Shown one piece after another: positions 1 to 63,775 of a DNA stretch of 63,775 bases. The notes beneath the pieces are model-generated. The model saw nothing but the letters and a program-made list of their open reading frames with translations, was not told the origin of the DNA and made no database searches. Origin of the DNA: a virus. Its lineage: Duplodnaviria; Caudoviricetes. Positions within the stretch are counted from its first letter, which is position 1. Every line of letters begins with the position of its first letter. The translations under genes were made by a program, and so were the position numbers. The stretch spans positions 1 through 63,775 of the IMG/VR virus record IMGVR_UViG_3300037515_000973; one strand, 5' to 3'.

Positions 1-520
1 TCGCCGTGATACCCGTCAGCGCAACGCTACTCGGCTCGGCAGTAAGGACGCGCTGAGACAGTAGATCAGCAGTGACACCTGTCAGGGCAACGCTGCCTGG
101 CTCGGCAGGCAACACATGGTGAGACAGGGAATCAGCCGCGACGCCCGTTAGCGCATAGCTGCTTGGCTCCACATTGAGGACACGTTGAAGCAGTGGGTCA
201 GTCGCTCTGCCTGTCAGTGCATAGCTGCCTGGCTCAGCGGTCAACTCAAAAAAGCCCAAGACGTTATAGGTCAACGTCGCCGTGATACCCGTCAGCGCAA
301 CGCTACTCGGCTCGGCAGTAAGGACGCGCTGGAATAGAGAATCAGCCGCTATGCCCGTCGAGGCAGCACTGCCCGGCTCGGCACTGAGGACGCGCTGAGA
401 CAGTGGATCAGCGGCGACACCCGTTAGCGCAATGTTACTTGGCTCGGCACTGAGGACGCGTTGAGAGAGCGGATCAATCGCAACACCCGTCAGTGCAACG
501 CTGCCGGGCTCGGCCGTCAG
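1..520. repeat. Coding tandem repeat, 66-bp units in a 276-bp higher-order period
   Basis: ctcggcag at 35 and 101 (66 bp apart); tcgccgtgatacccgtcagc at 1 and 277 (276 bp apart). Confidence 0.95.
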
Positions 521-1186
521 GGGGGATGCCCCACCCGCCTCCAGCTCAAATACCAGCAGCGCGGCAGAGAGGCCTGAGTTGCCCGGGTCCACCGCCGTAT
601 GCGACGCGGTGCTTTCCTTTGTGCCCGTCGTAGAGGACACCGCAAACCCAGAGGCGAGGTAGCCCGCGTTATCCTGTTCGCCCGCGTCGATCGTCTCATC
701 TAAGCCATTCGTCCACGTCGTTGTCCAGGGGTATGAGGTGGCATTTTTGCGGCCAGCATAGACGCCGACCAGCAGCTGATCTCCGCTGGTGCTCGGCGTC
801 GTGCCGGTCGAGAGAGACGTCTCGTTATCCGTCGCCCCATTGTCATTGCTCACCGCCTCCCGAAAGACAAAGTCACGGCTAGAGACGTCATCGAACTCCT
901 GGATCGTCAGGCGGACCGTGTCGCCGCTGACCTGTATGGCCGTCGGCTCAGACGCGCCGCCGACTTTGTCCCAGATGGAGAGGGACCGCCGATGGCTGCC
1001 GTCTCCGAGCTCGGTATCGCGGGCGACACGCTTCGTCCAGCCTGAGCCAGAGATGCTGTGACTTGTCGTGCTCGTGCCAGAGCGGGAAAAAGCCACCGCG
1101 ACCAGTAAGTTCCCTGCCGTTGGCGTGGCATCAAACGTGGCCGTCGGGTCGGCACCATCTGCGGTTTGGCTTTGTACGCGTGACAC
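1..1186 (-). CDS. 5' part of tandem-repeat (22-aa unit) virion/fibre-like protein; runs off window start and resumes at window end
   Basis: My translation from GTG at 1186 is open to base 2 (VSRVQSQTADGADPTATFDATPTAGNLLVAV... then LTAEPGSVALTGVAIDPLSQRV repeats). Absent from the ORF track because there is no stop in the window. Confidence 0.8.
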   Translation of the reverse strand, partial: MSRVQSQTADGADPTATFDATPTAGNLLVAVAFSRSGTSTTSHSISGSGWTKRVARDTELGDGSHRRSLSIWDKVGGASEPTAIQVSGDTVRLTIQEFDDVSSRDFVFREAVSNDNGATDNETSLSTGTTPSTSGDQLLVGVYAGRKNATSYPWTTTWTNGLDETIDAGEQDNAGYLASGFAVSSTTGTKESTASHTAVDPGNSGLSAALLVFELEAGGASPLTAEPGSVALTGVAIDPLSQRVLSAEPSNIALTGVAADPLSQRVLSAEPGSAASTGIAADSLFQRVLTAEPSSVALTGITATLTYNVLGFFELTAEPGSYALTGRATDPLLQRVLNVEPSSYALTGVAADSLSHHVLPAEPGSVALTGVTADLLSQRVLTAEPSSVALTGITA

Positions 1187-1197
1187 GATGCTGTCTC

Positions 1198-2244
1198 TTA
1201 ACTGATAGGCATTGTCATGGCCGTTTGCAATTCGGATTGAGACAGGGCACGGCGATAGACCTGGACTTCATCGATCTGGCCCTGCCACGGCATCTCGGCC
1301 CCTGGCGCATTGGCCCCCACCCAGGTTTGCTTTCCACTGGAGACGGTGAGGAGCCCCGTGTGGGCCTGACTCCCGACGAGCATGCCGTCCAGATACAAAC
1401 GCATCTGCACGCCATCATAGACCGCAGCGGCATGAAACCAAGTGTTTGCCTCAAGATTGCCACTCGATGCAATCAGGGTTGCCGTATTGCCAGCGGTCTT
1501 CAGCCGAAAGCGGAGTCGCGTTACCCCACCGCTCACAATTGTGCTAAGCATCACATCGTGATCTTGTTCGGCGCTTCCATTCGCCCGGCTCAGGATACGG
1601 CAGTCATGATTGCCGGGACAGTTGGCCAGGTTCTCTGATCGGACCCAGGCCAGCACGGTGAGGGCGGAACCGGAGACACTGAAGGTCCCGACTTCCACGC
1701 GATCATTCACTCCATCAAAGCGGAGCGCAGTGCCATATTTGCCGGTTGTCCACGTTGGGCCGTTGAGCGTGCCCGTGTTGCCATTGCCAGACGCGTCGGC
1801 GGTCGTTGTCCCCGTCCCTTCGTTCATACCGAACGCTAACACCAGATCTGGATCACTGGACGGAGGAGCACTTTCGGCGATATCACAGCTCAAAAAAGGG
1901 GGAGCCGGAGGGGGGAAGAGTGTTGCTGGTTGAGCGGTTCCGCTCGCCTCATTGGACCACGCACTCTCGCCCGCCGCATTGTACGCCAAGACACGATAGG
2001 TACACAGCACATTCCAGGGAACAGTGGTGTCACTATACGTTTGCGTCTCTGGGACAGGGATCGTGACGAGGGGGCTAAACGTGGCAGCAGGGACGCATTT
2101 TCGCTCGATACGAAACCCGTCTTCATTGTCGCTTTGGTCTTGCCACTGTAAGTCAAGCAATTGCGCGTAGACCACCACTGGCCAGCAACACAGCATCATC
2201 GTCAGGAGTCCCCTCATGACCTGGCTCCGCCACGTCCACCGCAT
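1198..2244 (-). CDS. Signal peptide + fibronectin type III + LamG/concanavalin-A-like domain protein
   Basis: WQDQSDNEDGFRIER...YRVLAYN (FN3); ALRFDGVND...WFHAAAVYDG..MRLYLDG...GQIDEVQVYRRALS (LamG-like). Confidence 0.8.
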   Translation of the reverse strand: MRWTWRSQVMRGLLTMMLCCWPVVVYAQLLDLQWQDQSDNEDGFRIERKCVPAATFSPLVTIPVPETQTYSDTTVPWNVLCTYRVLAYNAAGESAWSNEASGTAQPATLFPPPAPPFLSCDIAESAPPSSDPDLVLAFGMNEGTGTTTADASGNGNTGTLNGPTWTTGKYGTALRFDGVNDRVEVGTFSVSGSALTVLAWVRSENLANCPGNHDCRILSRANGSAEQDHDVMLSTIVSGGVTRLRFRLKTAGNTATLIASSGNLEANTWFHAAAVYDGVQMRLYLDGMLVGSQAHTGLLTVSSGKQTWVGANAPGAEMPWQGQIDEVQVYRRALSQSELQTAMTMPIS

Positions 2245-2256
2245 ACCGCACCTCCC

Positions 2257-2604
2257 TTATGGATTAAATGTCACACTACAGGATAGTGAAGCAGGTGCAC
2301 TCGGTGGCATCGTCACCGTGCTACACGTCGGCGACGGCGGGCTGGTCCCGGCCGTATTGCGCGCGAGCACACGCCAGGTATACACCGGACCCAGGGGCAA
2401 CATGGCATCCTGATAGGTCACGGTCGGCGCCGTCACGACGGCAATCTCCACAAAGGCACCCGTATCCGTTTGGCGTTCGATCACATAGTCAACGGCCTCA
2501 GGAGAGACGCCCCAGGTCATCTCATTCGTCACGGAAGACATTTGCGCGTGTGCAAGCCCTGTCAATCCGATCAGAAAGGCCAGCGTCAACAACAGTTTTT
2601 TCAT
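2257..2604 (-). CDS. Secreted FN3-domain protein
   Basis: MKKLLLTLAFLIGLTGLAHA signal peptide; YVIER, YTWRVLARN FN3 motifs. Confidence 0.7.
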   Translation of the reverse strand: MKKLLLTLAFLIGLTGLAHAQMSSVTNEMTWGVSPEAVDYVIERQTDTGAFVEIAVVTAPTVTYQDAMLPLGPVYTWRVLARNTAGTSPPSPTCSTVTMPPSAPASLSCSVTFNP

Positions 2605-3834
2605 CAATGCTTCGGCAAGGAGACCGTCGGGTTCAGCCGACGGAGGAATTGCCGTCTCCCTTCTTGCGGTATCTCCGTAAATCCTCTATACTTGAGACCA
2701 TGAAATTGGTTGCTCAACTCCAATTGCTGCCCACACCGGAGCAGCAGGCTTCTTTGCGTGAGACATTGCAGACGGCGAATGCGGCGTGCAATCGGATCTC
2801 GGACCTGGCCTGGGAGCATCAAACGTTTGGGCAGTATCGACTGCATCACTTGAGTTACCACCTGTGTCGTCAGGAATTTCCCCTGGCTGCCCAAATGGTT
2901 GTGCGCAGTATTGCCAAGGTTGCCGATGCCTACAAGCGCGACAAGAAAGTCCACCGGCGGTTTCGTCCCACAGCCGCGCAGCCCTTCGATGATCGGATCT
3001 TTCGGTTTGTGGATGATCACACCATCTCGCTCTGGACGACCGGCGGTCGGCAGAAGATGCCGTTTGTCTGCGGCACACATCAGCGCGGCCTGCTCGCCTA
3101 TCGCCAGGGGGAAGTCGATCTGTGCCTGATCCGAGGCAAATGGTACATCTTCACGGTCTGCGATGTGCCCGGCGAAGAAGAGACGGCTTGGGTGGATGCC
3201 CTCGGTGTGGACCTGGGTATTGTGAACCTGGCCGTCGATTCCGATGGGACGACCTACTCGGGAACAGCAGTGGAAGAGCAGCGCCGCACGTTTACGCACC
3301 GCCGCCGCAACCTGCAACGTAACGGCTCGCGCGCGGCGCATCGGAAACTCCAACAACTCAAAGGCAAACAAGCCCGCTACCAAAAAGACGTGAATCACTG
3401 CATTAGCAAAGCAATCGTGGCAACCGCCCAACGCACCGCACGCGCGATCGGCCTGGAAGACTTGACGGGAATTCGCGAGCGGGTTACGGCTCGGAGGCGG
3501 CAGCGGTCTCGATTGTCCAACTGGGGATTTGCGCAACTCCGTCAGTTTGTGACGTACAAAGCGATACTGGCAGGAGTGGCCCTGATCTTGGTTGATCCCC
3601 GTAACACGAGTCGAACGTGTCCCGACTGCGGCCATATCGCCAAGGCGAATCGGCGTACCCGAGACACGTTTGTCTGTCAATCGTGCGGTCTCGCTGGACC
3701 AGCCGATGATATCGCCGCACGGAATATCCGTGCGAGGGCTGTTGTCAAACAGCCGATGGTAGCCAGAACAGGGATGTAGGTTTGTTTCCATGTTTTGTGT
3801 TACAAGCCGCCTGCTTGAGCGGGCGGTATTTGAC
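2605..3834 (+). mobile_element. Non-autonomous IS200/IS605-family (IS1341-like) element
   Basis: Left-end hairpin ccgtcgg-gttcag-ccgacgg; right-end hairpin ccgcctgct..agcgggcgg followed by tatttgac; putative TAM TTCAT just 5'; no tnpA. Confidence 0.8.
2700..3779 (+). CDS. tnpB: RNA-guided endonuclease TnpB
   Basis: LQLLPTPEQ N-terminus; RuvC motifs GVDLG, GLEDL, ADDIAARNI; CPDC...CQSC zinc ribbon. Confidence 0.95.
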   Translation: MKLVAQLQLLPTPEQQASLRETLQTANAACNRISDLAWEHQTFGQYRLHHLSYHLCRQEFPLAAQMVVRSIAKVADAYKRDKKVHRRFRPTAAQPFDDRIFRFVDDHTISLWTTGGRQKMPFVCGTHQRGLLAYRQGEVDLCLIRGKWYIFTVCDVPGEEETAWVDALGVDLGIVNLAVDSDGTTYSGTAVEEQRRTFTHRRRNLQRNGSRAAHRKLQQLKGKQARYQKDVNHCISKAIVATAQRTARAIGLEDLTGIRERVTARRRQRSRLSNWGFAQLRQFVTYKAILAGVALILVDPRNTSRTCPDCGHIAKANRRTRDTFVCQSCGLAGPADDIAARNIRARAVVKQPMVARTGM

Positions 3835-3913
3835 ACTCGTATCCTTTTTTGTAGTGATCTGGCCAGGTCCAAAAAATCAGCAGGCAAGGGATGCTGCCTG
3901 CTGGGCGATTGCT

Positions 3914-4441
3914 TTAATCCGGGTCAAGATCAGTAATAAACCCTTCACTATCAGCCGTGATAGTGCCGGCCCAAGACGCACTGGTGTCGTTCAGTTCATA
4001 CACCGTAAAGATACTGCCGGAAATACTCTCCCTATTGCGTAAGCGTTGCAGGGCTTCCCGGACCGGTCTCGTGCGCACGACATAGGCGACGGATTCATTT
4101 TCAATCGCCCGGTCATGTTCATCATCTGCCAAGGTAAACTTTTCGTTGAAGTGATAGGCGCCCGTGGCACGTAGATTGAGCACGACATAGTTGGCCCCAC
4201 TGGCCCACATACCGTTCGGGAGGGTGAGATCGTAGGTCCCAGGCATATTGGCCGCGCTGATCTCAGCCCAATTGCCCGTGACCGTAATGGCCACCGCCGT
4301 TCCGCCATCGCGAGAATAGTACGCTGTGACACTCCCCGCCGCGACGCCTGTCAGTCCTTGACTATCAGTCGTACTGAGTAAGATAACAGGAATAGTAATT
4401 CCTGTTGCCCCTTTTTTTGCGGTTCCAAACCAAGGATCCAA
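3914..4441 (-). CDS. Hypothetical virion-associated protein
   Basis: 175 aa, TTG start after AGGAGG, co-oriented with neighbours. Confidence 0.6.
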   Translation of the reverse strand: MDPWFGTAKKGATGITIPVILLSTTDSQGLTGVAAGSVTAYYSRDGGTAVAITVTGNWAEISAANMPGTYDLTLPNGMWASGANYVVLNLRATGAYHFNEKFTLADDEHDRAIENESVAYVVRTRPVREALQRLRNRESISGSIFTVYELNDTSASWAGTITADSEGFITDLDPD

Positions 4442-4456
4442 TTCACTATCCTCCTT

Positions 4457-4837
4457 TCAAAAGGGTCGGAAAGGCGCGAGCGGGTGCAGCCGTGAGCGTC
4501 TCAAAAAGGGTGGAGAAAGAGTCGGTGCGGAGCTACTGAGCGCGGTTCCGCTGGACTCATTCGACCAGGCAGAGTCACCGTCTGCATTATACGCCAGGAC
4601 ACGATAGGTACACAGCACCCCTGTTGGGGCGGTACTGTCCACATATTCTTGGAGGCCAGGCGTGTCGAGGGTAACGAGCGCACTGAAAGTGGAAGCGGGC
4701 GCGCATTTGCGTTCGATACGAAAGCCGTCTTCATTGCCTGCATCTTGGTCCCAATTGACAGAGAGTCCCTGCGCCGTCGCGTGACTCGCCGGAAAAAGAA
4801 GAAAGAAGAAAAAGCAGAGCGTAGAGAATCGGCGCAT
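4457..4837 (-). CDS. Secreted FN3-domain protein, paralogue of the N-terminus of 1198-2244
   Basis: NEDGFRIERKCAPASTFSALVT...LCTYRVLAYNADGDSAWSNESSGTA closely matches the paralogue. Confidence 0.75.
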   Translation of the reverse strand: MRRFSTLCFFFFLLFPASHATAQGLSVNWDQDAGNEDGFRIERKCAPASTFSALVTLDTPGLQEYVDSTAPTGVLCTYRVLAYNADGDSAWSNESSGTALSSSAPTLSPPFLRRSRLHPLAPFRPF

Positions 4838-4861
4838 GTGATCGTGTCCTGCTCTCTCTTT

Positions 4862-6292
4862 TTATGGGACCCACAAGGTGAAGGTCGCGCCTCCTGCCGT
4901 CGTGTCTTGACCGATGGCTTGCCAGGCGGAGACGGTAATTGCTGAACTTTCAAAATAGCCGGAAGACAGATTTGTCAAGAAATAGTCGTTACTCGTAAAG
5001 GTATTATTTTTGGCGGGATCAGTGGCATCCCCTGCGCGTCCGTTGAATTCCCCGACCACTAATCGAATCGTGTTGTCATGCACATTATTGTTCTGGGCAA
5101 TGCGCGGGCCAAAAAGAGGAGACGTGCCACGCGTCCCCGTATCGACGATGGTGATGCCATTTTTTCCTTGCATCGTATTCCCATGGATCTCGACATTTTG
5201 GGAGGCATTGAGGACGATATTCCCCCCATTCCAAATGGAGCCACCTGGATCGGCCGTGTTATTATTGAGCAACGTATTGTTGCGGATAATCGCATCCCAG
5301 CCGATTTCATGCTTAATCCCCGCTCCCGCGTTGTCGGTAACGGTGTTGTCTTCATACAGGACATTGATATTATCACCATCTGTCCACAAGCCCGCGCCCC
5401 CTGCGTTGTGATGCACGTAATTATTGCGGGCAATCAGACCGTCACCCGACAAAATTTTCGTCCCGCCCGCATAGCCGTTTTGATACCCGGCATAGTTATT
5501 GTACGAAATTTCATTCCCTTCGATTAGCAGCGCATCTCCGTTGGCGCCGAGCCCGTACTGCCCATTATGGTGCGTATAATTATTCCGGATCGTCTGCCCC
5601 TGGATACCCATACTGTGGTTGAGGCGTGTTTCACAGTTTTCGATCGTCCAGCCTTCTCGACCATTGATCGCGGCGATAGTGGTTTCTGTGGCGAACTTTT
5701 CGACAATCAGGCCCCGAATCAGGACATCTGTCACGCCAGTCGAAAATCCCTTAAACGCGCGCGTCGCGACGCCCACTTCAACGATGTGGCAACACCCCGG
5801 ATCATCGCCAATCGTAATGGTATCGGTCGCCAGGTTGAAGAAAAATTCCCCCGGCCCGACCGCCGCTGCACTGGTTTCTCGCGTCAGGACAACATGATCA
5901 AAATACACGTCGTTCGGGTATTTACAGGTATCCGAATCATCGGCGCAGACCTGACTCAAAATGGGGTTCTCCATCGTCATGCCGGTCGCCACCCACTGCC
6001 CGCCACTCGGCGTAAAGCTACTCGTAATATCCTGCGAGCCATTCAGAATCGCCCCTGCCTCGCCATGAAATTCATTGCCCGTCTTCGGCAGGATAAAGGT
6101 ACTCAGACGATGGACGCCCGTTTTGATGAGAAAACGGGTGTCCGCAGCGCTGGCCGTCACGGCGGCTTGAATATCCTGGCCAGGATAGAGCGGCACGAAG
6201 ACCGCCATGATACTCGGCGCAGGAGGAGGAACGGCCTGCGCCAGTCCGGTACAGGCCAGGAAAAAGAGACCGATCAAGAGAGAGAAACGCAT
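4862..6292 (-). CDS. Secreted right-handed parallel beta-helix protein (pectin-lyase/NosD-like fold)
   Basis: Signal peptide; repeated IRNN/IEGNEISYN/NNYVHHN beta-helix rungs; GLWTDGDN. Confidence 0.8.
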   Translation of the reverse strand: MRFSLLIGLFFLACTGLAQAVPPPAPSIMAVFVPLYPGQDIQAAVTASAADTRFLIKTGVHRLSTFILPKTGNEFHGEAGAILNGSQDITSSFTPSGGQWVATGMTMENPILSQVCADDSDTCKYPNDVYFDHVVLTRETSAAAVGPGEFFFNLATDTITIGDDPGCCHIVEVGVATRAFKGFSTGVTDVLIRGLIVEKFATETTIAAINGREGWTIENCETRLNHSMGIQGQTIRNNYTHHNGQYGLGANGDALLIEGNEISYNNYAGYQNGYAGGTKILSGDGLIARNNYVHHNAGGAGLWTDGDNINVLYEDNTVTDNAGAGIKHEIGWDAIIRNNTLLNNNTADPGGSIWNGGNIVLNASQNVEIHGNTMQGKNGITIVDTGTRGTSPLFGPRIAQNNNVHDNTIRLVVGEFNGRAGDATDPAKNNTFTSNDYFLTNLSSGYFESSAITVSAWQAIGQDTTAGGATFTLWVP

Positions 6293-7059
6293 TACTTACA
6301 GACTCCTTTTTTCAGTTTCTGCCCGGTCGGGCATGGTGGAGTAGGCGGAGGAGGATTCGGTGCAGGGGCAGGAGTCACAGATCCACCCCCTCGACGCACA
6401 GCAAAACCGCTAAAACCAGGGGATTTTATTATTTTATACTCAGCAAATTCCCGCCAATACAACTTCGGTGCGCCGCCCACAAATTGGATATTGTCAAAAT
6501 TGGCATGAACACTTGGCCAACATTGGCTGGACGAATAGACTTCATGCAGGACATTCGCGCGCCCCACGTGTGTTTTCCAGCCTGGGAGAGCGACCTTCAC
6601 TTTCAGTGTCTTCGTCCCCCATTTCCAGGTGACAAATCCATATTCCTGATTTTCAATCTTTTCTGTGGTGATCGTCACCGGTGTTCCAATCGGAATCGCG
6701 CCTTGATGAAAATACGCTTGTCCTCGGGGCACAGCATGTGACCCCATCAGCGGATACCAGGCGCCGTTTCCTTTGCGCTTTGGCTTGAGCCAGTACACTC
6801 CCCCTTCCAGGTAGCAGTGCGGACACACGGAGGTTGCCCCTTGATTGCTCGACAGACCGGATCGCGCATAGACGTGTTGTGTTCCGCTACACGACTTCGA
6901 CGGGAACTGGTGCGCCGTAAATGTAAAGATGGTTTTATGAGCAGACCCGCGCGCCGCATGCGGCTCGTCGGCGCCCACATGTCGATATGTCGCCTGGGCC
7001 TGGACAGCAGAGATGCTGAGCAGCAGCACGCCGATAATGAACAGACAATGCATCATCAT
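6292..7059 (-). CDS. Secreted hypothetical protein with Pro-rich C-terminus
   Basis: Signal peptide, 255 aa, operonic spacing. Confidence 0.6.
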   Translation of the reverse strand: MMMHCLFIIGVLLLSISAVQAQATYRHVGADEPHAARGSAHKTIFTFTAHQFPSKSCSGTQHVYARSGLSSNQGATSVCPHCYLEGGVYWLKPKRKGNGAWYPLMGSHAVPRGQAYFHQGAIPIGTPVTITTEKIENQEYGFVTWKWGTKTLKVKVALPGWKTHVGRANVLHEVYSSSQCWPSVHANFDNIQFVGGAPKLYWREFAEYKIIKSPGFSGFAVRRGGGSVTPAPAPNPPPPTPPCPTGQKLKKGVCK

Positions 7060-7398
7060 TTACTCCGTGAGACGGATAGGGGATTCCGGCACGCTTTTGG
7101 TGACTCGTTTTTTTTGCGTATATCGCAGCCGACCTGCATAGGGCCTGTTCAAGACTATTTTTGCCTGCTGAGTCCCTGACATTTGTCGTTGAAGCCCTTG
7201 CCGCAAATAGGCAACATCAATACCAAGGTGCGTCGCGCAATGCCGAAAACTCCCCCACCGGACACTCTCATCCTGAATCCATGTTTCAATTTCTTGACAT
7301 AATGTGATGGCATGTATGTCTGTTCGGTTTTGCATTTTGATATGCAACCGGATGGCATCTTGCAGGATGGCAAGCAACAAGTTTTTTTCTGGCGTCAA
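7060..7398 (-). CDS. Hypothetical protein; first codons separated by a TnpB element
   Basis: Joins in frame to MEDTRMSEY (8741-8767) when the element is removed; resembles 8812-9204. Confidence 0.65.
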   Translation of the reverse strand: MTPEKNLLLAILQDAIRLHIKMQNRTDIHAITLCQEIETWIQDESVRWGSFRHCATHLGIDVAYLRQGLQRQMSGTQQAKIVLNRPYAGRLRYTQKKRVTKSVPESPIRLTE

Positions 7399-8740
7399 GT
7401 TGGGCGCCTCCTTAGCCAGCTATCAAACGCGGAGCGCTGGCGTGCGTAGGGCTCCTAAGCGTAGGCAGCCGGAGTCTCAGGAGCCCGTTGCTCCGCCCAT
7501 TGCCGGGCGGGAGCGAGACGGCACAATCGGTGGGGGTCTTGCTGCGTTTTCGTCCCCCTGTTATGTGTGTCTTGTGCAATCGGAAATCATCCTGTCTTAC
7601 AAACTCAAGCTCTACCCGACCCGCAACAAGGCTGATTGCCTCGCGGGTTTGACGGCTCTCTTTCAACGCGCTCATTCCGATTGCACACTCGTCATGGGCC
7701 AACCGGAAGAGAGCCGACCCCTTCTCTGTCCGTCGTCCAAAGGACTCGGTGAGTTTACTGGCCGTGCCTATCGGCGGGCATACATCGACTACCGACGAAC
7801 GCTGAAAGCCAGTCGCAAAACAGGGCGTCCGTTTCACCTGCCTCGGCTGCGTGCGGAACTGATTGACAGCGCTGACTTGCAACTGCCGAAACAGGCCAAG
7901 CACTTTGACTACTGGGTGCTGATTAAGGGCACGAAAGACAAGCTGTACATCCCGGCCAAAGGACATCGGGGCTTGAACCGGACGTTGGCTTTGCCGGGCG
8001 CACAGCTGAACCTGGGAACGAAGGGCAGCGCCGAAGTGTTCCGGAAGAACGGCACGTGGTATGTCCGCGTCAACGTGAAAGTGCCGACCCCTGAAGTTGC
8101 TCACGTCACCGGCACAATCGGCATAGACATTGGTGTTCGGTGTTGTGTGGCACGCTCTGACGGCTACCGGGGGCCGGACCTGCGTCCCATACTTAAGAAG
8201 CAAAGAGACCGCCGTGCCATGCAGCAAAAGCATGGCCTTGATAAGCGATCGAATGGAACGTTCCAGAAGCAACTGCTTTGCAGAGAAGCCAGACGGGTTG
8301 TGTCCGTGGCACAGCGCACTGGTCGAGCGATAGCAGTTGAGGACCCTAAGCGACTCATCCGGTGGAAGGGTCATGCAGCGCGGTTCTTTGGGAATCGAGT
8401 AGCGTTGCTGGCGGCTATCGTAGGAGTCCCATGTGTCGTGGTCAACCCAGCCTATTCCAGCACAACCTGCCCTAAATGCGGGAAGGTCGAGCGACACATG
8501 AGACATAAAGAGACGTTGCGCTGTTGGGAGTGTGGGTACACCCAGAATGCCGACTTTGTGGCGTCTCAAAATATATGTCATTGGGGCCATGGTGTTACTG
8601 CCATTTCTCAAGGTTTACTTAGCCGGTCCCCTGGTGGGGGTGCCGTCGAGTGAGCTTCAGTTCGGTCTGCCCATTGATCAGGCGTGATGCTGTCTGCGGT
8701 AAAAATCTGAGCAACCGAATAACGGTCAAGCATGTTCAAG
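7399..8740 (+). mobile_element. Second non-autonomous TnpB element (ends uncertain by about 2 bp)
   Basis: Removing 1342 bp restores a minus-strand ORF with an RBS; right end ...gttcaag; structured flanks; no transposase. Confidence 0.7.
7574..8653 (+). CDS. tnpB: TnpB-family nuclease (divergent)
   Basis: YKLKLYPT; RuvC motifs GIDIG, IAVED, NADFVASQNI; CPKC...CWEC. Confidence 0.85.
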   Translation: MQSEIILSYKLKLYPTRNKADCLAGLTALFQRAHSDCTLVMGQPEESRPLLCPSSKGLGEFTGRAYRRAYIDYRRTLKASRKTGRPFHLPRLRAELIDSADLQLPKQAKHFDYWVLIKGTKDKLYIPAKGHRGLNRTLALPGAQLNLGTKGSAEVFRKNGTWYVRVNVKVPTPEVAHVTGTIGIDIGVRCCVARSDGYRGPDLRPILKKQRDRRAMQQKHGLDKRSNGTFQKQLLCREARRVVSVAQRTGRAIAVEDPKRLIRWKGHAARFFGNRVALLAAIVGVPCVVVNPAYSSTTCPKCGKVERHMRHKETLRCWECGYTQNADFVASQNICHWGHGVTAISQGLLSRSPGGGAVE

Positions 8741-8811
8741 GTATTCACTCATTCTTGTGTCTTCCATGGGGTGTGTCCCTCTCCAAGGGGTGTGTCCGAG
8801 AGGGCGGAGCA

Positions 8812-9204
8812 TCACTTATGATAGTGCAGATGGTACGCCAAAATCCCTCCGGTGCCCTGTTCGATGCCGTGCCTGATCCAGGCCGGCTCCAGCTGGCAGG
8901 CTGCGCAGCAGTCGGTAAACGTTACAAACGGATGCATGTCGGGGCGGACGAGAGAGTCATCCCGTACCCAGGCCAGGGCTTCTGACCGCAGCCGCCGCGT
9001 CCGAAAGGTGGGACACGGCTGGAAAATATCACACAGTGCAGAGGTGAGCACGGCTTTCAAGAGCGCTGCGATAGGACTCCGATAATCGCGTGCACCCGCA
9101 CTGAAGCCCTGCTCCTCGGTGACCAGGATCGGGACACACATGGCAAAAAGATCGTCTATGGTCTCAGGCGACGGCATCACAACAGCTCCGCTACCTCTTA
9201 TCAT
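8812..9204 (-). CDS. Hypothetical protein, paralogue of 7060-7398
   Basis: Shared pattern LL.A.L..A...W..D.S...F..C...L....R.G. Confidence 0.6.
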   Translation of the reverse strand: MIRGSGAVVMPSPETIDDLFAMCVPILVTEEQGFSAGARDYRSPIAALLKAVLTSALCDIFQPCPTFRTRRLRSEALAWVRDDSLVRPDMHPFVTFTDCCAACQLEPAWIRHGIEQGTGGILAYHLHYHK

Positions 9205-9307
9205 GGGCGGAACGGCGGCTCACGTCAATCCTCACAGTGAGCGCTGCCCTTGCTTTCCTCAAGCTGTCAGGTATTATTCCTGTGTAATCCCTTTCTTCCA
9301 ACCAAGC

Positions 9308-9345
9308 CAAAAGCCCGGACGGTCCCCCCCGTCTGGGCTTTTTTT
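9308..9345. terminator. Bidirectional-type intrinsic terminator; related copy at about 9614-9646
   Basis: aaaagcccggacgg...ccgtctgggcttttttt. Confidence 0.6.
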
Positions 9346-9359
9346 GTGTGTGTGGCGCC

Positions 9360-9605
9360 TCACTGGAGGCGGGTTCGCAACCAGCTGCTACAGATCCGAT
9401 ACATAGACTCTGGCTCCCCCCGCACGGGCAGAGAACGCATGCGGCGCTGCCCGTGCGTGCCACGGCTTATATGCTTCTCCGTGAGCCGTGTCTTTTTCCC
9501 TAACGGAAAGACCTCATAGATGTATCCGCCACGGGCCGACATTTCAAAGGTATGGCCTCTGATAATCATCGTGATAATTTCCACTTTCTTCTCCCTTTCT
9601 TCCAA
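9360..9605 (-). CDS. Small hypothetical protein, paralogue of 28312-28506
   Basis: GHTFEMSARGGYIYEV versus GHLFEMPTDGGYVYEV. Confidence 0.55.
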   Translation of the reverse strand: MEEREKKVEIITMIIRGHTFEMSARGGYIYEVFPLGKKTRLTEKHISRGTHGQRRMRSLPVRGEPESMYRICSSWLRTRLQ

Positions 9606-9643
9606 CCAGTGGCAAGCCCAGACGTCTCCCCCGTCTGGGCTTT

Positions 9644-9919
9644 TTACGCATCAACCCAATCGTAGGATTTCTCGAAAATGTCGCGGTCACAGATATACAT
9701 TTCGCCGTCGATCCCTCGCATCAGATAGTCGCCGGGTTTCCCCTGTTTGTAGTTTCCCTCCAGCGTGTTCACACGAAATTCCTCATGCATCTGCATGGCG
9801 TGCACCACAATCAGCTTTTTCAGACAGCCGCGCATGCCTTCCACCTGCTCGTACGTCTCAAATATTTTCACTTCGTTTCTCCTTTTTCGGGTCATTTTTA
9901 CCGTTCTATAGTACCGCAA
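9644..9919 (-). CDS. PGDYG-like small phage protein
   Basis: TLEG...GKPGDYLMRGIDGEMYICDRDIFEKSY. Confidence 0.65.
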   Translation of the reverse strand: MRYYRTVKMTRKRRNEVKIFETYEQVEGMRGCLKKLIVVHAMQMHEEFRVNTLEGNYKQGKPGDYLMRGIDGEMYICDRDIFEKSYDWVDA

Positions 9920-10177
9920 AAGTTATGTACTTTGTAGTACTACTTGGGGTACTTGGTGTACCGTTTTGGCCTCCCCCCCACTTTTTTTGTCTCACCCGGT
10001 CAAACACAGTTTCTGTCACTTTCCTAAGTGCCTGTTTTATATATAAAATAAAATGTTAAATATAGTGTATTAAAGAGGGGGGGAAAAAGAGTGCGGGGGA
10101 GGGTGGGGTACGGTACACCAGTACCCCATAAAGTACACCAAAATATGCCATAAAATACCCCAAAATATGCCAAAATA
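9920..10177. other. Candidate replication origin
   Basis: AT-rich core flanked by an inverted repeat (9946-9963 / 10111-10127) and short AAAATA-type repeats, just downstream of the replication genes. Confidence 0.45.
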
Positions 10178-11521
10178 TCATGCCGGGAAGAGCCATCCCC
10201 GGTCGTTTTGGAAGAGGACTTCCCCCTCCACTAGGCTCCCTACGGTGCGCTTGACCTCTGTATAGGTGGCCGATTTCCGCAGGTGATTTTTATGGATCAG
10301 CCTGACGCTCAGCTGCCCGGGCCGGCGTTGGATAAGGCTCAGGATCTTTTCCGTGAGATCAATCGCATATCGCTGCTGTGGTGGCACAGTGACATCCCCC
10401 CGCTGGCCCAGTTCTTGCAAATATCGCGCTGAGGTTTCGATGACCGCCCGGGCTGCGGCCACGTGTCCCTCTTCGATCTGGTCAAATTTCCCCGCCCAGG
10501 CGTACAAGAGCGCGATCTTATGGGCGTACACATGTAACCGCTCAGCCATGGGGGTTTCGTTCGCCTGAGACATGATACCGTCCTCAAAGAAGGACACCTG
10601 CCAGTGATACATGGCCTCCCAGGCGTCCGGGGTGTAGCAGTCCTTGAGGGCGTTGCGGTAGCCGAGGATCGGGGGTGGGGCGGCGGGGAACTGAATCTGC
10701 TGACTGAGGACAGTTAGATCGACCTCGGCCTGCTCCTCCTCATAGGCGCGCCACGGGACGTATGATCCGGGCAGGATCAGATACCTGTTCAGAAACCCCG
10801 AGAAAATCATCTCGTCAGTGATGTGTGCCCGGAACAGCTGGTCCGTGGTGGTGCCCAGAATGGAGAGTGTCGGGGTGGGAATACTGACATGCCCGCCGGT
10901 CCGCTCGCGATCAGAGCGGCTAATACTGTGATAGTCGGGGCAGTCGAAAATCTTATTCAGGTCTTCGCTCAGCGTGCTGAATTGGATCTTGAGATACTTC
11001 GCTAAGCTCGTCCACTCATGCAGAACCATGATCGTGGGATGGGGGGTGACCGCGAGGATTTTACCGCCTTTCTCCCGTTCAATATCGGCCAACACCGGGC
11101 CGAGGCCGGGCCCGGAGCTGACCGTGCCGACTTGCCGATACCAGGTCGGGAGCAGCTGCTCGCAGACGTCGGTACACAGCTTTTTCCCTGTGCCCGTCGG
11201 TTTGATCAAAAGACCATAGATATTGCCACAGACGCGGCCATAATAGCGGACCTCAATCTGGCGATGCGCCAGCGCCGCCAGGGCGGTGAGCGTGCCGAGC
11301 CACACCTCCCAGGAGCGCTGCCTGACAATGTCGGCCACCTCCAGAAAGACCCCTTGCCAGAGGATATCGGGACAGGGGTAGGCCGCTGCCGGCTCTTCCT
11401 CGGCGGCTTCCCGGGCCAGCTGTTCCCGGTCCCGTTGCTCCTGGTCGAGTTGTTCTTGCGCCAGCTGCTCAAGCAGCGTCCGTGGCGCCGTGTGGAGACG
11501 GGTCGCACTGACCGTTGACAT
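10178..11521 (-). CDS. DUF3987-like P-loop replication protein (putative helicase)
   Basis: LLIKPTGTGKK Walker A-like; MVLHEW Walker B-like; LSILGTTT; SGFLNRY. Confidence 0.7.
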   Translation of the reverse strand: MSTVSATRLHTAPRTLLEQLAQEQLDQEQRDREQLAREAAEEEPAAAYPCPDILWQGVFLEVADIVRQRSWEVWLGTLTALAALAHRQIEVRYYGRVCGNIYGLLIKPTGTGKKLCTDVCEQLLPTWYRQVGTVSSGPGLGPVLADIEREKGGKILAVTPHPTIMVLHEWTSLAKYLKIQFSTLSEDLNKIFDCPDYHSISRSDRERTGGHVSIPTPTLSILGTTTDQLFRAHITDEMIFSGFLNRYLILPGSYVPWRAYEEEQAEVDLTVLSQQIQFPAAPPPILGYRNALKDCYTPDAWEAMYHWQVSFFEDGIMSQANETPMAERLHVYAHKIALLYAWAGKFDQIEEGHVAAARAVIETSARYLQELGQRGDVTVPPQQRYAIDLTEKILSLIQRRPGQLSVRLIHKNHLRKSATYTEVKRTVGSLVEGEVLFQNDRGWLFPA

Positions 11522-12113
11522 GTTTTTCTCCTCTGCCAATCGCCCGCCACAATGCGTGCGCCGGTACGGGATCAGCGTCTGGACGCAAGAACACAAACGC
11601 TTCCTGCGCCTCCAGCAGAGCCGTCGTGGCCTGCATGAGCTCTTGCGCCGCCTGGGTTTTTTCGCGTGGACTAAAGGTGCTCGGGGCCAGCCTATAGAAG
11701 TGCTGTACCTGCTGCGCGTACACGAGTCGTGCGCGCGCTCCCCGGAGGATCTGATAGGCCCGCATCCATTGCTGCTCGCGCCAGCGGATAAACGCCTGCT
11801 GAAGCTGGCGGGTGCGGCGTCGGACGGCGCGGTCCTGAGGCTCCGCCTCTGAGAGGCAGCGCCTCTGCGGTCCGATGTCCTTCCCGACGCGGGCCGCCGC
11901 CTCGGCAAAGGACAGACCGTCGAGTTCTCGGAGCAGGGTAATCGCGTCCCCGGATTTCCCGCACCCAAAACAGTGGAACACGTTTTTTTCGGAGTTGACG
12001 GAAAAGCTGGGTGTCTTCTCGACATGAAACGGACAGCAACCCCACCACTCCGCACCGTGCTGGGACAGCGTCGTATGCCGCGCGGCAATGTCTCTGATCA
12101 GGTCTTCCGTCAT
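11469..12113 (-). CDS. CHC2 zinc-finger (DnaG N-terminal-like) protein
   Basis: CPFHVEKTPSFSVN...FHCFGCGKSGDAI. Confidence 0.9.
   Translation of the reverse strand: MTEDLIRDIAARHTTLSQHGAEWWGCCPFHVEKTPSFSVNSEKNVFHCFGCGKSGDAITLLRELDGLSFAEAAARVGKDIGPQRRCLSEAEPQDRAVRRRTRQLQQAFIRWREQQWMRAYQILRGARARLVYAQQVQHFYRLAPSTFSPREKTQAAQELMQATTALLEAQEAFVFLRPDADPVPAHALWRAIGRGEKHVNGQCDPSPHGATDAA
11837..11865 (+). repeat. Dispersed 29-bp double-hairpin family A (other copies at 14913, 15705, 25812, 28268, 53930; variants at 13549, 24998)
   Basis: GAGGC-TCC-GCCTC-TGA-GAGGC-AG(C/A)-GCCTC. Confidence 0.9.
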
Positions 12114-12490
12114 CAGACTTCCCACCCTGGAATAAGCCGCGCCACGCCCTGCCGCTGGATCTCGCGGAAAAAGGCGCCCGTGATAATTTCCAAGCATTCG
12201 TTAGGACAATACTTTCGGAATCGCTTGAGTTTGGTTTTGCTCGCGCGATCGAGATAGCCTTTGACCTCGACCCACCGATCTTCGCCAAGGATATAAAAAT
12301 CTGGTCGATAGGTCCGGTTCCCCCGCTCGACGGGAAACCAAAACTCACACGGCTCGTAGAGGTAGCGCCGCTCTGTAAAGAGGAGGAATCGGGCGTAATT
12401 GGCTTCCCACTTCGAGCGGCAGGCATGCCCGAGGTCTGCCCGATACCCTTGCTGTGAATGCCCCGCCCAGTGTGGATTGCGATTTCCCAT
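12113..12490 (-). CDS. PD-(D/E)XK nuclease (T7 endonuclease I-like)
   Basis: RSKWEA...YEP...YRPDF...VEVKG. Confidence 0.8.
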   Translation of the reverse strand: MGNRNPHWAGHSQQGYRADLGHACRSKWEANYARFLLFTERRYLYEPCEFWFPVERGNRTYRPDFYILGEDRWVEVKGYLDRASKTKLKRFRKYCPNECLEIITGAFFREIQRQGVARLIPGWEV

Positions 12491-12831
12491 GTCAATCTTT
12501 CCTCCACCGGCCCCACCGCCTATTGAGTCGGCACCCGATTTCCCAGCCAATGAGTACGGCGAAAAAGGTATAGAGCAGGACAATGCCTACGATCAGAAAA
12601 TTAGGTGTGCGATACATGAGAGATGTCCCTCGGCTGCCGTGGGCAGACATGGCGCGTCCCGCCTTGGTGCAGGCGCTCGGCAACGAGCTTGGGACCGACC
12701 GGCGCCACCACGTAGACGAGGACGTTGGGATCAATCAATATCTGCTGGCCGTGGCGCGTCTCCGCGATCGCCACCCGCTGGGAGCAGTGAGGACAGAAGC
12801 TCAAATAGTTCCGTTGCACGGCGTTTCCTCC

Positions 12832-13329
12832 TTAGCTGAGGCGCTCACTTTCTGCATGCACTTTTGTAGTCAGCTCGACAATTTCACGCAGAGACCTGAG
12901 GAAAAGCATATGTTTTTCCGGGGACAATGCCTGGATCTGCAAGAGCCAATCCACAATGACGAGCATCTCCCGAAAGGTGGTAATCTGCTGTTGTGCCTGC
13001 TGGGTGTTCATGCGGGGTTCCTCCTGTGCTTCGGCGGCTTTATATGTGAGCAGCAAGTTCAGCGCGTGGTATTCTGAGGCACGTAGCGGCCAGCGCGCAC
13101 CAAGCCACTCCGCCATTTGTTTGATATCGATTAGGTCAGGGGTGTGCCTGTCATCGCCTGTCAACTCAAGGAATGCCTGACGGACACGCGCCGCAATCTC
13201 TGCAGGGCCTTCCCCCGCCGCTCTGGCATCTTCCAACAGCTCCTCTTCTGGTGCGTGTTCGAGGTACTCACAAATGCCGTCCAGGATGCCATGGAAGGCA
13301 CGGCGTCGGTCTTTCGGTGTGTCTGTCAT
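12832..13329 (-). CDS. Hypothetical protein
   Basis: 165 aa, GGAGG RBS. Confidence 0.55.
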   Translation of the reverse strand: MTDTPKDRRRAFHGILDGICEYLEHAPEEELLEDARAAGEGPAEIAARVRQAFLELTGDDRHTPDLIDIKQMAEWLGARWPLRASEYHALNLLLTYKAAEAQEEPRMNTQQAQQQITTFREMLVIVDWLLQIQALSPEKHMLFLRSLREIVELTTKVHAESERLS

Positions 13330-13610
13330 GTGGTTGTTCCTCCTCTGCCCCCGCTGTGGGCGGGGGTGTGACGCGTGCGCTTCAATCAGGAAAAGACGTT
13401 AGCTTAACCAAACTGAATTGCGCCCTTTTAAGGCTGACAGAGGGCGCAGAGGCCGTCCTGTAGGAGCCAGAGCAACACTCGATCTCGCTTGGTGGCATAT
13501 CGTCGCATACCCAAGGTGAATGAAAAGAATGCCTCTGCATTGCCTCTGGGACCTCTGGTCCTCAGGACCAGAGGTCCGGCACTGATTGCCAGAGGCAATG
13601 TCTCCTTCGC

Positions 13611-14294
13611 TTATGATCCTCCTTTCGTCTGGGTGTCCTCGGTCTCACGGCGTGCCTCATGACCTAGCTGCGCCACGTCCAAGACGGCTTCCAGTATCTC
13701 CTGCACGTCGTAGCCGTTCTTCAGCATCCGCCGGATGGCGCCATACACGTCTCCTAAGGGGATACTGATCGATCGCTTCTTAAACCCGGCTGCGATCGCC
13801 GCCGCATACGGGGACAGCTCCCCCGCTTCAACGCGATCGAACAGATCCGGCCGATCTCGCAGCAGCCGGCGGCAGGTATAGTCGGGGTCATTGCCTCCGA
13901 CGGTCAAGTTGACAATGTCAACTTGATCTTGAGACTTCCGATTACCTCCATGCCCTGCCAACGGCCCTGCCTGTTTCGCCTGCGCGGCCAGGCTCAGCAC
14001 GTCCGGGAGCGGAATAACCCATTCCGGTTTATTCAGTTCCAACCACTTGCGCGCAATTGCAATCTCATCTGGAACGAGATCGAACCCATCACGGATCATG
14101 GCGACATACGACGCAAAGCCTAAGTCCTGCCAGACCTGTTCCGCTTCCTCGCAAAACTCGAGAAGCTTACTGCAATCGTAATTGAGGTTTCTCGCTAGGA
14201 AGAGGCGCTTTTGCTGGAGCAACGCCCCCCATTCAGTGCGCGGGGTATCCCGAAAGAGATACGTCGGCTCCAACGGACCGGAGTCAATTCTCAT
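13611..14294 (-). CDS. Hypothetical DNA-binding protein
   Basis: HGGNRKS motif and RLLRDRPDLFDRVEAGELSPYAAA, typical of ParB-associated phage proteins. Confidence 0.6.
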   Translation of the reverse strand: MRIDSGPLEPTYLFRDTPRTEWGALLQQKRLFLARNLNYDCSKLLEFCEEAEQVWQDLGFASYVAMIRDGFDLVPDEIAIARKWLELNKPEWVIPLPDVLSLAAQAKQAGPLAGHGGNRKSQDQVDIVNLTVGGNDPDYTCRRLLRDRPDLFDRVEAGELSPYAAAIAAGFKKRSISIPLGDVYGAIRRMLKNGYDVQEILEAVLDVAQLGHEARRETEDTQTKGGS

Positions 14295-14627
14295 CTACTT
14301 CTCCAGATCGGTTTCTTTCCAATTGAGTGAGCTCCGGCTCTTGGCCAGCTTCAAATTCGGTGGCTGGTCACGATCGACCGCCAGCCGGCTGCACAGGCGC
14401 CTCAAAACCATTTTTAGCAACGCGAGATCGGCGACGGTATCAACCGCCTCGTCCTTAAATCGCAGGGTCAATGAATCCCAAAAATTTGGATCAAGATTGA
14501 CGCCGACAAATAATTCTTTTTTTGCATCCGCCGGCAGTTCTTGTGTCCAGGCAACGCCCTGGCGCTCCACGATTTTGAGGAGCAACTGAAGCTCGCTGAG
14601 GGTGGTGACGCGGAGGTTCATAGTCAT
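14295..14627 (-). CDS. Hypothetical protein
   Basis: Coupled to flanking genes. Confidence 0.5.
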   Translation of the reverse strand: MTMNLRVTTLSELQLLLKIVERQGVAWTQELPADAKKELFVGVNLDPNFWDSLTLRFKDEAVDTVADLALLKMVLRRLCSRLAVDRDQPPNLKLAKSRSSLNWKETDLEK

Positions 14628-15772
14628 CGGGCAGCCTCCTCTTCTTTTTCTGGGTGCAGCACCATGAAGGCGGTGGCTTCGGTGATCCAGCTCATGATCT
14701 CCTGATATTGCTGCGGGTTGAGGTCCTTGCTCGAGGTGAGCCCATACGCTTCTAAGATGTGCGCCTTCAGATCGGCCTCGCTATACGGACTCTTGCCCAG
14801 GTGGGCAAAGAGCGCCCGTCGTTTGCCCACCTCAGGACTCTGCTCGACGGGACGTGGCGCAGGGCCTTTTGCGTCAGGCAAACGGCCAGGCAAACGGCCA
14901 GCCAGGTCGTGCGAGGCTCCGCCTCTGAGAGGCAGAGCCTCCGGGGGGACGTAAGGGGAGACGTAAGGGGCGGCGGCACGGGGCGGGGCGGCGGCACGGG
15001 GCGGGGCGGCGACGTCCTCTTCTTCCTCTTCTTCCTGCAACTGAAAGAGCGCAGACGCCCCCGTCCGCATCCGCACCGCAGCCAGAAACGCGCGTTTCTC
15101 GGCGATTTTGAGCACGGTATTATACACATCCGCCAGGTCGGGGTTCTCGATTTTGCCCCGGGGTTGGCGTTCAATCGTCTGCTCGCCCGCCGGAAACGTG
15201 GCGCCACAACCGCCGAGCTTGCGCCAGCAATACCAGCCTTCCGCCTTGTTTTTACTTTGCCGCACCGTCTCTTTATCGCACGCGGGACACACGAGTTCGG
15301 CATACCTGTAGCGGTACTTCGTTTCCATGGTCGCGCACGAGCCATGCGCGCGCCCCACCTCCTGCCCGGTGGTCAACGAGGTGAGGACACATGTGGACGT
15401 GATATTCCGGTGTCCGCCACCGAGGTCTTCAATGTCCGGCGGGAGCAACGCGGGCGCCAGTTGAAAGGCCAAACACAGTACTTCTCCCCCCGGTTGGCGC
15501 AGTGTTTTGGCGGTGGTGCCCGGCTGCTCGCCATAATGGAGGCCTTCGCGCATAACCTCGCGCACGATCTGTTCGACCATCGCCACCCGTTGCACGATGT
15601 CGGCGACGGACAGCACCGCGAGGGGTGCTGGACGTGGACGTGGCGCAGCCAGGTCGTGCGGAGGCACGGGGGCGGGGGTAGTATTCTGGGTGGGGACAAC
15701 GGCTGAGGCTCCGCCTCTGAGAGGCAGCGCCTCGTGCGTTTCACTCTCGTACGTCATCAGTGTCTCAGTCAT
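14624..15772 (-). CDS. Zinc-ribbon phage protein, possibly a recombination/ssDNA-annealing protein
   Basis: EGLHYG..PGT..KTL..PGGE core; CPAC...C....GGC; NTVLKIAEKRAF; position in the recombination module. Confidence 0.55.
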   Translation of the reverse strand: MTETLMTYESETHEALPLRGGASAVVPTQNTTPAPVPPHDLAAPRPRPAPLAVLSVADIVQRVAMVEQIVREVMREGLHYGEQPGTTAKTLRQPGGEVLCLAFQLAPALLPPDIEDLGGGHRNITSTCVLTSLTTGQEVGRAHGSCATMETKYRYRYAELVCPACDKETVRQSKNKAEGWYCWRKLGGCGATFPAGEQTIERQPRGKIENPDLADVYNTVLKIAEKRAFLAAVRMRTGASALFQLQEEEEEEDVAAPPRAAAPPRAAAPYVSPYVPPEALPLRGGASHDLAGRLPGRLPDAKGPAPRPVEQSPEVGKRRALFAHLGKSPYSEADLKAHILEAYGLTSSKDLNPQQYQEIMSWITEATAFMVLHPEKEEEAAR

Positions 15773-16021
15773 TGGCTGCTGCTCCTTTTTTCGTATAGAA
15801 ATAGTATTTCTCGATCTGTGGGCCGTGCCAGCGCCAGATGATGCAGCGTGTGCGGTTTTGCCGGAACGGGCTGAATGCAAAAGCGGCAATCTCTGCCGCA
15901 GGAAACCCGCTCAGACGCATGGCGCGAGCCAATACCGAGGGGACATCGTCTGGGATGGTCAACGAGGTCGGTTCATGACGCATGTCGATACTCCTTATAA
16001 CGAAAAGTGAGGTAAGGGTCG

Positions 16022-16510
16022 TCAGGCGGCTTGGTCACGCTGGAGCAGCACCAACGCATCCTGCACGGTCATGGACGGGTTGTTTTCCATGTACGGGCGC
16101 AAGACTCTCGCTTTTCTTCGTAGGTCCGCACGCCGTTTCCTGACGCGATCCATATTCCGATCACGCTCCTCTATTGCCCCTTGCATCTGCTCCCACGTCA
16201 TGCGCAGAAAAAGGACATAGAGATATTCCCCATCCGCCTGTAGCACGGCCATGGTGGTCGGCGGGTCAAATCCGGGCAACGGCAGCTGAGTCGATGCGCC
16301 CGAATCAACTCCGTCATCTTCACTCGTTTCTTTGAGTAGGGCCTTGAGCATAGACAGGTACTCTCTGCGCATCGCTTCTTCTTGATGCTCACGTAATTCC
16401 GGCCCATAGTTTGCCAGGGCAAAATTAAGCACTTCACTGGCCAGGCAGCTGCCCGTTGCAGCCAAACACGCATCCCGACATTCCCTTAAAATACTACGAA
16501 TCTTTGCCAC
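16022..16510 (-). CDS. Hypothetical protein
   Basis: 162 aa, overlaps the stop of the upstream ParB-like gene. Confidence 0.55.
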   Translation of the reverse strand: MAKIRSILRECRDACLAATGSCLASEVLNFALANYGPELREHQEEAMRREYLSMLKALLKETSEDDGVDSGASTQLPLPGFDPPTTMAVLQADGEYLYVLFLRMTWEQMQGAIEERDRNMDRVRKRRADLRRKARVLRPYMENNPSMTVQDALVLLQRDQAA

Positions 16511-17324
16511 GGTGTTTCCTCCATGCGTCTTGTAAAGCGGTCAGCCAACCGATGGCGGACGGCACGTGTGTATCCAACATGTCGTAGTCGTAGGGAGCCA
16601 CGATACGGATATATTCCTCTGGTGTAATGCGTATGGTTCCCAACGCCTCAACTGCCTCTATGACGCCCCTCGCTAGATTGAAATGCTCCTCAACTTCCCT
16701 ATCTGTTTCGACAGCAATGAGTTTCCCATCCCGATAAATATTCCCCCCAGGACGACGTTTTTTCGGCTGCGACTTTTTGCCGATGTTGGTAGTGTCCATC
16801 GTGGACTCTTTGCCGGTCTTCGGATGGATGAACACCCGCTCTTCCATACTATCCACGTGGATAGTATGGATCGTTTTTTTACGGATGTTGCCCACAAAGG
16901 TTATCGAGACGCGACACGCCTTCGCGATGACGGTGTCACTCCACTTGACCCACTCCGCATCGCGCAACAGGGTTGAGACGGCCATACGCTTATCTTCATC
17001 CGTCCGGGGCTGGCCATGCGCCGCATTGGCCCCGACCGAAAACAGGACCGCATCACGACGGGTGCCTTGATGGATCGTCGCCGCAATCTTACCCAGCTGC
17101 GCCCCCTTGGCTGCCAGGACACGGTGGAAGCCGTCTGCCAACCAATAGGCTTCCCCATCGTAAAAGACATCAACGGGGGGAAAGAGCGCTCCCGCCTGCA
17201 TCTCTACCGCATAGTCAGCGGCAATCTCTGGACTGATAGCCGTGCGTGGCTGCGTGCCGCCATTGATGCGGATGAGCGATAGTTCTAGCGGTACAGGCGC
17301 GTGTGTGTCTCCTGCAATTTGCAT
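16494..17324 (-). CDS. ParB/Srx-like domain protein
   Basis: TQPR...FPPVDVFYDGEAYWLADGFHRVLAA. Confidence 0.8.
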   Translation of the reverse strand: MQIAGDTHAPVPLELSLIRINGGTQPRTAISPEIAADYAVEMQAGALFPPVDVFYDGEAYWLADGFHRVLAAKGAQLGKIAATIHQGTRRDAVLFSVGANAAHGQPRTDEDKRMAVSTLLRDAEWVKWSDTVIAKACRVSITFVGNIRKKTIHTIHVDSMEERVFIHPKTGKESTMDTTNIGKKSQPKKRRPGGNIYRDGKLIAVETDREVEEHFNLARGVIEAVEALGTIRITPEEYIRIVAPYDYDMLDTHVPSAIGWLTALQDAWRKHRGKDS

Positions 17325-17378
17325 GCGACTCTCCTATATATTAAAGGTGTAAACGCGATCGAGAACATCGGGTAAAGA

Positions 17379-17606
17379 TCAATGGAGCAAAGGCACAGGG
17401 GTCGCTTCTGAAGCCGGCCCCAGGTGTTTGCGGTCCTGGAGCCACGCATACACCTCTGGCCAGGCAAAGCGCAGATCACGCGTGCCGAGCGAGATCACGG
17501 GCAGTCCCTGCGTGCGCAATTTGTCGAGCGTGCTGCGTGAGCAGCGGAGTTTGTGGCAAAGTTCTTTCACGGTCAGCAGCGTGTCTGGTGTGTTCACGGG
17601 ATGCAC
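17379..17606 (-). CDS. Excisionase/AlpA-like HTH protein
   Basis: LLTVKELCHKLRCSRSTLDKL...GLP...LRF...V..WL. Confidence 0.75.
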   Translation of the reverse strand: MHPVNTPDTLLTVKELCHKLRCSRSTLDKLRTQGLPVISLGTRDLRFAWPEVYAWLQDRKHLGPASEATPVPLLH

Positions 17607-17619
17607 TCCTTTGAGATGA

Positions 17620-17865
17620 TCAGTTCGTTGGGCGGTCTATGATCGTCCCGTTCTCGCGCAGGAGTTTTTGGAAATCCTCTTTCCGCATCCGCCACGGACC
17701 CTTTTTCCCCCACAGCCGATAGCCACGCAGTGTCCCGTCTTTAAAGCGATTTTGGACCGCTTCTGCGGTAACATCTAAAACTTTCGCTATGTCTTGAGGT
17801 GTGACAAATTCCGATTTTTCTGCTATAGTAGCGTCTTGATCGACTGTGACTGTTTTTTTTGTCAT
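17620..17865 (-). CDS. HTH DNA-binding protein (Cro/Xis-like)
   Basis: FVTPQDIAKVLDVTAEAV...GTLRGYR...WRM. Confidence 0.7.
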   Translation of the reverse strand: MTKKTVTVDQDATIAEKSEFVTPQDIAKVLDVTAEAVQNRFKDGTLRGYRLWGKKGPWRMRKEDFQKLLRENGTIIDRPTN

Positions 17866-17878
17866 GTCGGTATTAGTA

Positions 17879-17922
17879 CCAATTATTGCCACAAATTGCA
17901 AGACATTCGTGGCAATAATTGG
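17879..17922. promoter_or_regulatory. Inverted-repeat operator in the divergent lysis/lysogeny switch
   Basis: Perfect 14-bp inverted repeat ccaattattgccac / gtggcaataattgg. Confidence 0.6.
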
Positions 17923-17936
17923 GAGGAATAATTCTT

Positions 17937-18404
17937 ATGGAAGATCGAGCGGAAAAGAAGGAACGCTTACGCGCATTAATGAAAGGGCAGCCACGCGGCA
18001 CACAATCCCAACTGGCGCGGTATGTGGGGGTATCTCTCGGGCAGGTGCAAAACTGGTTGAAGGACCGGTATCTCTGGACAACGCCCCTGCGTGAGGAAAA
18101 AATCTGGGCCTTTTTCGCGCAGGCTGCTCACGGTGTGCCGCCGCTGCCCGAGAGAAAAGAAGCACGCGCGATGCCGGTCCACGCGGACCCGGCGGCCGAA
18201 GCCCATCAGCTCCTGGATATCGTGCTGGTGCACCGTGAGCGTGACGTACGTGAGCTGATCGTGCAGCAGCTGCGGCTCTACGTCCGGTGGCATATGCAGC
18301 TGCTGAGCGCCGACGAGCAGGACTTTTTTGGCGCCCCGGTAGGGGCGCCGTTCCGTCTGCCGGAAGCACGCCTGCAGGAGAAGGAACACCGGACCAGAGC
18401 CTAA
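17937..18404 (+). CDS. Repressor-like XRE HTH protein
   Basis: TQSQLARYVGVSLGQVQNWL; divergent from the cro-like gene and upstream of the integrase. Confidence 0.7.
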   Translation: MEDRAEKKERLRALMKGQPRGTQSQLARYVGVSLGQVQNWLKDRYLWTTPLREEKIWAFFAQAAHGVPPLPERKEARAMPVHADPAAEAHQLLDIVLVHRERDVRELIVQQLRLYVRWHMQLLSADEQDFFGAPVGAPFRLPEARLQEKEHRTRA

Positions 18405-18426
18405 ACACAAAGAGTGACGACGCCAC

Positions 18427-19500
18427 ATGGCTTTACGCAAACGCCTCAATAAAAACGGTACTATCACCTGGGTGGTCCGTCTCAAGCATCACGGCCGGGA
18501 AATCGTCCAAAGCATTGGGCCGTCCAAGCGGGAAGCCCAGCTCGTCGAAGGCAAACTCAAAGCCGAACTGCGCGAAGGCAAATTTTTTGACATTCAGCCT
18601 GGCCAGCGCTGGACCTACACACAACTCCTGGATCGCTATCTCGCATATGGCACCGTGGCCAAGCGGCCCGGCACCTCGGCACTCGACCATGTCGTGGCCA
18701 AACAGCTGCGCCCGGTGTTTGGATCGCTCCGTCTCCCCGAGGTCACCAAGCGCAAAGTGCTCAGCTATCTAGAGGATAAGCTGCACGCCGGTCTCGCGCC
18801 GTCCACGGTGAATTATCACTTGGCGATTTTACGACATTCCTTCAGCATGGCCGTGCAGTGGGAATTGCTGCGCGACAATCCGTTAGCAGGGGTGAAGCTG
18901 CCCGCCAAAATCGAAAACGAGCGCGTCCGCTATCTGCTGCCGGACGAATACACGCGCCTGCTCAGCGTCTGCAATCCGATGTGGCAGCGCCTGATCACGC
19001 TCGCGGTCCATACCGGGCTCCGGAAAGGCCAGCTCTTGCACCTGCGCTGGGACCGGATCGACCTTACGCACAACTTGTTAGTCCTCCCGCCTGACCCCGG
19101 CTCGAAAAAAAAACGCTCTCAGATTGTCGAACTCAATAGTGTCGCCAGGGCCGTCTTGGTTGACATCCAGGCCGAGCAGGCCCGGGCCGGGCTCCAGACG
19201 CTCTGGTGCTTTTTCAATCCACGGACCGGGGAGGCCTATCGCAGAGATGCGGATAGCGCGTGGTATACCGCGCTGCGGAAAGCTGGCTTGACGGACTTTC
19301 ACTTTCACGATTTGCGACACACGATGGCGACGTGGCTCAGGATGAGCGGGGCAGATCTCCTGACAATTAAAGAAGCGCTCGGTCATGCTGATCTGAAAAT
19401 GACCCAGCGCTACGCTCACATAACTCCTCTCTACCGGCGAGCGGCCATGGAAAAACTGGTTGACATGAGCAGGGGCAAAGACCCAGACGCGGCGTTGTAG
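18427..19500 (+). CDS. int: Tyrosine integrase
   Basis: HTGLRKG, FHDLRHT, LGHADLKMTQRYAH catalytic motifs. Confidence 0.95.
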   Translation: MALRKRLNKNGTITWVVRLKHHGREIVQSIGPSKREAQLVEGKLKAELREGKFFDIQPGQRWTYTQLLDRYLAYGTVAKRPGTSALDHVVAKQLRPVFGSLRLPEVTKRKVLSYLEDKLHAGLAPSTVNYHLAILRHSFSMAVQWELLRDNPLAGVKLPAKIENERVRYLLPDEYTRLLSVCNPMWQRLITLAVHTGLRKGQLLHLRWDRIDLTHNLLVLPPDPGSKKKRSQIVELNSVARAVLVDIQAEQARAGLQTLWCFFNPRTGEAYRRDADSAWYTALRKAGLTDFHFHDLRHTMATWLRMSGADLLTIKEALGHADLKMTQRYAHITPLYRRAAMEKLVDMSRGKDPDAAL

Positions 19501-19674
19501 GGGAGCGATCAGTTAATCCCACTTTTCCTTAGTATTATGCTTGAGAAAGGGCAAAAATCAAAAATTAATGCCTGATTTTATTGGATTTTATTGACACTGC
19601 TTCATGAAATTGTCAAATCTATATACTTAAAATACATAGAAATAACAATCGTTTTGCCCGCCATTCCCCACTCC

Positions 19675-19985
19675 CTATGACCACCTTATAACCACCTTTT
19701 CCCCGCACAACCCCCCCATGACCACCCTGAACGAAGCCGACACATACACGCACCCACACGCACCCACACGCACCCACACGCAAGAAAAGAGAGCAAAATC
19801 AGAGGCTTAGAAAGGCGTAGGCGGGCAGAGGCAAGCGGGAAAAAGCACAGATACGCAAGACGCGGGCAGAATCGCACTCTAGAGGTCGCGAGTTCAATTC
19901 TCGCCGGCTCCACTTTAAAATCAACTACTTAGACGATTCGTGGAGGGGCGGTCACGCTCTATGACCACGCCATGACCACCACCAC
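19675..19985 (+). other. attP with core matching the 3' half of tRNA-Ala(CGC) (19868-19912)
   Basis: aga-atCGCac-tct anticodon loop; T-arm gcgag-ttcaatt-ctcgc; acceptor strand cggctcca; arm-type repeats atgaccac at 19677, 19718, 19961, 19973. Confidence 0.85.
19741..19782. repeat. 10-bp tandem repeat (cacccacacg) within the attP arm
   Basis: One degenerate and three perfect copies. Confidence 0.85.
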
Positions 19986-19993
19986 GCGGCGGA

Positions 19994-20344
19994 TCAAGGG
20001 AGATGCACGACCACCACCGCGCGCGCGTAGCCGAGCTCATACGCCGCCACCAAAATGTCTCTGCCCTCGCCCCAGTCTGCGTCTGCCAGATGAGAGAAGG
20101 CGACCATATCCGCGAGCATGCCTCCAAGCCGGAGCATATCTGCTGGCGGGATCGACACCGTGAGCTCCCGCTTGCGCAGCCGCCGCAGGGTGACGGTTGC
20201 TCGATGGGCCTGCCGGTAACGCCGGTCACGGGCATTCCGGCAGGCCCGGCAATACGGCCGCCAGTGTCCCTGGAGCAGGCGGCGGCCGGTATTTTCTGGA
20301 GTTTTTGGTCGGCCACAGCAACGAAAGAGGGACTCTTTTTTCAC
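19994..20344 (-). CDS. Small Cys-rich (zinc-ribbon-like) protein, last gene of the csf operon
   Basis: GTG start; RCCG...YCRAC. Confidence 0.5.
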   Translation of the reverse strand: MKKESLFRCCGRPKTPENTGRRLLQGHWRPYCRACRNARDRRYRQAHRATVTLRRLRKRELTVSIPPADMLRLGGMLADMVAFSHLADADWGEGRDILVAAYELGYARAVVVVHLP

Positions 20345-20351
20345 GGTTTTC

Positions 20352-21029
20352 TCACCCCATGATGACGGGTGGGAGCGCACACGGCACCTGCTGTTTGGGA
20401 TTGTGGTAGGGCGGCCGGATCGCGTAGCGCGGGCCGTGTGCCGCTGGGACCGCCCGCATCAATGCGCCCTGCGGTCCCGTCACACTCCAATCATTTTCAC
20501 ACGGCGTGACCTCCCAGCTGAGCACGGCCCCATAGCCCTGACTCGTTTTTTTGCCCAGGAACGGGACAAAGCGGAGCAGATCGACCAGCGGCTGCTGCAC
20601 GCCCATCACATACCACGTGACGGACAAGGCGGCAAAACCAAACACGGGCATGCGGTACGCTTTATATTTGCCGGACGCGGGATCGACGCGTTTTGTGTGC
20701 GGGTCTAGCAGCCCCGTGGCGATGCTCAGATCCAGCCGCTTACTCCAGGCATCCTGGATCGGCACGGTATGCGCCGGCCACTGCGCCCAGGACGCCGCAT
20801 AGTACCACTCCCGCGTGTGGCTCTGGATCTGCTTGAGGGGCAAGTGCGGCAGGTCGCTAAATCGCCGGCCAGGTGGCGCCACGGAGGCATTCGGCAGCGA
20901 CATCTCCTCGGCGCCCCAGTGCGCCCGCACATGCACGGAGTACAGGATTCCGTCGATCGGGAGATAGCCGTCGCACAGGATGGGGCATTGGAGGTAAGCC
21001 CGGATACGGAGAGGGGAGAAGGTCGGCAT
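20352..21029 (-). CDS. csf3: Type IV Cas5-family subunit, copy 2
   Basis: PLRIRAYL...LPIDGIL; YAAS; GKYKAYRMP; FLGKKTSQGYG Gly-rich loop; MRAVP; RPPY. Confidence 0.85.
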   Translation of the reverse strand: MPTFSPLRIRAYLQCPILCDGYLPIDGILYSVHVRAHWGAEEMSLPNASVAPPGRRFSDLPHLPLKQIQSHTREWYYAASWAQWPAHTVPIQDAWSKRLDLSIATGLLDPHTKRVDPASGKYKAYRMPVFGFAALSVTWYVMGVQQPLVDLLRFVPFLGKKTSQGYGAVLSWEVTPCENDWSVTGPQGALMRAVPAAHGPRYAIRPPYHNPKQQVPCALPPVIMG

Positions 21030-21032
21030 CCA

Positions 21033-21692
21033 TCACCCCTCTGGCACCAGACACCCCCATGTATTCGCGGGGTCCCAGTAGCTCGGGCGGATGCCCATCC
21101 GGATGCCGGTGTTGTCGTCGGTAGGGATATTGCGCATGAGCTGATGGTTTGGTCCCCAGATGCTCCAGTCCTCCTGGACCTGCTCGACGTGCCACCGCAG
21201 GATAGACCCTTCCCCTTGCGCCGTATTCTTGCCAATGAATGGAGACACCGTCAGTAGACGCTGTATTTCTTCTCCATCTCCGACGGCATACCAATAAATA
21301 CTGAGTGCATGACGAGAGAATGTCGGCATCCGGTACGCTTTGTATTTCAGCGCATCCGGGCGGATTTTCTGTTGTCGGTTTTTGGGATCAAGCAGTCCGA
21401 TTGCACGCGGGAGGTTGAATCGTTTATGCCAGTATGTCGTATACGGCACGGTATGCGCCGGCCACTGCGCCCAGGACGCCGCATAGTACCAGAGTGGCCC
21501 AGGATTTAGGACCGCCAAGGGAGGCGGGACAGGATCTAATTGGAGGACGGCGATAGGGGCCGTCACGGCTTCTACGCCGTAGGCGTCCAGTATCGCTGCC
21601 TTTGAGATAATCTGGTCGAAAGGTAAGCTGGGCTCACAGACGATGCCGCACTGGAGAGAGGCGGTGATTTTCAAGGGGACGAACTTAGACAC
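21033..21692 (-). CDS. csf3: Type IV Cas5-family subunit, copy 1
   Basis: PLKITASL...LPFDQII; YYAAS; KYKAYRMP; FIGKNTAQGEG; MRNIP; RPSYW. Confidence 0.8.
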   Translation of the reverse strand: MSKFVPLKITASLQCGIVCEPSLPFDQIISKAAILDAYGVEAVTAPIAVLQLDPVPPPLAVLNPGPLWYYAASWAQWPAHTVPYTTYWHKRFNLPRAIGLLDPKNRQQKIRPDALKYKAYRMPTFSRHALSIYWYAVGDGEEIQRLLTVSPFIGKNTAQGEGSILRWHVEQVQEDWSIWGPNHQLMRNIPTDDNTGIRMGIRPSYWDPANTWGCLVPEG

Positions 21693-22017
21693 CGGTGAAA
21701 TCCCACTCCTCGTCGTGCAGAATCCCTGCGCCGCCCGCCGTCGACACAAATTCAAACCCGTCTGGGCCCACCTCTGTGAACCCGTGGGGCATGCCGGCGG
21801 GTTTAAAAATACACTCACCAGGGAACACGCGGCGTCCCGCCTCTTTCCCCAGCGCCAACGCAGAGCCTGACTTGATATCCATGCCCGAGGCGACGAGATG
21901 GGTATGGAGCGGAATTTCTCCGCCCGGCGCGACCCGGACAAGGAGGGCGTGCTCCCCCTTGAGGGGCGGCAGCGGCTCGACCGTGACACCCACACAGCCA
22001 GGTACATCGTATTGCAT
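21685..22017 (-). CDS. Cupin-domain protein
   Basis: PGGEIPLHTH ... PGECIFKPAGMPHGF cupin motifs. Confidence 0.8.
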   Translation of the reverse strand: MQYDVPGCVGVTVEPLPPLKGEHALLVRVAPGGEIPLHTHLVASGMDIKSGSALALGKEAGRRVFPGECIFKPAGMPHGFTEVGPDGFEFVSTAGGAGILHDEEWDFTGV

Positions 22018-22026
22018 AATAACCTC

Positions 22027-22749
22027 CTAGGTGAACGCCGCGATATGCGGGTAGTGGGTTTGCAAATGCCGGAATGCCTCCGGGGCGATTTGTCGAATCT
22101 GCGCAATCCGGCCGTAGCGCCGGGAGGTCCCAAAGTGGTCCCCAAAGGGCATGACGTTTGTCGTCCGTGAGCGCGCCTTGGTCCCCGCTGCCGGGTGGTC
22201 GTAGCTGGCGAGGTACGGCAAGTCATGGGCGACCGTATACGCCCAGACATGCTGCCAGGTCCAATAGCCCAGGGGAAAGGCCCGGACACTGCCACGGTTC
22301 GGTCCCGATTGATAGCGATGGACCAGGCCATACTTGGCAATCGCGATGCCCCGTGTCCGCCGGTTTTCTTCCGCGCGGATGCCAATCAGGGCAACCGGAT
22401 AGTCCTGCCAGAGCGCGAGGTCTTTGACCACAGTGGGGATCGTTTTTCCTTCCTCGATCATGATCTCATGATAGACCGTCGGGAATTGGGCGCAATAGCC
22501 GTGCTGGACCTCAGTGTAGTTGTCGAGCATGTCTTGGAGCGGGGTACGGAGATGAAAGACAGGAATGTCAGGGGCGATCGTTTGGACCAGGTGGAGCAGG
22601 GCCACACTATCTTTTCCCCAGCTGCACGCGACATGACTCGCGCCCAGGGTCAGCGCCTCACGGATCACTGCCAGTGCTTGCTCCTCTTTCCTCCGCTGTC
22701 CGGTGGTCCGCGCATATGCCGCAAAGGCTTTCCGCTCGAGGGGGCTCAC
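22027..22749 (-). CDS. PAPS-reductase (CysH)-like protein of type IV-B systems
   Basis: ACSWGKDS PP-loop; IGIRAEEN; PLGYWTWQHVWAY...LPY...YD. Confidence 0.85.
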   Translation of the reverse strand: MSPLERKAFAAYARTTGQRRKEEQALAVIREALTLGASHVACSWGKDSVALLHLVQTIAPDIPVFHLRTPLQDMLDNYTEVQHGYCAQFPTVYHEIMIEEGKTIPTVVKDLALWQDYPVALIGIRAEENRRTRGIAIAKYGLVHRYQSGPNRGSVRAFPLGYWTWQHVWAYTVAHDLPYLASYDHPAAGTKARSRTTNVMPFGDHFGTSRRYGRIAQIRQIAPEAFRHLQTHYPHIAAFT

Positions 22750-23795
22750 GCCATGGCCTCCAGGGCGTCCTTGATCTCTGCGGCTTTGTTTTGCAGGTGC
22801 TCTTGATACTGCGTGCCGAGCGCAAACGAGACGGCTTTGCCCTCCGGATGTAACCGCGAATCGATCGACAGCCATTTGTCAAAGGTGATCGCAATCTCGC
22901 CCAGCCCGATGTTCGACTTGCCGCCGACATACGGCATGCGGGAGAACTGGACCAGCGCCGTGAGGAACGCCTCAAACTCCAAGTTGGTCACGTCGTCGAG
23001 CACGATTTTCCAGTAGAAGGGCGTGCCCGCCCCCAGGGTCTCGACAAAATACCGCATCTGCTGCGGGGCCCGGTCTCCTCCCGGGGGCGTATCGTCGGGG
23101 ATCTCTTCCTGCAGCAAACGGTCTTGCTGGGGGCGCTCCAGTAGAAATTGCTGCCTGCTGGCCCGTGCGATCAGCGGCCGGTAGTGTTCGTTTTTGGCGT
23201 CGTCTGTGCGCGTATACATCTCCTCTTGCAAATACTCCCAGATCGACGGTGCCTGTGCGATCTGGTGTGCCTCCGGGATCACATGCAGGGTCTCGGCACA
23301 GATCGGGATGAGTTTGCCCATCTTGAGCTTGCCGGGCAAAATCATGGAGCCAAGTGCGCCGCCGAAGATCCCGACAAGGGGAATGAGTGCACGTAGGCGC
23401 CGGGCATAGTCGATATCGATTGCTTTGCTTTTCGGGGGCGGGAGTGCAGGTTTGTCCTGCATCTTGAGTTTCCCCTTCCCCTCCTCGCGGGTTTTCTTGC
23501 TTTCCAACGCCCCCCCAGAGAACAGAAAATAAAAGGCCGAGAGTGGCAGACCCTGGACAGTGCCGGTTTCCTCGACGACGCCATAGCCGAGCTGGCGACA
23601 CAGGTGGAGCATCGCCCGGTCGCGCAACACGCCCCGCATGGCGTTGCCACTGATCACCGGGATCTCTTCGACGGAAAAGTCCGGCTGGACGAATTTCTCA
23701 CGTCTCAGCTTGCTGTTGATCCCAAAACTTTGCCCCCCATTATGCGAGATCGAGCTCAGGCTCGTCACCCGGCCCTCGAGCAAGTACATCTGCAT
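22746..23795 (-). CDS. csf2: Type IV Cas7-family backbone subunit
   Basis: SSISH...IPVISGNAMRGVLRD; FLFSGG; PLVGIFGG; YTRTDD; QQMRYFVETL; VGGKSNIGLG. Confidence 0.9.
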   Translation of the reverse strand: MQMYLLEGRVTSLSSISHNGGQSFGINSKLRREKFVQPDFSVEEIPVISGNAMRGVLRDRAMLHLCRQLGYGVVEETGTVQGLPLSAFYFLFSGGALESKKTREEGKGKLKMQDKPALPPPKSKAIDIDYARRLRALIPLVGIFGGALGSMILPGKLKMGKLIPICAETLHVIPEAHQIAQAPSIWEYLQEEMYTRTDDAKNEHYRPLIARASRQQFLLERPQQDRLLQEEIPDDTPPGGDRAPQQMRYFVETLGAGTPFYWKIVLDDVTNLEFEAFLTALVQFSRMPYVGGKSNIGLGEIAITFDKWLSIDSRLHPEGKAVSFALGTQYQEHLQNKAAEIKDALEAMA

Positions 23796-24156
23796 CGGCT
23801 TTCCCCTTTTTCCCTTTCTGTTGCTGGGCCTCGTAGCGGTCGTGCCGCTCCTCGTTCGCCACGCGGACGAGCAGGACGAGGAGCGCCGTTTCTTCACGGA
23901 GCGATTTGAGCAGCGTCTTATCCTCGCCACAATTGATGACGGCTGCCACGCGCGCCACATATTCTGTACGGAGTGTGATATTGAGCCGCTGCGTGATTTT
24001 TTCGAGGAACTTGCTCAACTGCGCGGTATACGCGGCCGAGCGAAGATTGTCCTCGAATTGATTCCAGACTGAATACGAGTATTGTCTTTTATAATCAGTC
24101 GAAACCCCATCCCATAGAGGAATAAGAAGGTCTTGAACTAAAATTTCGTCATTCAT
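23740..24156 (-). CDS. Small alpha-helical subunit (Cas11-like)
   Basis: Helical 138 aa protein between csf1 and csf2, the usual type IV-B position. Confidence 0.65.
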   Translation of the reverse strand: MNDEILVQDLLIPLWDGVSTDYKRQYSYSVWNQFEDNLRSAAYTAQLSKFLEKITQRLNITLRTEYVARVAAVINCGEDKTLLKSLREETALLVLLVRVANEERHDRYEAQQQKGKKGKADADVLARGPGDEPELDLA

Positions 24157-24161
24157 GTTAC

Positions 24162-24827
24162 TTACCCCATTTTCTCCTTTTCAGGAGCCTCGTTTTTTTG
24201 GAGCAGAAAAAGGGCAAGCCTGAACGGGAGACTGCCCCGCCACCGTCTGAGGCTGGGTTCAGATGCCTGAAAGAGCGCGACGCCGACCTTGCGCAGCGCA
24301 AACTGGGAATACCGGCCGCTCTCGATCTCCGCTTTGCTCGCGCCCGCCTCGTAGAGCGGGGACGCCAGGCGGAGCATCTCCGTCAGCTGATCTGGACACG
24401 GCAGGAGCGTCTGCTCTTCGAATTGCCACCACCCAGGCCGGACCTGGAAGAGGAGATGCTTTTGCCCACTCTCGGCAATGCAGGCAAAGGCGGGCGTGCG
24501 CAGCAACAGCGCGAGCATGCCGCGTTTGTTACCTTTGCTGAGCGGATGCCAGACGCCATCGCACACAAAGTGCGAATAGTTGCGCATCTTCTGGGGGATG
24601 TCTTTGCCGACGCGCGCTTGCAGCAGCGTGCTCGCCTCGGCGCAGGCAAACTGACAGGCGTGACAGACAATCTCCCCCGGCCACAGTTTGTCGTGATCGG
24701 TAAAGGTTGGCTTGAGCCAGTCCTGTGCCGGAAGGCCACGGCCGGATTGGCTGCAAAGACGACACGCGCCCGGGAGAGAGCCTGCCTGGGGTGGTGAGCC
24801 GGCAGCGTGATAGAGGAGCGCCGTCAC
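24162..24827 (-). CDS. csf1: Type IV large subunit (Cas8-like)
   Basis: CRLC...PTFTDHD...VCHAC zinc finger; SGQKHLLF. Confidence 0.8.
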   Translation of the reverse strand: MTALLYHAAGSPPQAGSLPGACRLCSQSGRGLPAQDWLKPTFTDHDKLWPGEIVCHACQFACAEASTLLQARVGKDIPQKMRNYSHFVCDGVWHPLSKGNKRGMLALLLRTPAFACIAESGQKHLLFQVRPGWWQFEEQTLLPCPDQLTEMLRLASPLYEAGASKAEIESGRYSQFALRKVGVALFQASEPSLRRWRGSLPFRLALFLLQKNEAPEKEKMG

Positions 24828-25054
24828 GACGCCTGGCCCTTCTGCTGGGCGTCCCAGGCGTCCAACGCCGCCCGGACGATCGCACTCGCATTGGGCTCAC
24901 GGGCTAGTCTCTCGATCTGGTCCAGGCGGAGCCGGAAGTTTCTCGGCATCAGTCGCTCGCTCGGGTCTTTCCACTGTCCCCCCGGTCGGCGTTTGTGGGG
25001 CCTCTGACCCTGATGGCCAGAGGCCCATGGGGAGGTCGCGTCCTGTTTTGGCAT
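24824..25054 (-). CDS. Ribbon-helix-helix-like regulator leading the csf operon
   Basis: NFRL..DQIERL...NASAIVRAALD. Confidence 0.55.
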   Translation of the reverse strand: MPKQDATSPWASGHQGQRPHKRRPGGQWKDPSERLMPRNFRLRLDQIERLAREPNASAIVRAALDAWDAQQKGQAS

Positions 25055-25100
25055 GCCGTAAGAGTATCAAAAATATCTTTGATTGTCTATACAATGGCGC

Positions 25101-25129
25101 TTGACAAGCCCATCCATTGTGTATACATT
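25101..25129 (+). promoter_or_regulatory. Sigma70-type promoter for the HNH/early genes
   Basis: TTGACA-N17-TACATT. Confidence 0.6.
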
Positions 25130-25136
25130 AGGTCAT

Positions 25137-25559
25137 ATGGAGACAACACACACACAGACAAACACCGATTTACGGAGCCGTGGCAAGTGGGCAGGCATGA
25201 ACTGGATCAGAAAAGAAAAGCGCCTGTCGATCTATTTGAGGGACGGCTTGGCCTGCGTCTGGTGCGGTCAGGCCGTGGAAGACGGGATCAAGCTCACCCT
25301 CGATCATCTGATCCCGCATAGCCAGGGCGGATCTAACCAGGCCGACAACCTCGTGACAAGTTGCCACATGTGCAATTCGTCACGAGGAGCGCGCGCCTGG
25401 AAAATCTTTGCAGATGTGGTCGCCACCTACCGCAATCACGGGCTCACTACTAAGCAACTCACGCGCTATATCACGGCTACGGTCAAGCGCCCACTCGACA
25501 TCCCGGCTGCCAAGGCCCTGATCGCTGCCCGTGGTTTTGTCCCGGCCTGCACAAAATAA
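25137..25559 (+). CDS. HNH endonuclease
   Basis: RDGLACVWCG...LTLDHLIPHSQGGSNQADNLVTSCHMCNSSRG. Confidence 0.9.
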   Translation: METTHTQTNTDLRSRGKWAGMNWIRKEKRLSIYLRDGLACVWCGQAVEDGIKLTLDHLIPHSQGGSNQADNLVTSCHMCNSSRGARAWKIFADVVATYRNHGLTTKQLTRYITATVKRPLDIPAAKALIAARGFVPACTK

Positions 25560-25952
25560 GATATCTTTTGATTGTACCCACAATAGCTCATCTTGTCAAG
25601 ATCTATTGTGGGTACACTAACTAGATCACAAAACAAGGAGACACGCATGAGAAAAAATACAGGATTAAAATTGGCGCACGAAAAAGGAATGCATCGTCTA
25701 CTCAAGGCGCTCGGATTTACGGCGGATTCCATCCGACGGAATACCTTTCTGTACGAGACAAAAGAAGGGGATATCGGATTTTACTTTCAGAGCGAAGGCG
25801 TGACTTTTCCTGAGGCTCCGCCTCTGAGAGGCAGCGCCTCTGAAGATTTTGCCAACGACATGGGGAGCATCTTGGCTCCAGAGTGGGGGAACAGCCACTT
25901 TGATAGCTTGCGATACAAGATGGAATGCTAGTTCACAACATAGGAGAACATC

Positions 25953-26153
25953 ATGAAAATGAAGCGCATTGGAACATATCAGGAGACCACCGCCCGAGGC
26001 GATCACGATAGCGGGCTCAAGTTGGAAGCCGTGGACGCCGTCTCCAGCTGGAGATTTCTGGAAGTGTCCTTTGCCTTCCTGACGGACGAGCAGGGCAAAG
26101 GACTGAACAGAGGCGACGCCGTAGAACTCGATTTTATCACTGAGGTCGAGTGA
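25953..26153 (+). CDS. Small hypothetical protein, paralogue of 30107-30322
   Basis: MKMKRIGTYQE..RGDHDSGLKLEAVD versus MKLKRVGKYEE..RGNHDWGLSLEAVD. Confidence 0.7.
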   Translation: MKMKRIGTYQETTARGDHDSGLKLEAVDAVSSWRFLEVSFAFLTDEQGKGLNRGDAVELDFITEVE

Positions 26154-27061
26154 GCTTCATTCAAAGCTGGATGCATATGACACAGTTTGATTCTCCACTC
26201 ATCCTGCACCTGACCCGCTCTGAGCGGGTCATGCTCCGGAAAATCGCACGGGAGAGCGACCCCATTGCGGCGACCCGGGCACACGCCTTGCTCCGGATTG
26301 CAAATGGGGAGCGTCGGGCGACCATTGCGCGCGAGAGCGGGGTGAGCCACGTCACCTTATTCACTTGGCTCAGTCAGTTCAGCCAGCGCCGCCAGCGCGG
26401 GGACAGCGTCCGTGCCGCGCTGGCCGCAAACACGGCGCGCGTGGTCGGTGGGCATGGACCCCTCTTGCGCCTCTTGCTCCAGGCAAACCGCGCAGCCAAA
26501 GACTGGACGATTGTGGAGATCCAAGCATTTTACCGGCAGCATGGCATTGAGATTGCGACGGGCACGGCCTGGAACTACAAGCACGCCCTCACCGAGGACG
26601 CGACGTACCCCCCTCGTCCCCCGCCCCGATCGAACCTCGCGGCAGCGGCACGGCAACGCGGACTCTTGCCGAATACCGTCTATGCCCGGATGCGGGCCGG
26701 CTGGGATCACGAGCGGGCACTGTCCACGCCGCTGCTCCCGGGCGGGCGGCCAAAAAAACGACACGACGTACCCCCCACGAGAGAGGAGCAGACCATGAAA
26801 CCGAAAGGCACGATCACCGCCGAATACACCGTACCGGGACAACCGCCCGTCTACTGGCTCTACTCTGGCGAGAAAATGATCGCTGGAGTCTTTCTGATTT
26901 CGGACGATAACCGGGAGCTGTTGAGCAATCCGCAAGCATACAGATATGTCGGCGATCTCTTCTCTACGATCGAAAATGAAACAGAGGAGCCGACGGAGGA
27001 TTTCTACGTGGAAACAGACGACTGGAAGCGCTGGACGAGGTCTGGCTGCCCGACGACGTAG
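26150..27061 (+). CDS. HTH-containing protein (IS630-like N-terminal HTH, no DDE domain seen); possible internal start at 26795
   Basis: RAHALLRIANG...IARESGVSHVTLFTWLSQF; GAGGAG before MKPKG. Confidence 0.5.
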   Translation: MSFIQSWMHMTQFDSPLILHLTRSERVMLRKIARESDPIAATRAHALLRIANGERRATIARESGVSHVTLFTWLSQFSQRRQRGDSVRAALAANTARVVGGHGPLLRLLLQANRAAKDWTIVEIQAFYRQHGIEIATGTAWNYKHALTEDATYPPRPPPRSNLAAAARQRGLLPNTVYARMRAGWDHERALSTPLLPGGRPKKRHDVPPTREEQTMKPKGTITAEYTVPGQPPVYWLYSGEKMIAGVFLISDDNRELLSNPQAYRYVGDLFSTIENETEEPTEDFYVETDDWKRWTRSGCPTT

Positions 27062-27090
27062 AACCCGAGTAACCCCCCCCGCCCCCGCTC

Positions 27091-27117
27091 TGGACGTGGC
27101 GTAGCCAGGTCATGCGG
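27091..27117 (+). repeat. Dispersed ~27-bp hairpin family B (other copies at 2215, 13658, 14850/14899 split, 15635, 28122, 57542)
   Basis: TGGACGTGGC-GNA-GCCAGGTC(A/G)TGCGG. Confidence 0.9.
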
Positions 27118-27137
27118 GGCCACAAGAGGAGAACACC

Positions 27138-30100
27138 ATGGAAGCACAGCGACGGTATCAACGCGACTTTGAGACGATTGACGATTTGGACGATTTCGTT
27201 TTGTTCCAGCAACAGGAAAACGGGCTCACATTTCATTGGGATAGAGTCAGAAAAACGGCCTGGATTATCACCGACGAAGAAACCGAGGCCAGCCTCTACG
27301 AGGAGGAAATTCATCAGGACGACGCCTAACTCATCCAGCAGCCCCCGCTGCGGCGGGGCCACACACAGGAGCAGGAGCATGCAGATTGTTATTTTGCAAG
27401 AAACGGGCCAGATTGATATCCCCGCCACCCGTGCAGCCTACCTGGCGCACGGTCAACCGCGCAGGCGCCTGCTCGCGCACCTGCTGGCCAAAATCCGGGC
27501 GGTGTGTCCGGATCTGGATCAAGAGGAGGTCAAGACACAGACCCGCCTGGCAGCCAACGCGATCTTTGTGGCGACGCACGAACGGCCGTTACCCCTCAGG
27601 CACAAAGGCTTGCGCCTGCGCTAACATCTCACCCCCGCTCCGGCGGGGCTTACCAGAGGAGAACAAAAAATGGAAATCTACACGATCGCGTATGACGGCA
27701 TCTTGCTTTGGGCAGGTCCGGCGTGCAACGCAGCGCATGCCCTCAATATACATGCGCGCGACATTGGCTATGGCACATTCCGTGACTTAGCTCTCCTGGC
27801 AGAGCCACCCTACGACGCCGACACGACGACGGAAGCAGCGCATCTCGCAGAGGTGCGAAAACGGTATGCTGTGGAAATGAGCAGCCAGCCGTCAGGAGAG
27901 GAACAATGAAACAACAGTCTATGAGACGACATTTAAATTTCTCCGATAAACTTGACGTCATCTATGCGGCCTCTATCCTCGGCCGCGCCTTAAAGAAACA
28001 ACAAGACCGATCACACGATCCTTGCTGGAGTGTGTATTTCCAGCACCTCCAGAACGCGCTGGAGGCGCTGGATCAGGTCTGGCCGCACGACGACGCAGAA
28101 CCCGAGTAACCCAGCCGCGTCTGACGTGACGCAGTCAGGTCATGCGGTACGGCTTCTCAGGACGGACACGGGCGACGGATTCCAACAGGGCACACTCCAG
28201 GAGCCGGAGCGATCGATCACTGGAGACGCGGAGTTGGTGCAACCCCGGAACGGCAGTTCCCCGCCCTGAGGCTCTGCCTCTCAGAGGCGGAGCCTCAAAG
28301 GAGTAACGAAAGTGGAAAATCTCACGATCACAGGTCACCTTTTTGAAATGCCGACCGATGGGGGATATGTCTATGAGGTCTTGACCTCAGGACAGAGACG
28401 GCAGATATGCGAGGGAGGTGGACTGATGGGGAGTACACTCAGGGCCACGCCAGAGACTTTTAAAGTGATCTGCCAGAAGTGGCTGAGACAGCGCAATAGA
28501 CTATAAGAGTACACCATCCACCCCCCGCCCCCTTCGAGGCGGGCACAGGAGTAGATCATGACGATGCTACAAATAAAAAGCCCGAGCGGGTTCTACGTCA
28601 CCGCTGTGCGCGGTGACGGCACGGGAGATCTCAAGCACTTTTGGCTGCTCAAGAGTGCGTTGGGATGGCTTATTACGCAGCATGCCGTCCACGCGATTCT
28701 GAGCGTGGACGGCTACGCCAACGTATCGATCTAAAAAAAAATGAAAGCAGAACATATCGAATTACAATTTTCTCTAGCGATTGACAACAACCATGTGATC
28801 GGGAGCTATACCCCAGGGATGGGGTATAGCACGGTCCTCACCATCGGGGGAGAGGCGATGCACGATGATGGAGAGGGGGAGCTCTCCGCCCCCATCCCCC
28901 AGAGGGGGGAGACCTTTGATTTGGCTCTCCCCAGTGGGTGTTTCCAGGGGGCAGTCATCTACCGCTCTCACCTATCCCCTCTTCTCTACAAGGTCACGGT
29001 CCGTGGGGTATGGTCGGGCACATACGGCGGCCTAGTCGGTGGGCTGAGTGCCTTCGGTGCGTTTGAGCTGCTCTCTTCAAATTTTATCCTCACCACCTCC
29101 TGGAGTGGCCACCCGATCACATGGCGCCAGTATCAGGCCCTCCGCGCCATCCGTAATAATTTTTTGGATGGGGAGGGAACAGCCGCCGTGGCCGCCATGG
29201 AAAAAAAAGAAAGATATTGGAAGGAGCAGGCAGATGAGATACACGGACAAGGAGATGGAGCAGGCCCTGTGTCGGTGGAGACAGAAAAATGTTGACGTAC
29301 GCGATTTACGCATGGCTCTGATGGCCTTATCGCTCTATGCCACGGCGGAGGAACTCATAGCCATTTTCCCAGGAACACACCATGACCCCCCCACACGGAA
29401 GCAGCTGCAAAGTGAGTTTCAAAATGTTTAATAAAGACAAGAGAATCGGCCGCTATCTGGTTGATATTGGCATTATCATAGGCATCGCTCTGTTGTTCGG
29501 GGGATGTGCCCATCATCCCCTGTTTGCCAACTATCAACCGCCTCCTTACCGGCACTCCGAATACGATTACTATCAGACACGACGACACCAAGAGCGACAA
29601 ACAGACTTACTCAAAACGTTGAGGCGCCAACAAAAATATGTGGATTTTCGGCGGGGGATATTGCAGCGCCAACACCTGCGGAACTCATTGAAGAAACCCT
29701 ATACTCACGTACCGAGGAGAAGATAATGACTGAGTGGATGCTCGAATACCTCAATACTGACCTTGTCATTACGGGCCCTGGGCAACTCCAAATCGTGCTG
29801 CAAGAATTTGATCCTGACCGTCTGCGATCGGACCACATTCTGCCCCCGGAGGTGCTGGGCGACTTGCAGCAGGGTGGCTGGTCCTATGAGCTAGAGCCAG
29901 GCGTCACACTCCAGCTCATTTCCACACGAAGCCGGCATCATCCGGGATCTGCACTCCACGTGTTGCATGTGGGCAGGCAGGTCAGTTGGACGCTGCCGGC
30001 TGAATTTGGCGCACAGCTGGGCCGATTAAAAACCTACCCTTGAGTAGCGACCACCATTGAGACTGAAGCACGAGCAGGAGCAGGAGCACAGAAAGGAGAA

Positions 30101-31920
30101 ACGCACATGAAACTGAAACGCGTTGGAAAATATGAGGAACATGGCCCAAGAGGAAATCACGATTGGGGCTTGTCGTTGGAAGCCGTTGACCCCGTAGGGA
30201 GCCGGAGATTCGTACAGGTCAGTTTTATGCTCCTCAATCAACAACAACGTGACTTATTTCGTTGGGGAGAAGTGGTCGAGCTCCCATTTGTCAGCGACAG
30301 TGACTTGCGAGAGCGATTGTAAAACCACTGGCCGCCGAGGCGTCACCAAAAACAGGCGGATTTCCGGCGGGGAATCGTACAGCGCCAACAACTGCGCGCA
30401 GTACGCAGGCCGATAAACAGCGAAAGGAGACTTTAATGAACATCCAAGATCTGAAGAGAGACCTCGCGGACAGAGACGACCTCATCACCCTGCTCCGCAC
30501 CATGGACAAAACCTTCCGGGACGCAGGCTACGATGAGGACATGAGCCCCTTCCTGGAGGCGGCGGCGGCGTGCGTGACGACAAGCCAACGCCAGCTGTGC
30601 GACGCCATCGAGGAGGTCATCACCTTCGGCCTCTACACGATTTGGCGCGCCAAGGGCCGCCCCGATCCGCTCTGCCTGACGGAGCAGGAATGGGCGCAGT
30701 GCGAGAGCTGGCAGCAGCGCTCGCAGCTGTCCCTGCCAGCGGTCCTGCGCGCCTACCTGGAGCAGGCCCCGGCCACGAAAGGAAAAACACTCGCATGAAC
30801 ACGTTTGCTTCCATCAGTTTGATCGGGACCGTGTGTCTGGGGGCTTTCGGCAGCAGTGGGTGTACCCTGCAAACAGGAGGACGGCATGAATTACCGCGCC
30901 TGGAGGCGGCCGCGCAGGCGCACGCACAGGGGCAGGGCACAGGCGCCGATAAAATTATCTATGCAACCGGTGACATGAACATTCCCTATCGGACGCTGGG
31001 CGAGGTGTCCTTTGACACGACCAAGTACATCAATATGAGTAGTCTCCTCTATGATTCTTTTGCGCGGTCCCGGTTGGAACGCGCCGTCGCGGGATGGACG
31101 CGAAAATTGACGCCGCAGGGCATGGCGCAGAAACTCAAAGAACTGGCCTATGCGGCATACGGCAACCAATGTGATGCCATTATTCACGCGACCTATACCG
31201 AAAATGTACAGACCGGGGACGCGTATGGGCATGGGATCGCCGTCATGTATATCGATCAACAACACAAATAGGGAGCACATAGTATGAAACTACACACCCG
31301 GCGCAGTCGCGCCGCAACCGTCGTCACAGACTGGTACAATCAGTGGAATATCTATGCAAATACCGAGAGCAGCAGGCATCGCATGTACGAAGACTTGTCT
31401 GCACTCGGTCCTGATCCGGACCCAGATGTAGTGGATGCCATCATAGGAAATAGCACATGGACGCGATGTCACTGTGATGAGTGCGACGAAGACTTTGAAA
31501 TGGTGATCGAACTGGGGGAAGAGCGATATTATGAATCTGCCACGGCGTGCATCTGTCAGGAATGTCTCCTGGCGGCGCTGGCGCTCTTTCACACACACGC
31601 AGGAGAGTAGTCCCTTGAAAAAACCCAGTCCGTATCTTCAACAACTGTATGATTTAGGCACGATCCATGGCATGATTTTTAGCTATCGACAAGTCGGGGA
31701 TGATACCGCCATGACGTGCGTTGAATTTATAGGATCAGAGCGTCGGTTGACAGGCGAGTGGCAACACTATCGAGACTATCTCGAAATTGGTCCTGACCAC
31801 TGTTCTCTTGCGCGCCTCCGGCGACCGTGTGTCCAAGAGGTCGAGGCCTGGGAAAAATTTGAGGCGGCCAATGCTGCTGAGCTTACGGAATATGCACGGC
31901 TGAAAAAGAAGTTTACATAA
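27138..31920 (+). other. Strip of small early/accessory hypothetical genes, including two predicted lipoproteins (29424-29726, 30795-31271)
   Basis: Co-directional short ORFs with AGGAG RBSs (27138, 27379, 27670, 27906, 28312, 29234, 30107, 30436, 31284); lipobox-like LFGGC and SSGC. Confidence 0.6.
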
Positions 31921-31927
31921 TCGTCCC

Positions 31928-32248
31928 TCAGAGGTCACGGTGTGTGATATCTCCTTTTTCTTCTTTCTTCGTGATCTCTTTGGTGGACAGGAGATCTTCT
32001 TTCTGCCGGTTCTCCATGTTCTGACGCTCCTCTAATTTCCCCCGCGCGATAAAACTGGATTCAAAGAGTCGTTTGAATTCATCCATCCGGCTGTTGACGG
32101 CCTGGTGTGTCTCTTGCGTCTGCGTCTTGATTTTGGCGGCGATAATGGCGGCAATACCAGACAACACGGCCGTGACCAGTACGCCGAGTGCCGTGACCAG
32201 TACGCCGAGTGCCGTGATGATTTCGATCAGTGTGGGAGACATGTTCAT
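31928..32248 (-). CDS. Single-TM holin-like membrane protein
   Basis: Hydrophobic N-terminus with a 21-bp duplication (TALGVLV x2), then HQAVNSRMD and a charged tail. Confidence 0.5.
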   Translation of the reverse strand: MNMSPTLIEIITALGVLVTALGVLVTAVLSGIAAIIAAKIKTQTQETHQAVNSRMDEFKRLFESSFIARGKLEERQNMENRQKEDLLSTKEITKKEEKGDITHRDL

Positions 32249-32346
32249 GACAAATGACGGGAACCGACGCATCCTCACTACCCAACGAGCCCGGTTTCTT
32301 CTTCTGCGTGGTCAGTATCGGCGTATCGGCGTATCGGCGTATCGAA

Positions 32347-33075
32347 CTACCGCTTTCTCATCACCCCAACGAAAGTCCGTTGCCCATCTATGACGCGATC
32401 ACCGAACGAAATCGTGATCGGCACTTCTGTGCCCCGCGCTGTGATCATCGCCACCTGGACGCGAGACCAATCGAGATGCCTCTTCCCCGTCGCCACATAG
32501 TCAGCAAAGCTCTTCCGGTGCCGAGCGACAAGATAGGTGGGCATCAGCTTTTCGATCGAGTGGCCTATCAACTCCTGCGCCGCATACCCTGACAAGAGAC
32601 ACACCACCGCATTAGCGTATGTCATGATACCGGTGGCATCCATCTGGATAATGCCGTCGGCGGCCACGTCTGCGACCGAGTCAACCGTCGCGGCTGTCGC
32701 CGCCGCCAAGACCTCTTTGGCCACCCCGCGTGCCGTTTCCAACACGCCTTCTGCAGCATCTGTCTTGCGGATGCGCTCCTCGTGTATCCCTTGCGTGCGG
32801 CCTTGCACCAACGCGGCCGCGACGTCCACGACTGCCTTTGCTTCCACCAGTCTCCGATATTCCGTCAGGCGCCCATCAATCTCTGCCTTCATCGTCCCGA
32901 CCTTCGTATCAATAGCGCCGACTTTTTGATTGCCTTCCGCCATGACCTCGGCCACGCGGTCTATTTTGCGATCCATGCGGAGCGCATTAATAATGTTGAC
33001 CAAGACCACACCCATGATGGTGATGATCGCGATCCACTCGCTTGCACTAAACTGGAACAGCACGATCTCCGTCAT
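32347..33075 (-). CDS. Membrane protein with coiled coil and C-terminal FixL-like PAS domain
   Basis: N-terminal TM; DGIIQMDATGIMTYAN...GY...ELIGHSIEKLMP...H...GTEVPITIS...FVGVMR. Confidence 0.8.
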   Translation of the reverse strand: MTEIVLFQFSASEWIAIITIMGVVLVNIINALRMDRKIDRVAEVMAEGNQKVGAIDTKVGTMKAEIDGRLTEYRRLVEAKAVVDVAAALVQGRTQGIHEERIRKTDAAEGVLETARGVAKEVLAAATAATVDSVADVAADGIIQMDATGIMTYANAVVCLLSGYAAQELIGHSIEKLMPTYLVARHRKSFADYVATGKRHLDWSRVQVAMITARGTEVPITISFGDRVIDGQRTFVGVMRKR

Positions 33076-33287
33076 GGGAAGATGACCCTTCTGTGTAGTT
33101 GACCGTTCTGGGCGGCCCCCGCTGTTTTGACGCCTGCACGGAGGGTGATCAGACCACCCCCCAGCAGGAGCGTCCGGAGTTGGGCGCCCGTGTCGGCATC
33201 AATAAAATTGAGATATTCTGCCGCAGCCGTGACGCCCAACAGGGCGCCGACAATATAGGTTTTATAGCCTGACAACAAGGTTCTCAA
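33072..33287 (-). CDS. Holin-like small membrane protein
   Basis: SGYKTYIVGAL...GLITLRAGV, two hydrophobic segments. Confidence 0.55.
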   Translation of the reverse strand: MRTLLSGYKTYIVGALLGVTAAAEYLNFIDADTGAQLRTLLLGGGLITLRAGVKTAGAAQNGQLHRRVIFP

Positions 33288-33838
33288 CCTCCTATTTTCG
33301 CGACCATTTTGCGCAAGAGTTTTTTATGCTCACTCAATATCCATGAGGCACGAATCCCACAGTGTTCCCGTTCTGCTGGGGTCAGTGGGGCGCCATCTGC
33401 CAAGGCAATCCCGCGCAGACTCGGGGCCAAGCCGCGATACCGAGGAGATCTCACAATCTGTTCACACAGCTGATGCAGGATATCACGTGCTTCCACACGG
33501 GCCTCCTCCTGTATCGTCGCGTCTGCCTGCCACTCGTCAAGCGGCACAAAATCGACCACCCGGGGGATGTGTTCTTTTGTGCCGCGATGCGTGACGCCAA
33601 ACCGCCATAAACACCACGCGTCCATCATGGCATTCCAGACCCGGTCCCACCGTTTCGCGTCTGGCAGGTGTGGGTAGGTATAAAATGCCACCCAACCTGC
33701 CATCTCTAGATCCTGGACAAACTCCTCTGCCTCATGGGCGCGAAATTTCATCCGGCGAACGATCTTCCAGGCAAACCGATGCATATGGTCTTGTTCTTCT
33801 GGTGTCGGTGGCGGAAAACCGCCACCCTCAGGCGTCAT
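33284..33838 (-). CDS. Hypothetical protein, weakly sigma-factor-like
   Basis: AWKIVRR...QDLEMAGWVAF resembles sigma region 2. Confidence 0.35.
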   Translation of the reverse strand: MTPEGGGFPPPTPEEQDHMHRFAWKIVRRMKFRAHEAEEFVQDLEMAGWVAFYTYPHLPDAKRWDRVWNAMMDAWCLWRFGVTHRGTKEHIPRVVDFVPLDEWQADATIQEEARVEARDILHQLCEQIVRSPRYRGLAPSLRGIALADGAPLTPAEREHCGIRASWILSEHKKLLRKMVAKIGG

Positions 33839-34154
33839 GGTGTGGTCACTCCCTCGTGGGCTAGTGTAATTTCTGTTCGTGTGCGATCAGATCGTCCGGT
33901 GAGACGCCCAGCATAGCCAGCAGCGTGGCATCGAGATCACTCAGAGACACGGCGCGTGCGTCTGCCAACGTGCCCGTGCCAGGCATGATCAGGAAGTGTC
34001 CATCGGCCAGGCGCGTAATAGACACCACGGCGGGAGCGGTCGTCGCCGCGTCCCCCGTTTTGTCTCTGCCACGCTGGAGACCGTCGAGAAAGGCCTCAGA
34101 TAACTTTTGAATAACGTCCGCCGTGTGTGTGGGTTTCATTTTTTTCCTCCTGCT

Positions 34155-34667
34155 TCAAAAATTCGCGATATCCATACGGGCATGCATGACTAACCATGCC
34201 CGTATGGTACTGAGCGGCTGCAAGGCCGCTAACACGTCCTCTATGGTCACCCGTTTGACGGTTATAGATGCCCCATCCAATTGCATCAACAGCTGGGCGC
34301 GATCAACCGCTTGCCAGTCAAAACTGAGTTGCAGAGACCCGACAAGATTATCGCCTCCCGTGTTCGGGAAATCTAATAGAAAAACATGGGACCGCAAGAC
34401 TTCTGGCGCCTCCCGAGGCGCACTCTGCTCTAAATCTTCCAGGAACAGATGAATGGGGAGGAAGATCTGATCGAGCCCCGCTTTCGCCGCCGCCGGGGTC
34501 GCATACGACATGGTAAAGGTTTTCGCCCCGAAGGCGCCGCTCACGACATAGGTGATCGGATCGGTATCCAGATTGAGAGCCACTTGAAAATGCCCGGCAA
34601 TCGACTGATTGGGTGCCAGCGTCAGGACAAAATCGTGTCTATGTCGCATGTTGGCCATGGTCCTCAC
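34155..34667 (-). CDS. Hypothetical protein downstream of the tail fibre
   Basis: Overlaps the stop of the fibre gene. Confidence 0.5.
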   Translation of the reverse strand: MRTMANMRHRHDFVLTLAPNQSIAGHFQVALNLDTDPITYVVSGAFGAKTFTMSYATPAAAKAGLDQIFLPIHLFLEDLEQSAPREAPEVLRSHVFLLDFPNTGGDNLVGSLQLSFDWQAVDRAQLLMQLDGASITVKRVTIEDVLAALQPLSTIRAWLVMHARMDIANF

Positions 34668-36121
34668 GCCTCCTCAAGCTGTTCGATGCGGGCGATGAGC
34701 GGGGTAATCAGCTGATGCAACGCCTGAATACTCAGTGTGAGATACCCCGCCACATTGGACGGATTGAGCACTTTGTTCTGGTCCATCCCAAAATGGGGGC
34801 TATAATCCGTGACCGGCCCCGTAAACACCTCGCCCTGATATTTGCGGATGCCGTTTTCATTTTCCTTGTACTGAAAGTCGTAAATCGGCGTGTCGAGGAC
34901 CGCTTGTAAGGCCGGGAACGGATCGTGCCATTGTTGTAAGAGATCCTTCGCCGCCAGCTGACTCGTCTGCGTTCCCACGACCTGCCCACCTAAATCACCC
35001 GTTCCCACGGGCTGGCCTGCCGCCGAGCGCCAATCCCCGACATCATCAGGCCATAAATACCGGAATGCACCACCCTTCATGTACACTAAGAGATGTCCTG
35101 CGCCAGGACTCGTCGTATTGGTATTCCGTTCCAACCGGAGTTGTGTTCCTAACGCATCGTTCCCAAAATCGGCTGCGTTTAACGTCAAACGGTTTTGTGT
35201 TGCCGTTGTGGTAAAAGACCCCCGCGTGACACCATCGTACTGCCAGCGTTGCAGAGAAGCCGTTGCCCCAACAATGGCATTCAAGATAACGCCAAGCGTG
35301 CCCGATGCAGCTTGTTTTATGGCTCCCCGAATGATGACATTGCCATTGACATCGAGGAGTTCCTGTGGGCTGATCGTATTGATTCCCACATTTCCGCTTT
35401 CCCGAATCCGCATGGCCTCGGTCACCGTGCCGGCGCGCGCGGTGTAAAAGAGCAGGCTCCCCTCATGCGCGCCCGCCGTATCCACTTGCATCATTCCGAC
35501 GAGTCGCGCAGTTGCGACCACGGTTCCCGCTGCGTCTTGCCCTCTGAAATAGAGATTTCCTGATTGGACTGTACTGCCCGGCGTCGTTGCCCCATTTTCC
35601 AGATACAATGTCGCCGTCCCAACTCCTACCGGGTTGAGCACACGCATCGATGCGCCGACGACATCTAATTTGAGACCAGGCGCGGCCGTTCCAATACCGA
35701 CATTTTGTGCACTATTGATCACCAGGGCCACAGTGCCGCCGGTGGTGAGGGTGAGTTCATTGGATGCGGTCCGCGTGATGGACGTATCCGTATCCCCGGT
35801 AAACGTCATGCCCCCCGTCGCACCTGTCGCAAACTGCGTGGCCGTGCTCATCTGCGTCGGCCCTGTCAAACTGATAATGCCCGTCCCACTGACCGTCGCG
35901 GCAAAGTTATTATTGACCGGCACCGTCACGCCAAACGCCGCCGCCGGCGCAATGTTGGCCATCGTACTGCCTAGGCCCCCGAGCGATTCCTTGAGGAACG
36001 GGCCCGTCTGAAACCAGGTTTCCACTAAGTCCACATTGAAAATGATGGAATCGGCATTCCAGGTCGCGTGCCCGGCGTCGGTTTTTTGCAGGCCAGTAAT
36101 CGGCTTGACAGTAATGGCCAT
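34664..36121 (-). CDS. Tail fibre with C-terminal intramolecular chaperone (peptidase S74-like)
   Basis: NVGIGT.AP..KLDV repeats; TS...KD...AL......YDFQYK...IQAL..L..RIEQLE. Confidence 0.75.
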   Translation of the reverse strand: MAITVKPITGLQKTDAGHATWNADSIIFNVDLVETWFQTGPFLKESLGGLGSTMANIAPAAAFGVTVPVNNNFAATVSGTGIISLTGPTQMSTATQFATGATGGMTFTGDTDTSITRTASNELTLTTGGTVALVINSAQNVGIGTAAPGLKLDVVGASMRVLNPVGVGTATLYLENGATTPGSTVQSGNLYFRGQDAAGTVVATARLVGMMQVDTAGAHEGSLLFYTARAGTVTEAMRIRESGNVGINTISPQELLDVNGNVIIRGAIKQAASGTLGVILNAIVGATASLQRWQYDGVTRGSFTTTATQNRLTLNAADFGNDALGTQLRLERNTNTTSPGAGHLLVYMKGGAFRYLWPDDVGDWRSAAGQPVGTGDLGGQVVGTQTSQLAAKDLLQQWHDPFPALQAVLDTPIYDFQYKENENGIRKYQGEVFTGPVTDYSPHFGMDQNKVLNPSNVAGYLTLSIQALHQLITPLIARIEQLEEA

Positions 36122-36124
36122 ATC

Positions 36125-36478
36125 TTATTCCTTTGCCGGCGCTTTGACCCACACCCGATGCACCATATCAATGCCGTCACTGTCTGTTTTGCCATGTGCT
36201 GTGCGGGCCTGATCGAGTGCCGCATTCCAGGTCTGTTCCTTGTCGTGGGCAATCGCTCCCTGCGCCTGAAGTTGGTCCTGTAATCGCAATGTCTTTTGGA
36301 CTTCGACCTGATAGTCGAGCCACGCCACTTGCAGGCGCAGGAACAGATCATCGGCAATGGTGTCGGGGGACTCTTTTTCGGCGTGACGGTCCTGATCTGA
36401 CGGAGGAACGTCATACCCGGTGTCACGGACGTACATGCGTTCCCGTTCTATCATCTTGTTCTCCCCGTCGCGTGTCAC
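36125..36478 (-). CDS. Hypothetical tail-region protein
   Basis: Operonic position. Confidence 0.5.
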   Translation of the reverse strand: MTRDGENKMIERERMYVRDTGYDVPPSDQDRHAEKESPDTIADDLFLRLQVAWLDYQVEVQKTLRLQDQLQAQGAIAHDKEQTWNAALDQARTAHGKTDSDGIDMVHRVWVKAPAKE

Positions 36479-37392
36479 AGACTTTCCACGATGGTAAATC
36501 CTACCATATCCACTGTACTCGTTCCGCCCCGTCCTGCCAACACATCCGTGGCAGGGAGTTCCGTAAACGTCCCGTACAGCATGGTCCGCAGCATTTCATA
36601 CCCTGCCGCGCTTGCCACGTTGCTCAGATGGCTGGCACTCGCCGGCGGTTGCAAGATCACAAAATACGGATCGCGCGTGCCGTGTTGCTCGAACCAATAG
36701 GCTAACGTTTTCCAGGCTTCGCTTGCCTCAAAGAGGGCAAACGAGAAGGAGAGCTGCACATGCTGCACGCCTGGGTTGATCGTATCGGCCCCGGAGAGGC
36801 TCTGTTGTTTGGTGCTGCTATCAAGAATGGAACGGCTCACCCGATCCGTCAGGCCCGCCGCCGTCGTGGGGACTTCCCAGAGGGTGGCCAGGATCGGAAT
36901 GGAGACGCTGATCATATCATCATCATTGGTGAGAGACACACGCCAGTACCGATGATTGATCGGCGTGGCAAACAGGACATAATAGGGCGGATGCGCCGGG
37001 TATTGTCGCACATCGGGTGTCGGATATTCGTCCGCTCCGCGTTCATCGGCGCCAAACCCATCTGCCCCATCACTCGTCAGGGGACTAAAAATGGCAATCG
37101 TTTGCTGGGTCGTGTAGCCGGCTCCCACCGTGGCCTTGCTTTTCCAAACCACGCGACCCGCAACAGACAGGCTATCCGCAAACACGGAGGCAAAGGTGAT
37201 ATTGTAGGGACCACGAGGACCGAGATCGAAATCAATATCGACACTCGTCGCTGCAAAGAGCGTCGCCAGTCCACGTCGGCTATCGTTCATGTCTGACAAG
37301 TCATTCAGGGGCGTCTGACTTGCTGTGATGGTGGCGGATAACACCCGATTCAGCATCGGGGACACCATTTTGGCGTGTGTCGTAATGGCCAT
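36475..37392 (-). CDS. Minor tail protein
   Basis: DIDFDLG, RYWRV beta-sandwich motifs; position after the tape measure. Confidence 0.6.
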   Translation of the reverse strand: MAITTHAKMVSPMLNRVLSATITASQTPLNDLSDMNDSRRGLATLFAATSVDIDFDLGPRGPYNITFASVFADSLSVAGRVVWKSKATVGAGYTTQQTIAIFSPLTSDGADGFGADERGADEYPTPDVRQYPAHPPYYVLFATPINHRYWRVSLTNDDDMISVSIPILATLWEVPTTAAGLTDRVSRSILDSSTKQQSLSGADTINPGVQHVQLSFSFALFEASEAWKTLAYWFEQHGTRDPYFVILQPPASASHLSNVASAAGYEMLRTMLYGTFTELPATDVLAGRGGTSTVDMVGFTIVESL

Positions 37393-37393
37393 G

Positions 37394-39106
37394 TTACCGG
37401 GCCTCCTCCACCAACAGTAAGGTCATGGCGACACCTCCTGAGTTCCACTCCTCTTCGATATCGGCCACGCGTGCCAAGCCAGGCAACTGGTTCAGGCGTA
37501 AGCGGGGACGGACGATCTGCACGACGTCGCCGAGTCCCGTCACGGCCGCCCCGAACGAGCCGACCGTCACTTTATGTTGAATGCGCGGGCGCCCAAAGAG
37601 GGTATTACGGAGTGCCGCTAAGGCTTCGGCATCGGCGCGATGGATGAGACGTGTGGTAGCGGTATGGAGCACTTGATGGGCGTGCGCACCGGGGATGCGC
37701 ACAGTCAAGGTTTGGAACGCCTGGGCCAGAATCGCGACGCGGTCCGGGTTTGTTTCCAAGAGGATGCCCGCCACATCCGCTTCTGCCAGGATCGTTGCAT
37801 TCGGCGCATAGTGTAGTATCGTCCCCCCGATCTTTTCCATTTCTGTCATTTCATGACGGAGCAGATCCGTATCCGTGAGGATCACGACGGGATCACTACT
37901 AGGGACAGTCCAGGGGCGGAGGGTATACTGCCCCGTGCGCAATTGCTCCAGGAGGAGCGGAATGCCCGCATTTAAGGTGTCCCACACGGCTTTGGCAGAG
38001 GTCTCTTCGAGTATGGGGTAGTCCATGGCATACGGAAAGATCTGGTAACATTCCGCCAACAACACGGGATCAATGCGCGTGATATCAATGCCGACGGCAT
38101 TCAGAATATAGAGATTCAAGTCCATCAATTGATCGCTGAACCCACCGAGATGAGCGGGCATAACACCCTGGATGTCTCCGGTAATCCGTGCGCCTTGCAG
38201 TCCTGTCGTCAGGATAATGTAGGCCCGTCCATAGAGCCCGTCAAACTCTGCGGTATACTCCACGCCTAGCGTCATCGCGAGGCCATTGCGATAGAACGCG
38301 CCTCCCGCACAAGGGTGACTGGCCATCAGGTATCGCCCGCCTTGCTCCGCCGTATTTACGAGAATCAATTCAACCCCATGGCACGTGCCGAGGAGCAAGG
38401 GGATCGTGCGTCCCACGACGGCAGCAGGGGCTAAAGGATACTCGTCCGCCGTAATAATCTCTGTGGCCAACGCATCATCCAGCTGATCTAGGGAACTACC
38501 GATCGGAATCTGAATGTCTGTATCCGTGACCGTCCGCATCCCCAGTCTGCCAGACAGCAAGAGTGACGTTTGCGCCCCGAGGGGCAGGCTCGTATATTCG
38601 CTCGGAATGGCCGTCACGCCAATCTCGAACGATTCGCCGTCCGTACTGAATCCCGTTGCGCCGAACACCGCATCCAGTTCTTTGTTGTGATTGAAAAACG
38701 TGAGACTCCCACTGGCGGTGACAGTCGAGGTGATGGGATCGCCTTGCAGGATATTTTGTGCGGACCGCTTGAGGCGGACGCCCGAGGACCAGAAGTGTGG
38801 AAAATGCTGAAAATTTCCCCCCGCTGTGGAGCCCCAATAATAGCCCGGCTGCGAACTCGCCCGAAAGACGTGGGTCTGATCTATTCCACCATCAATGCCC
38901 GCTTTGCGTGTATCGAAAGAGCCCCACAAAATCAGGCGTGTGCCATACTGCCGTAAGACCGTATACAACCGTCCGTCCCCAGTCAGATTGGTGGGGGAGA
39001 GATCGACCGGGGGGGGAGGGGATGGCGGCGGAGGAGGAGGCGCGAGGGGAAGGCCACTGACACCAAATGGCGGGACGCGCAAGACCGTATGGAAACGCCC
39101 TGCCAT
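37394..39106 (-). CDS. Tail tip/hub protein
   Basis: IPLLLG motif; directly downstream of the tape measure. Confidence 0.6.
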   Translation of the reverse strand: MAGRFHTVLRVPPFGVSGLPLAPPPPPPSPPPPVDLSPTNLTGDGRLYTVLRQYGTRLILWGSFDTRKAGIDGGIDQTHVFRASSQPGYYWGSTAGGNFQHFPHFWSSGVRLKRSAQNILQGDPITSTVTASGSLTFFNHNKELDAVFGATGFSTDGESFEIGVTAIPSEYTSLPLGAQTSLLLSGRLGMRTVTDTDIQIPIGSSLDQLDDALATEIITADEYPLAPAAVVGRTIPLLLGTCHGVELILVNTAEQGGRYLMASHPCAGGAFYRNGLAMTLGVEYTAEFDGLYGRAYIILTTGLQGARITGDIQGVMPAHLGGFSDQLMDLNLYILNAVGIDITRIDPVLLAECYQIFPYAMDYPILEETSAKAVWDTLNAGIPLLLEQLRTGQYTLRPWTVPSSDPVVILTDTDLLRHEMTEMEKIGGTILHYAPNATILAEADVAGILLETNPDRVAILAQAFQTLTVRIPGAHAHQVLHTATTRLIHRADAEALAALRNTLFGRPRIQHKVTVGSFGAAVTGLGDVVQIVRPRLRLNQLPGLARVADIEEEWNSGGVAMTLLLVEEAR

Positions 39107-39108
39107 GG

Positions 39109-42100
39109 TTAGCGGACCTCTAAGTTTTTCTGTCGGCGCCCCAGTTCGTGTATCACTTTATCTGCCAGGGTCCGTTCATTCATCCCAGGCGCCGCGTGAA
39201 TAGTGATATTAATCACGGGAGCAACAGACGATTGTGGCCTGTGTTGTCGCATCTGCGCCGTTTCCGCTGCGGTCCAGATATCGACTTGCTCCCCACGGTG
39301 CGCCAGAATAGGAAGTTCGTTTCGTCGGACCGTCGTATGGAGTCCATGCGCAGCCCCCAAGGGAGCATTCGGGTCGTACCCAGGCGGATTCAAATCCGGC
39401 GGCGCCCAATAGGGATCGCCGCCTGTCGGCACGCCCGCCGGCGTCACGGGGACGAAAACTGGGGGCAGCGCAGGCAAAACGACTGGCGTTGCACCGCCGG
39501 GCGTAAAATATTGATTGAAGAGGCCTTGCATGGTTCTGGTAAAAGCACTCACCCCATTCGCATTCCACCAGGGTTGCCCGTGCGCGGCTTGTTTGAGGGC
39601 ATCGGCCACCAGTGTTTGTAGGAGCGGCGCCACCTTCACGGTAATGGTATCGACCACGCTTTTACCGCTCTCTTTCGTGGCGGCTACCGTGGCCGTAGAC
39701 AGGGTGGCAAGTCGTGCGGCGAACAGTGCGCGTATTTGCGTCAGTTCTCCGGCTAAACTGACATCTAATGCCTGTAATGCTGCCGTCAATGCGTCTTGCT
39801 CCGCTTTGATGATCACCGCAAACGCATCGCGGGTGGCTTTTTCCTCTGCGGCAAACGTCGCATTAATTGCCTCAAGCTTCTGGGTGAGTTCACCCTCATC
39901 TATGGCGGCAACAAGGACCTTCGCTTGCTCGGTCAATGCCTTTTCCAATGCGGTGAGCTGTGCAATCGCGGCTTCTTCAAGGCTTTCTATCGTCGCCTTC
40001 AGGGCGGCTTCTTCTTTGGCAATCGCTTCTGCAAGCGCTTCCTGCGAGGCAATGATATCGGCGCTTAATTTGTCCCGCATTTTTTGCAGCGTTTCTTCAC
40101 TCGTGCCGGCTTTAATGTTCAGTTCTTTTTCGAGTTCTCGGATGTCGTCTAACCGCGTGTTTGTTCCTTTGACGCCTTCTAATTGCCGGAGCGTCTCTTT
40201 CCCTTGCTCTTCGAGTGAGTCAGCCACGGTTTTGACGATGTCGTTGAGGAGCAGCCCCTGCCTCACGCCCTTCGCGGTTTCGCCAAACAGGGCCAGGTTG
40301 AGTTCATTGATGGGGCCGATCAACCCCTCAAACTTCGCAATATCGTCTGCCGTGCCCCGCCCCTCAGTAATCTTTTTGGCCAGCCATGCAAACTGTCCTT
40401 GCAAGCCCCTCAGTTCTGCCAAAGCAGCTTTTTCTAATTCCTTCTTTGTCTGCTCCAGGGCGGCTTCTTCTTTGCCAATCGCCTTCGTCAGCGTCTCTTG
40501 TGAAGCCAACAATTTTATATTCGTTTGGTCACGCAATTGTTCGAGAACCTTCACCGTTGCGCCGGCTTTGAGATTCAATTCTTTTTCGAGTTCCCGAATT
40601 TCGTCCAGTCGCGTGTTCGTGCCTTCTACGCCACCGGTTTGCTTGAGGGTCGTTTTCCCCTGCTTTTCGAGCGAGTTGGCCACCGTCACAATCAGATCAT
40701 TGAGTCGGCCCCCCTGCGCAATGCCTTTGGTCGTACCGGCAAAAAGTTCTTTGTTCACGTCACGAAGAGGAGCAATCAGCGCCTCAAACCGGGCAATATC
40801 CTCTGCCGTTCCCTTCCCCCCGGTAATCTTCTGTGCCAGGGCCGTAATCTCCTTGAGCCCCTGCGCGAATTGTTGCGACCCGGTCAAGGCACTGGTTGCA
40901 CCGAATGTTTTTTCATCAAACAAATTTTCACGCAGGGAGCGCGCGGCCTGAATCTGCTCGTGCGCAGCAGCGCGTTTCTCGTCTATTTCCTGGCGTTGCA
41001 GACCTAAGAGTTTCTCAAGCAATCCCACGCGTTCCGTGAGTCCGTCTGCGATGAGTTGGTGTTCCTCTTGCAGTGCCTGGATGCGGTCTTGCGTGGCGGC
41101 TTCCGCGGCGGCTCGTAATTCACTAAAACTTTTTGTGAGACTCGCCAGTGTTGCGCGCAGGGACTGCGCCGCTTCAATCTGTGCCCGCGCCGCCTCGCGC
41201 TTGGCATCGACTTCTTGTCGCTGCAAGTCGATCAGACGATCAATGGAATTGATCCGGTCTTCGAGGACTTCTTGTTCCAGTTGTTGTTCTTTTTCGAGGG
41301 CTTGAATACGCTCGCGGGACGCCGCTTCCGCTGCTTGCTTTTGTTTATTCAGGAGATTGGTAATCAGCGTAATCCCTTCGGCTTGCAGCTTCTGAAGTTC
41401 TTCTAAGCTTTCCGTCTGCGCAATGTCTGCGAGCAGAGCACTGAAGTCACCTAGGACGCCGAGGAGCGCCTGTTTTGCATTGGCAATGACCGTCGGAATA
41501 TCAGCGAGAAAATCGCGTATTTTTTGCAGACTGGCAATCTGTTCCTCAATCGCTTTGGTCGCGGCTTTGCGTCGTTCCTCAATCGACTTGAGCTCGGCAT
41601 CGCGCTCTTCTTCAATCGCCTTCACGCGGTCCTTTGAGGCGTCTTCCAACGGCTTGCGGGCGTCTTCGCGCATCTTCTCAAAGGCTGCCAAGACTTCGTC
41701 TTGCAATTCCTGCACGGCCTCGAACGTCTGCGCGCCCGCCAGGTCGCCTAAGACTTCGCCGAGCGGGCGCGGGTCATGATCCAGTAATTTTTTGATTTGC
41801 TCGTCCAGCGGCGCCAGCACTTCAGATATGAGTGCCGTGATCCGCGCCGCGAGTTGTGCATTCACCGCATCGTACAAGGTCTGGACATCAACGAGGTCTG
41901 CCACACTCGCCGCTGCGTGATCGATACTTTCATTCGCGGCATTATATTCTTCAATAAGTTGCACAAACCCACTACGCTGACTGTCCAGGCTATGGAGAAA
42001 GTCATTGGCTGGTCGCAGTTGATCTTGAATGGCTTTCGTCATCCGCGCCGCCATATTTTCCGCAAGTTCCGCTAAGGTCTCAAACAGGTCTCGTGCCGCG

Positions 42101-45100
42101 GCTTCCATGATCGCAACGCGTGCTTCTGGCGATGACGTAAAAGCCCCGTCCCCTGGGCGACGCACAAACGTTGCAGCCGCGGCCCGGCGTGCTTCTTCGA
42201 GAATACTTTTCGTCAGGGCATCTGCCAAGACCTCGGCTTCTTCTCGTATCGCCTTGAGGGCACCCACAAGGGAGGGGGCGGAATCGTCTGCAAACGCGCG
42301 AATTTCTTTCCGTATCGCAGCCAGAAATTCTTCCAAATTGGTAATGGAACTAAATGCTGGCTCACCGCTTGCTCCTCCTCCTCCGCCGCCGCCGCCACCC
42401 CCGCCTGCACTGGCTCCCGCACCTCCTCCCCCTAAATCGAGGTCCCTGAGGAAGGCTTGCAATTCAGGCGATTGGAGGACCTCTTTCAGGACCGGCAGAA
42501 TCACCTTGAGCGCATCGATCACTTGATTCGTGGCACCAATAACAGCGCCGGCAAAGGCGGCGCCACCGGCCAGCCCGGCCGTAATCAACGGGCCCACCAA
42601 GGCCCCAAAGAGCGATTGCACTATCACGTTCACGGGCGCCGTAATGAAGGCATCGAATAAAGCGGCGGTCACCGCATCAAAAGCGGCCCGGTTCATGATC
42701 CGCTCCAGCTCTGCCCCGAGCTTATTAAAATTGAGTTTGGCCGGATTGAAATTGACCTTCTCCAATGCGGCAATGTAGGCGGCGGCGAACGATTGGCCCA
42801 AAGTATTGCCGAGATTTTTGAGGGCAGGGACGAGCACCCGCACGCCGGGGATGCTATCGATCTCAATTTGTTGGGCTTGTACGTCGCGCGCCGCCGCCAG
42901 TCGCTGACGATATTCATCCGCCGCTTCAGCGGATAGGAGGTGTGCACTTTCCAAGTCTTGGAGGGTCCGTTCATAGCTCAACATCTGGAGATCTAAGGCC
43001 GCAATCTGGTCTTCCACACTCGGTCCAAACGCGGTGTCGATAAAATCTTTGAGCGGTTGTAAGGACTCCTGTACCAATTGCCCCACGTGCTCATCGCGTG
43101 CGGCGGCCAGGCGCGCGCGGTACTCCTCCGCCGCGTCAGCAGACAGGAGATGTTCCGCTTCCAACGCTTGCAGGGTTGCTTCATAGTCCAACATCTGGAT
43201 ATCTAAGGCCGCAATCTGCTCTTTTATTTTCGGCCCAAACGATGTGCTGATAAAGTCTTGGAGGGGGGATAACGACTCTTGTACCAGAGTATCAATTTGC
43301 GCTTCTTCAGCAAAAATAACCTTTATTCGGGCTTGTCGTACACGTTCGGCCTGAACCGATCCTTCTTCCAGGGTGTCTTGAAGATCTTGCAGGTCTCGCC
43401 GCAGTTGTTGCGCCGCTTCATGAATGGCATTGGCTTGCTCCCGAATGCCGCTCGGGTCAGCGAAACCAGCCGCGCTGCGTTCCGCGCCCCTGACCTGAAT
43501 CTCAATCTCACCCATAGTCCTGATGGCATCAGGCATCAAATTGAGCGTCTCCAGTAGTTTGACCAACTCCTCGCCGACCAGGCCAACTTCTTTCGCCAAC
43601 GCCTGAAACGCCTCGCTGCTCAAGTCGATCGGCGCAGAAAAATCAAAGCCGGCGAGCAGTTCTGGCAGGCGCGCCTCAATAAACTCCGTCACAGCCCGGT
43701 CAAACAGCGCGGCGCGGATCGCTTCGGCAAACGCCTTTTGGATATCCTTTGCCGTCACAATGGCACCGCCCGCCGCCGCCACCGCTGCTTCTCCCCAGAC
43801 GGCGCCGGCCGCCGTGGCAATGTCGGTTACATCCGCAAAGATACGTGTGATTTCTTTTTCAATCGCTTTAGCATCAATCTCAATTTCATTCAGTCCGATC
43901 GTGATGCCACCCAGGGCATTCAACTGGAGGAGGGCATCTTCGATTTCTAACGTGCCCGCCCGAATTTGGTCCGTAAAAGTGGCGACCTCCGCCGCCGTGA
44001 ATCCAGCGACCACCGCCGCCGCTTCAAAGGAATCTGCCATAAAGCCGTTTGCCAACACGACGGCATCCACTGCTTCACTATAGTTACTAAACAGATCAAT
44101 GATGCCCTCTAATAAGTCCCCGATCAGAATAATATCTTTCTGCCCTTCACTCCGCTCTTCGAGCAATTCGGCCAGATCTAAATCCCCTGCCACGCCCCGG
44201 AGCGAATCCATCGCTTCATTGAGTTCTTCGATGGCGCCGACCAGGGTCAGGCCCAGTTCTTCCGCCAGTTTGACAGCGACGGCTTGCGCTTCTTTGAGTG
44301 TCAGGTTGTTATCATTCATCGCTGCACTAACGACATTGGCAAACCGCTTGATCGTGCCGATGCCCCCATCGGTAAAATTCGCATAGGCCACGCCCAAGCC
44401 ATGCAAGCTATTTTCCAACTCAGCAAACGACTCGCCTTGCTCCTCGGAGAATTTTTTGAGTGCCTTCAGGCCAATCGCCTCTTCAAAGAAGTCATGAATG
44501 CCTTGCTTTTCGAGTGCAATCCGTCCCGGCTTAAAGAGATCGCCCAGCAGATCTCCGACGAGAGAACCAAGAAACTCTCCGACGATATTCCCAATCGCTC
44601 CCCCGAGCGGACTTCCACCTCCCAAAGCCGTCCCGAGGGCCGTGCCTAACCCGCCCCCAATACTGCTGCCGAGTTGCGTGCCAATACTATTGCCCACGCC
44701 AGCAATTTGTTTGAGTGCCGTCGATCCTGTCCGGAGCGTGTCGACGATCAGGTCGCCGAGCACTTGGCTCCACACGTGTGAGCTTTTTGCGGCTTGCTGT
44801 TGCGCTGCCGCAACCTGCTGGGTCGATGTGACTAAGGCATTATTGGCCAGAATCGCGTTTTGCTTGGCCAGTCCTGCCGCACGGATGGCTTCTGCCTCCA
44901 CATCGGTCGCTGCCGCTAACGCCCGTGTTTCCGTTTCGAGTTGCACCTGTGCAATGGTATAGGTCACATCTGCATCCCGTGCATCCAGCGTGCCGGCCTC
45001 CACGCGTCGCAAAATCTCGTTGTGGGCTTCGAGTTCCTGCGTACTCTCTTGTGTGGCGCTGATGAAATTCTGCTGCTCCTGCGCATGGGCAGCCGCCCCG

Positions 45101-46713
45101 GCCGCGAATTGCGCGGCCAGGCTATTCGCCGCATTCTGGCGGATACCGTTCTGTTCGAGCTCCGTATTCAAGCCCGCCAGGGCCCGCGCTTCTTCATCCA
45201 GTTGCGCGGCTCGCTCGGGCCCAAATTCGCGCGTATTTTGCGTCTTCTGTAAACGCAGTTCGGCTTCGGCGGCATCAATCACGCCGGTCACTTGGAGTTT
45301 GCGCAAGCCGATCAGATCCTGTAAGCCGGTCAATTGGTCTTGATACGCCTTCGTCAGCTGCTCCGCTGCGGTTGCTGCTGTTTTGGCTGCCTTTTCTGCG
45401 GCTTTGGCGGCTTTGTCATTCGCCTCAGCAAGTGCGCCGGTTGCCCCAGCGGCCCCTTTTGCTTCTCCCGCGTATAGGCCCAGTTCCGTCGCCAGTCCAC
45501 GGAACGCCGGGTCCAGCTTCGCCCCTTCGGCCGTCAACTGCTCAAACGTCGCTTTCAGGGCAGCGGTATCTCCCGCCGTACGCTGCGTCGAAACCGCATA
45601 GGCCCCAAACGCCGCATTGAGTTGTGCGGTGGCGGCCTGCGTTGCTTTGATCGAATCAATGGCTTTCTGGTTTGCCTCTCGCAGTTGTGTCAGCCCGGTA
45701 ATCGGCGCTTCGCCAAAACCGAGAGCTTCTGCAATTTGTTTCGGCGGATTCTTCACAAACCGACCCAACGTCTCAAACACCTGAATGACTTGCAACGCTA
45801 AGTCGTACCATTCTCGCAATTCTAAGATGGCCGTAGAAATATCAATACTATCAATCGCTGTCGAAAGCCCGAGCATGGCATTCGCCAGTAACTCCGTCGC
45901 GCCTGCATTTTCATTCAGGCGTCCCACAAGCGCAAGCAGACTATTGTCAATGACGGTCATGGCGCTCGCCACCGTCACGCCCATTTTCGTGAATTGCTCG
46001 TTAACCGTTGCGCCGCCCTTCAGAATCCCTTGGAAAAACTCCGTATTCGAGATTTGCCCGTCTCTGACCAACTGGGTCAGTTTATTCACACTGCCGCCCG
46101 TCGCCTCTATCCCATTGGCAGCGGCTTGCAGCAGTGGCCGGGCGCCGTCAATCAGCGAGTTGTATTCTTGCGCCTGAATCGTGGCGCCGCCAAACGCTTG
46201 CGAGAGCTGCAACAACGCACCGCGCGCCGATGCCGTCGTCGTGCTGTTCACGACTAAAGATTTATTGACGATTCCTACCACGCGGACAATGTCTGCTTGT
46301 GATGCCCCGAGGTCTTTGGCCGAGGCAGACAGGCGCGAATAGAGCGTCGCCGTTTCCCCGAGCGGTCCCCGTGTCGATTGCGCGATCCGAAAAACGTCTT
46401 CCTGTACGCGCGCCAGGTGCTCCGTCGACGTGGCAGTGAAATTGAGTTGCCCCGTGACACGCGTCCAGGCGTCGGCATAGTCCAGCAGTTTGCGCACCAC
46501 CAGAGACGCGGCGACCGTTGTTAAGAGCGTCTGCAATCCCCGCAGGGAGCCGAGCATGCCCTTGAGCGAGCGGTCCGCTTGCACGGCAGCCCCACCAAAC
46601 TTCTTGAGACTGTTTTCGGCGCGCCCGCCGGATTCCGTGAGTCTGTCGAGTTCTGCCGCCGCCGCGCGCACCTGATCGGCACTAACTGTGATTTGGATTT
46701 CTGCAATGTCGAT
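39109..46713 (-). CDS. Tail tape measure protein (about 2530 aa); probable non-canonical start at 46713
   Basis: DYADAW...GALLQLSQAFG...QEYNSL tape-measure domain; Ala-rich coiled coils; AILAHRGEQV-type C-terminal motif (ELPILAHRGEQV). Confidence 0.9.
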   Translation of the reverse strand: MDIAEIQITVSADQVRAAAAELDRLTESGGRAENSLKKFGGAAVQADRSLKGMLGSLRGLQTLLTTVAASLVVRKLLDYADAWTRVTGQLNFTATSTEHLARVQEDVFRIAQSTRGPLGETATLYSRLSASAKDLGASQADIVRVVGIVNKSLVVNSTTTASARGALLQLSQAFGGATIQAQEYNSLIDGARPLLQAAANGIEATGGSVNKLTQLVRDGQISNTEFFQGILKGGATVNEQFTKMGVTVASAMTVIDNSLLALVGRLNENAGATELLANAMLGLSTAIDSIDISTAILELREWYDLALQVIQVFETLGRFVKNPPKQIAEALGFGEAPITGLTQLREANQKAIDSIKATQAATAQLNAAFGAYAVSTQRTAGDTAALKATFEQLTAEGAKLDPAFRGLATELGLYAGEAKGAAGATGALAEANDKAAKAAEKAAKTAATAAEQLTKAYQDQLTGLQDLIGLRKLQVTGVIDAAEAELRLQKTQNTREFGPERAAQLDEEARALAGLNTELEQNGIRQNAANSLAAQFAAGAAAHAQEQQNFISATQESTQELEAHNEILRRVEAGTLDARDADVTYTIAQVQLETETRALAAATDVEAEAIRAAGLAKQNAILANNALVTSTQQVAAAQQQAAKSSHVWSQVLGDLIVDTLRTGSTALKQIAGVGNSIGTQLGSSIGGGLGTALGTALGGGSPLGGAIGNIVGEFLGSLVGDLLGDLFKPGRIALEKQGIHDFFEEAIGLKALKKFSEEQGESFAELENSLHGLGVAYANFTDGGIGTIKRFANVVSAAMNDNNLTLKEAQAVAVKLAEELGLTLVGAIEELNEAMDSLRGVAGDLDLAELLEERSEGQKDIILIGDLLEGIIDLFSNYSEAVDAVVLANGFMADSFEAAAVVAGFTAAEVATFTDQIRAGTLEIEDALLQLNALGGITIGLNEIEIDAKAIEKEITRIFADVTDIATAAGAVWGEAAVAAAGGAIVTAKDIQKAFAEAIRAALFDRAVTEFIEARLPELLAGFDFSAPIDLSSEAFQALAKEVGLVGEELVKLLETLNLMPDAIRTMGEIEIQVRGAERSAAGFADPSGIREQANAIHEAAQQLRRDLQDLQDTLEEGSVQAERVRQARIKVIFAEEAQIDTLVQESLSPLQDFISTSFGPKIKEQIAALDIQMLDYEATLQALEAEHLLSADAAEEYRARLAAARDEHVGQLVQESLQPLKDFIDTAFGPSVEDQIAALDLQMLSYERTLQDLESAHLLSAEAADEYRQRLAAARDVQAQQIEIDSIPGVRVLVPALKNLGNTLGQSFAAAYIAALEKVNFNPAKLNFNKLGAELERIMNRAAFDAVTAALFDAFITAPVNVIVQSLFGALVGPLITAGLAGGAAFAGAVIGATNQVIDALKVILPVLKEVLQSPELQAFLRDLDLGGGGAGASAGGGGGGGGGGGASGEPAFSSITNLEEFLAAIRKEIRAFADDSAPSLVGALKAIREEAEVLADALTKSILEEARRAAAATFVRRPGDGAFTSSPEARVAIMEAAARDLFETLAELAENMAARMTKAIQDQLRPANDFLHSLDSQRSGFVQLIEEYNAANESIDHAAASVADLVDVQTLYDAVNAQLAARITALISEVLAPLDEQIKKLLDHDPRPLGEVLGDLAGAQTFEAVQELQDEVLAAFEKMREDARKPLEDASKDRVKAIEEERDAELKSIEERRKAATKAIEEQIASLQKIRDFLADIPTVIANAKQALLGVLGDFSALLADIAQTESLEELQKLQAEGITLITNLLNKQKQAAEAASRERIQALEKEQQLEQEVLEDRINSIDRLIDLQRQEVDAKREAARAQIEAAQSLRATLASLTKSFSELRAAAEAATQDRIQALQEEHQLIADGLTERVGLLEKLLGLQRQEIDEKRAAAHEQIQAARSLRENLFDEKTFGATSALTGSQQFAQGLKEITALAQKITGGKGTAEDIARFEALIAPLRDVNKELFAGTTKGIAQGGRLNDLIVTVANSLEKQGKTTLKQTGGVEGTNTRLDEIRELEKELNLKAGATVKVLEQLRDQTNIKLLASQETLTKAIGKEEAALEQTKKELEKAALAELRGLQGQFAWLAKKITEGRGTADDIAKFEGLIGPINELNLALFGETAKGVRQGLLLNDIVKTVADSLEEQGKETLRQLEGVKGTNTRLDDIRELEKELNIKAGTSEETLQKMRDKLSADIIASQEALAEAIAKEEAALKATIESLEEAAIAQLTALEKALTEQAKVLVAAIDEGELTQKLEAINATFAAEEKATRDAFAVIIKAEQDALTAALQALDVSLAGELTQIRALFAARLATLSTATVAATKESGKSVVDTITVKVAPLLQTLVADALKQAAHGQPWWNANGVSAFTRTMQGLFNQYFTPGGATPVVLPALPPVFVPVTPAGVPTGGDPYWAPPDLNPPGYDPNAPLGAAHGLHTTVRRNELPILAHRGEQVDIWTAAETAQMRQHRPQSSVAPVINITIHAAPGMNERTLADKVIHELGRRQKNLEVR

Positions 46714-46732
46714 GGCGGTCTCCTCGGGGGAT

Positions 46733-47562
46733 TTACATCACATAGCGCAATTCAGGCTTACGTTCCAACAGGGTCAGTTGAGCAGGAGCATCTTCATTTT
46801 CGTACGTAAAGTGTTCCTGCAAACTTTCAAACCGCACGCCATCGAGTGCAAAAATGACATCTTGTTCCCACGTCGTGAGCGCGATCTGTCGATTCCGCAT
46901 CCACCACCCCAACTCGGTATGCGTAATCGACTGAAAGCCTTCCATCCCGCCATAGTGCCGGTTGGCCGCCCGCACCTCATGGTAATAGTGCCAGAGATGT
47001 TCGATCGCATACGGAAACGGCGGCTCGGCTACGCGACTGGGGGCGAGTCCGTCATGCTCCCGTTCATAGCTCTCCCACTCTTCGAGGGGGCTGGGCTGGT
47101 CTTTCCCTCTGGGCTGGTACTGCCAGAATACCCACCGGGCGTACTGGCAGAGATCGGCTTGGCAGTCGGCAAAAAATTCTGGCGATCCTCCATAAACTGC
47201 TTGGCCTGATCCATCAGCCAGGGAAAGCGCAGATACATCGCTTTAGCCGCCTCTTCGGAAAATTCTGCCCAGGCGCCATCCACATACAGGGACCATCCCA
47301 CCGTACACACCACGAGCCGGGCTAAGGCTTCCGCGTCGGTTTGCTCGGCCGTTAAGGGCGCATTCTGGTTCTTGCGGAACCGATTATACCCTTGTGTTTT
47401 TTGCCGCCGCTCTAAGGCACGCCACTTCTCGGAATCTTGCCCGAGCAGGAGCAGGTACATCGACTGCCCACCTTCGTCCATTTCTTCAAGCGTGACAGGG
47501 TTCACAATCGGCATCTGATTGGCCGTGTTGGCCATGTTCTCAAACGATTCTAGTCCTGGCAT
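46733..47562 (-). CDS. Tail assembly chaperone G (47029-47562) and -1 frameshift product GT (to 46733)
   Basis: Slippery AAT TTT TTG at 47170-47178; the -1 frame is open into ...EHLWHYYHEV...ITHTELGWW. Confidence 0.8.
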
Positions 47563-47623
47563 ACCATGGGCCTCCCTGGGACGCTCAGGGACTGCGTCGT
47601 CCCTGAGGTAAATTCACAAAAAG

Positions 47624-48805
47624 TTACACGTTGCCTTTTTGCATGGTGAAGTTCGAGCCGCTCACACTGTCGCGATTGGCCACCCAATTGAAGTTCTGCG
47701 GCACCGGCCCCGCCCCCGGCGAGGTCTGGATATCCGCCTGACTGTAGATGGCATTGGGCACGGTCATTTTCAGAAAGTTCGTGCCATCCAGATCATATAA
47801 CAATGTGTGAATCTGGACGCCGGCTTCGGCGATAAACTTGGCATATTCCACGTCCGTCGAGTCGAGGAGGAGGCCGAGGCTGCCGGCCGGGGCAATATCA
47901 GCATCGAACACACCGGGTGAGCTATTCGCAAAAACGACTTCCACCCCCGCCCGTGGACGGGGCAGGTTGATGCCCACATTCGTGGCGCGCGTAATCTGAT
48001 TGTTCCCGAGATACAGACGCGACGTCGTTTCAATGGCCGAAATCGGATTCTGCTCCGTAAACGCCGCCAACGAGCCACTCAGGTCCGCCACCATGGACGT
48101 TGTTTTGACATCCACAAAGTTCATGCCCACCCACGTCGCCGAGCCCGTGACGTTGGCGCCCGTGGCAATCGTAAACGACAAGTCAGACGTCGTGAGGCCG
48201 ACATTGCCAAAATATTGGGGCGTGGCCGTCACAAACCCGCGCTCGACCGTCCAGGTGCGCATCGTCACGCCGACCTTGAGCTTTTCGCCGACGACGGTAA
48301 TCGTCGCATCCGCATCCTCCGCTTCAATCGTCAGGACGGGCGGAAAGGTCAGCGTCAAGGCAGACACGCCGAGAATAGTCGTGCGGATATTGTTTGCCCC
48401 CGTCGTAAAAAGGGCCAGATCAACCACATCACCGACTTCATACCCATCGGTGACAAAACTCCCACTGGCACGGGTGATCGTGGAGGTCGTGGCGACGGTC
48501 AGCCCCTGCGCGGCAGGCGCCACGCCCGCCGTCCACGTCCCACCCAGGTGCAGTTCAAACAGGTCATCAAAGTTCGTGTGACGTAAAGTGAACGGCGTAC
48601 TCCCCTGCACGGTTTTAAAGGCCTGCCGGCTGTTCCCCGCCTGACCGGTATTCACCACAGACGGTGAGGTCAGGAGTCCTTTTTGGCCTTGAATCTGGCG
48701 GCCGTCCACTAATAATCGATTAAAGACAGGCGTCGTATTGGTGACGCCCTGTACGGTTTCTGCACTCCAGAGCAGTTGTTCGCTGATACCCGATTGTAAT
48801 GCCAT
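47624..48805 (-). CDS. Major tail tube protein
   Basis: 393 aa; AETVQGVT, TWTVERGF; position before the chaperone and tape measure. Confidence 0.75.
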   Translation of the reverse strand: MALQSGISEQLLWSAETVQGVTNTTPVFNRLLVDGRQIQGQKGLLTSPSVVNTGQAGNSRQAFKTVQGSTPFTLRHTNFDDLFELHLGGTWTAGVAPAAQGLTVATTSTITRASGSFVTDGYEVGDVVDLALFTTGANNIRTTILGVSALTLTFPPVLTIEAEDADATITVVGEKLKVGVTMRTWTVERGFVTATPQYFGNVGLTTSDLSFTIATGANVTGSATWVGMNFVDVKTTSMVADLSGSLAAFTEQNPISAIETTSRLYLGNNQITRATNVGINLPRPRAGVEVVFANSSPGVFDADIAPAGSLGLLLDSTDVEYAKFIAEAGVQIHTLLYDLDGTNFLKMTVPNAIYSQADIQTSPGAGPVPQNFNWVANRDSVSGSNFTMQKGNV

Positions 48806-48821
48806 GCTATGGACTCCTTCG

Positions 48822-49256
48822 TTAGGTTCGATCGCCGTAGACTTGCCAACTGACTTGGAGCGGAAATCCGATCCAGGGGCTGTTTGCTTCTTCGCGACTG
48901 CCTAGGGGACGCAACGCCACAATCAACAGGAAATGACCATTGCCGAGCGCCAGACTCACGCCGGGCTCGAACACGGCCTCAATATTGTCACGCATCGTTT
49001 CATAGGTTGCGGTGCCCTGTCCCTTCGGCGCAAAAATATCATACTGGACAAGACCGACCGCTTGCAGTAATCCAGTGGCCAGCGGGCGGGTGTCCCCCGG
49101 CAGTAAGGTCTCTCGTATCCACGGCGCGTTGACGTCACTCATCGGATCAAACGCCCAGTTCTCCCACGCCCGCCGGAGGGCGGGAGGTACCCCTCCGGCG
49201 GTGAGCATACGAGCACGCAGGACCGCCCGTACAGTGACTATACTGATGGCCATCAC
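48822..49256 (-). CDS. Tail terminator protein
   Basis: AWEN..FDP...PWIR...GLVQYDIFAPKGQG. Confidence 0.7.
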   Translation of the reverse strand: MMAISIVTVRAVLRARMLTAGGVPPALRRAWENWAFDPMSDVNAPWIRETLLPGDTRPLATGLLQAVGLVQYDIFAPKGQGTATYETMRDNIEAVFEPGVSLALGNGHFLLIVALRPLGSREEANSPWIGFPLQVSWQVYGDRT

Positions 49257-49660
49257 GGCACCTCTCGAATCGCGACATGCACACTGTCTGTGAGAATACT
49301 CGAAAATTCCGCCACGGTTATGGCAAACATGCCGTTCGGGGCTTGTTGACTATGCCCAAATTCTAACGCGAGGATATACGGCACATTATTACTGATCACG
49401 AGTGTTTCGCCTGACGCTGTGCCTGCAACCACCCCCGTCACGCGGGTAATGGTTACTTCTCCTCCCACGTCAGGAGAATAATCATTGGTCAGATCCGCAC
49501 CGCCCCCGCCGGACACGGTGACGTTTGCTCTCGCCCGTCCCGTATCGACCGGCATGCGATTGATAATCCGTGTCGCCATCTCCAAGACGACCGCATGATG
49601 CGCGATCGTGGCGCGATTCACAAATTTGCCCTTAAAGCGGTTTAAATCTGCGGTAAACAT
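49253..49660 (-). CDS. HK97 gp10-like tail completion protein
   Basis: PVDTGRAR...NNVPYILALEFGHSQQAPNGM. Confidence 0.85.
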   Translation of the reverse strand: MFTADLNRFKGKFVNRATIAHHAVVLEMATRIINRMPVDTGRARANVTVSGGGGADLTNDYSPDVGGEVTITRVTGVVAGTASGETLVISNNVPYILALEFGHSQQAPNGMFAITVAEFSSILTDSVHVAIREVP

Positions 49661-49661
49661 C

Positions 49662-50039
49662 TTATTGTCTCAACTGAAACGTATACATAATCGTCATGTC
49701 CCCACTGCGGATCGGTTGGACATCGACGACCCGCCACTCGCGGGCCTCGATCACCAGTGTCGTGGCATGCGGCGTCGGAACCGTACTGAGGGCAGAGGCG
49801 GCAATGCTGATATGTCCATCGCCGGTCAGGATACTCTGCCCATTGATGAGATGAATGGCATAGGCACTGAGCGGATCAATGCTGGTCACGGCTTGATCCG
49901 TCGTGGTCCGTACGCCCTCCGTGCCCGTCTCTGGATCAGACGTGTCTGTGGTGGTGCGGACCGTCACCGCTTGCCCCGTGAGGGCCGGGAAGATATTCGC
50001 CACGAGATCGGGGAGGATGCCATCGATGAAATTTGCCAT
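49662..50039 (-). CDS. Head closure protein
   Basis: INGQSILTGD...WRVVDV...YTFQLR; synteny. Confidence 0.65.
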   Translation of the reverse strand: MANFIDGILPDLVANIFPALTGQAVTVRTTTDTSDPETGTEGVRTTTDQAVTSIDPLSAYAIHLINGQSILTGDGHISIAASALSTVPTPHATTLVIEAREWRVVDVQPIRSGDMTIMYTFQLRQ

Positions 50040-50040
50040 A

Positions 50041-50529
50041 TTACCGCCGTATGAGGATATGCGCCTGCTGCCTGTGGCTGGCCTGAAGCAAGCCGGCGAG
50101 GGCTTGTTCGGCTTGCCAGTACACGCCCCCGACACCAATTGTTTGTCCAAACTCCACCCGCACAGAGCCGGCCGCCACACTCCGCGGCAACCCATCTTTG
50201 TAGCGCGTAGGAATCAGATCTCCTCCTAATGCGGCTTTGGCCAACAGGGCTTGGGCCACTTTAAAGCCGAGCGGGATGCCCGTTATGGTCCGCCCCTCGG
50301 TATCCCTCATGTTGTTGCGCGGAAACGGGGCGGTTTGTGACAGCGAGCCCGGATGGGCTCCCCGCCACGCACCATCATAGCGCCAGAGCAGGAACTCATA
50401 GGCTTTACGTGCCGCCGCCTCCCGGTTCGCTAAAGACGCCACGGGCCAGACGGCATCGTTCCGTTCAGACCAATATAGATCTAACTCGGCCAGCGTCGTG
50501 AGGGTGTCAGTCCCGACGATCAGTGCCAT
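50041..50529 (-). CDS. Head-tail adaptor (DnaT-like family)
   Basis: LAELDLYWSER...Q...FPR...IP...K.AQ.LLA. Confidence 0.7.
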   Translation of the reverse strand: MALIVGTDTLTTLAELDLYWSERNDAVWPVASLANREAAARKAYEFLLWRYDGAWRGAHPGSLSQTAPFPRNNMRDTEGRTITGIPLGFKVAQALLAKAALGGDLIPTRYKDGLPRSVAAGSVRVEFGQTIGVGGVYWQAEQALAGLLQASHRQQAHILIRR

Positions 50530-50710
50530 CGTCTTCTCGTACTTTAGGTGGGCGGCCCACAGGACGCTTGTGTGTCGGAGCGGGTTCGTCATCGGCCTCT
50601 GGCTCGGAGACTGATTGTGCCGCCGCCAGCTGCTCCGCTTCACGGCGCAGCTGCTCTTGTCGGCGGGCTTCCTGCTCACGGCGGACACGCGTAAAAGCAG
50701 TCGCAGACAT
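50507..50710 (-). CDS. Small basic protein after the capsid genes
   Basis: KRPVGRPPK motif. Confidence 0.5.
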   Translation of the reverse strand: MSATAFTRVRREQEARRQEQLRREAEQLAAAQSVSEPEADDEPAPTHKRPVGRPPKVREDDGTDRRD

Positions 50711-50714
50711 CCGG

Positions 50715-51080
50715 TTATCCTCCATTCTCGACGGCCACGCGCCAGGTTGGCACGATATGTAATCGCGTGATCGTATAGTGATCTCGCGGGACGGCAATGC
50801 GGACCTGATAGGTCCCGTCCGCATTGTCGCCCACGACTTCCCCACCTGCTCCAGCAAGGGTCACCTGCTGGCCCACGACAAAGACCGGAGCCGTGAGAGG
50901 CCCCGCCGCAATGTCACTTTCTGCCACCACTTGTGTGGCCTCCGTCGGATCGCCTCCGTTGGGGCTCTGGATCTGGTAGAGCGGTTGTGGGCCACCGACA
51001 TGGGCAAAAATAAACCCCGTCCCGCCGCCACGCGCGGCGGTCAGCGTGACCTTTGCGCCCAGCGGGTAGAGGTGCGCCAT
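50715..51080 (-). CDS. Hypothetical head-region protein
   Basis: Operonic position. Confidence 0.5.
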   Translation of the reverse strand: MAHLYPLGAKVTLTAARGGGTGFIFAHVGGPQPLYQIQSPNGGDPTEATQVVAESDIAAGPLTAPVFVVGQQVTLAGAGGEVVGDNADGTYQVRIAVPRDHYTITRLHIVPTWRVAVENGG

Positions 51081-51084
51081 CAGA

Positions 51085-51705
51085 TTAGCCCCAGGCCACG
51101 ACATGGATCACGTCGGTTGCCACTGGGTCTGTGGCCCCGGCGAAGTTATACAGAATCCGATGCGGTGCCGTCGCAATCGTGGCCAATCCGGTGGCGGCTT
51201 TTGTCAGTCCGGCGGTGGAGCGAACATCGGCGATAAACGTCACGGGGGCAAACGGCAATGGAATATGCACCTGATCGGCCAAAATATCTTGCGCCGTCAC
51301 CACATAATTTACGGCCACTATTTGCATCCGTCCTTGTGACACGCCGCCATGCATATCTTCCACGGTCATGGCAGCGGCACTGACCTTGACCATGGCGAGA
51401 TTGCCCGCCGTCCCTGCCGCAGTGGCCATCACAATCACACTGTCACCGACCGTGCTGAGCACGGCGGTGATATTCGGTTTGTTATTGCGCAGATCGTCGT
51501 TAATCGCGGCCAGCAGACTCGTCGCACTATCGGCCGCACTGGCTCCGTTCGTCCAGATGCCACTGGTGGCAACGGCGACATCGGCCTCTTGATAAATCTG
51601 CCCACCAATGGTGACCGAGGCCAGCGCCTCTGCCGCGGCATTGAAATCAATCACCCCGACGGCATTCATGCCGGGCGATCCCACCATATCAATTAAACCG
51701 GCCAT
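51085..51705 (-). CDS. Putative capsid decoration protein
   Basis: Ala/Thr-rich, directly after the major capsid gene. Confidence 0.5.
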   Translation of the reverse strand: MAGLIDMVGSPGMNAVGVIDFNAAAEALASVTIGGQIYQEADVAVATSGIWTNGASAADSATSLLAAINDDLRNNKPNITAVLSTVGDSVIVMATAAGTAGNLAMVKVSAAAMTVEDMHGGVSQGRMQIVAVNYVVTAQDILADQVHIPLPFAPVTFIADVRSTAGLTKAATGLATIATAPHRILYNFAGATDPVATDVIHVVAWG

Positions 51706-51720
51706 ATTGTGTGACTCCTT

Positions 51721-52719
51721 TTAGGTGGTGCCGTCGTAGGCAGGGGTATTCTCAGTGGTATGGACCGCGACGATCCGGATATTCTTATCTTCCCACACCT
51801 TCGCCCAGTTGGCGCCCAGTTGTAATTCTGCGGTACTCGGCGACACCCCGACGGGCGAGCCGGTAAACCGCACGCCACGGGGATGCATAATGAAATGGCG
51901 ACGATGCACGAGAATATCATCTCCTGCCAACGTATCGCGGTCCATCTCGACGGCCTTCTCGACGGGCAGGCCCGGCTCGCCGCCATTGCCGACGCCAAAC
52001 GCGCCCGCGCCAAAAAAGTAGGACGTATACACGTTTGCAGACGGATTCGGCAGGCCATCGTCGGTAATGACTTCACGCCCGAGAAAGCGTGAGATGCGGA
52101 GTTGTTGTTCACTCAGCGCCTCAAAGGTGATGAGATTTTGATGTTGCATGCCCTGAAAGACCACGGAGTGCACAGACAGCGCCGTAATCATATCCCACTG
52201 ATCGCCCAACAATCCCACGGCATCAATGATGGCACGCTGACTCATCGCTTTATTGGTCAACCCACTGCCGGCAATGTCGAGCACGTGCGTACTCGCCAGC
52301 GCCGTCGCAAAGATGCCTTGCAGGGATGGAATCAGGATATTGGTCTGCATGGAGCGCGCCCAGAAAGCGGCCACCCGGTCGCTTAAGGCTTTGAGCGGGT
52401 CGGACCCGGCCACGGCGGCCGGTAAGTCATTCGCACTCCACGCTTTGCCCCGCCGATGAATCGCCGCTTCATCCTGGCCTTGATCCATCCGCGCCGGGGT
52501 CAGCGCTGCTGAGTCAGAAAGCACCTCCGAGTCTCCTGACAGGTCATGCCAGAAGGGCATGTCAATCTTCGTCCCCTTGCTCGAGGCCCGGTCGTTGAAC
52601 TCACTCGATGTTTCGATAATTGAAGATTGAAACAACCGTGAGACCGTCGCGGTCGTCTCGACTACAGAGTCCAAAAAAGTTTGGGGTTCAATAATATCGG
52701 TCAGTTGCGTTTTCGCCAT
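51721..52719 (-). CDS. Major capsid protein
   Basis: IDMPFWHDLSGD...RGKAWSANDL...GSDP; LGREVITDDGLP; RRHFIMHPRG. Confidence 0.9.
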   Translation of the reverse strand: MAKTQLTDIIEPQTFLDSVVETTATVSRLFQSSIIETSSEFNDRASSKGTKIDMPFWHDLSGDSEVLSDSAALTPARMDQGQDEAAIHRRGKAWSANDLPAAVAGSDPLKALSDRVAAFWARSMQTNILIPSLQGIFATALASTHVLDIAGSGLTNKAMSQRAIIDAVGLLGDQWDMITALSVHSVVFQGMQHQNLITFEALSEQQLRISRFLGREVITDDGLPNPSANVYTSYFFGAGAFGVGNGGEPGLPVEKAVEMDRDTLAGDDILVHRRHFIMHPRGVRFTGSPVGVSPSTAELQLGANWAKVWEDKNIRIVAVHTTENTPAYDGTT

Positions 52720-52738
52720 GGAAAACTACCTTTATAGC

Positions 52739-53569
52739 TTATGCCCCTGATGCGGCTGCCTGCTTTAACTCTTCGTAGAGCTGCGGATTCGTTTTTCTCA
52801 ATTGGCCTTGCGCGGTCAAATTGTAGCTCTCTTTTTTAAAGGGATTCACCGCCGGCCGGCGGAAACGCGTCCCGTCTCCATTTTGGCCGCCCCCGAGAGT
52901 ACGCAGCGGCTCCACGTACTCTAGTCCCTGTTCAGAGCTCGCCCATTCTTCAATGTACTTATCGACATCCCGTTCAATGCCGTCCACTTCGACCACCGCC
53001 CGGAACTCTTTTTTCCCTGTGCCGGCATGGTCTTCCTCGATCGTCCGGATTTGCTTTTCGTGAAAAGCACGGACCATCTTAAAATGTTTGGGCTTGATAC
53101 GTACGTCGTGCAAGGCTTTTTCCAGCGCGTTGCGTTTGACTTCCTCTTCGAGTGAGGATTGCAAAAAGGTGAGCCGATCATCCTTTTCTTTGAGCACCAC
53201 TTGATGCTCTTTCCGGGCTTTGGCTTCCGCCGCCAGCCGGATGTCTCGAATCTTCTCTTCCCGCACCTCAAGAGACATTTTTGGATCAGGATCTCCCTCA
53301 GCATGGGTATCCTGCCACGTCACAAAGCTGGCCCATTTATCTTCATCGAATCCAGCAGGAATGCGGCCCAGGGCCTCATCACGTTGCTTTTCAATTTGTC
53401 GGGTGAGTTGCTTTTGCTTCTGAAAACTTTTCTCTAGCGCCGTATGCAACTCCTGAGTGACAATGCCTTCGCCGTCCAGGGTATAGCCGTTCTCCTGTTC
53501 GAGAAAGAAATCTTTCACCGTCCCTTGCGGTATATCTTCCACGTTTTCGTAAAAACTCTTTAGCTTCAT
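52739..53569 (-). CDS. Scaffolding protein
   Basis: Coiled coil; NPFKKESYNLTAQGQL..TNP C-terminus; upstream of the capsid gene. Confidence 0.8.
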   Translation of the reverse strand: MKLKSFYENVEDIPQGTVKDFFLEQENGYTLDGEGIVTQELHTALEKSFQKQKQLTRQIEKQRDEALGRIPAGFDEDKWASFVTWQDTHAEGDPDPKMSLEVREEKIRDIRLAAEAKARKEHQVVLKEKDDRLTFLQSSLEEEVKRNALEKALHDVRIKPKHFKMVRAFHEKQIRTIEEDHAGTGKKEFRAVVEVDGIERDVDKYIEEWASSEQGLEYVEPLRTLGGGQNGDGTRFRRPAVNPFKKESYNLTAQGQLRKTNPQLYEELKQAAASGA

Positions 53570-53716
53570 GGTGTGATGCCTTCCTGATGTCAAAAAAAAA
53601 TGGCCGCACCCCTGCTCTGTGAAGAGAAGAGATGCGGCCATTCTGATCTTTAGCCGTTTTAAAAAGTTATGTTTACTCTACTGACATTATCATTGAGTTA
53701 CAAGCCTTCCTTATAT

Positions 53717-53911
53717 TTACCGTTTTCCTGAGGCCATCAGTACCCGCTCAAAGTCACACGTCAGTTGAAGCAGAGAGATCTCTTCTTTGTTTTTCGGATC
53801 AAAGCGAACGACCAGTTTCATGCCTCGTAGGGTCGGATCGAGATTGAGCGTGTCCTTCCGGAGTTCGAGTTCGTGCCTGATCTGTTCCAGTGCGCGTTCA
53901 ATCCGTCCCAC
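53717..53911 (-). CDS. Small hypothetical protein
   Basis: Abuts the stop of the gp7-like gene. Confidence 0.45.
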   Translation of the reverse strand: MGRIERALEQIRHELELRKDTLNLDPTLRGMKLVVRFDPKNKEEISLLQLTCDFERVLMASGKR

Positions 53912-55120
53912 TTAGTCCGCCTTTTTTTTGCGGCTCTGCCGCTCAGAGGCGGAGCCTCTCAGGACACGGCCTGTTGTTGGATTCAGGGTAATACCGAGTG
54001 CAGCAAATACCGCTCTTTCTTTTTTGATTAATTCAGCAAGGGGAAGCACCTCATGTGCATTATTCACAAATTGGTCGATCTTGACCTGCCCGTTCCGAAA
54101 TAAACGCCCCCGTGTGGCGCCGAGCACCTCATCTTGTATCGCTGCCGACTGTTGTTTCAGCCATTGGGGATACGTCAGAGAAGCCGGGACTTGGCCGTTC
54201 ATACTGGCGCGCGTCCCCTCGGGAAGGTTGGGCAAGTCGAGCCCTAAAGCTTTCCAACTCCTCAACCAAGGAGTGATACTACAGCGTCATCTTCCGTGAA
54301 TAGGGGGCCACGGATGAGATGTGCCTGTTTTCCAATTTTTCTTGTCCAGTGACATGCACCGGACACAGGTCCGCAGATCCAACGTCGCAATCCAGCCTTC
54401 CCCTTGGAGAATATCCTCATTTTCTTCCAACATAAGACGCCGGGCTTGCGTCCCGATATGGATCGTCGCCGTGCGGACCAGTGTTTCTGCATCTCGGCGC
54501 GACATCTGCAAAATCCCATCCATAAATTTATTGGCCCGTGTCCCCCGAATGCGCCGCATAATTTGTTCATTCGTCTCGCCTTGCACTATGCCAATGCCGA
54601 TCTGTTGCGTGAGCCGTCGCTGGGTCGTGGTGGTCAGATTTTCAAACCAATCCCGCAGCGGAAATCCTTCCATCGGAATCGTCAGTGCCGCCCGGATTTG
54701 TGGGACACTCGGGATCACGGTTTCAATTAAAATGCCTCGTGTGGCTTCCTGGATGACCGCCGCTTGCCAGTGCACTTCGTGTTCGGCTAACGCGCTCAAG
54801 GCGTCCTGTATCTGCGTAAAGAGTGCCTCATGTCCTGTTGTGAGCATAGTATGGAGTGCCATTTCCAGTTCGTGCAGGCGCCGCGTCGTCACCGGTCCAC
54901 GGTCAAAGCCACGTTCGGCAATACGGGCGAGGCGGGTTTCTATTTTCTGCAACAGGTCAGGATAGACGTGCATCTCTAAAAATTCGAGCGCGGCGCCCGT
55001 CTGCTGATTCTGCACACGGAGCTGGTAGATGAGATGTCTGATCGTTCGGTCGAGCAGGATCTCATTTGCCGTCTGTGGCGTGACCCGTAGCCTGGGATCA
55101 AGACGTGGCAAGGTACTCAC
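53912..55120 (-). CDS. SPP1 gp7/MuF-like head morphogenesis protein with in-frame TGA at 54287-54289
   Basis: AETLVRTA; WIATLDLRTCVRC; PPIHGR*RCSITPWLRSW...RASMNGQVP..LTY.QWL all in one frame. Confidence 0.85.
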
Positions 55121-55127
55121 TCATAAT

Positions 55128-56576
55128 TTACGGCTCTTCGTCTGCCTCTGCAAATAACGTCGGAGGAGCAGATGCAAAGGGGGCAATCGGGGAAGGGGGA
55201 GCGGGAGGCGTCAATCCCGGCCCGCCTACTTCAATCGCTGCGCGCTCTTCTTCTAGTGTCCGATCCGTCGGCAGTCGATCGCCGCGCTGCATATTCCAAA
55301 AATACATCTCCCAGGACATGAGATTCGCCTGGACTTGCTGCATTAATCCAATCATCTCCGCCGAGTCGATCGGAATGGGAAAATAATCGGTATTAAAGGT
55401 GACAGAAATATCGCCCGTCTCGCCCATCCAGTCCCGCGTCATTTCCAGGAGGCGCGTAAATCGCATTGAATTTTTATTGGCCAGCGCAGCTAACTGACTG
55501 TTTTCTCCAGCGGCGCGAATGATAAGCGTCCCTTCGGCTTCGGCAGCCTTTTTGTCCGGCGCGAGAATCCGCGCGCCCAATTGCGCCATTTCTTCCTTTT
55601 TGGCTTGGGCGCGGCGCTCCAGTAAGTCCCCACCGGCCCCGCTAATTTCCACGACCCCGACTTTTGAGTCTGCCGACGTACTATGCCAGATCACATCCGG
55701 CCCCTGATAGTGCGGCAAGGAGTCTTCTTCGATACCCAGAAAATACCGGATGGGGATAGCCACGTTGTGCGCCAATTGTTCGAGGTCGGCAATCGTCCGA
55801 TAGTGGTCCAGGTTTTTGTTCACCAAATCTAAGAGGGGAGGTGGGTGTATGTCTTCATCCGGAAAAAAGAAAAAGGGGATACTCTCAAACGGTGCATTCT
55901 GCACAAGCGGTTGTATGGTGTCAGTCAACACCCAGTGCTTTTCGCCGTTCCCATCCTCGCGGATGAACTGATAGATTTCTTGCTGATAGGTCTCTCCGTC
56001 ACCATCCAGCGACAACACTCTGAGTTGATGGACCTGGATGGAATCAAAACGACCTGTCTTTTCTTCTGCCATTTCTGATAAGACAATCAGTGAGAATTGA
56101 AAATTCCCCCGCACGCGGCGCTTTTCCCAGTACCAGATATTTTCGGTGACGTACGGTTTCCAAAACGGCAACCCACCATCGGCATTCCCGTCTGCATCTT
56201 GCCCCTCGGCTTCGAGGAGGACGCCATACCGATAAACGCTGAGCTGTTCGTCAACTGCCTGAACGGCAAACGCTAAGAAGGATTGATCCGATTGTGTCAC
56301 ATCTTCCAAAAAAAGGTGCATGGCATCGGACGCATCGATAATGGGGTCGTTCCGGAAAATCATCCCCGAGAACGTTTTCACGGTCTGTCGCGTGCCGTTC
56401 AGGAAGCCGGCGCGTGCAAGATAGATGTCATAGTCCGCATTGTCTTGCCCCGGCGGGCGAGGCAGGTAGAGTTCTCGTCCGGCATGCACGGCTTCTTCGC
56501 CGGCAATGACGTCTCGCGCTTTTTGCTGCAATGGGGCTAGCGACAGATAATCAGGGTGTTTGCGATCAACAGCCAC
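55128..56576 (-). CDS. Portal protein (DUF4055-like)
   Basis: YLPR...Y..YL.RA.F.N; PPLLDL..NLDHYR..AD; MAQLGAR; position after TerL. Confidence 0.85.
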   Translation of the reverse strand: MAVDRKHPDYLSLAPLQQKARDVIAGEEAVHAGRELYLPRPPGQDNADYDIYLARAGFLNGTRQTVKTFSGMIFRNDPIIDASDAMHLFLEDVTQSDQSFLAFAVQAVDEQLSVYRYGVLLEAEGQDADGNADGGLPFWKPYVTENIWYWEKRRVRGNFQFSLIVLSEMAEEKTGRFDSIQVHQLRVLSLDGDGETYQQEIYQFIREDGNGEKHWVLTDTIQPLVQNAPFESIPFFFFPDEDIHPPPLLDLVNKNLDHYRTIADLEQLAHNVAIPIRYFLGIEEDSLPHYQGPDVIWHSTSADSKVGVVEISGAGGDLLERRAQAKKEEMAQLGARILAPDKKAAEAEGTLIIRAAGENSQLAALANKNSMRFTRLLEMTRDWMGETGDISVTFNTDYFPIPIDSAEMIGLMQQVQANLMSWEMYFWNMQRGDRLPTDRTLEEERAAIEVGGPGLTPPAPPSPIAPFASAPPTLFAEADEEP

Positions 56577-56600
56577 GGTATGTCTCTCCTTCTCAGCCAG

Positions 56601-58145
56601 CTACCACCCTCTCACACGATGCCCACCCCCCGTGGGAGGAGCAGGAATAAGGTCGCGCCAAAACGCCATGACGACCGCATCCCCGTCATCTGGGGAGCGG
56701 CCCAGCCGATGGACTAACGTTTGTTCGCCCTCCTCGAACACCGTCCGCTTGCTTTCGACTTGAATCTTCCCGCCAGACACAAATCGATAACGATAGCCGG
56801 TCAAATCGCCGGCCAGCATGTCTTCGGGCGGCAGCGCAATGTTTTCTTCATATTGCGGGTCCAGCAGCTCTCGGAGATGCCAGAGCGCCGCACTCCTGGT
56901 ATTCACAAAAGCAAACTCCCCTGTCCGGTCCTGAAACTCTGTCTTCGATCCAGGATTAAAGGCGAATGTCCGCTTGGCATACTGTTCCCGCACGCGATCA
57001 TATACGCCAGAGCCCACACCAGGAAGATCAATCATGGCGTGCATGGTCGGATGCGCGCTGAGCATCGCCGTGATCCTGCCTGCCGTATCCATGGTGTCGG
57101 CAATCTGCGTGCGGGTCAGTGTGAGGACCGTGTCGTTCGTGCGCGGCGCCAAAACAGTCTTATCGCCCCCGCGGCCCACATCGACACCGACTTGTATTAA
57201 GATTGGGGGCGTCTCAGCAAACACACTTTGTCGTTCATGCCACCGCGCTTGCGCCGCTTCGATCCAACTGAGCGGAATCAGCGAGTCTGACGACGTTTCG
57301 GCAAACTCGCCGAGGACGTGATTTTGATACAACTCATTGGTTTCGGTCCACTGGCGCTTGCGTGCATCGGCCCAGGATTGCGCCATCTGTCCCGCCCGCA
57401 CGACCTCGGCCATGCTCACATGTTGCGTACTCCAGTCCTCAAAGCCGGGCGCATGGCGGCAGATATCGTAAAACCGACCACTGGTATGCCCTGGAATAGA
57501 GCTTGCGAACCAATACGCCTGTGGCCCACTCGTCGCCTCTGCATGACCTGGCTGCGCCACGTCCGTGGCATTCGAGGCTGCTCCTTCGACGCTATCCCAA
57601 CTGGGCGACGGGATGATTTTTGATTCATCAAAAATGTAGAGGACGTGTGTTGCGTGTGCACCTTCCATGGACTCATTATCGTCTGAAGCCACCGCAAAGG
57701 CATCGCCATCCGGAGGGAGGTGTAAACTTAAAGTGAGCAATTCTTTTTTGGCGAGTAAAGGGCCGCGTGGCACAGCACCATTCCACTTGATCCGCCGTTG
57801 CCACTTATGCACTTCCGGCCACAAGAATCGTTGCAGCTGGCGCCAATAGTTTGCAGTCGTGACGCATTTCCAGTCTATTTCGGCCAGGGACCGCGTAATG
57901 GCAAAATGCAAGAGGAGCAATGCCGCGACCGTGGTCTTGCCTGTCCCACGAGGACCACGAAAGGCGTGTCTATGGTGGAGCGCCAGTTGGCGCATGGCTT
58001 CCGCTTGATAGTCGATCAGGTGATGTCCCGCAGGCCACTCGATGCACTCCTGCGCCCACCGATCAGGATGATGAAAGTAGCGATCATAAAATTCCTGGAG
58101 CTGTTGCTTGCGCGATGGTGTCGGGTGCGTGCCGAGCAGTCCCAT
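56601..58145 (-). CDS. terL: Terminase large subunit
   Basis: GPRGTGKT Walker A; YIFDES Walker B; GVDVGRGGDKT and SPDDGDA nuclease motifs. Confidence 0.92.
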   Translation of the reverse strand: MGLLGTHPTPSRKQQLQEFYDRYFHHPDRWAQECIEWPAGHHLIDYQAEAMRQLALHHRHAFRGPRGTGKTTVAALLLLHFAITRSLAEIDWKCVTTANYWRQLQRFLWPEVHKWQRRIKWNGAVPRGPLLAKKELLTLSLHLPPDGDAFAVASDDNESMEGAHATHVLYIFDESKIIPSPSWDSVEGAASNATDVAQPGHAEATSGPQAYWFASSIPGHTSGRFYDICRHAPGFEDWSTQHVSMAEVVRAGQMAQSWADARKRQWTETNELYQNHVLGEFAETSSDSLIPLSWIEAAQARWHERQSVFAETPPILIQVGVDVGRGGDKTVLAPRTNDTVLTLTRTQIADTMDTAGRITAMLSAHPTMHAMIDLPGVGSGVYDRVREQYAKRTFAFNPGSKTEFQDRTGEFAFVNTRSAALWHLRELLDPQYEENIALPPEDMLAGDLTGYRYRFVSGGKIQVESKRTVFEEGEQTLVHRLGRSPDDGDAVVMAFWRDLIPAPPTGGGHRVRGW

Positions 58146-58785
58146 CGTCCCTCGGTTCAGGATTTCGATCCAGCAGCCTGTGCCAGTCTGCGTTGATGGC
58201 TTGTAAGATTCCCACGTCTCTAACATGCATCCTCACGGCGGCGGCCAAGGCCTGCACAACCAGGCCCAGTTCGGTAATCGGCACAAGGAATTTCTCCTGT
58301 GCTTGTCGCTTCTGCTCACTCTCTATGAGTTTGCGTTTCTGTTCAAGGGCACGTCCGACTTCGTCCCAGGCGCGATAGTCATTTTGTCCTTTCCGGAGTA
58401 ACGCCCCGAGTTCCGTATTGGCTTCTGCACCTTTGACGGTGTCGTTATTCCGGATAGCAATCTGCATCTCCTGGTACGCCGTGAGGGCCAACGTCCAGAT
58501 TTTTCCGGCTTCGCCCGTATCGACCCGGCTGAGCAGGTCTGCCACACGGGCATCAACAAGGGCCACATCTTCCCGCATATTGAGCAATTCACGGTCATGT
58601 ACGCCTTTTTCATACAATGCTGCCATGCGTGTCGGAATGTGCTTCGAGTAGCGTCCGTGTTTGTAGGTTGGCGAATTTTGCCCAGACAGAGACGCGCCGC
58701 CGTGGATACGACAGACGCCATATCTGAGGGCCGCGTTTCTGCACTGTACGCCAGACCGTTTCGATGTTGCGTGGCATTGGGGCAC
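58084..58785 (-). CDS. terS: Terminase small subunit (HGG motif)
   Basis: C.ATSKRSG.QC...CRIHGG...KHGRYSK; upstream of terL. Confidence 0.75.
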   Translation of the reverse strand: MPQCHATSKRSGVQCRNAALRYGVCRIHGGASLSGQNSPTYKHGRYSKHIPTRMAALYEKGVHDRELLNMREDVALVDARVADLLSRVDTGEAGKIWTLALTAYQEMQIAIRNNDTVKGAEANTELGALLRKGQNDYRAWDEVGRALEQKRKLIESEQKRQAQEKFLVPITELGLVVQALAAAVRMHVRDVGILQAINADWHRLLDRNPEPRDDGTARHAPDTIAQATAPGIL

Positions 58786-58805
58786 GGTTATGACTCCTTC
58801 TCGTC

Positions 58806-58834
58806 TTGATTGTCTATTAATTTTTCACTATAAT
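58806..58834 (+). promoter_or_regulatory. Sigma70-type promoter
   Basis: TTGATT-N17-TATAAT. Confidence 0.55.
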
Positions 58835-58841
58835 GCGAGGT

Positions 58842-59039
58842 ATGGAAACCCCTACCCATGGTGGCAAACGCCCGGGTGCCGGACGGAAACGTATCCGGCC
58901 CGAGAGTATACGGCAAACCATTGCCTTCTCCCTGCCCCCCCACCTGATCGACCACCTCAAGACAGAAGCCGCGCGCCGCGGCATTTCCCGATCTGAGCTA
59001 GTGACCATTCTTTTGCAAAAAAATCTGACACTCTCTTGA
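58842..59039 (+). CDS. CopG/RHH regulator
   Basis: HGGKRPGAGRK...FSLP...L..EA...GISRSELV. Confidence 0.75.
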   Translation: METPTHGGKRPGAGRKRIRPESIRQTIAFSLPPHLIDHLKTEAARRGISRSELVTILLQKNLTLS

Positions 59040-59106
59040 TTTTCTATTGATACAATCAAAAGGATTTGCTATATTATGAGTAGATCAAGAGAGAAGGAGC
59101 AGGCAG

Positions 59107-59511
59107 ATGAGATACACGCATAAAGAGATGGTGCAGGCCCTGAGTCGGTGGGCAGGCGAAGAGGAGATGGACGTACACGAGTTAGAAACGGCGCTTCTGG
59201 CCTTAGCACGCCATTCCTCCGAAGAGGACCTCTTGGCCCTTTTTCCCCGAGAAATCACCGCCTATGGGTATCCCATCGAGGACGCAGAGGACGCAGAGGT
59301 CGAGGACGTGACCCACTATCTTAGGTATGGCAACCAGACCACCTGGTGTGGACTGCCTGCCGCAGGCCTGAAGGCGTATCACGCATACTGCCGGCCCGGA
59401 TGGGAATATTTCCAACAGGCGTGCCCCGCTTGCAAAGCAGAAGCAACCCGGAAGGGGACTCTGAACGGTGCCGTGAACACCGGCCAGAGCAAAACTCGTG
59501 CAGCTAGCTAA
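59107..59511 (+). CDS. Hypothetical protein; N-terminus paralogous to 29234-29431
   Basis: MRYTHKEMVQALSRW versus MRYTDKEMEQALCRW. Confidence 0.6.
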   Translation: MRYTHKEMVQALSRWAGEEEMDVHELETALLALARHSSEEDLLALFPREITAYGYPIEDAEDAEVEDVTHYLRYGNQTTWCGLPAAGLKAYHAYCRPGWEYFQQACPACKAEATRKGTLNGAVNTGQSKTRAAS

Positions 59512-59601
59512 AACTACACCGAGCGAGGGGCCAGGATACCGGCCCCTCGTCCAATCGGCAAGCGGGCGACTCGGTGCCCGCTCGGCCTGAAGGAGCAGTG
59601 T

Positions 59602-59994
59602 ATGCAATTCATTATCCAAAAAACATCCCGAGATTGTGGGATAGCAGTAGCCGCCATGTTGGCCGGAACAAGCTATGATACGGCCTATCTGGCAACGCCA
59701 GATCAGGCCATCCGCCGGGGATTATATATAAATGATATGCTTGCGTGTCTGGCCAAAATTGGGAATCCATCCTGGAAAGCCTCCAAACGCGGCTACAAAA
59801 AGCCACTGGTGAGCTATGCAAACGTCCCCTCTTCTGCGCATGCGTTGATTATCCGACGCCCAGAAGATTCCTTTGGGCACTGGATCGTCCGGGAGCAAGA
59901 AAGCATTTACGATCCGGAGTTTCCCACTCCCTGCAACCTTGCGACCTATACGCGTCAGGAGTGGGAAATTATTCGGGTGATTCTCCCTCGCTAA
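59602..59994 (+). CDS. Peptidase C39-like protein
   Basis: QKTSRDCGIA...GHWIV...IYDP (Cys-His-Asp). Confidence 0.75.
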   Translation: MQFIIQKTSRDCGIAVAAMLAGTSYDTAYLATPDQAIRRGLYINDMLACLAKIGNPSWKASKRGYKKPLVSYANVPSSAHALIIRRPEDSFGHWIVREQESIYDPEFPTPCNLATYTRQEWEIIRVILPR

Positions 59995-60078
59995 ACCACG
60001 AAATTCACAGCTATACCACCCCCGCCACCACGGCGGATTGGGATACGCTTGTTCATACGATTTCTCCTTTCTGTTAAT

Positions 60079-61242
60079 TTAAAACCGAATACGACGACGT
60101 ACCGTCGTCCACGATTCGAGCCATTCTATATCCACTTTACCACCTAACGTGGGTTCCAACCATTCCCTGTGATCCGCCCCGCCATACAGCAACACCTTCT
60201 GTGGTTCAATCTGTCGAATGCCTTCCAGTATGCCTTGCAAAAAAAATCCGTGATCGTCTTTGCCGGATAAGGTGCGGCATTGTGCGGACACCACTGGAGT
60301 TCCCTTAGGAATCCCCTTAAAGGCCCAATCGTATGTGCGTTCATCTGACCAATTCAGACTTGGAATAATTGGAATACCCGCCTCTTGCCAATACCGAGCG
60401 CACCACCGCGAGCGATAGAGATTAAAAAGTTGAATCGACAAGGGCCAATTGCGCCACAGAGAAAAGTCCGGACTCAGCACGGCACCCCAACCGAAACTAG
60501 TCATTTTTTCAATAATTTGCACGGCATGCGTCCAGACTGTCACAAACCGTTTGTCATCGACATAAAACCCCAGCACGCCCCCTTGTGCCTCCCGAGGAAA
60601 CGTATTCGTGCCCCACAGAAAAAGGGTATCCTGTGCATTTTCTACTTTTTGTCCCGCCCAAATACTATGAGGAACCTGAGCACTCAACAAATCTGCACGG
60701 AGATCAGGAATATCCCACGCGTTACTCCGACTCGGGAAGACGGCATCAACACGATAGGCGTAAATATTAATGTGATCTGGATCTTCTGATATTTCTTCCT
60801 CTTCATTGTCCTCTTCATTGTCCTGCTCAAAAATTTGATTTTCACGTAAAGCGGATAATTCTTTGTGAGAAAAAAATGCGGTCAGGTCCACGTCCTGTGC
60901 CTTCAGCAACGCCCCGTCCCACGTGGCTAAGTCACTCGCTCGGTTATCGGCAATCGACAATTCACGTTTCTGTGTGTCAGTCAAACCGCTTCGTTGCACA
61001 ACCACCCATTCTTCGCCGTCTGTCTCGATCACCTGGACCTTTTTAATGCCTCGCTGCGCGAGTGCCTCAAATGTCCCGTTCCCAGCCAGAATGGTCCCGT
61101 CTTCATCGATCACGCCCGAACGTGAGACGCCGACGGCACCAATACTGTCGGCAATCATACCGATATTGCGCGGGTTATGTTGCCGCACATTCAACGGATC
61201 TGGATGCAAATCCGTGAGAGCAATCGTCCGTGTTTTCATCAA
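60079..61242 (-). CDS. ParB-like N-terminal domain fused to DUF4417-like domain
   Basis: P.N.R.H...ILAGNG...IADNR; FYVDDKRF...LSPDFSLW...N.YRSRW...WQ..GI.IIP. Confidence 0.75.
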   Translation of the reverse strand: MMKTRTIALTDLHPDPLNVRQHNPRNIGMIADSIGAVGVSRSGVIDEDGTILAGNGTFEALAQRGIKKVQVIETDGEEWVVVQRSGLTDTQKRELSIADNRASDLATWDGALLKAQDVDLTAFFSHKELSALRENQIFEQDNEEDNEEEEISEDPDHINIYAYRVDAVFPSRSNAWDIPDLRADLLSAQVPHSIWAGQKVENAQDTLFLWGTNTFPREAQGGVLGFYVDDKRFVTVWTHAVQIIEKMTSFGWGAVLSPDFSLWRNWPLSIQLFNLYRSRWCARYWQEAGIPIIPSLNWSDERTYDWAFKGIPKGTPVVSAQCRTLSGKDDHGFFLQGILEGIRQIEPQKVLLYGGADHREWLEPTLGGKVDIEWLESWTTVRRRIRF

Positions 61243-61341
61243 TTTGACGTCTCCTCAAGAAAAAGCCCTTCCGGCGACAACCAGAAGGGCTCAAATAGCG
61301 CTGCGGGCAGCTGCGCGAAAGGATTATCTATGAAGAGCTTT

Positions 61342-61677
61342 TCACACTTCAGAACATGGGGCAATAGCCTCACAGCGCTCGACCATCCCTCTCAACCGGT
61401 TCGCGAATGCTTTTGCTCCTTCAGAAAGGTGATCGTCAGATGTTTCTGTATACGAGAGAAAAATACGAATGAAGGAATCTGCAAAGTCTGCCTGGGCCTC
61501 TCTGTATGTCTCGCCAGATCCAAAGATATTGGTCTTTTCGTGAGAAAAGACGATGAGACCAGGATCTTTCTCCCCAACAACGCAAAGAGGCTTCTTGAGC
61601 GTCATTCTTTTCTGATGATTGTGAATCGTTCGAAGGAACAACTTATAGTCCTGAGAGTCATTCTCCAGCAGCGACAT
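61342..61677 (-). CDS. HicB-like small protein
   Basis: IFGSGETYREAQADF. Confidence 0.45.
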   Translation of the reverse strand: MSLLENDSQDYKLFLRTIHNHQKRMTLKKPLCVVGEKDPGLIVFSHEKTNIFGSGETYREAQADFADSFIRIFLSYTETSDDHLSEGAKAFANRLRGMVERCEAIAPCSEV

Positions 61678-61926
61678 CTGATCCTACCCCCCCCCGTTAC
61701 GAAAAGGTGGTTTTCATTGTGAGCGGATCGACTACCAACGCATAGCGTTTCGGACCAGGCGACTCAGGAATGCCGGGTCCATACGCTTCGATTCGATAGG
61801 GCTGATTTTCCGTTGCCAACTGCTCCGCTATTCGTATCGCATCTTGAATAAGCGGGATCTCGTGCGCCACAATAACCCATTCTTCCGATACATTTTGCAG
61901 GAGGACACGATACATGTACACTTCTC

Positions 61927-62331
61927 CTATGCCGTGAACGGTCCGTTGGTGATAGCCTGGATCGTCACATCAATCTCGCGGACGGCCTGACGCGGTACAG
62001 TCGCCGCGTCGAGCCATTCGTACACCATCACCGCCCGATACGTGGTCACAGACGGCTTCGGACTCTCCGTCATCGTGACGTCCGCCTCTTGCAGTTTCCA
62101 CGTCAAAAGCCCCGCCCCGTCCACCGTGACCTCATTGGCATTGAGAATGCTCTGATTATTACGACTATTGATAATGGCGCCACTCTGCACGGAATAGTAC
62201 GTCAGGCGGATGGCGGTAAACGCCGCCGCAGGAACGGCGACGCTGGCCTCGTCAAGCAGCGTCGTCGTATACGTGACGGTCTGTCCCTCAAGGACCGCAA
62301 TGGCGAATGGCGTTGTGGTCATAAAACTCAC
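61927..62331 (-). CDS. Ig-like structural protein (BppU-like)
   Basis: Beta-rich; G.LTW.LQ.AD. Confidence 0.45.
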   Translation of the reverse strand: MSFMTTTPFAIAVLEGQTVTYTTTLLDEASVAVPAAAFTAIRLTYYSVQSGAIINSRNNQSILNANEVTVDGAGLLTWKLQEADVTMTESPKPSVTTYRAVMVYEWLDAATVPRQAVREIDVTIQAITNGPFTA

Positions 62332-62333
62332 AG

Positions 62334-62777
62334 CTAGGCTATTGTCAAAATATCCCCGGCCGACGCCACCGCCGCCCCGTCGAACAGAATGTCAAAGGAT
62401 TCCAGGGCCTGCAAGGTCACCGCACTTCCATAGTCCCACCACCCGATCAGTGGATCCGCGGGCGTCGTGGGCGTCGTGTTTTGCAACACGACATACTGAA
62501 AGGGTCCGATCGTCCCACCACTCGCCGTAATCGTCAGGGAGACGCCCTGCAACGTCCCGACACCCGCTGCCGCAGTATAGGTATTCTGGACATCCACGGG
62601 AGCCGTATAGCCATTTTCATTCACAATCTCGGCTAAATCTGCCTTCACCTCATCTAAAGAGGCACTCGGCGCCGCATTCGTCAGATACACTTCGAGCGTA
62701 TGTCCCGCCGCCTGCAGCTGGTGCGTGCCTTCGCCGAGGTCTAAAGGAAAAACGTTGAATTTGTTAAAAGCAGCCGT
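62334..62777 (-). CDS. Phage structural protein; apparent ACG start
   Basis: GGAGG-N8-ACG GCT GCT TTT AAC AAA TTC; IGPFQYVVL...LIGWWDYG. Confidence 0.65.
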   Translation of the reverse strand, partial: TAAFNKFNVFPLDLGEGTHQLQAAGHTLEVYLTNAAPSASLDEVKADLAEIVNENGYTAPVDVQNTYTAAAGVGTLQGVSLTITASGGTIGPFQYVVLQNTTPTTPADPLIGWWDYGSAVTLQALESFDILFDGAAVASAGDILTIA

Positions 62778-62874
62778 GACAATACCCTCCTGCTAGGTCT
62801 AAAACAATAAGTGAGATACCCTCTAGCTTAGGTATTTTCTTCTCAAGAAGTCTTATTGCCCAATTGTACCCCTT

Positions 62875-63775
62875 TTACGTGATCGTTTCTGCAAAAACCC
62901 CACCAGAGAAAGCCACTTCGCCGCTCGTCTGCCCGGTCACAAATGTCTCTCCAGTAAAAAAGATTATCGTCGGCAGGTTGACCGCTGAATAGACCAATGT
63001 TGCCACAGCCCCATTCCAAAGAACAGTCCCAGGACTGGCATGCAGCAATGCCGCCCGCAGCAATGCCGCTTCCTCCCCTGTCCAGGTATAGGAGCCTGCT
63101 GCTGCGATCAGACGGCGGGCCTGCACGATCAGGGCACCCGCCCCAGTGACTGTCGAGAGACCTGGTGCAAGCGTCAAGAGTCGAAACGCGCGTGCTGTGA
63201 GCGGTTGCCCGGTCTGCACGTACACGCCTGGTTGCGCGTCCACGACACGCGTCACATGGACAGTCGCAGAGACGCCTGTCAACGCAAAAGCTTCGGGCGT
63301 GGCAGTCAGCAGCCGTTGGGCAAGGGCGGCAACTGTTTGTCCACTGTAGGTGACGCTGCCTGGCTCAGCCGTCAACGTAAAAAAGCCTAGAACGTTATAG
63401 GTCAACGTCGCCGCGACACCCGTCAGCGCAACACTGCTCGGCTCGGCAGTAAGGACGCGCTGAGACAGTAGATCAATCGCAACACCCGTCAGCGCAACGC
63501 TGCTCGGATCGGCACTGAGGACGCGTTGGAATAGAGAATCAGCCGCTATGCCCGTCGAGGCAGCACTGCCCGGCTCGGCGCTGAGGACGCGCTGAGAGAG
63601 CGGATCAACGGTTATGCCTGTCGAGACAACGCTGCCTGGCTCAGCGGTCAACTCAAAAAAGCCCAAGACGTTATAGGTCAACGTCGCCGCGACACCCGTC
63701 AGCGCAACACTGCTCGGCTCGGCAGTAAGGACGCGCTGAGACAGTAGATCAATCGCAACACCCGTCAGCGCAACG
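62875..63775 (-). CDS. 3' part of the tandem-repeat protein that begins at 1186
   Basis: Open from the window end; same 22-aa and 26-aa units; acgttatagg at 63392 and 63668 (276 bp apart). Confidence 0.8.
   Translation of the reverse strand, partial: VALTGVAIDLLSQRVLTAEPSSVALTGVAATLTYNVLGFFELTAEPGSVVSTGITVDPLSQRVLSAEPGSAASTGIAADSLFQRVLSADPSSVALTGVAIDLLSQRVLTAEPSSVALTGVAATLTYNVLGFFTLTAEPGSVTYSGQTVAALAQRLLTATPEAFALTGVSATVHVTRVVDAQPGVYVQTGQPLTARAFRLLTLAPGLSTVTGAGALIVQARRLIAAAGSYTWTGEEAALLRAALLHASPGTVLWNGAVATLVYSAVNLPTIIFFTGETFVTGQTSGEVAFSGGVFAETIT

What the first reader, a model, noticed from the sequence alone, without database searches (positions are those of the whole stretch)
2215..57564. 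Dispersed hairpin family B: GNA triloop with a compensatory base change
Seen: seven copies in both orientations (2215-2237, 13658-13680, split 14850-14912, 15635-15661, 27091-27117, 28122-28147, 57542-57564). Each folds GAC(G)TGGC-loop-GCCA(G)GTC. The loop varies as GCA, GGA or GTA but is always GNA, and the 28122 copy covaries (TGAC/GTCA). Copies sit in several reading frames inside genes (TWRSQVM, DVAQLGH, HDLAAPRP) and between genes, so selection appears to act on structure rather than peptide. Established: C-GNA-G minihairpins are very stable in ssDNA and are recognised in systems such as N4 promoters. Inference: a REP/RPE-like micro-element or a structured protein-binding signal that I do not recognise as described.
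Basis: partly seen in the sequence, partly recalled or inferred. Interest (0 to 1): 0.78.

Follow-up and report, generated by a model that had tools for sequence, protein, structure and literature searches.

The report
Tiny hairpin repeats colonising a phage
A 27-base hairpin-forming DNA motif sits at seven places in a temperate phage genome, some of them in frame inside essential genes, and it looks like a very small selfish mobile element rather than a gene-control signal.

Summary
The window is a whole 63.8-kb virus record, a temperate siphovirus. It holds six near-identical copies of GGACGTGGCGNAGCCAGGTCRTG (0 expected by chance) and a seventh copy split by a 39-nt nested hairpin.

Where homologues allow a test, the motif is an insertion. 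In the large terminase, the only internal window-specific block against 17 homologues is the nine codons (27 nt) that the motif encodes. The nearest viral relative (67% identity) lacks exactly those nine codons. Both copies in a Zn-ribbon protein lie in linker insertions that its closest homologues lack. A fourth copy forms a C-terminal extension. A second hairpin family (A, six copies) behaves the same way.

The motif is not a sigma-70-type promoter or an intrinsic terminator, and it matches no Rfam family. It is not an end of the two TnpB insertion sequences in the genome. It is not a multi-copy repeat in any of 185,579 reference genomes, and it is absent from 85 related viral loci.

Best reading (0.55): a REP/RPE-like, non-autonomous 27-nt palindromic micro-element, tolerated in loops, linkers and intergenic gaps. 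What mobilises it is unknown. Selection on the hairpin structure is suggested but not statistically shown. No mobility was seen directly.

The parts
2215..2237 (-). B copy 1 (loop GGA). It lies between the stop of a small secreted-protein gene (2257-2604, -) and the Laminin_G_3 tail-fibre-like gene. If that gene starts at ATG 2244, the 27-nt unit 2212-2238 encodes WTWRSQVMR in the n-region of its signal peptide.
   Evidence: Pfam
13658..13680 (-). B copy 2 (C-to-T gives a G-T wobble). It encodes DVAQLGH at the start of a 21-aa C-terminal extension of the 227-aa protein 13611-14294.
14850..14912 (+). B copy 3, split in its loop by a 39-nt insert. The insert forms its own imperfect hairpin (14863-14887) and contains a 12-nt tandem duplication. 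The copy is antisense in the C-terminal linker of the Zn-ribbon protein (14624-15772/15889, -) and abuts an A copy.
15636..15658 (+). B copy 4. It is antisense in the N-terminal linker of the same protein (HDLAAPRP), 43 nt from an A copy.
27092..27114 (+). B copy 5 (loop GTA). It is intergenic, 30 nt after the stop of the HTH protein gene 26150-27061 and 23 nt before ATG 27138.
28122..28144 (+). B copy 6, with the compensatory TGAC/GTCA change. It is intergenic, 12 nt after the stop of 27906-28109, whose 3' end is paralogous to that of 26150-27061.
   Evidence: (D14)
57542..57564 (-). B copy 7 (exact consensus). It lies inside the large terminase gene 56601-58226. The 27-nt unit encodes DVAQPGHAE (aa 222-230), an insertion absent from all homologues examined.
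11833..11867 (.). Family A hairpin copy (TGAGGCTCCGCCTCTGAGAGGCAGCGCCTC). A is a companion family of about 29-31 nt imperfect palindromes.
   Evidence: (D4)
14909..14943 (.). Family A copy directly abutting B copy 3.
15701..15735 (.). Family A copy 43 nt from B copy 4 (encodes EALPLRGGAS).
25808..25842 (.). Family A copy, intergenic, downstream of the HNH endonuclease gene 25083-25559.
28264..28298 (.). Family A copy about 120 nt from B copy 6. It is followed by AAGGAG and a GTG start.
53926..53960 (.). Family A copy (74% identical to the reference copy) at the boundary of genes 53912-54265 and 53717-53911.

Best explanation
Family B is a 27-nt imperfect-palindrome micro-element, TGGACGTGGC-GNA-GCCAGGTCRTGMGG. 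Its core is a 7-bp hairpin with a conserved G.G mismatch and a C-GNA-G triloop. It has been copied by insertion into at least six independent sites of one temperate siphovirus genome.

Its length is a multiple of three and it is open in five of six frames. Copies therefore survive inside genes wherever nine extra residues are harmless: a surface loop of the terminase, disordered linkers, a signal-peptide n-region and a C-terminal tail. Copies also sit in short intergenic gaps. A second family (A) and a hairpin nested in the loop of one B copy show that this genome has been colonised repeatedly by such elements.

What is shown: the family exists, and the copies are insertions relative to homologues.

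What is inferred: B is non-autonomous mobile DNA that moves as a folded single strand and is mobilised in trans. The likeliest agent is a host enzyme that acts on ssDNA hairpins, of the HUH/Y1 type that moves IS200/IS605 and REP elements. The same genome carries two TnpB-only IS200/IS605-type elements that also need such an enzyme in trans. Whether the phage now uses the hairpins for anything is open.
For: 1. Terminase.
- Against 17 homologues (picked from the 120 listed, of 1283 with E<=1e-20), the only internal block where the window has residues and at least 90% of the others have gaps is aa 222-230, DVAQPGHAE. That is the 27 nt of B.
- The nearest IMG/VR relative, L086 (67% aa identity), lacks exactly these nine codons, in frame.
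- In an AlphaFold model these residues lie in a coil between helix 207-218 and strand 236-243. Block pLDDT is 57 there, against 75 and 80 in the blocks on either side.

2. Zn-ribbon protein P0001 (12 homologues picked from the 120 listed, of 172).
- The N-terminal A+B composite falls in a window-unique block, aa 57-78.
- The C-terminal A+B composite is a gap of about 33 aa in the closest homologue P0123 (67%) and about 30 aa in P0124 (60%). None of the 12 carries the encoded peptides.

3. The 227-aa protein (16 homologues picked from the 150 listed). None has the B-encoded peptide, and 12 of 16 end within about 6 residues of where B begins.

4. The in-genome paralogue of the tail-fibre-like gene starts MRRFSTL. 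The B-bearing copy starts MR-WTWRSQVMR-GLL, and the extra nine residues are the B unit.

5. One B copy has a 39-nt hairpin nested in its loop.

6. Family A (6 copies) also sits in linkers and at gene boundaries.

7. No regulatory signature. No promoter-like or terminator-like site coincides with a copy. Rfam gives nothing at gathering threshold or at E<=1.

8. The family is specific to this lineage. 0 of 85 related viral loci (934 kb) score above 18.2 bits, and L086 has no comparable family.

9. Two TnpB genes are present and no Y1 transposase.
Against: - No copy was seen to move. Laid contigs from four independent metagenome runs showed no empty-site allele, but the data were fragmentary.
- No target-site duplication or conserved target could be defined from seven copies.
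- No copy was found outside this genome, so no source population or host family is known.
- No enzyme for it is encoded in the window.
- The empty-site comparisons are with homologues of 68% identity or less, in regions that vary in length anyway.
- The 27092 and 28122 copies probably arose by segmental duplication.
- All three stem substitutions keep the pairing, and 5 of 7 copies are in the sense orientation near gene boundaries. Both facts would also fit a selected function.
Confidence: 0.55

Rival explanations
1. B is a functional recognition site of the phage. It could be a binding site for a phage regulator (a 'stoperator'-like repressor site of a temperate phage). It could instead be an ssDNA hairpin signal, for example for priming or replication, recognised by the phage primase-helicase or the Zn-ribbon ssDNA-binding-like protein.
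For: - The phage is temperate (integrase).
- Copies are highly conserved, and all three stem changes keep the pairing.
- 5 of 7 copies are in the sense orientation, and 4 lie at or next to gene ends.
- Two copies flank the conserved core of the Zn-ribbon protein, whose homologues are labelled ssDNA-binding Zn-ribbon in some sources.
Against: - Functional sites usually evolve within existing sequence. Here the copies are 27-nt insertions into a terminase loop and protein linkers.
- Two copies are antisense inside a gene.
- One copy is split by 39 nt in its loop.
- Relatives lack the motif entirely.
- The orientation bias of 5 of 7 is not significant.
Confidence: 0.2
2. B (with A) is a short 'linker' or boundary sequence that promotes homologous recombination between modules. 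It would be kept because it shuffles genes and domains between phages.
For: - Copies sit at gene and domain boundaries, and A+B composites flank the conserved core of P0001.
- One Logan contig in run X4 joins two A copies (11834 to 15703) across 31 shared letters.
Against: - A 23-31-nt repeat is short for efficient homologous recombination.
- The X4 joint is what a k=31 assembler produces at a 31-nt repeat, and the join would be out of frame.
- No relative carries the motif, so there are no partners for exchange.
- The terminase-loop copy is not at a module boundary.
Confidence: 0.08
3. B is the end hairpin, or a PATE-like derivative, of the IS200/IS605-type TnpB element next to copy 1.
For: - A TnpB gene (2700-3779+) lies a few hundred bases from copy 1.
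- IS200/IS605 ends are imperfect hairpins.
- A B-like 14-nt palindrome lies 23 nt beyond the right end.
Against: - Comparison with three related TnpB loci places the left-end hairpin at 2624-2650 (CCGTCGG..CCGACGGAGGAAT) and the right end at ..GGTATTTGAC, 3834. Neither resembles B.
- A real gene (2257-2604) separates the element from copy 1.
- The half-site GCCAGGTC occurs 10 times in the window against 2.7 expected. Five of those are outside B copies, so the one beyond the right end is not significant on its own.
- The second TnpB element has no B-like ends.
Confidence: 0.04
4. B is an N4-type hairpin promoter for a virion or phage-encoded single-subunit RNA polymerase.
For: A 3-nt loop and a short stem resemble N4 early promoters. 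That resemblance is recalled knowledge, not tested here.
Against: - No polymerase candidate exists. The 2520-aa protein is a tape measure.
- PF00940 finds nothing, though its control genomes could not ring.
- The copies are not clustered at a genome end.
- Two copies are antisense inside a gene, and one is in a terminase loop.
Confidence: 0.02

Closest known systems
REP / REPIN elements mobilised by RAYT (Y1 HUH) transposases, including intragenic REPs (Di Nocera et al. 2013, PMC3733652: abstract, section 6 and passages read)
   Same: Both are short (20-40 nt) imperfect palindromes with unpaired flanks, dispersed in both orientations and mostly at gene ends. Some REPs lie inside ORFs, where they add residues in loops or linkers.
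   Different: B has no GTAG or CGTC unpaired tag. Its stem is 3+4 bp with a mismatch and a 3-nt loop; CGTC families have 8-9 bp stems and 4-5 nt loops. B forms no head-to-head dimers, and no RAYT is in the record. It has only 7 copies and sits in a phage genome, not a chromosome.
Rickettsia palindromic elements (RPE), selfish DNA inserted in frame in protein-coding genes (recalled; RPE-4 and RPE-6 are mentioned in PMC3733652)
   Same: Both are palindromic repeats inserted in frame into functional genes, including essential ones, at positions tolerated by the protein.
   Different: Classical RPE-1 is about 100-150 bp, whereas B is 27 nt. RPEs belong to a different host clade and to chromosomes, not a virus.
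Small dispersed repeats (SDR) of Nostoc and other cyanobacteria, 'very small mobile repeated elements' of 21-27 nt (Elhai et al. 2008). The paper is not held in the library. Only its citation was seen, in PMC3116915; the details are recalled.
   Same: The size range (21-27 nt), the hairpin potential, the nesting of one element in another, and an unknown mobilising enzyme all match.
   Different: The sequences differ. SDRs occur in hundreds of copies in bacterial chromosomes, mostly non-coding. B has 7 copies in a phage, and 5 of them are inside ORFs.
IS200/IS605 subterminal hairpins and PATE-like derivatives
   Same: Both are imperfect hairpins read as ssDNA. Two TnpB-only members of this family are in the same genome.
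   Different: The end hairpins of these elements have other sequences. B carries no TnpB or omega-RNA and is far shorter than a PATE.
N4 virion-RNA-polymerase hairpin promoters and d(GCGNAGC) DNA mini-hairpins (recalled)
   Same: The centre of B, GCGNAGC, is the stable C-GNA-G triloop motif. N4 promoters have a 5-7 bp stem and a 3-nt loop.
   Different: No polymerase gene is present, and the positions and orientations do not fit promoters.
Stoperators and start-associated sequences of mycobacteriophages (recalled)
   Same: Both are dispersed, conserved short sites in a temperate phage genome.
   Different: Stoperators are asymmetric 13-14 bp duplex sites in intergenic gaps, oriented with transcription. 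B is a palindrome present as insertions inside genes, and two copies are antisense.

Membership tests
REP/REPIN-RAYT | Unpaired GTAG (or CGTC) tetranucleotide tag at one end of the palindrome | tested here: not met
   The alignment of six copies shows no GTAG. The only CGTC (reverse strand..CACGTCC) is part of the paired stem, not an unpaired tag. The definition is taken from PMC3733652, section 6.
REP/REPIN-RAYT | Associated RAYT / Y1 HUH transposase gene | tested here: not met
   PF01797 gave 0 matches at E<=1 in the 63.8-kb record, while the controls rang in 10 of 14 genomes. The host genome is unknown, so an enzyme acting in trans is not excluded.
REP/REPIN-RAYT | High-copy family in the host chromosome, often as inverted dimers | tested here: not met
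   An exact-core scan of 185,579 species genomes gave 50 loci with one match each. Two of them lie in one Streptomyces chromosome, in homologous gene contexts. There are no head-to-head B pairs in the window.
RPE-like in-frame palindromic insertions | Palindromic repeat present as an in-frame insertion relative to orthologues | tested here: met
   Terminase: 9 codons absent in 17 of 17 homologues and in L086. P0001: both composites absent in the closest homologues.
RPE-like in-frame palindromic insertions | Insertion at a structurally tolerated (surface or loop) position | tested here: met
   In the AlphaFold model, aa 219-228 are coil and block pLDDT is 57, between well-predicted elements. 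The P0001 copies lie in low-complexity linkers.
Very small mobile repeats (SDR-type) | Unit of about 21-27 nt with inverted-repeat ends, with evidence of insertion and nesting | tested here: met
   A 27-nt unit and a 39-nt hairpin nested in a B loop. The family definition is recalled; the paper was not readable.
Very small mobile repeats (SDR-type) | Filled/empty polymorphism between closely related genomes | tested here: inconclusive
   Contigs from four runs laid on 11000-29000 showed no empty allele, but cover was fragmentary. No relative closer than 67% was available.
IS200/IS605 ends / PATE | Hairpin identical or similar to the LE/RE hairpins of a resident IS200/IS605 element | tested here: not met
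   The LE hairpin at 2624-2650 and the RE ending at 3834, defined against three related loci, do not resemble B.
N4-type hairpin promoter | A cognate single-subunit RNA polymerase encoded by the phage | tested here: not met
   PF00940 found nothing, although its control could not ring. The only giant protein is a tape measure.
Intrinsic terminator | GC-rich hairpin followed by a T-run | tested here: not met
   No terminator-like site coincides with a B copy in 11500-29500. The flanks read have no T-run.

The most novel reading that the evidence does not exclude
This phage lineage carries its own families of ultra-small (27-31 nt) hairpin transposons. They propagate within a viral genome and insert in frame even into the terminase. 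They move as ssDNA hairpins, using a host HUH-type enzyme or an enzyme not yet recognised. They would be the smallest mobile elements documented in a virus. They would also give a natural system for asking how REP/SDR-type micro-elements move, since every copy sits in a 64-kb genome with identifiable empty sites.
Probability: 0.3. Interest if true: 0.7.

Novelty: new variant of a known kind. Interest (0 to 1): 0.5.

Why it matters
Small palindromic repeats (REP, RPE, SDR) are known from bacterial chromosomes, but how the smallest ones move is still unclear. Phage genomes are usually thought too compact to carry them.

Here two families, with nesting and in-frame insertion into an essential packaging enzyme, sit in one small genome. 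If they are mobile, this gives a tractable system: 13 copies, known empty sites in relatives, and the phage present in several sediment and soil metagenomes. That would allow a search for the mobilising enzyme and a measurement of the fitness cost of such insertions.

It also matters for annotation. The 9-33 residue segments these elements add to phage proteins are not part of the ancestral fold.

Tried and rejected
- Host REP. An exact-core scan of genome contigs gave 50 single hits. This is roughly the chance level by my own estimate for a 13-G/C, 18-base word in GC-rich genomes, plus a few homologous Streptomyces genes. The viral scan gave 1 hit and the metagenome scan 20. None shares the flanks or is related to the window by tblastx.
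- Family A. It gave 0 hits in viral contigs, 0 of 4 genomes reached through loci, and 0 of 401 genomes of the phylum of a Chloroflexi MAG. That phylum was chosen only because a few terminase and TnpB homologues carry Chloroflexota labels. The host remains unknown.
- Link to TnpB. Rejected after defining the IS ends. A second TnpB element likewise has no B-like ends.
- Other candidate mobilising enzymes. Reverse transcriptase and IS110 transposase gave no match in the window.
- Half-site enrichment. Outside B copies it is weak: 6 and 5 solitary arms against about 3 expected for each.
- Target-site duplication. Flanks were inspected by eye and no consistent repeat was found.
- Population test. 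Runs X3-X6 were laid on 11000-29000. The contigs were short. One X3 contig covers copy 28122 unchanged. No empty allele and no informative joint at a B copy was seen, which is inconclusive.
- GC skew follows transcription and shows no origin that would explain the orientations of the copies. The orientations fit two arcs on a circle, but by my count 44 of 128 random patterns would do so as well.
- Closer relatives. The major capsid protein found none in IMG/VR. The terminase alignment found L086 as the nearest, at 67%.
- Literature. Five searches found no description of such elements in phage genomes. Elhai 2008 is not held. Supplementary tables of PMC3733652, which list intragenic REPs, were not opened.


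Full report
**What the window is.** The window is a complete IMG/VR virus record of 63,775 bp, estimated 92% complete, with 56.6% G+C.
- PHROG and Pfam scans identify an integrase (18427-19500+) and a 2520-aa tape measure (39109-46671-).
- They also identify a major head protein (51721-52719-), a portal (55128-56576-) and a large terminase (56601-58226-).
- Replication-related genes include a DUF3987 primase/helicase (10178-12088-), a ParB-like protein (16494-17324-) and an HNH endonuclease (25083-25559+).
- There are two TnpB (IS605 OrfB) genes, at 2700-3779+ and about 7580-8653+.
- This is therefore a temperate siphovirus. There are no tRNAs and no Rfam family at gathering score.
- The record is found in sediment and soil metagenome runs.

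- The 23-nt consensus GGACGTGGCGCAGCCAGGTCATG, with up to 3 mismatches, hits six sites: 2215-, 13658-, 15636+, 27092+, 28122+ and 57542-. None of 100 dinucleotide shuffles gave a match.
- The seventh, split copy at 14850-14912 carries both arms around a 39-nt insert. That insert is itself an imperfect hairpin with a 12-nt tandem duplication.
- A covariance model of the six copies scores them at 45.7-50.7 bits and nothing else in the window above 14.3 bits.
- Loops are GCA x4, GGA and GTA, and the G.G mismatch is invariant. Of the seven substitutions among the six copies, two are in the loop centre, two are in the flanks, and three are in the stem. All three stem changes keep the pairing: one G-T wobble and one G-C to A-T double change.

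**Limits on the 'structure is selected' claim.**
- With a single compensatory event, 88 of 500 column shuffles reach the same covariation.
- The nearest-neighbour ssDNA energy is only -6 kcal/mol, with z from -0.4 to -2.8. That model does not capture the special stability of C-GNA-G triloops, which I recall from the literature.
- The near-identity of the copies can equally be explained by recent copying.
- 'Several frames' means three frames. The two sense-strand intragenic copies share one frame (DVAQLGH and DVAQPGH), and the two antisense copies share another (HDLAAPRP). Copy 1 reads TWRSQVM if the gene starts at ATG 2244, which has a good GGGAGG ribosome site.
- The unit is open in five of its six frames, by direct reading.

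**The key result: the copies are insertions.**
- *Terminase.* I aligned the window protein with 17 homologues chosen from the 120 listed, including all three above 60% identity. The only internal block where the window has residues and at least 90% of the others have gaps is aa 222-230, DVAQPGHAE. That block is GAC GTG GCG CAG CCA GGT CAT GCA GAG, the B unit, 27 nt.
- The nearest viral relative retrievable as DNA, L086 (67% aa, 68% nt identity over the gene), reads NAW-GPDGRE-AYW where the window reads NAT-[DVAQPGHAE]-ATSGPQ-AYW. This is a clean nine-codon difference.
- In an AlphaFold model built from the alignment (mean pLDDT 76), the segment is coil between helix 207-218 and strand 236-243, with locally lower confidence. 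That is what one expects of a tolerated loop insertion.
- *Zn-ribbon protein.* This is 14624-15889, with a probable start at 15772. Both B copies lie next to copies of a second hairpin family (A), in the two low-complexity linkers that flank the conserved core.
- The closest homologues, P0123 (67%) and P0124 (60%), have gaps of about 25 aa (N-linker) and about 30-33 aa (C-linker) there. None of 12 homologues carries the encoded peptides.
- *The 227-aa protein.* B begins where 12 of 16 homologues end, and it opens a 21-residue tail that none of the 16 shares.
- *The tail-fibre-like gene.* Its in-genome paralogue starts MRRFSTL, while the B-bearing gene starts MR-WTWRSQVMR-GLL. Again the difference is nine residues, the 27-nt unit. 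This comparison is weak because the signal peptides are divergent.
- *The two intergenic copies* follow paralogous gene 3' ends that are 89% identical over 54 nt. They may therefore count as one insertion event.

**What it is not.**
- It is not an end of the neighbouring TnpB element. Comparison with three related TnpB loci places the left-end hairpin at 2624-2650 and the right end at 3834 (..GGTATTTGAC), with sequences unlike B. A real secreted-protein gene (2257-2604) lies between the element and copy 1.
- There is no Y1/RAYT transposase, reverse transcriptase or IS110 transposase in the window.
- It is not a sigma-70-type promoter or an intrinsic terminator, and it matches no Rfam family even at E<=1.
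- It is not an N4-type promoter in any testable sense, because there is no polymerase candidate.
- It is not a catalogued host repeat. The exact core occurs only as single, unrelated hits in 185,579 reference genomes, in IMG/VR and in JGI metagenomes.
- It is not shared with relatives. None of 85 related viral loci (934 kb) has a hit above 18.2 bits. L086 shows no comparable dispersed hairpin family in 18 kb.

**Interpretation.**
- The simplest account is a very small non-autonomous palindromic element, functionally like REP, RPE or SDR repeats, that has been copied around this phage lineage.
- Its 27-nt length and five open frames let it persist in coding DNA wherever nine residues are tolerated.
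- Three observations point to repeated colonisation by hairpin DNA rather than to a designed set of sites: the companion family A (six copies at 11833, 14909, 15701, 25808, 28264 and 53926), the nested hairpin, and the close A-B juxtapositions.
- The mobilising activity is unknown. I infer, but have not shown, an ssDNA-hairpin enzyme supplied in trans.
- This is plausible because two TnpB-only IS200/IS605 elements have entered the same genome. By established knowledge of that family, they depend on a Y1 TnpA that is absent from the phage.
- Intragenic REPs and RPEs in bacteria are documented precedents (PMC3733652: abstract, section 6 and passages read). Elements of 21-27 nt are a precedent from cyanobacteria (Elhai 2008; only its citation was seen in PMC3116915, and the rest is recalled).

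**What speaks against it.**
- Mobility was not observed, and laid metagenome contigs gave no empty-site allele.
- No target duplication emerged, and no copy exists outside this genome in the collections searched.
- The comparisons rest on homologues of 68% identity or less.
- The retained pairing, and the position of several copies at gene ends, leave room for a function (rival 1, 0.2). A recombination-linker role (0.08) and the IS-end (0.04) and N4-promoter (0.02) readings are less likely.

**Verdict.** I rate it a new variant of a known kind of element, in an unusual place (a phage, in frame in the terminase), with interest 0.5.

Noticed in passing
window 11833-11867, 14909-14943, 15701-15735, 25808-25842, 28264-28298, 53926-53960: A second dispersed hairpin family (A): TGAGGCTCCGCCTCTGAGAGGCAG[A/C]GCCTC, a 13-bp stem with one or two mismatches and a triloop. 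Three copies lie within 0-120 nt of B copies. In the Zn-ribbon protein both copies encode EALPLRGGAS and are absent from homologues.
   Followed up: partly
window 14863-14887: A single-copy imperfect hairpin, GGCCTTTTGCGTCAGGCAAACGGCC, followed by a 12-nt tandem duplication. It is nested in the loop of B copy 3, and the 39-nt insert is in frame.
   Followed up: partly
window ~2610-3834 and ~7400-8700: Two TnpB-only IS200/IS605-type elements on the + strand, among minus-strand genes. The first has its left-end hairpin at 2624-2650 and its right end at ..GGTATTTGAC, 3834, so the omega-RNA guide would start at 3835. No TnpA is in the record. The ORF 2268-3779 is an artefactual N-terminal extension of TnpB, which starts at 2700.
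   Followed up: partly
window 16843-16870: A perfect 28-nt palindrome, TCCATACTATCCACGTGGATAGTATGGA, inside the ParB-like gene 16494-17324. It is a candidate parS-type site.
   Followed up: no
window 13549-13577: A perfect 13-bp-stem hairpin, GGACCTCTGGTCC-TCA-GGACCAGAGGTCC, in the gap downstream of the 227-aa gene, about 80 nt from B copy 2.
   Followed up: no
window 10126-10179: Three tandem 22-nt units, CCATAAAGTACACCAAAATATG, at the 3' side of the primase/helicase gene. They are iteron-like and could mark a replication origin.
   Followed up: no
window 19741-19780: A tandem 10-nt repeat, CACCCACACG (3-4 units), about 250 nt downstream of the integrase gene. It may lie in the attP region.
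   Followed up: no
window 11834 / 15703 (run X4): One Logan contig joins two A copies across 31 shared letters, skipping 3868 nt. This is either a k=31 assembly artefact or a recombinant deletion. The join would be out of frame.
   Followed up: no
window 20760-20807 and 21444-21491; 29220-29278 and 59093-59151; 1934-2128 and 4542-4736: Other dispersed direct repeats. There is an exact 48-nt pair 684 nt apart, and a 59-nt pair (92% identical) 30 kb apart that includes a ribosome site and a gene start. Paralogous N-terminal regions of two secreted FN3-like tail proteins also repeat.
   Followed up: no
window 1-576 and 63274-63775: The record ends share 276-nt repeat units (68-81% identical), and an ORF is open at both ends. 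A repetitive tail-fibre-like gene apparently runs across the record's ends, which fits a circularly permuted or circular genome.
   Followed up: no
window 9309-9342 and 9614-9642: Two related strong hairpins (AAAAGCCCGGACGG..CCGTCTGGGCTTTT and AAGCCCAGACG..CGTCTGGGCTT) flanked by A and T runs. They look like bidirectional terminators around small genes.
   Followed up: no

What the first reader, a model, noticed from the sequence alone, without database searches (positions are those of the whole stretch)
19994..25054. Array-less type IV-B Cas operon with two csf3 genes and an embedded cupin
Seen: a tightly coupled operon RHH-csf1-cas11-csf2-cysH-like-cupin-csf3-csf3-Cys-rich ORF. I found no CRISPR array, cas6/csf5, dinG, cas1 or cas2 in this near-complete genome. 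Established: type IV-B (csf1, cas11, csf2, csf3, cysH-like) usually lacks arrays and its function is unresolved. Unusual here are the duplicated Cas5-type subunit and a cupin between cysH-like and csf3. Inference: two alternative complexes capping different RNAs, coupled to a nucleotide- or sulfur-modifying activity, or sequestration of host crRNAs. The dispersed hairpins are speculative candidates for non-array RNA ligands.
Basis: partly seen in the sequence, partly recalled or inferred. Interest (0 to 1): 0.82.

Follow-up and report, generated by a model that had tools for sequence, protein, structure and literature searches.

The report
Phage type IV-B operon, two Cas5
A temperate tailed phage carries a genuine CRISPR-array-less type IV-B Cas operon that unusually holds two different Cas5 (Csf3) genes and a small metal-binding cupin, a rare variant of a known system whose job is still unknown.

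Summary
On the minus strand, 25054-19997, nine co-directional genes lie with gaps of at most 9 nt or with overlaps. They are an RHH-like ORF, csf1, cas11, csf2, cysH-like, cupin, csf3a, csf3b and a Zn-ribbon ORF. HMMs assign Csf1, Cas11, Csf2 and two full-length Csf3. The record is a 63.8-kb temperate siphovirus, estimated 92% complete. I found no array, Cas6, Cas1 or Csf4/DinG in it.

The tandem csf3 pair is real. Contig depths and two runs from other studies bridge the junction. It is rare: 1 of 111 non-redundant related loci (L109) also has two csf3.

It is not a recent duplication. csf3a belongs to its own lineage (orthologues 51-56% identical). It keeps 35 of 46 conserved positions; csf3b keeps 43. 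A 48-nt identical tract marks gene conversion.

The cupin is absent from all 111 relatives. It has three close homologues on short contigs that, by matching contig lengths, also hold csf2 or csf3a-type genes. This scan has noted cysH-cupin pairs in type IV-B operons of other phages, and phage-borne IV-B cassettes in at least 143 genomes.

Function stays inferred. Verdict: a new variant of a known kind, of moderate interest.

The parts
24827..25054 (-). Small leader ORF, RHH-like (76 aa; possibly 41 aa from ATG 24949). Its stop overlaps the csf1 start.
   Evidence: No family hit. AF2 single-sequence model: residues 1-30 disordered, then an extended stretch, H44-52 and H56-74 at pLDDT about 88. 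The Atlas holds the 41-aa form, and RHH_1 clusters score 0.88, a lead only. Foldseek found nothing.
24165..24827 (-). csf1 (type IV large subunit, 221 aa)
   Evidence: PADLOC Csf1_0_IV 1.1e-19, residues 4-217 on model 5-224 of 227. Median 46% identity to Csf1 in 103 relatives.
23743..24156 (-). cas11 (small subunit, 138 aa)
   Evidence: PADLOC Cas11_1_IV 2.8e-27.
22749..23795 (-). csf2 (Cas7 backbone, 349 aa)
   Evidence: PADLOC Csf2_0_IV 3.8e-69. The family profile's best PDB match is 7jhy, type IV-B Csf2, at 1.1e-30. 813 homologues at E<=1e-5.
22030..22749 (-). cysH-like PP-loop enzyme (CasCysH type, 240 aa)
   Evidence: Pfam PAPS_reduct 9.2e-14. PP-loop SWGKDS is present and there is no Cys in the C-terminal part. 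At most 35.5% identical to the CysH of relatives, median 26%.
21688..22017 (-). Monocupin with three invariant His (110 aa)
   Evidence: Cupin_2 3.4e-5, below the cut-off. H38, H40 and H78 are invariant in 4 sequences. AF2 pLDDT 82, and Foldseek top hits are TM1459, KdgF, DddK and RemF.
21036..21692 (-). csf3a, the divergent Cas5 (219 aa); its start overlaps the cupin stop by 8 nt
   Evidence: PADLOC Csf3_0_IV 5.1e-37, full length. Keeps 35 of 46 conserved columns. Forms a clade with P0132 and P0133 at support 100.
20355..21029 (-). csf3b, the canonical Cas5 (225 aa)
   Evidence: PADLOC Csf3_0_IV 2.4e-43. Keeps 43 of 46 conserved columns. Best identity 50-51%, to L060 and L003, which are also among the nearest Csf2 loci.
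19997..20344 (-). Small Zn-ribbon protein (CC-x21-CxxC, 116 aa), last gene of the operon
   Evidence: Six homologues at E<=0.001 among 1.84 billion representatives. The four Cys are invariant in 4 sequences. Weak PHROG hits to the zinc-finger part of HNH and endonuclease VII families. Atlas Zn-ribbon and Stc1 leads score under 0.9.
20760..20807 (.). 48-nt tract in csf3b, 100% identical to 21444-21491 in csf3a (gene-conversion tract)
   Evidence: Inside the tract 16 of 16 identical residues use the identical codon. Elsewhere the figure is 35 of 82. In run X1 it forms a separate graph node at twice the flanking depth.
21444..21491 (.). Partner copy of the 48-nt tract, in csf3a
19863..19915 (+). 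tmRNA/tRNA 3'-end-like fragment (T-arm plus acceptor 3' strand); probable attP core, 80 nt beyond the operon's end
   Evidence: Rfam tmRNA E 5.2e-6, 22.2 bits, below gathering score. ARAGORN finds no complete tRNA or tmRNA. The integrase gene 18427-19500 (+) lies just upstream.

Best explanation
SHOWN. This is an intact type IV-B CRISPR-Cas effector operon with no array and no adaptation genes. It is carried as cargo by a temperate siphovirus and sits directly beside the integrase and the probable attP. It would therefore lie at one end of the integrated prophage, which is typical of accessory 'moron' genes.

It encodes the standard set: Csf1, Cas11, Csf2, Csf3b and a PP-loop CysH-like enzyme. 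It also has three extras: a His-site monocupin, a second and divergent Cas5 (Csf3a) from a different Csf3 lineage, and a small Zn-ribbon protein.

INFERRED (most likely). The stretch cysH-cupin-csf3a occupies the variable accessory slot of this IV-B clade. In relatives that slot holds Cas6, a SpoU methyltransferase with a PTP-type phosphatase, ParB_N-like proteins or a second PAPS-reductase.

Csf1, Cas11, Csf2 and Csf3b would build the usual RNA-bound filament. Csf3a has lost about a quarter of the family's conserved positions yet is conserved in its own lineage. It would act as an alternative end subunit. It could nucleate a second population of complexes on a different RNA end, or cap the other end of the filament where Cas6 sits in Cas6-bearing relatives.

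The CysH-like enzyme would adenylate a substrate, and the metal cupin would carry out a coupled step on a nucleic acid or nucleotide held by the complex. The biological role would be conflict with other mobile elements or with host defence while the phage is a lysogen.
For: Family assignments. Phage identity (terminase, portal, major head protein, 2520-aa tape measure). Integrase next to a tmRNA-like 3' fragment. Tight coupling of all nine genes.

The tandem pair is real. In X1 the contig 20778-21473 bridges the junction at the same depth as the flanks, and the shared 48-mer has twice that depth. Runs X3 and X6, from other studies, bridge the junction with no differences.

Two lineages: csf3a+P0132+P0133 at SH-aLRT 100, csf3b in another clade at 97. 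Conserved columns kept: 35 of 46 against 43 of 46; the median of the single-copy genes is 44 and the minimum 35.

Parallel case L109: csf1-cas11-csf2-csf3-csf3'-csf1'-x-cysH. Its canonical copy keeps 46 of 46 columns and its divergent copy 34 of 46. Three lost positions are the same as in csf3a.

Variable slot in relatives: Cas6 in L004, L014 and L019; PTPase plus SpoU in L003; PAPS_reduct-DUF3440 plus a weak ParB_N in L060; a weak ParB_N in L050.

PP-loop SxGKDS in 72 of 73 CysH of relatives. This fits the AMPylation proposal of Taylor et al. 2021 (PMC8175902, section 7 read).

Cupin: H38, H40 and H78 invariant. Cupin homologue P0127 and csf3a-type P0133 are each seen on one Logan contig of 1723 nt. 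P0128 (cupin) and P0010 (Csf2) are each seen on one JGI contig of 3111 nt.
Against: No experiment or expression data exists; no listed run is on record as RNA. Co-location of the cupin with csf3a-type or csf2 genes on other contigs is inferred only from equal contig lengths and sources.

Whether those loci also hold a csf3b-type gene is unknown. The cupin fold matches are generic and give no chemistry.

The origin of the pair is unresolved. Smaller trees put a and b as sisters (support 93 and 96). An AU test on the alignment without the conversion tract did not reject sisterhood (p 0.86).

csf3a's 35 of 46 conserved columns equals the lowest value among single-copy relatives, so its divergence alone does not prove a new role.

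The solved JS623 IV-B complex bound heterogeneous RNA, and Csf1 and Csf3 were not resolved in it (Taylor 2021). What a IV-B Cas5 contacts is therefore not known.
Confidence: 0.4

Rival explanations
1. Guide-RNA sponge or anti-CRISPR. The Csf complex soaks up host crRNAs or other guide RNAs to protect the phage or prophage. The two Cas5 proteins recognise the 5' handles of two different host systems.
For: The hypothesis is in print for IV-B (Pinilla-Redondo 2020, passages; Taylor 2021, section 7). A contig of run X4 carries a 33-nt match to csf3a (21420-21452) flanked on both sides by the same repeat-like sequence. That repeat, with 1-2 mismatches, forms 61-nt-period arrays in 8 of 802 genomes searched. 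The period suggests type I-E, from my recall of that repeat type. So this phage is targeted by a CRISPR system in nature.
Against: According to Taylor 2021, the JS623 complex did not load co-expressed I-E crRNAs. The same review notes that the sponge idea leaves the conserved CysH-like enzyme unexplained, and here also the cupin. No copy of that repeat lies in the window (0 matches at up to 3 mismatches). The host is not identified, and no spacer match was found in six sampled arrays.
Confidence: 0.2
2. csf3a replaces a Cas6-type RNA end-binder or processing subunit. It would act as Cas5d does in type I-C (recalled), so that the complex makes or holds a defined non-array RNA.
For: Three relatives (L004, L014, L019) have a Cas6 gene (PF10040 7.9e-15 for L004; the other two cluster with it) in the stretch between csf2 and csf3 where the window has cupin+csf3a. 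The window has no Cas6.
Against: No array or mini-array is in the window, and none lies within 7 kb of the Cas6-bearing relatives. No catalytic residues were examined. The Cas5d analogy is recalled, not tested.
Confidence: 0.12
3. Redundant leftover. A recombination between two IV-B loci left a surplus Cas5 (csf3a) that is drifting, and the cupin is a passenger gene with no link to the complex.
For: csf3a has lost 11 of 46 conserved positions and has the longer branch. Several of its losses, such as K156N and W161E, are not shared by P0132 and P0133. CysH genes in this clade are clearly exchangeable, since the window's CysH is at most 35.5% identical to any relative's.
Against: The reading frame is intact and full length on the HMM. 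It is translationally coupled on both sides. 96 columns are invariant across csf3a, P0132 and P0133. The identical sequence occurs in runs from several studies. The cupin's three His are conserved at 59-74% overall identity. L109 shows an independent canonical-plus-divergent pair.
Confidence: 0.15
4. Assembly artefact: the tandem csf3 pair was created by misjoining two strains at the shared 48-mer.
For: A perfect 48-nt repeat lies in both genes. Short-read graphs break there, and X1 is split into four pieces at that repeat.
Against: The unique csf3a-to-csf3b junction (21029-21036) is bridged by contigs in X1, X3 and X6 with no differences. The inner piece has the same depth as the flanks and the 48-mer has twice that depth. 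X1 may be the source sample; X3 and X6 are from other studies. A misjoin at the 48-mer would give one hybrid gene, not two complete genes.
Confidence: 0.02

Closest known systems
Subtype IV-B CRISPR-Cas of actinobacterial megaplasmids (Mycobacterium sp. JS623 Csf complex, PDB 7JHY; Zhou et al. 2021, abstract seen in a search listing; reviewed in PMC8175902, section 7 read)
   Same: It has csf1, cas11, csf2, csf3 and a cysH-like gene with a PP-loop and no catalytic C-terminal Cys. It lacks an array, Cas6, a helicase and adaptation genes. It sits on a mobile element. The Csf2 profile's best solved match is 7jhy.
   Different: It sits on a tailed temperate phage next to int/attP. It has two Cas5 genes of different lineages, a cupin between cysH and csf3, a leading RHH-like ORF and a trailing Zn-ribbon ORF.
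Phage- and virus-borne IV-B cassettes: Fuxivirus of Bathyarchaeia (PMC10848311, passages read); many cassettes noted earlier in this scan (AI notes), some with a cupin after cysH
   Same: A virus-encoded IV-B with a CysH-like gene and variable extra genes. Earlier notes of this scan report cysH-cupin pairs in at least 6 other genomes.
   Different: Fuxivirus has a mini-array and a single Csf3. None of the notes returned by my look-up for two csf3 or paralogues describes two csf3 genes. The window's cupin and CysH have no sequence look-alike among the scan's windows.
Metagenome locus L109 (unnamed 22-kb contig)
   Same: A IV-B locus with a canonical Csf3 followed by a divergent Csf3. The divergent copies share three lost conserved positions (alignment columns 47, 217 and 288).
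   Different: L109's second csf3 comes with a second csf1 carrying an N-terminal HTH-like extension (weak Pfam hits), and it has no cupin. The gene order is canonical then divergent, whereas in the window the divergent copy comes first.
Type IV-E Csf3-Csf1 fusions, and type III effector complexes with several RAMP paralogues (recalled; IV-E is also mentioned in PMC7038947 passages)
   Same: In these class 1 complexes the Cas5-type subunit is remodelled or multiplied, which changes the end of the filament.
   Different: Here the two genes are separate and the subtype is otherwise a plain IV-B. No Cas10, DinG or RecD is present.

Membership tests
Subtype IV-B CRISPR-Cas | Csf2 (Cas7) of the type IV / IV-B kind | tested here: met
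   PADLOC Csf2_0_IV 3.8e-69. The profile's best PDB hit is the IV-B Csf2 of 7jhy at 1.1e-30, ahead of IV-C Cas7c (2.7e-23) and IV-A Csf2 (about 1e-8). NCBIfam csf2 1.2e-17, below its cut-off.
Subtype IV-B CRISPR-Cas | Csf1 large subunit and Cas11 small subunit | tested here: met
   Csf1_0_IV 1.1e-19 and Cas11_1_IV 2.8e-27.
Subtype IV-B CRISPR-Cas | Csf3 (Cas5) | tested here: met
   Two genes, Csf3_0_IV 5.1e-37 and 2.4e-43, both full length. The profile hits solved IV-A Csf3 7xfz_B at 1.6e-9.
Subtype IV-B CRISPR-Cas | Associated cysH-like gene with a PP-loop and no catalytic C-terminal cysteine (CasCysH as described in PMC8175902) | tested here: met
   PAPS_reduct 9.2e-14. The SWGKDS motif is present, and the only Cys residues are at positions 42 and 86 of 240.
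Subtype IV-B CRISPR-Cas | No DinG/RecD helicase, no Cas6, no adaptation genes, usually no array | tested here: met
   No PF10040, PF01867 or TIGR03117 match in the 63.8-kb record at E<=0.01. No array-like repeats. Cas2 and RecD were not searched for separately. The record is estimated 92% complete, so the missing part is untested.
Cupin superfamily (Cupin_2 type monocupin) | Double-stranded beta-helix fold with the two His-containing motifs | tested here: met
   The AF2 model is all-beta, pLDDT 82. Foldseek prob 1.0 and TM about 0.7 to TM1459, KdgF and DddK. The G-x5-H-x-H and G-x5-P-x-G-x2-H patterns are present (pattern recalled; residues seen). Pfam Cupin_2 is below its cut-off. The Glu of motif 1 is absent.
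Ribbon-helix-helix (CopG/Arc/MetJ) regulators | N-terminal beta-strand followed by two helices; sequence family match | tested here: inconclusive
   No Pfam, NCBIfam, PHROG or PDB match. The model shows an extended stretch plus two helices. Foldseek found nothing. Atlas RHH_1 clusters score 0.88, below the 0.9 mark.
HNH / endonuclease VII nucleases (for the Cys-rich ORF) | Catalytic His-Me finger (H-N-H) in addition to the zinc-binding cysteines | tested here: not met
   Only weak PHROG hits (2.8e-4 and 3e-3), restricted to residues 10-59. The invariant residues in 4 homologues are four Cys plus basic residues, with no conserved His-Asn-His set.

The most novel reading that the evidence does not exclude
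Type IV-B filaments have exchangeable end modules. A divergent Cas5 comes here with a cupin, and in L109 with a second Csf1. It forms a second 'foot' or an opposite-end cap on the same Cas7-Cas11 backbone. One phage operon would then build two kinds of complexes that load different RNAs or dock different enzymes (CysH, cupin). The natural pair csf3a/csf3b would then be a built-in experiment for finding the unknown RNA partner and chemistry of IV-B.
Probability: 0.2. Interest if true: 0.7.

Novelty: new variant of a known kind. Interest (0 to 1): 0.45.

Why it matters
Type IV-B is a CRISPR-Cas subtype whose biological function and complete complex architecture are still described as unclear (PMC13676074, 2026, passage read). 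In the one solved complex, Csf1 and Csf3 were not resolved (PMC8175902).

A locus that keeps a canonical and a divergent Cas5 side by side gives a simple comparative handle. One can tag each Cas5 and ask which RNAs, which large subunit and which enzymes come down with it. The divergent copy is coupled to a metal enzyme and sits next to the CysH-like enzyme. L109 offers a second, independent case.

The survey also shows that in this clade the stretch between csf2 and csf3, around cysH, is a swap site. It holds RNA- and DNA-directed enzymes and Cas6. That supports the idea that IV-B acts by modifying something rather than by cutting.

If the extra genes turn out to be passengers, the locus is just one more phage-borne IV-B cassette, of which this scan already has many.

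Tried and rejected
- **Complex prediction, cupin with Csf3a.** No verdict (score 0.00, mark 0.32). This is no evidence either way.
- **Fetching related contigs.** Co-location therefore rests on equal contig lengths only.
- **Expression.** No RNA holder was listed for the operon.
- **Cupin relatives.** A scan of viral contigs found none. HMMs of the cupin and of the Cys-rich protein against all ORFs of 136 loci gave no cupin hit and only a chance-level hit (E 0.72) for the Cys-rich protein. A scan of viral contigs for the csf3a type found only 37-38% relatives that were already known.
- **Terminal 66-nt tandem repeats as a CRISPR array.** Rejected. All parts of the unit are similarly conserved and the repeats lie in long ORFs.
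- **L010 repeat cluster as an array.** Rejected. It is a set of palindromes at irregular spacing.
- **Host identification.**
  - The repeat flanking the csf3a match in X4 is found, with 1-2 mismatches, in arrays in 3 of 401 and 5 of 401 genomes of two phyla, so it does not discriminate.
  - It was absent from 5 MAGs that hold related IV-B loci.
  - No spacer match to the window was found in six sampled arrays.
- **Phage CCCCGC...GCGGGG hairpins as copies of that repeat.** Only the stem is shared, 17 of 28 letters at best. Not pursued.
- **Integrase adjacency as a conserved feature.** Only 4 of 111 non-redundant loci have a homologue of this integrase within the flanks.
- **Family-A hairpins as ligands.** The pattern is absent from all 144 loci.
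- **Rows dropped.**
  - 25 of 136 loci were set aside as duplicates, judged by a shared central 200-mer.
  - L001 and L002 are pieces of the window and were excluded.
  - The Csf3 trees used only complete ORFs over 180 aa: 90 rows plus the window's two, then 7 database proteins.
- **Supplements.** Supplementary tables of Pinilla-Redondo 2020 and Shmakov 2018 could list two-csf3 or cupin loci. I could not see them. My statement that neither feature is in print rests only.

Full report
**What is there.**

The window is one IMG/VR virus record of 63,775 bp, classed linear, with a CheckV completeness estimate of 92%. PHROG matches identify a tailed phage:
- large terminase (9e-32)
- portal (3.5e-96)
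- major head protein (1.5e-86)
- a 2520-aa tape measure protein
- a tail fibre
- a primase/helicase

A tyrosine-integrase-sized ORF (18427-19500, +) follows an HTH regulator-like ORF (17919-18404; weak PHROG repressor hits). After it comes a fragment resembling the 3' end of a tmRNA or tRNA, at 19863-19915 (Rfam tmRNA E 5.2e-6, below gathering score). ARAGORN finds no complete gene. I read this fragment as the probable attP core. The phage is therefore temperate, and the operon under study ends 80 nt from that site.

**The operon.**

Nine genes lie on the minus strand, from 25054 down to 19997. All gaps are 9 nt or less, or the genes overlap.

| Gene | Coordinates | Size |
|---|---|---|
| RHH-like ORF | 25054-24827 | 76 aa, or 41 aa from ATG 24949 |
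| csf1 | 24827-24165 | 221 aa |
| cas11 | 24156-23743 | 138 aa |
| csf2 | 23795-22749 | 349 aa |
| cysH-like | 22749-22030 | 240 aa |
| cupin | 22017-21688 | 110 aa |
| csf3a | 21692-21036 | 219 aa |
| csf3b | 21029-20355 | 225 aa |
| Cys-rich ORF | 20344-19997 | 116 aa |

PADLOC models give:

| Protein | Model | E-value |
|---|---|---|
| Csf1 | Csf1_0_IV | 1.1e-19 |
| Cas11 | Cas11_1_IV | 2.8e-27 |
| Csf2 | Csf2_0_IV | 3.8e-69 |
| Csf3a | Csf3_0_IV | 5.1e-37 |
| Csf3b | Csf3_0_IV | 2.4e-43 |

From their names I take these models to derive from CRISPRCasTyper. Both Csf3 proteins align over essentially the whole model.

NCBIfam's csf2 and csf3 equivalogs also hit, but well under their curated cut-offs. 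These are therefore distant members. A profile of Csf2 relatives finds the type IV-B Csf2 of PDB 7jhy first (1.1e-30). IV-C and IV-A proteins come after it.

The cysH-like protein passes Pfam PAPS_reduct (9.2e-14). It carries the PP-loop SWGKDS and has no cysteine in its C-terminal part. These are the features by which Taylor et al. 2021 set CasCysH apart from true CysH (PMC8175902, section 7 read). The same S-x-G-K-D-S motif is present in 72 of 73 CysH-like proteins of related loci.

The window holds no array-like repeats. It gives no match to Cas6, Cas1 or Csf4/DinG models at E<=0.01. All features of subtype IV-B that I could test are met.

**Is the two-csf3 arrangement real?**

The two genes are 44-47% identical in protein, so they cannot be a collapsed or expanded repeat.

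They share one 48-nt stretch that is 100% identical (20760-20807 and 21444-21491). Short-read graphs break there. In run X1, which may be the source sample, the stretch is its own node at depth 17.5, against 7.8-8.7 for the neighbouring pieces. The piece 20778-21473 spans the csf3a-csf3b junction and has the same depth as the flanks.

Contigs of X3 (21014-21473) and X6 (20928-21078) also bridge the junction with no differences. Both runs come from other studies.

A misjoin at the 48-mer would give one hybrid gene, not two complete ones. I take the tandem arrangement as real.

**How rare is it?**

I used Csf2 to collect related loci:
- 13 and then 42 loci from IMG/VR
- 11 loci from species-representative genomes
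- 80 loci, the best of 148, from metagenome contigs

That is 136 loci in all. After I set aside 25 that share a central 200-mer with another locus, 111 remain.

By tblastn at E<=1e-2, 101 loci have one csf3 and 9 have none. I take these nine to be truncated contigs; L059 and L065, whose rows I saw, are short ones. One locus, L109, has two.

None of the 111 has a hit to the cupin, the RHH-like ORF or the Cys-rich ORF. HMMs of the cupin and the Cys-rich family also found nothing credible among the ORFs of all 136 loci.

In the papers I searched and read in part, neither a second csf3 nor a cupin is mentioned for type IV. I could not see their supplementary tables.

**What kind of pair is it?**

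Among 46 alignment columns conserved in at least 85% of 90 related Csf3 proteins, csf3b keeps 43 and csf3a keeps 35. The median for single-copy genes is 44 and the minimum is 35.

In trees built from the loci alone, the two window genes are sisters (SH-aLRT 93 and 96). That result depends partly on the conversion tract. Without those columns a quick tree separates them. An AU test on the same reduced alignment does not reject sisterhood (p 0.86).

The picture changed when database proteins found with csf3a were added:
- P0132 is 56% identical to csf3a and 42% to csf3b.
- P0133 is 51% identical to csf3a and 41% to csf3b.
- Both join csf3a at support 100.
- csf3b falls in a different clade of 24 rows, at support 97.

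The a/b split is therefore older than the divergence of csf3a from these orthologues. csf3a represents a maintained lineage, not a fresh copy. Whether the window combines two lineages by recombination, or keeps both products of an old duplication that relatives lost reciprocally, cannot be told from these data.

Inside the 48-nt tract, all 16 identical residues use identical codons. Elsewhere the figure is 35 of 82. That is the signature of gene conversion between co-resident copies.

**A parallel case.**

L109 is an unnamed 22-kb metagenome contig. It reads csf1-cas11-csf2-csf3-csf3'-csf1'-x-cysH.
- Its first Csf3 keeps 46 of 46 conserved columns and is 79% identical to the Csf3 of L137.
- Its second Csf3 keeps 34 of 46 and lies on a long branch.
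- Three of the positions the second copy lost (alignment columns 47, 217 and 288) are also lost in csf3a.
- The second csf1 is 46-47% identical to the first and has an N-terminal extension with weak HTH matches.

In class 1 complexes generally, Cas5 pairs with the large subunit at one end of the filament (established knowledge). A second Cas5 travelling with a second Csf1 therefore points to an alternative end module.

**The cupin and the accessory slot.**

The cupin has only three detectable homologues in the 5.8-billion-protein collection, at 74, 72 and 59% identity. H38, H40 and H78 and the surrounding motifs are invariant in all four sequences.

The AlphaFold model (pLDDT 82) matches small metal cupins: TM1459, KdgF, DddK, RemF and phosphomannose isomerase. 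Foldseek gives probability 1.0 and TM about 0.7. This shows a metal-binding monocupin but gives no chemistry.

Two coincidences in contig length suggest where the homologues sit:
- P0127 (cupin) and P0133 (csf3a type) are each recorded on a single Logan contig of 1723 nt.
- P0128 (cupin) and P0010 (Csf2, 61% identical) are each recorded on a single JGI contig of 3111 nt.

I infer that the cupin sits in related IV-B loci next to a csf3a-type gene. I could not fetch those contigs.

In the relatives that I could read, the stretch between csf2 and csf3, around cysH, is variable:
- Cas6 in L004, L014 and L019
- a PTP-type phosphatase plus a SpoU-family methyltransferase in L003, which also has a Vsr/DUF559-like endonuclease between cas11 and csf2
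- a second PAPS-reductase with DUF3440, plus a weak ParB_N protein, in L060
- a weak ParB_N protein in L050
- small HTH-like proteins in five loci

The window's CysH-like protein is an outlier. It is at most 35.5% identical to any relative's (median 26%). By contrast, Csf2, Csf1 and Cas11 reach 63, 57 and 66%.

Earlier notes of this scan report cysH-cupin pairs in IV-B operons of at least 6 other genomes, mostly cyanophages and freshwater phages. One of them reads the pair as a swapped-in two-gene unit (AI notes I did not check). No sequence look-alike of the window's cupin or CysH is among the scan's windows.

These notes moved me. I had first read the cupin as a partner of Csf3a. I now read cysH-cupin(-csf3a) as one cassette in the variable slot.

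**The flanking small genes.**

The Cys-rich ORF is a real but rare protein, with six homologues at E<=0.001 among 1.84 billion representatives. It has four invariant cysteines (CC-x21-CxxC) followed by a basic stretch. Weak PHROG hits touch only the zinc-finger part of HNH and endonuclease VII families. No nuclease motif is conserved, so I call it a Zn-ribbon protein that probably binds nucleic acid.

The leading ORF has the sequence pattern and a predicted strand-helix-helix layout of an RHH repressor, but no family or fold match. The RHH label stays a plausible guess.

**How it most likely works.**

Shown:
- an intact IV-B set on a temperate phage at the prophage end
- two maintained Cas5 lineages
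- a PP-loop enzyme
- a His-site cupin

Inferred:
- The standard subunits assemble on RNA, as in the JS623 complex.
- Csf3a gives a second kind of end. It is either a second foot or a cap at the far end, where Cas6 sits in Cas6-bearing relatives.
- CysH adenylates a substrate, as Taylor et al. proposed, and the cupin performs a coupled metal-dependent step.
- The whole serves the lysogen in conflicts with other mobile elements or with host defence.

I put 0.4 on this composite. The rivals are:

| Rival reading | Confidence |
|---|---|
| Guide-RNA sponge | 0.2 |
| Cas6 substitute | 0.12 |
| Drifting leftover | 0.15 |
| Assembly artefact | 0.02 |

The complex prediction for cupin with Csf3a gave no verdict, and I list it only under things tried.

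**Verdict.**

The architecture is rare, and I did not find it described in the papers searched. The base phenomenon is already known from the literature (PMC7038947, PMC10848311; passages read). It also appears in many earlier notes of this scan, which hold the words IV, csf3, cysH and csf2 in at least 143 genomes. Those notes include operons with cupins.

The new element is the canonical-plus-divergent Cas5 pair, with one independent parallel in L109. It is a new variant of a known kind. Its value is mainly as a natural handle on the unknown end subunits of IV-B complexes.

Noticed in passing
window 21420-21452 (inside csf3a): In run X4 (sediment metagenome) a short contig matches these 33 nt and continues on both sides into the same 26-29-nt sequence. 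With 1-2 mismatches, that sequence forms arrays of up to 73 copies at 61-nt period in 8 of 802 genomes searched. It is therefore a natural CRISPR spacer against this phage's csf3a. The array looks like type I-E, judged by repeat type from recall.
   Followed up: partly
window 19863-19915, with the integrase at 18427-19500: A fragment resembling a tmRNA/tRNA 3' end (T-arm plus acceptor strand) lies just after the integrase gene. It is the probable attP core, so the phage may integrate into ssrA or a tRNA gene.
   Followed up: partly
window 1-519 and 63412-63774: Tandem repeats of 66 nt (22 codons) lie at both ends of the record, inside long minus-strand ORFs that run off the ends. All parts of the unit are conserved, so this is a repetitive protein gene and not a CRISPR array. 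It probably explains why the assembly ends there.
   Followed up: partly
L109:5775-11690: A metagenome IV-B locus with two csf3 and two csf1 genes (csf1-cas11-csf2-csf3-csf3'-csf1'-x-cysH). A DNA methylase-like gene lies upstream and an HTH gene downstream.
   Followed up: partly
L003:6208-9538; L060:1993-4692; L004:8678-9355; L014; L019; L050:9009-9746: Related IV-B operons carry different enzymes around cysH, between csf2 and csf3. L003 has a PTP-type phosphatase plus a SpoU methyltransferase, and a Vsr/DUF559 endonuclease between cas11 and csf2. L060 has PAPS_reduct-DUF3440 plus a weak ParB_N. L004, L014 and L019 have Cas6, with no array within 7 kb. L050 has a weak ParB_N.
   Followed up: partly
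window 24998-25026: A variant of the dispersed 29-nt palindromic 'family A' element forms a 12-bp hairpin. It lies inside the 76-aa leader ORF, or in the 5' leader if the ORF starts at ATG 24949. The region as a whole does not fold better than shuffles (z -1.47). The family-A pattern is absent from all 144 fetched loci.
   Followed up: partly
window 13349-13365, 27343-27358, 27633-27648: Three CCCCGC-loop-GCGGGG hairpins (0.1 expected by chance), each followed within about 25 nt on one strand by an RBS-like GGAG and an ATG. Their stem equals the stem of the CRISPR repeat seen in X4, but the flanks differ, with 17 of 28 letters matching at best.
   Followed up: partly
window 25083-25559 (+): An HNH endonuclease gene (PHROG 2.4e-17) is divergently placed next to the operon's start. 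A sigma-70-like promoter match lies at 25101-25129 on the + strand.
   Followed up: no
window 39109-46671 (-): A very long tape measure protein ORF of 2520 aa.
   Followed up: no
L010:3494-3659: A cluster of five copies of a 28-nt palindrome at irregular spacing, upstream of a related IV-B operon. It looks like an operator cluster, not a CRISPR array.
   Followed up: no
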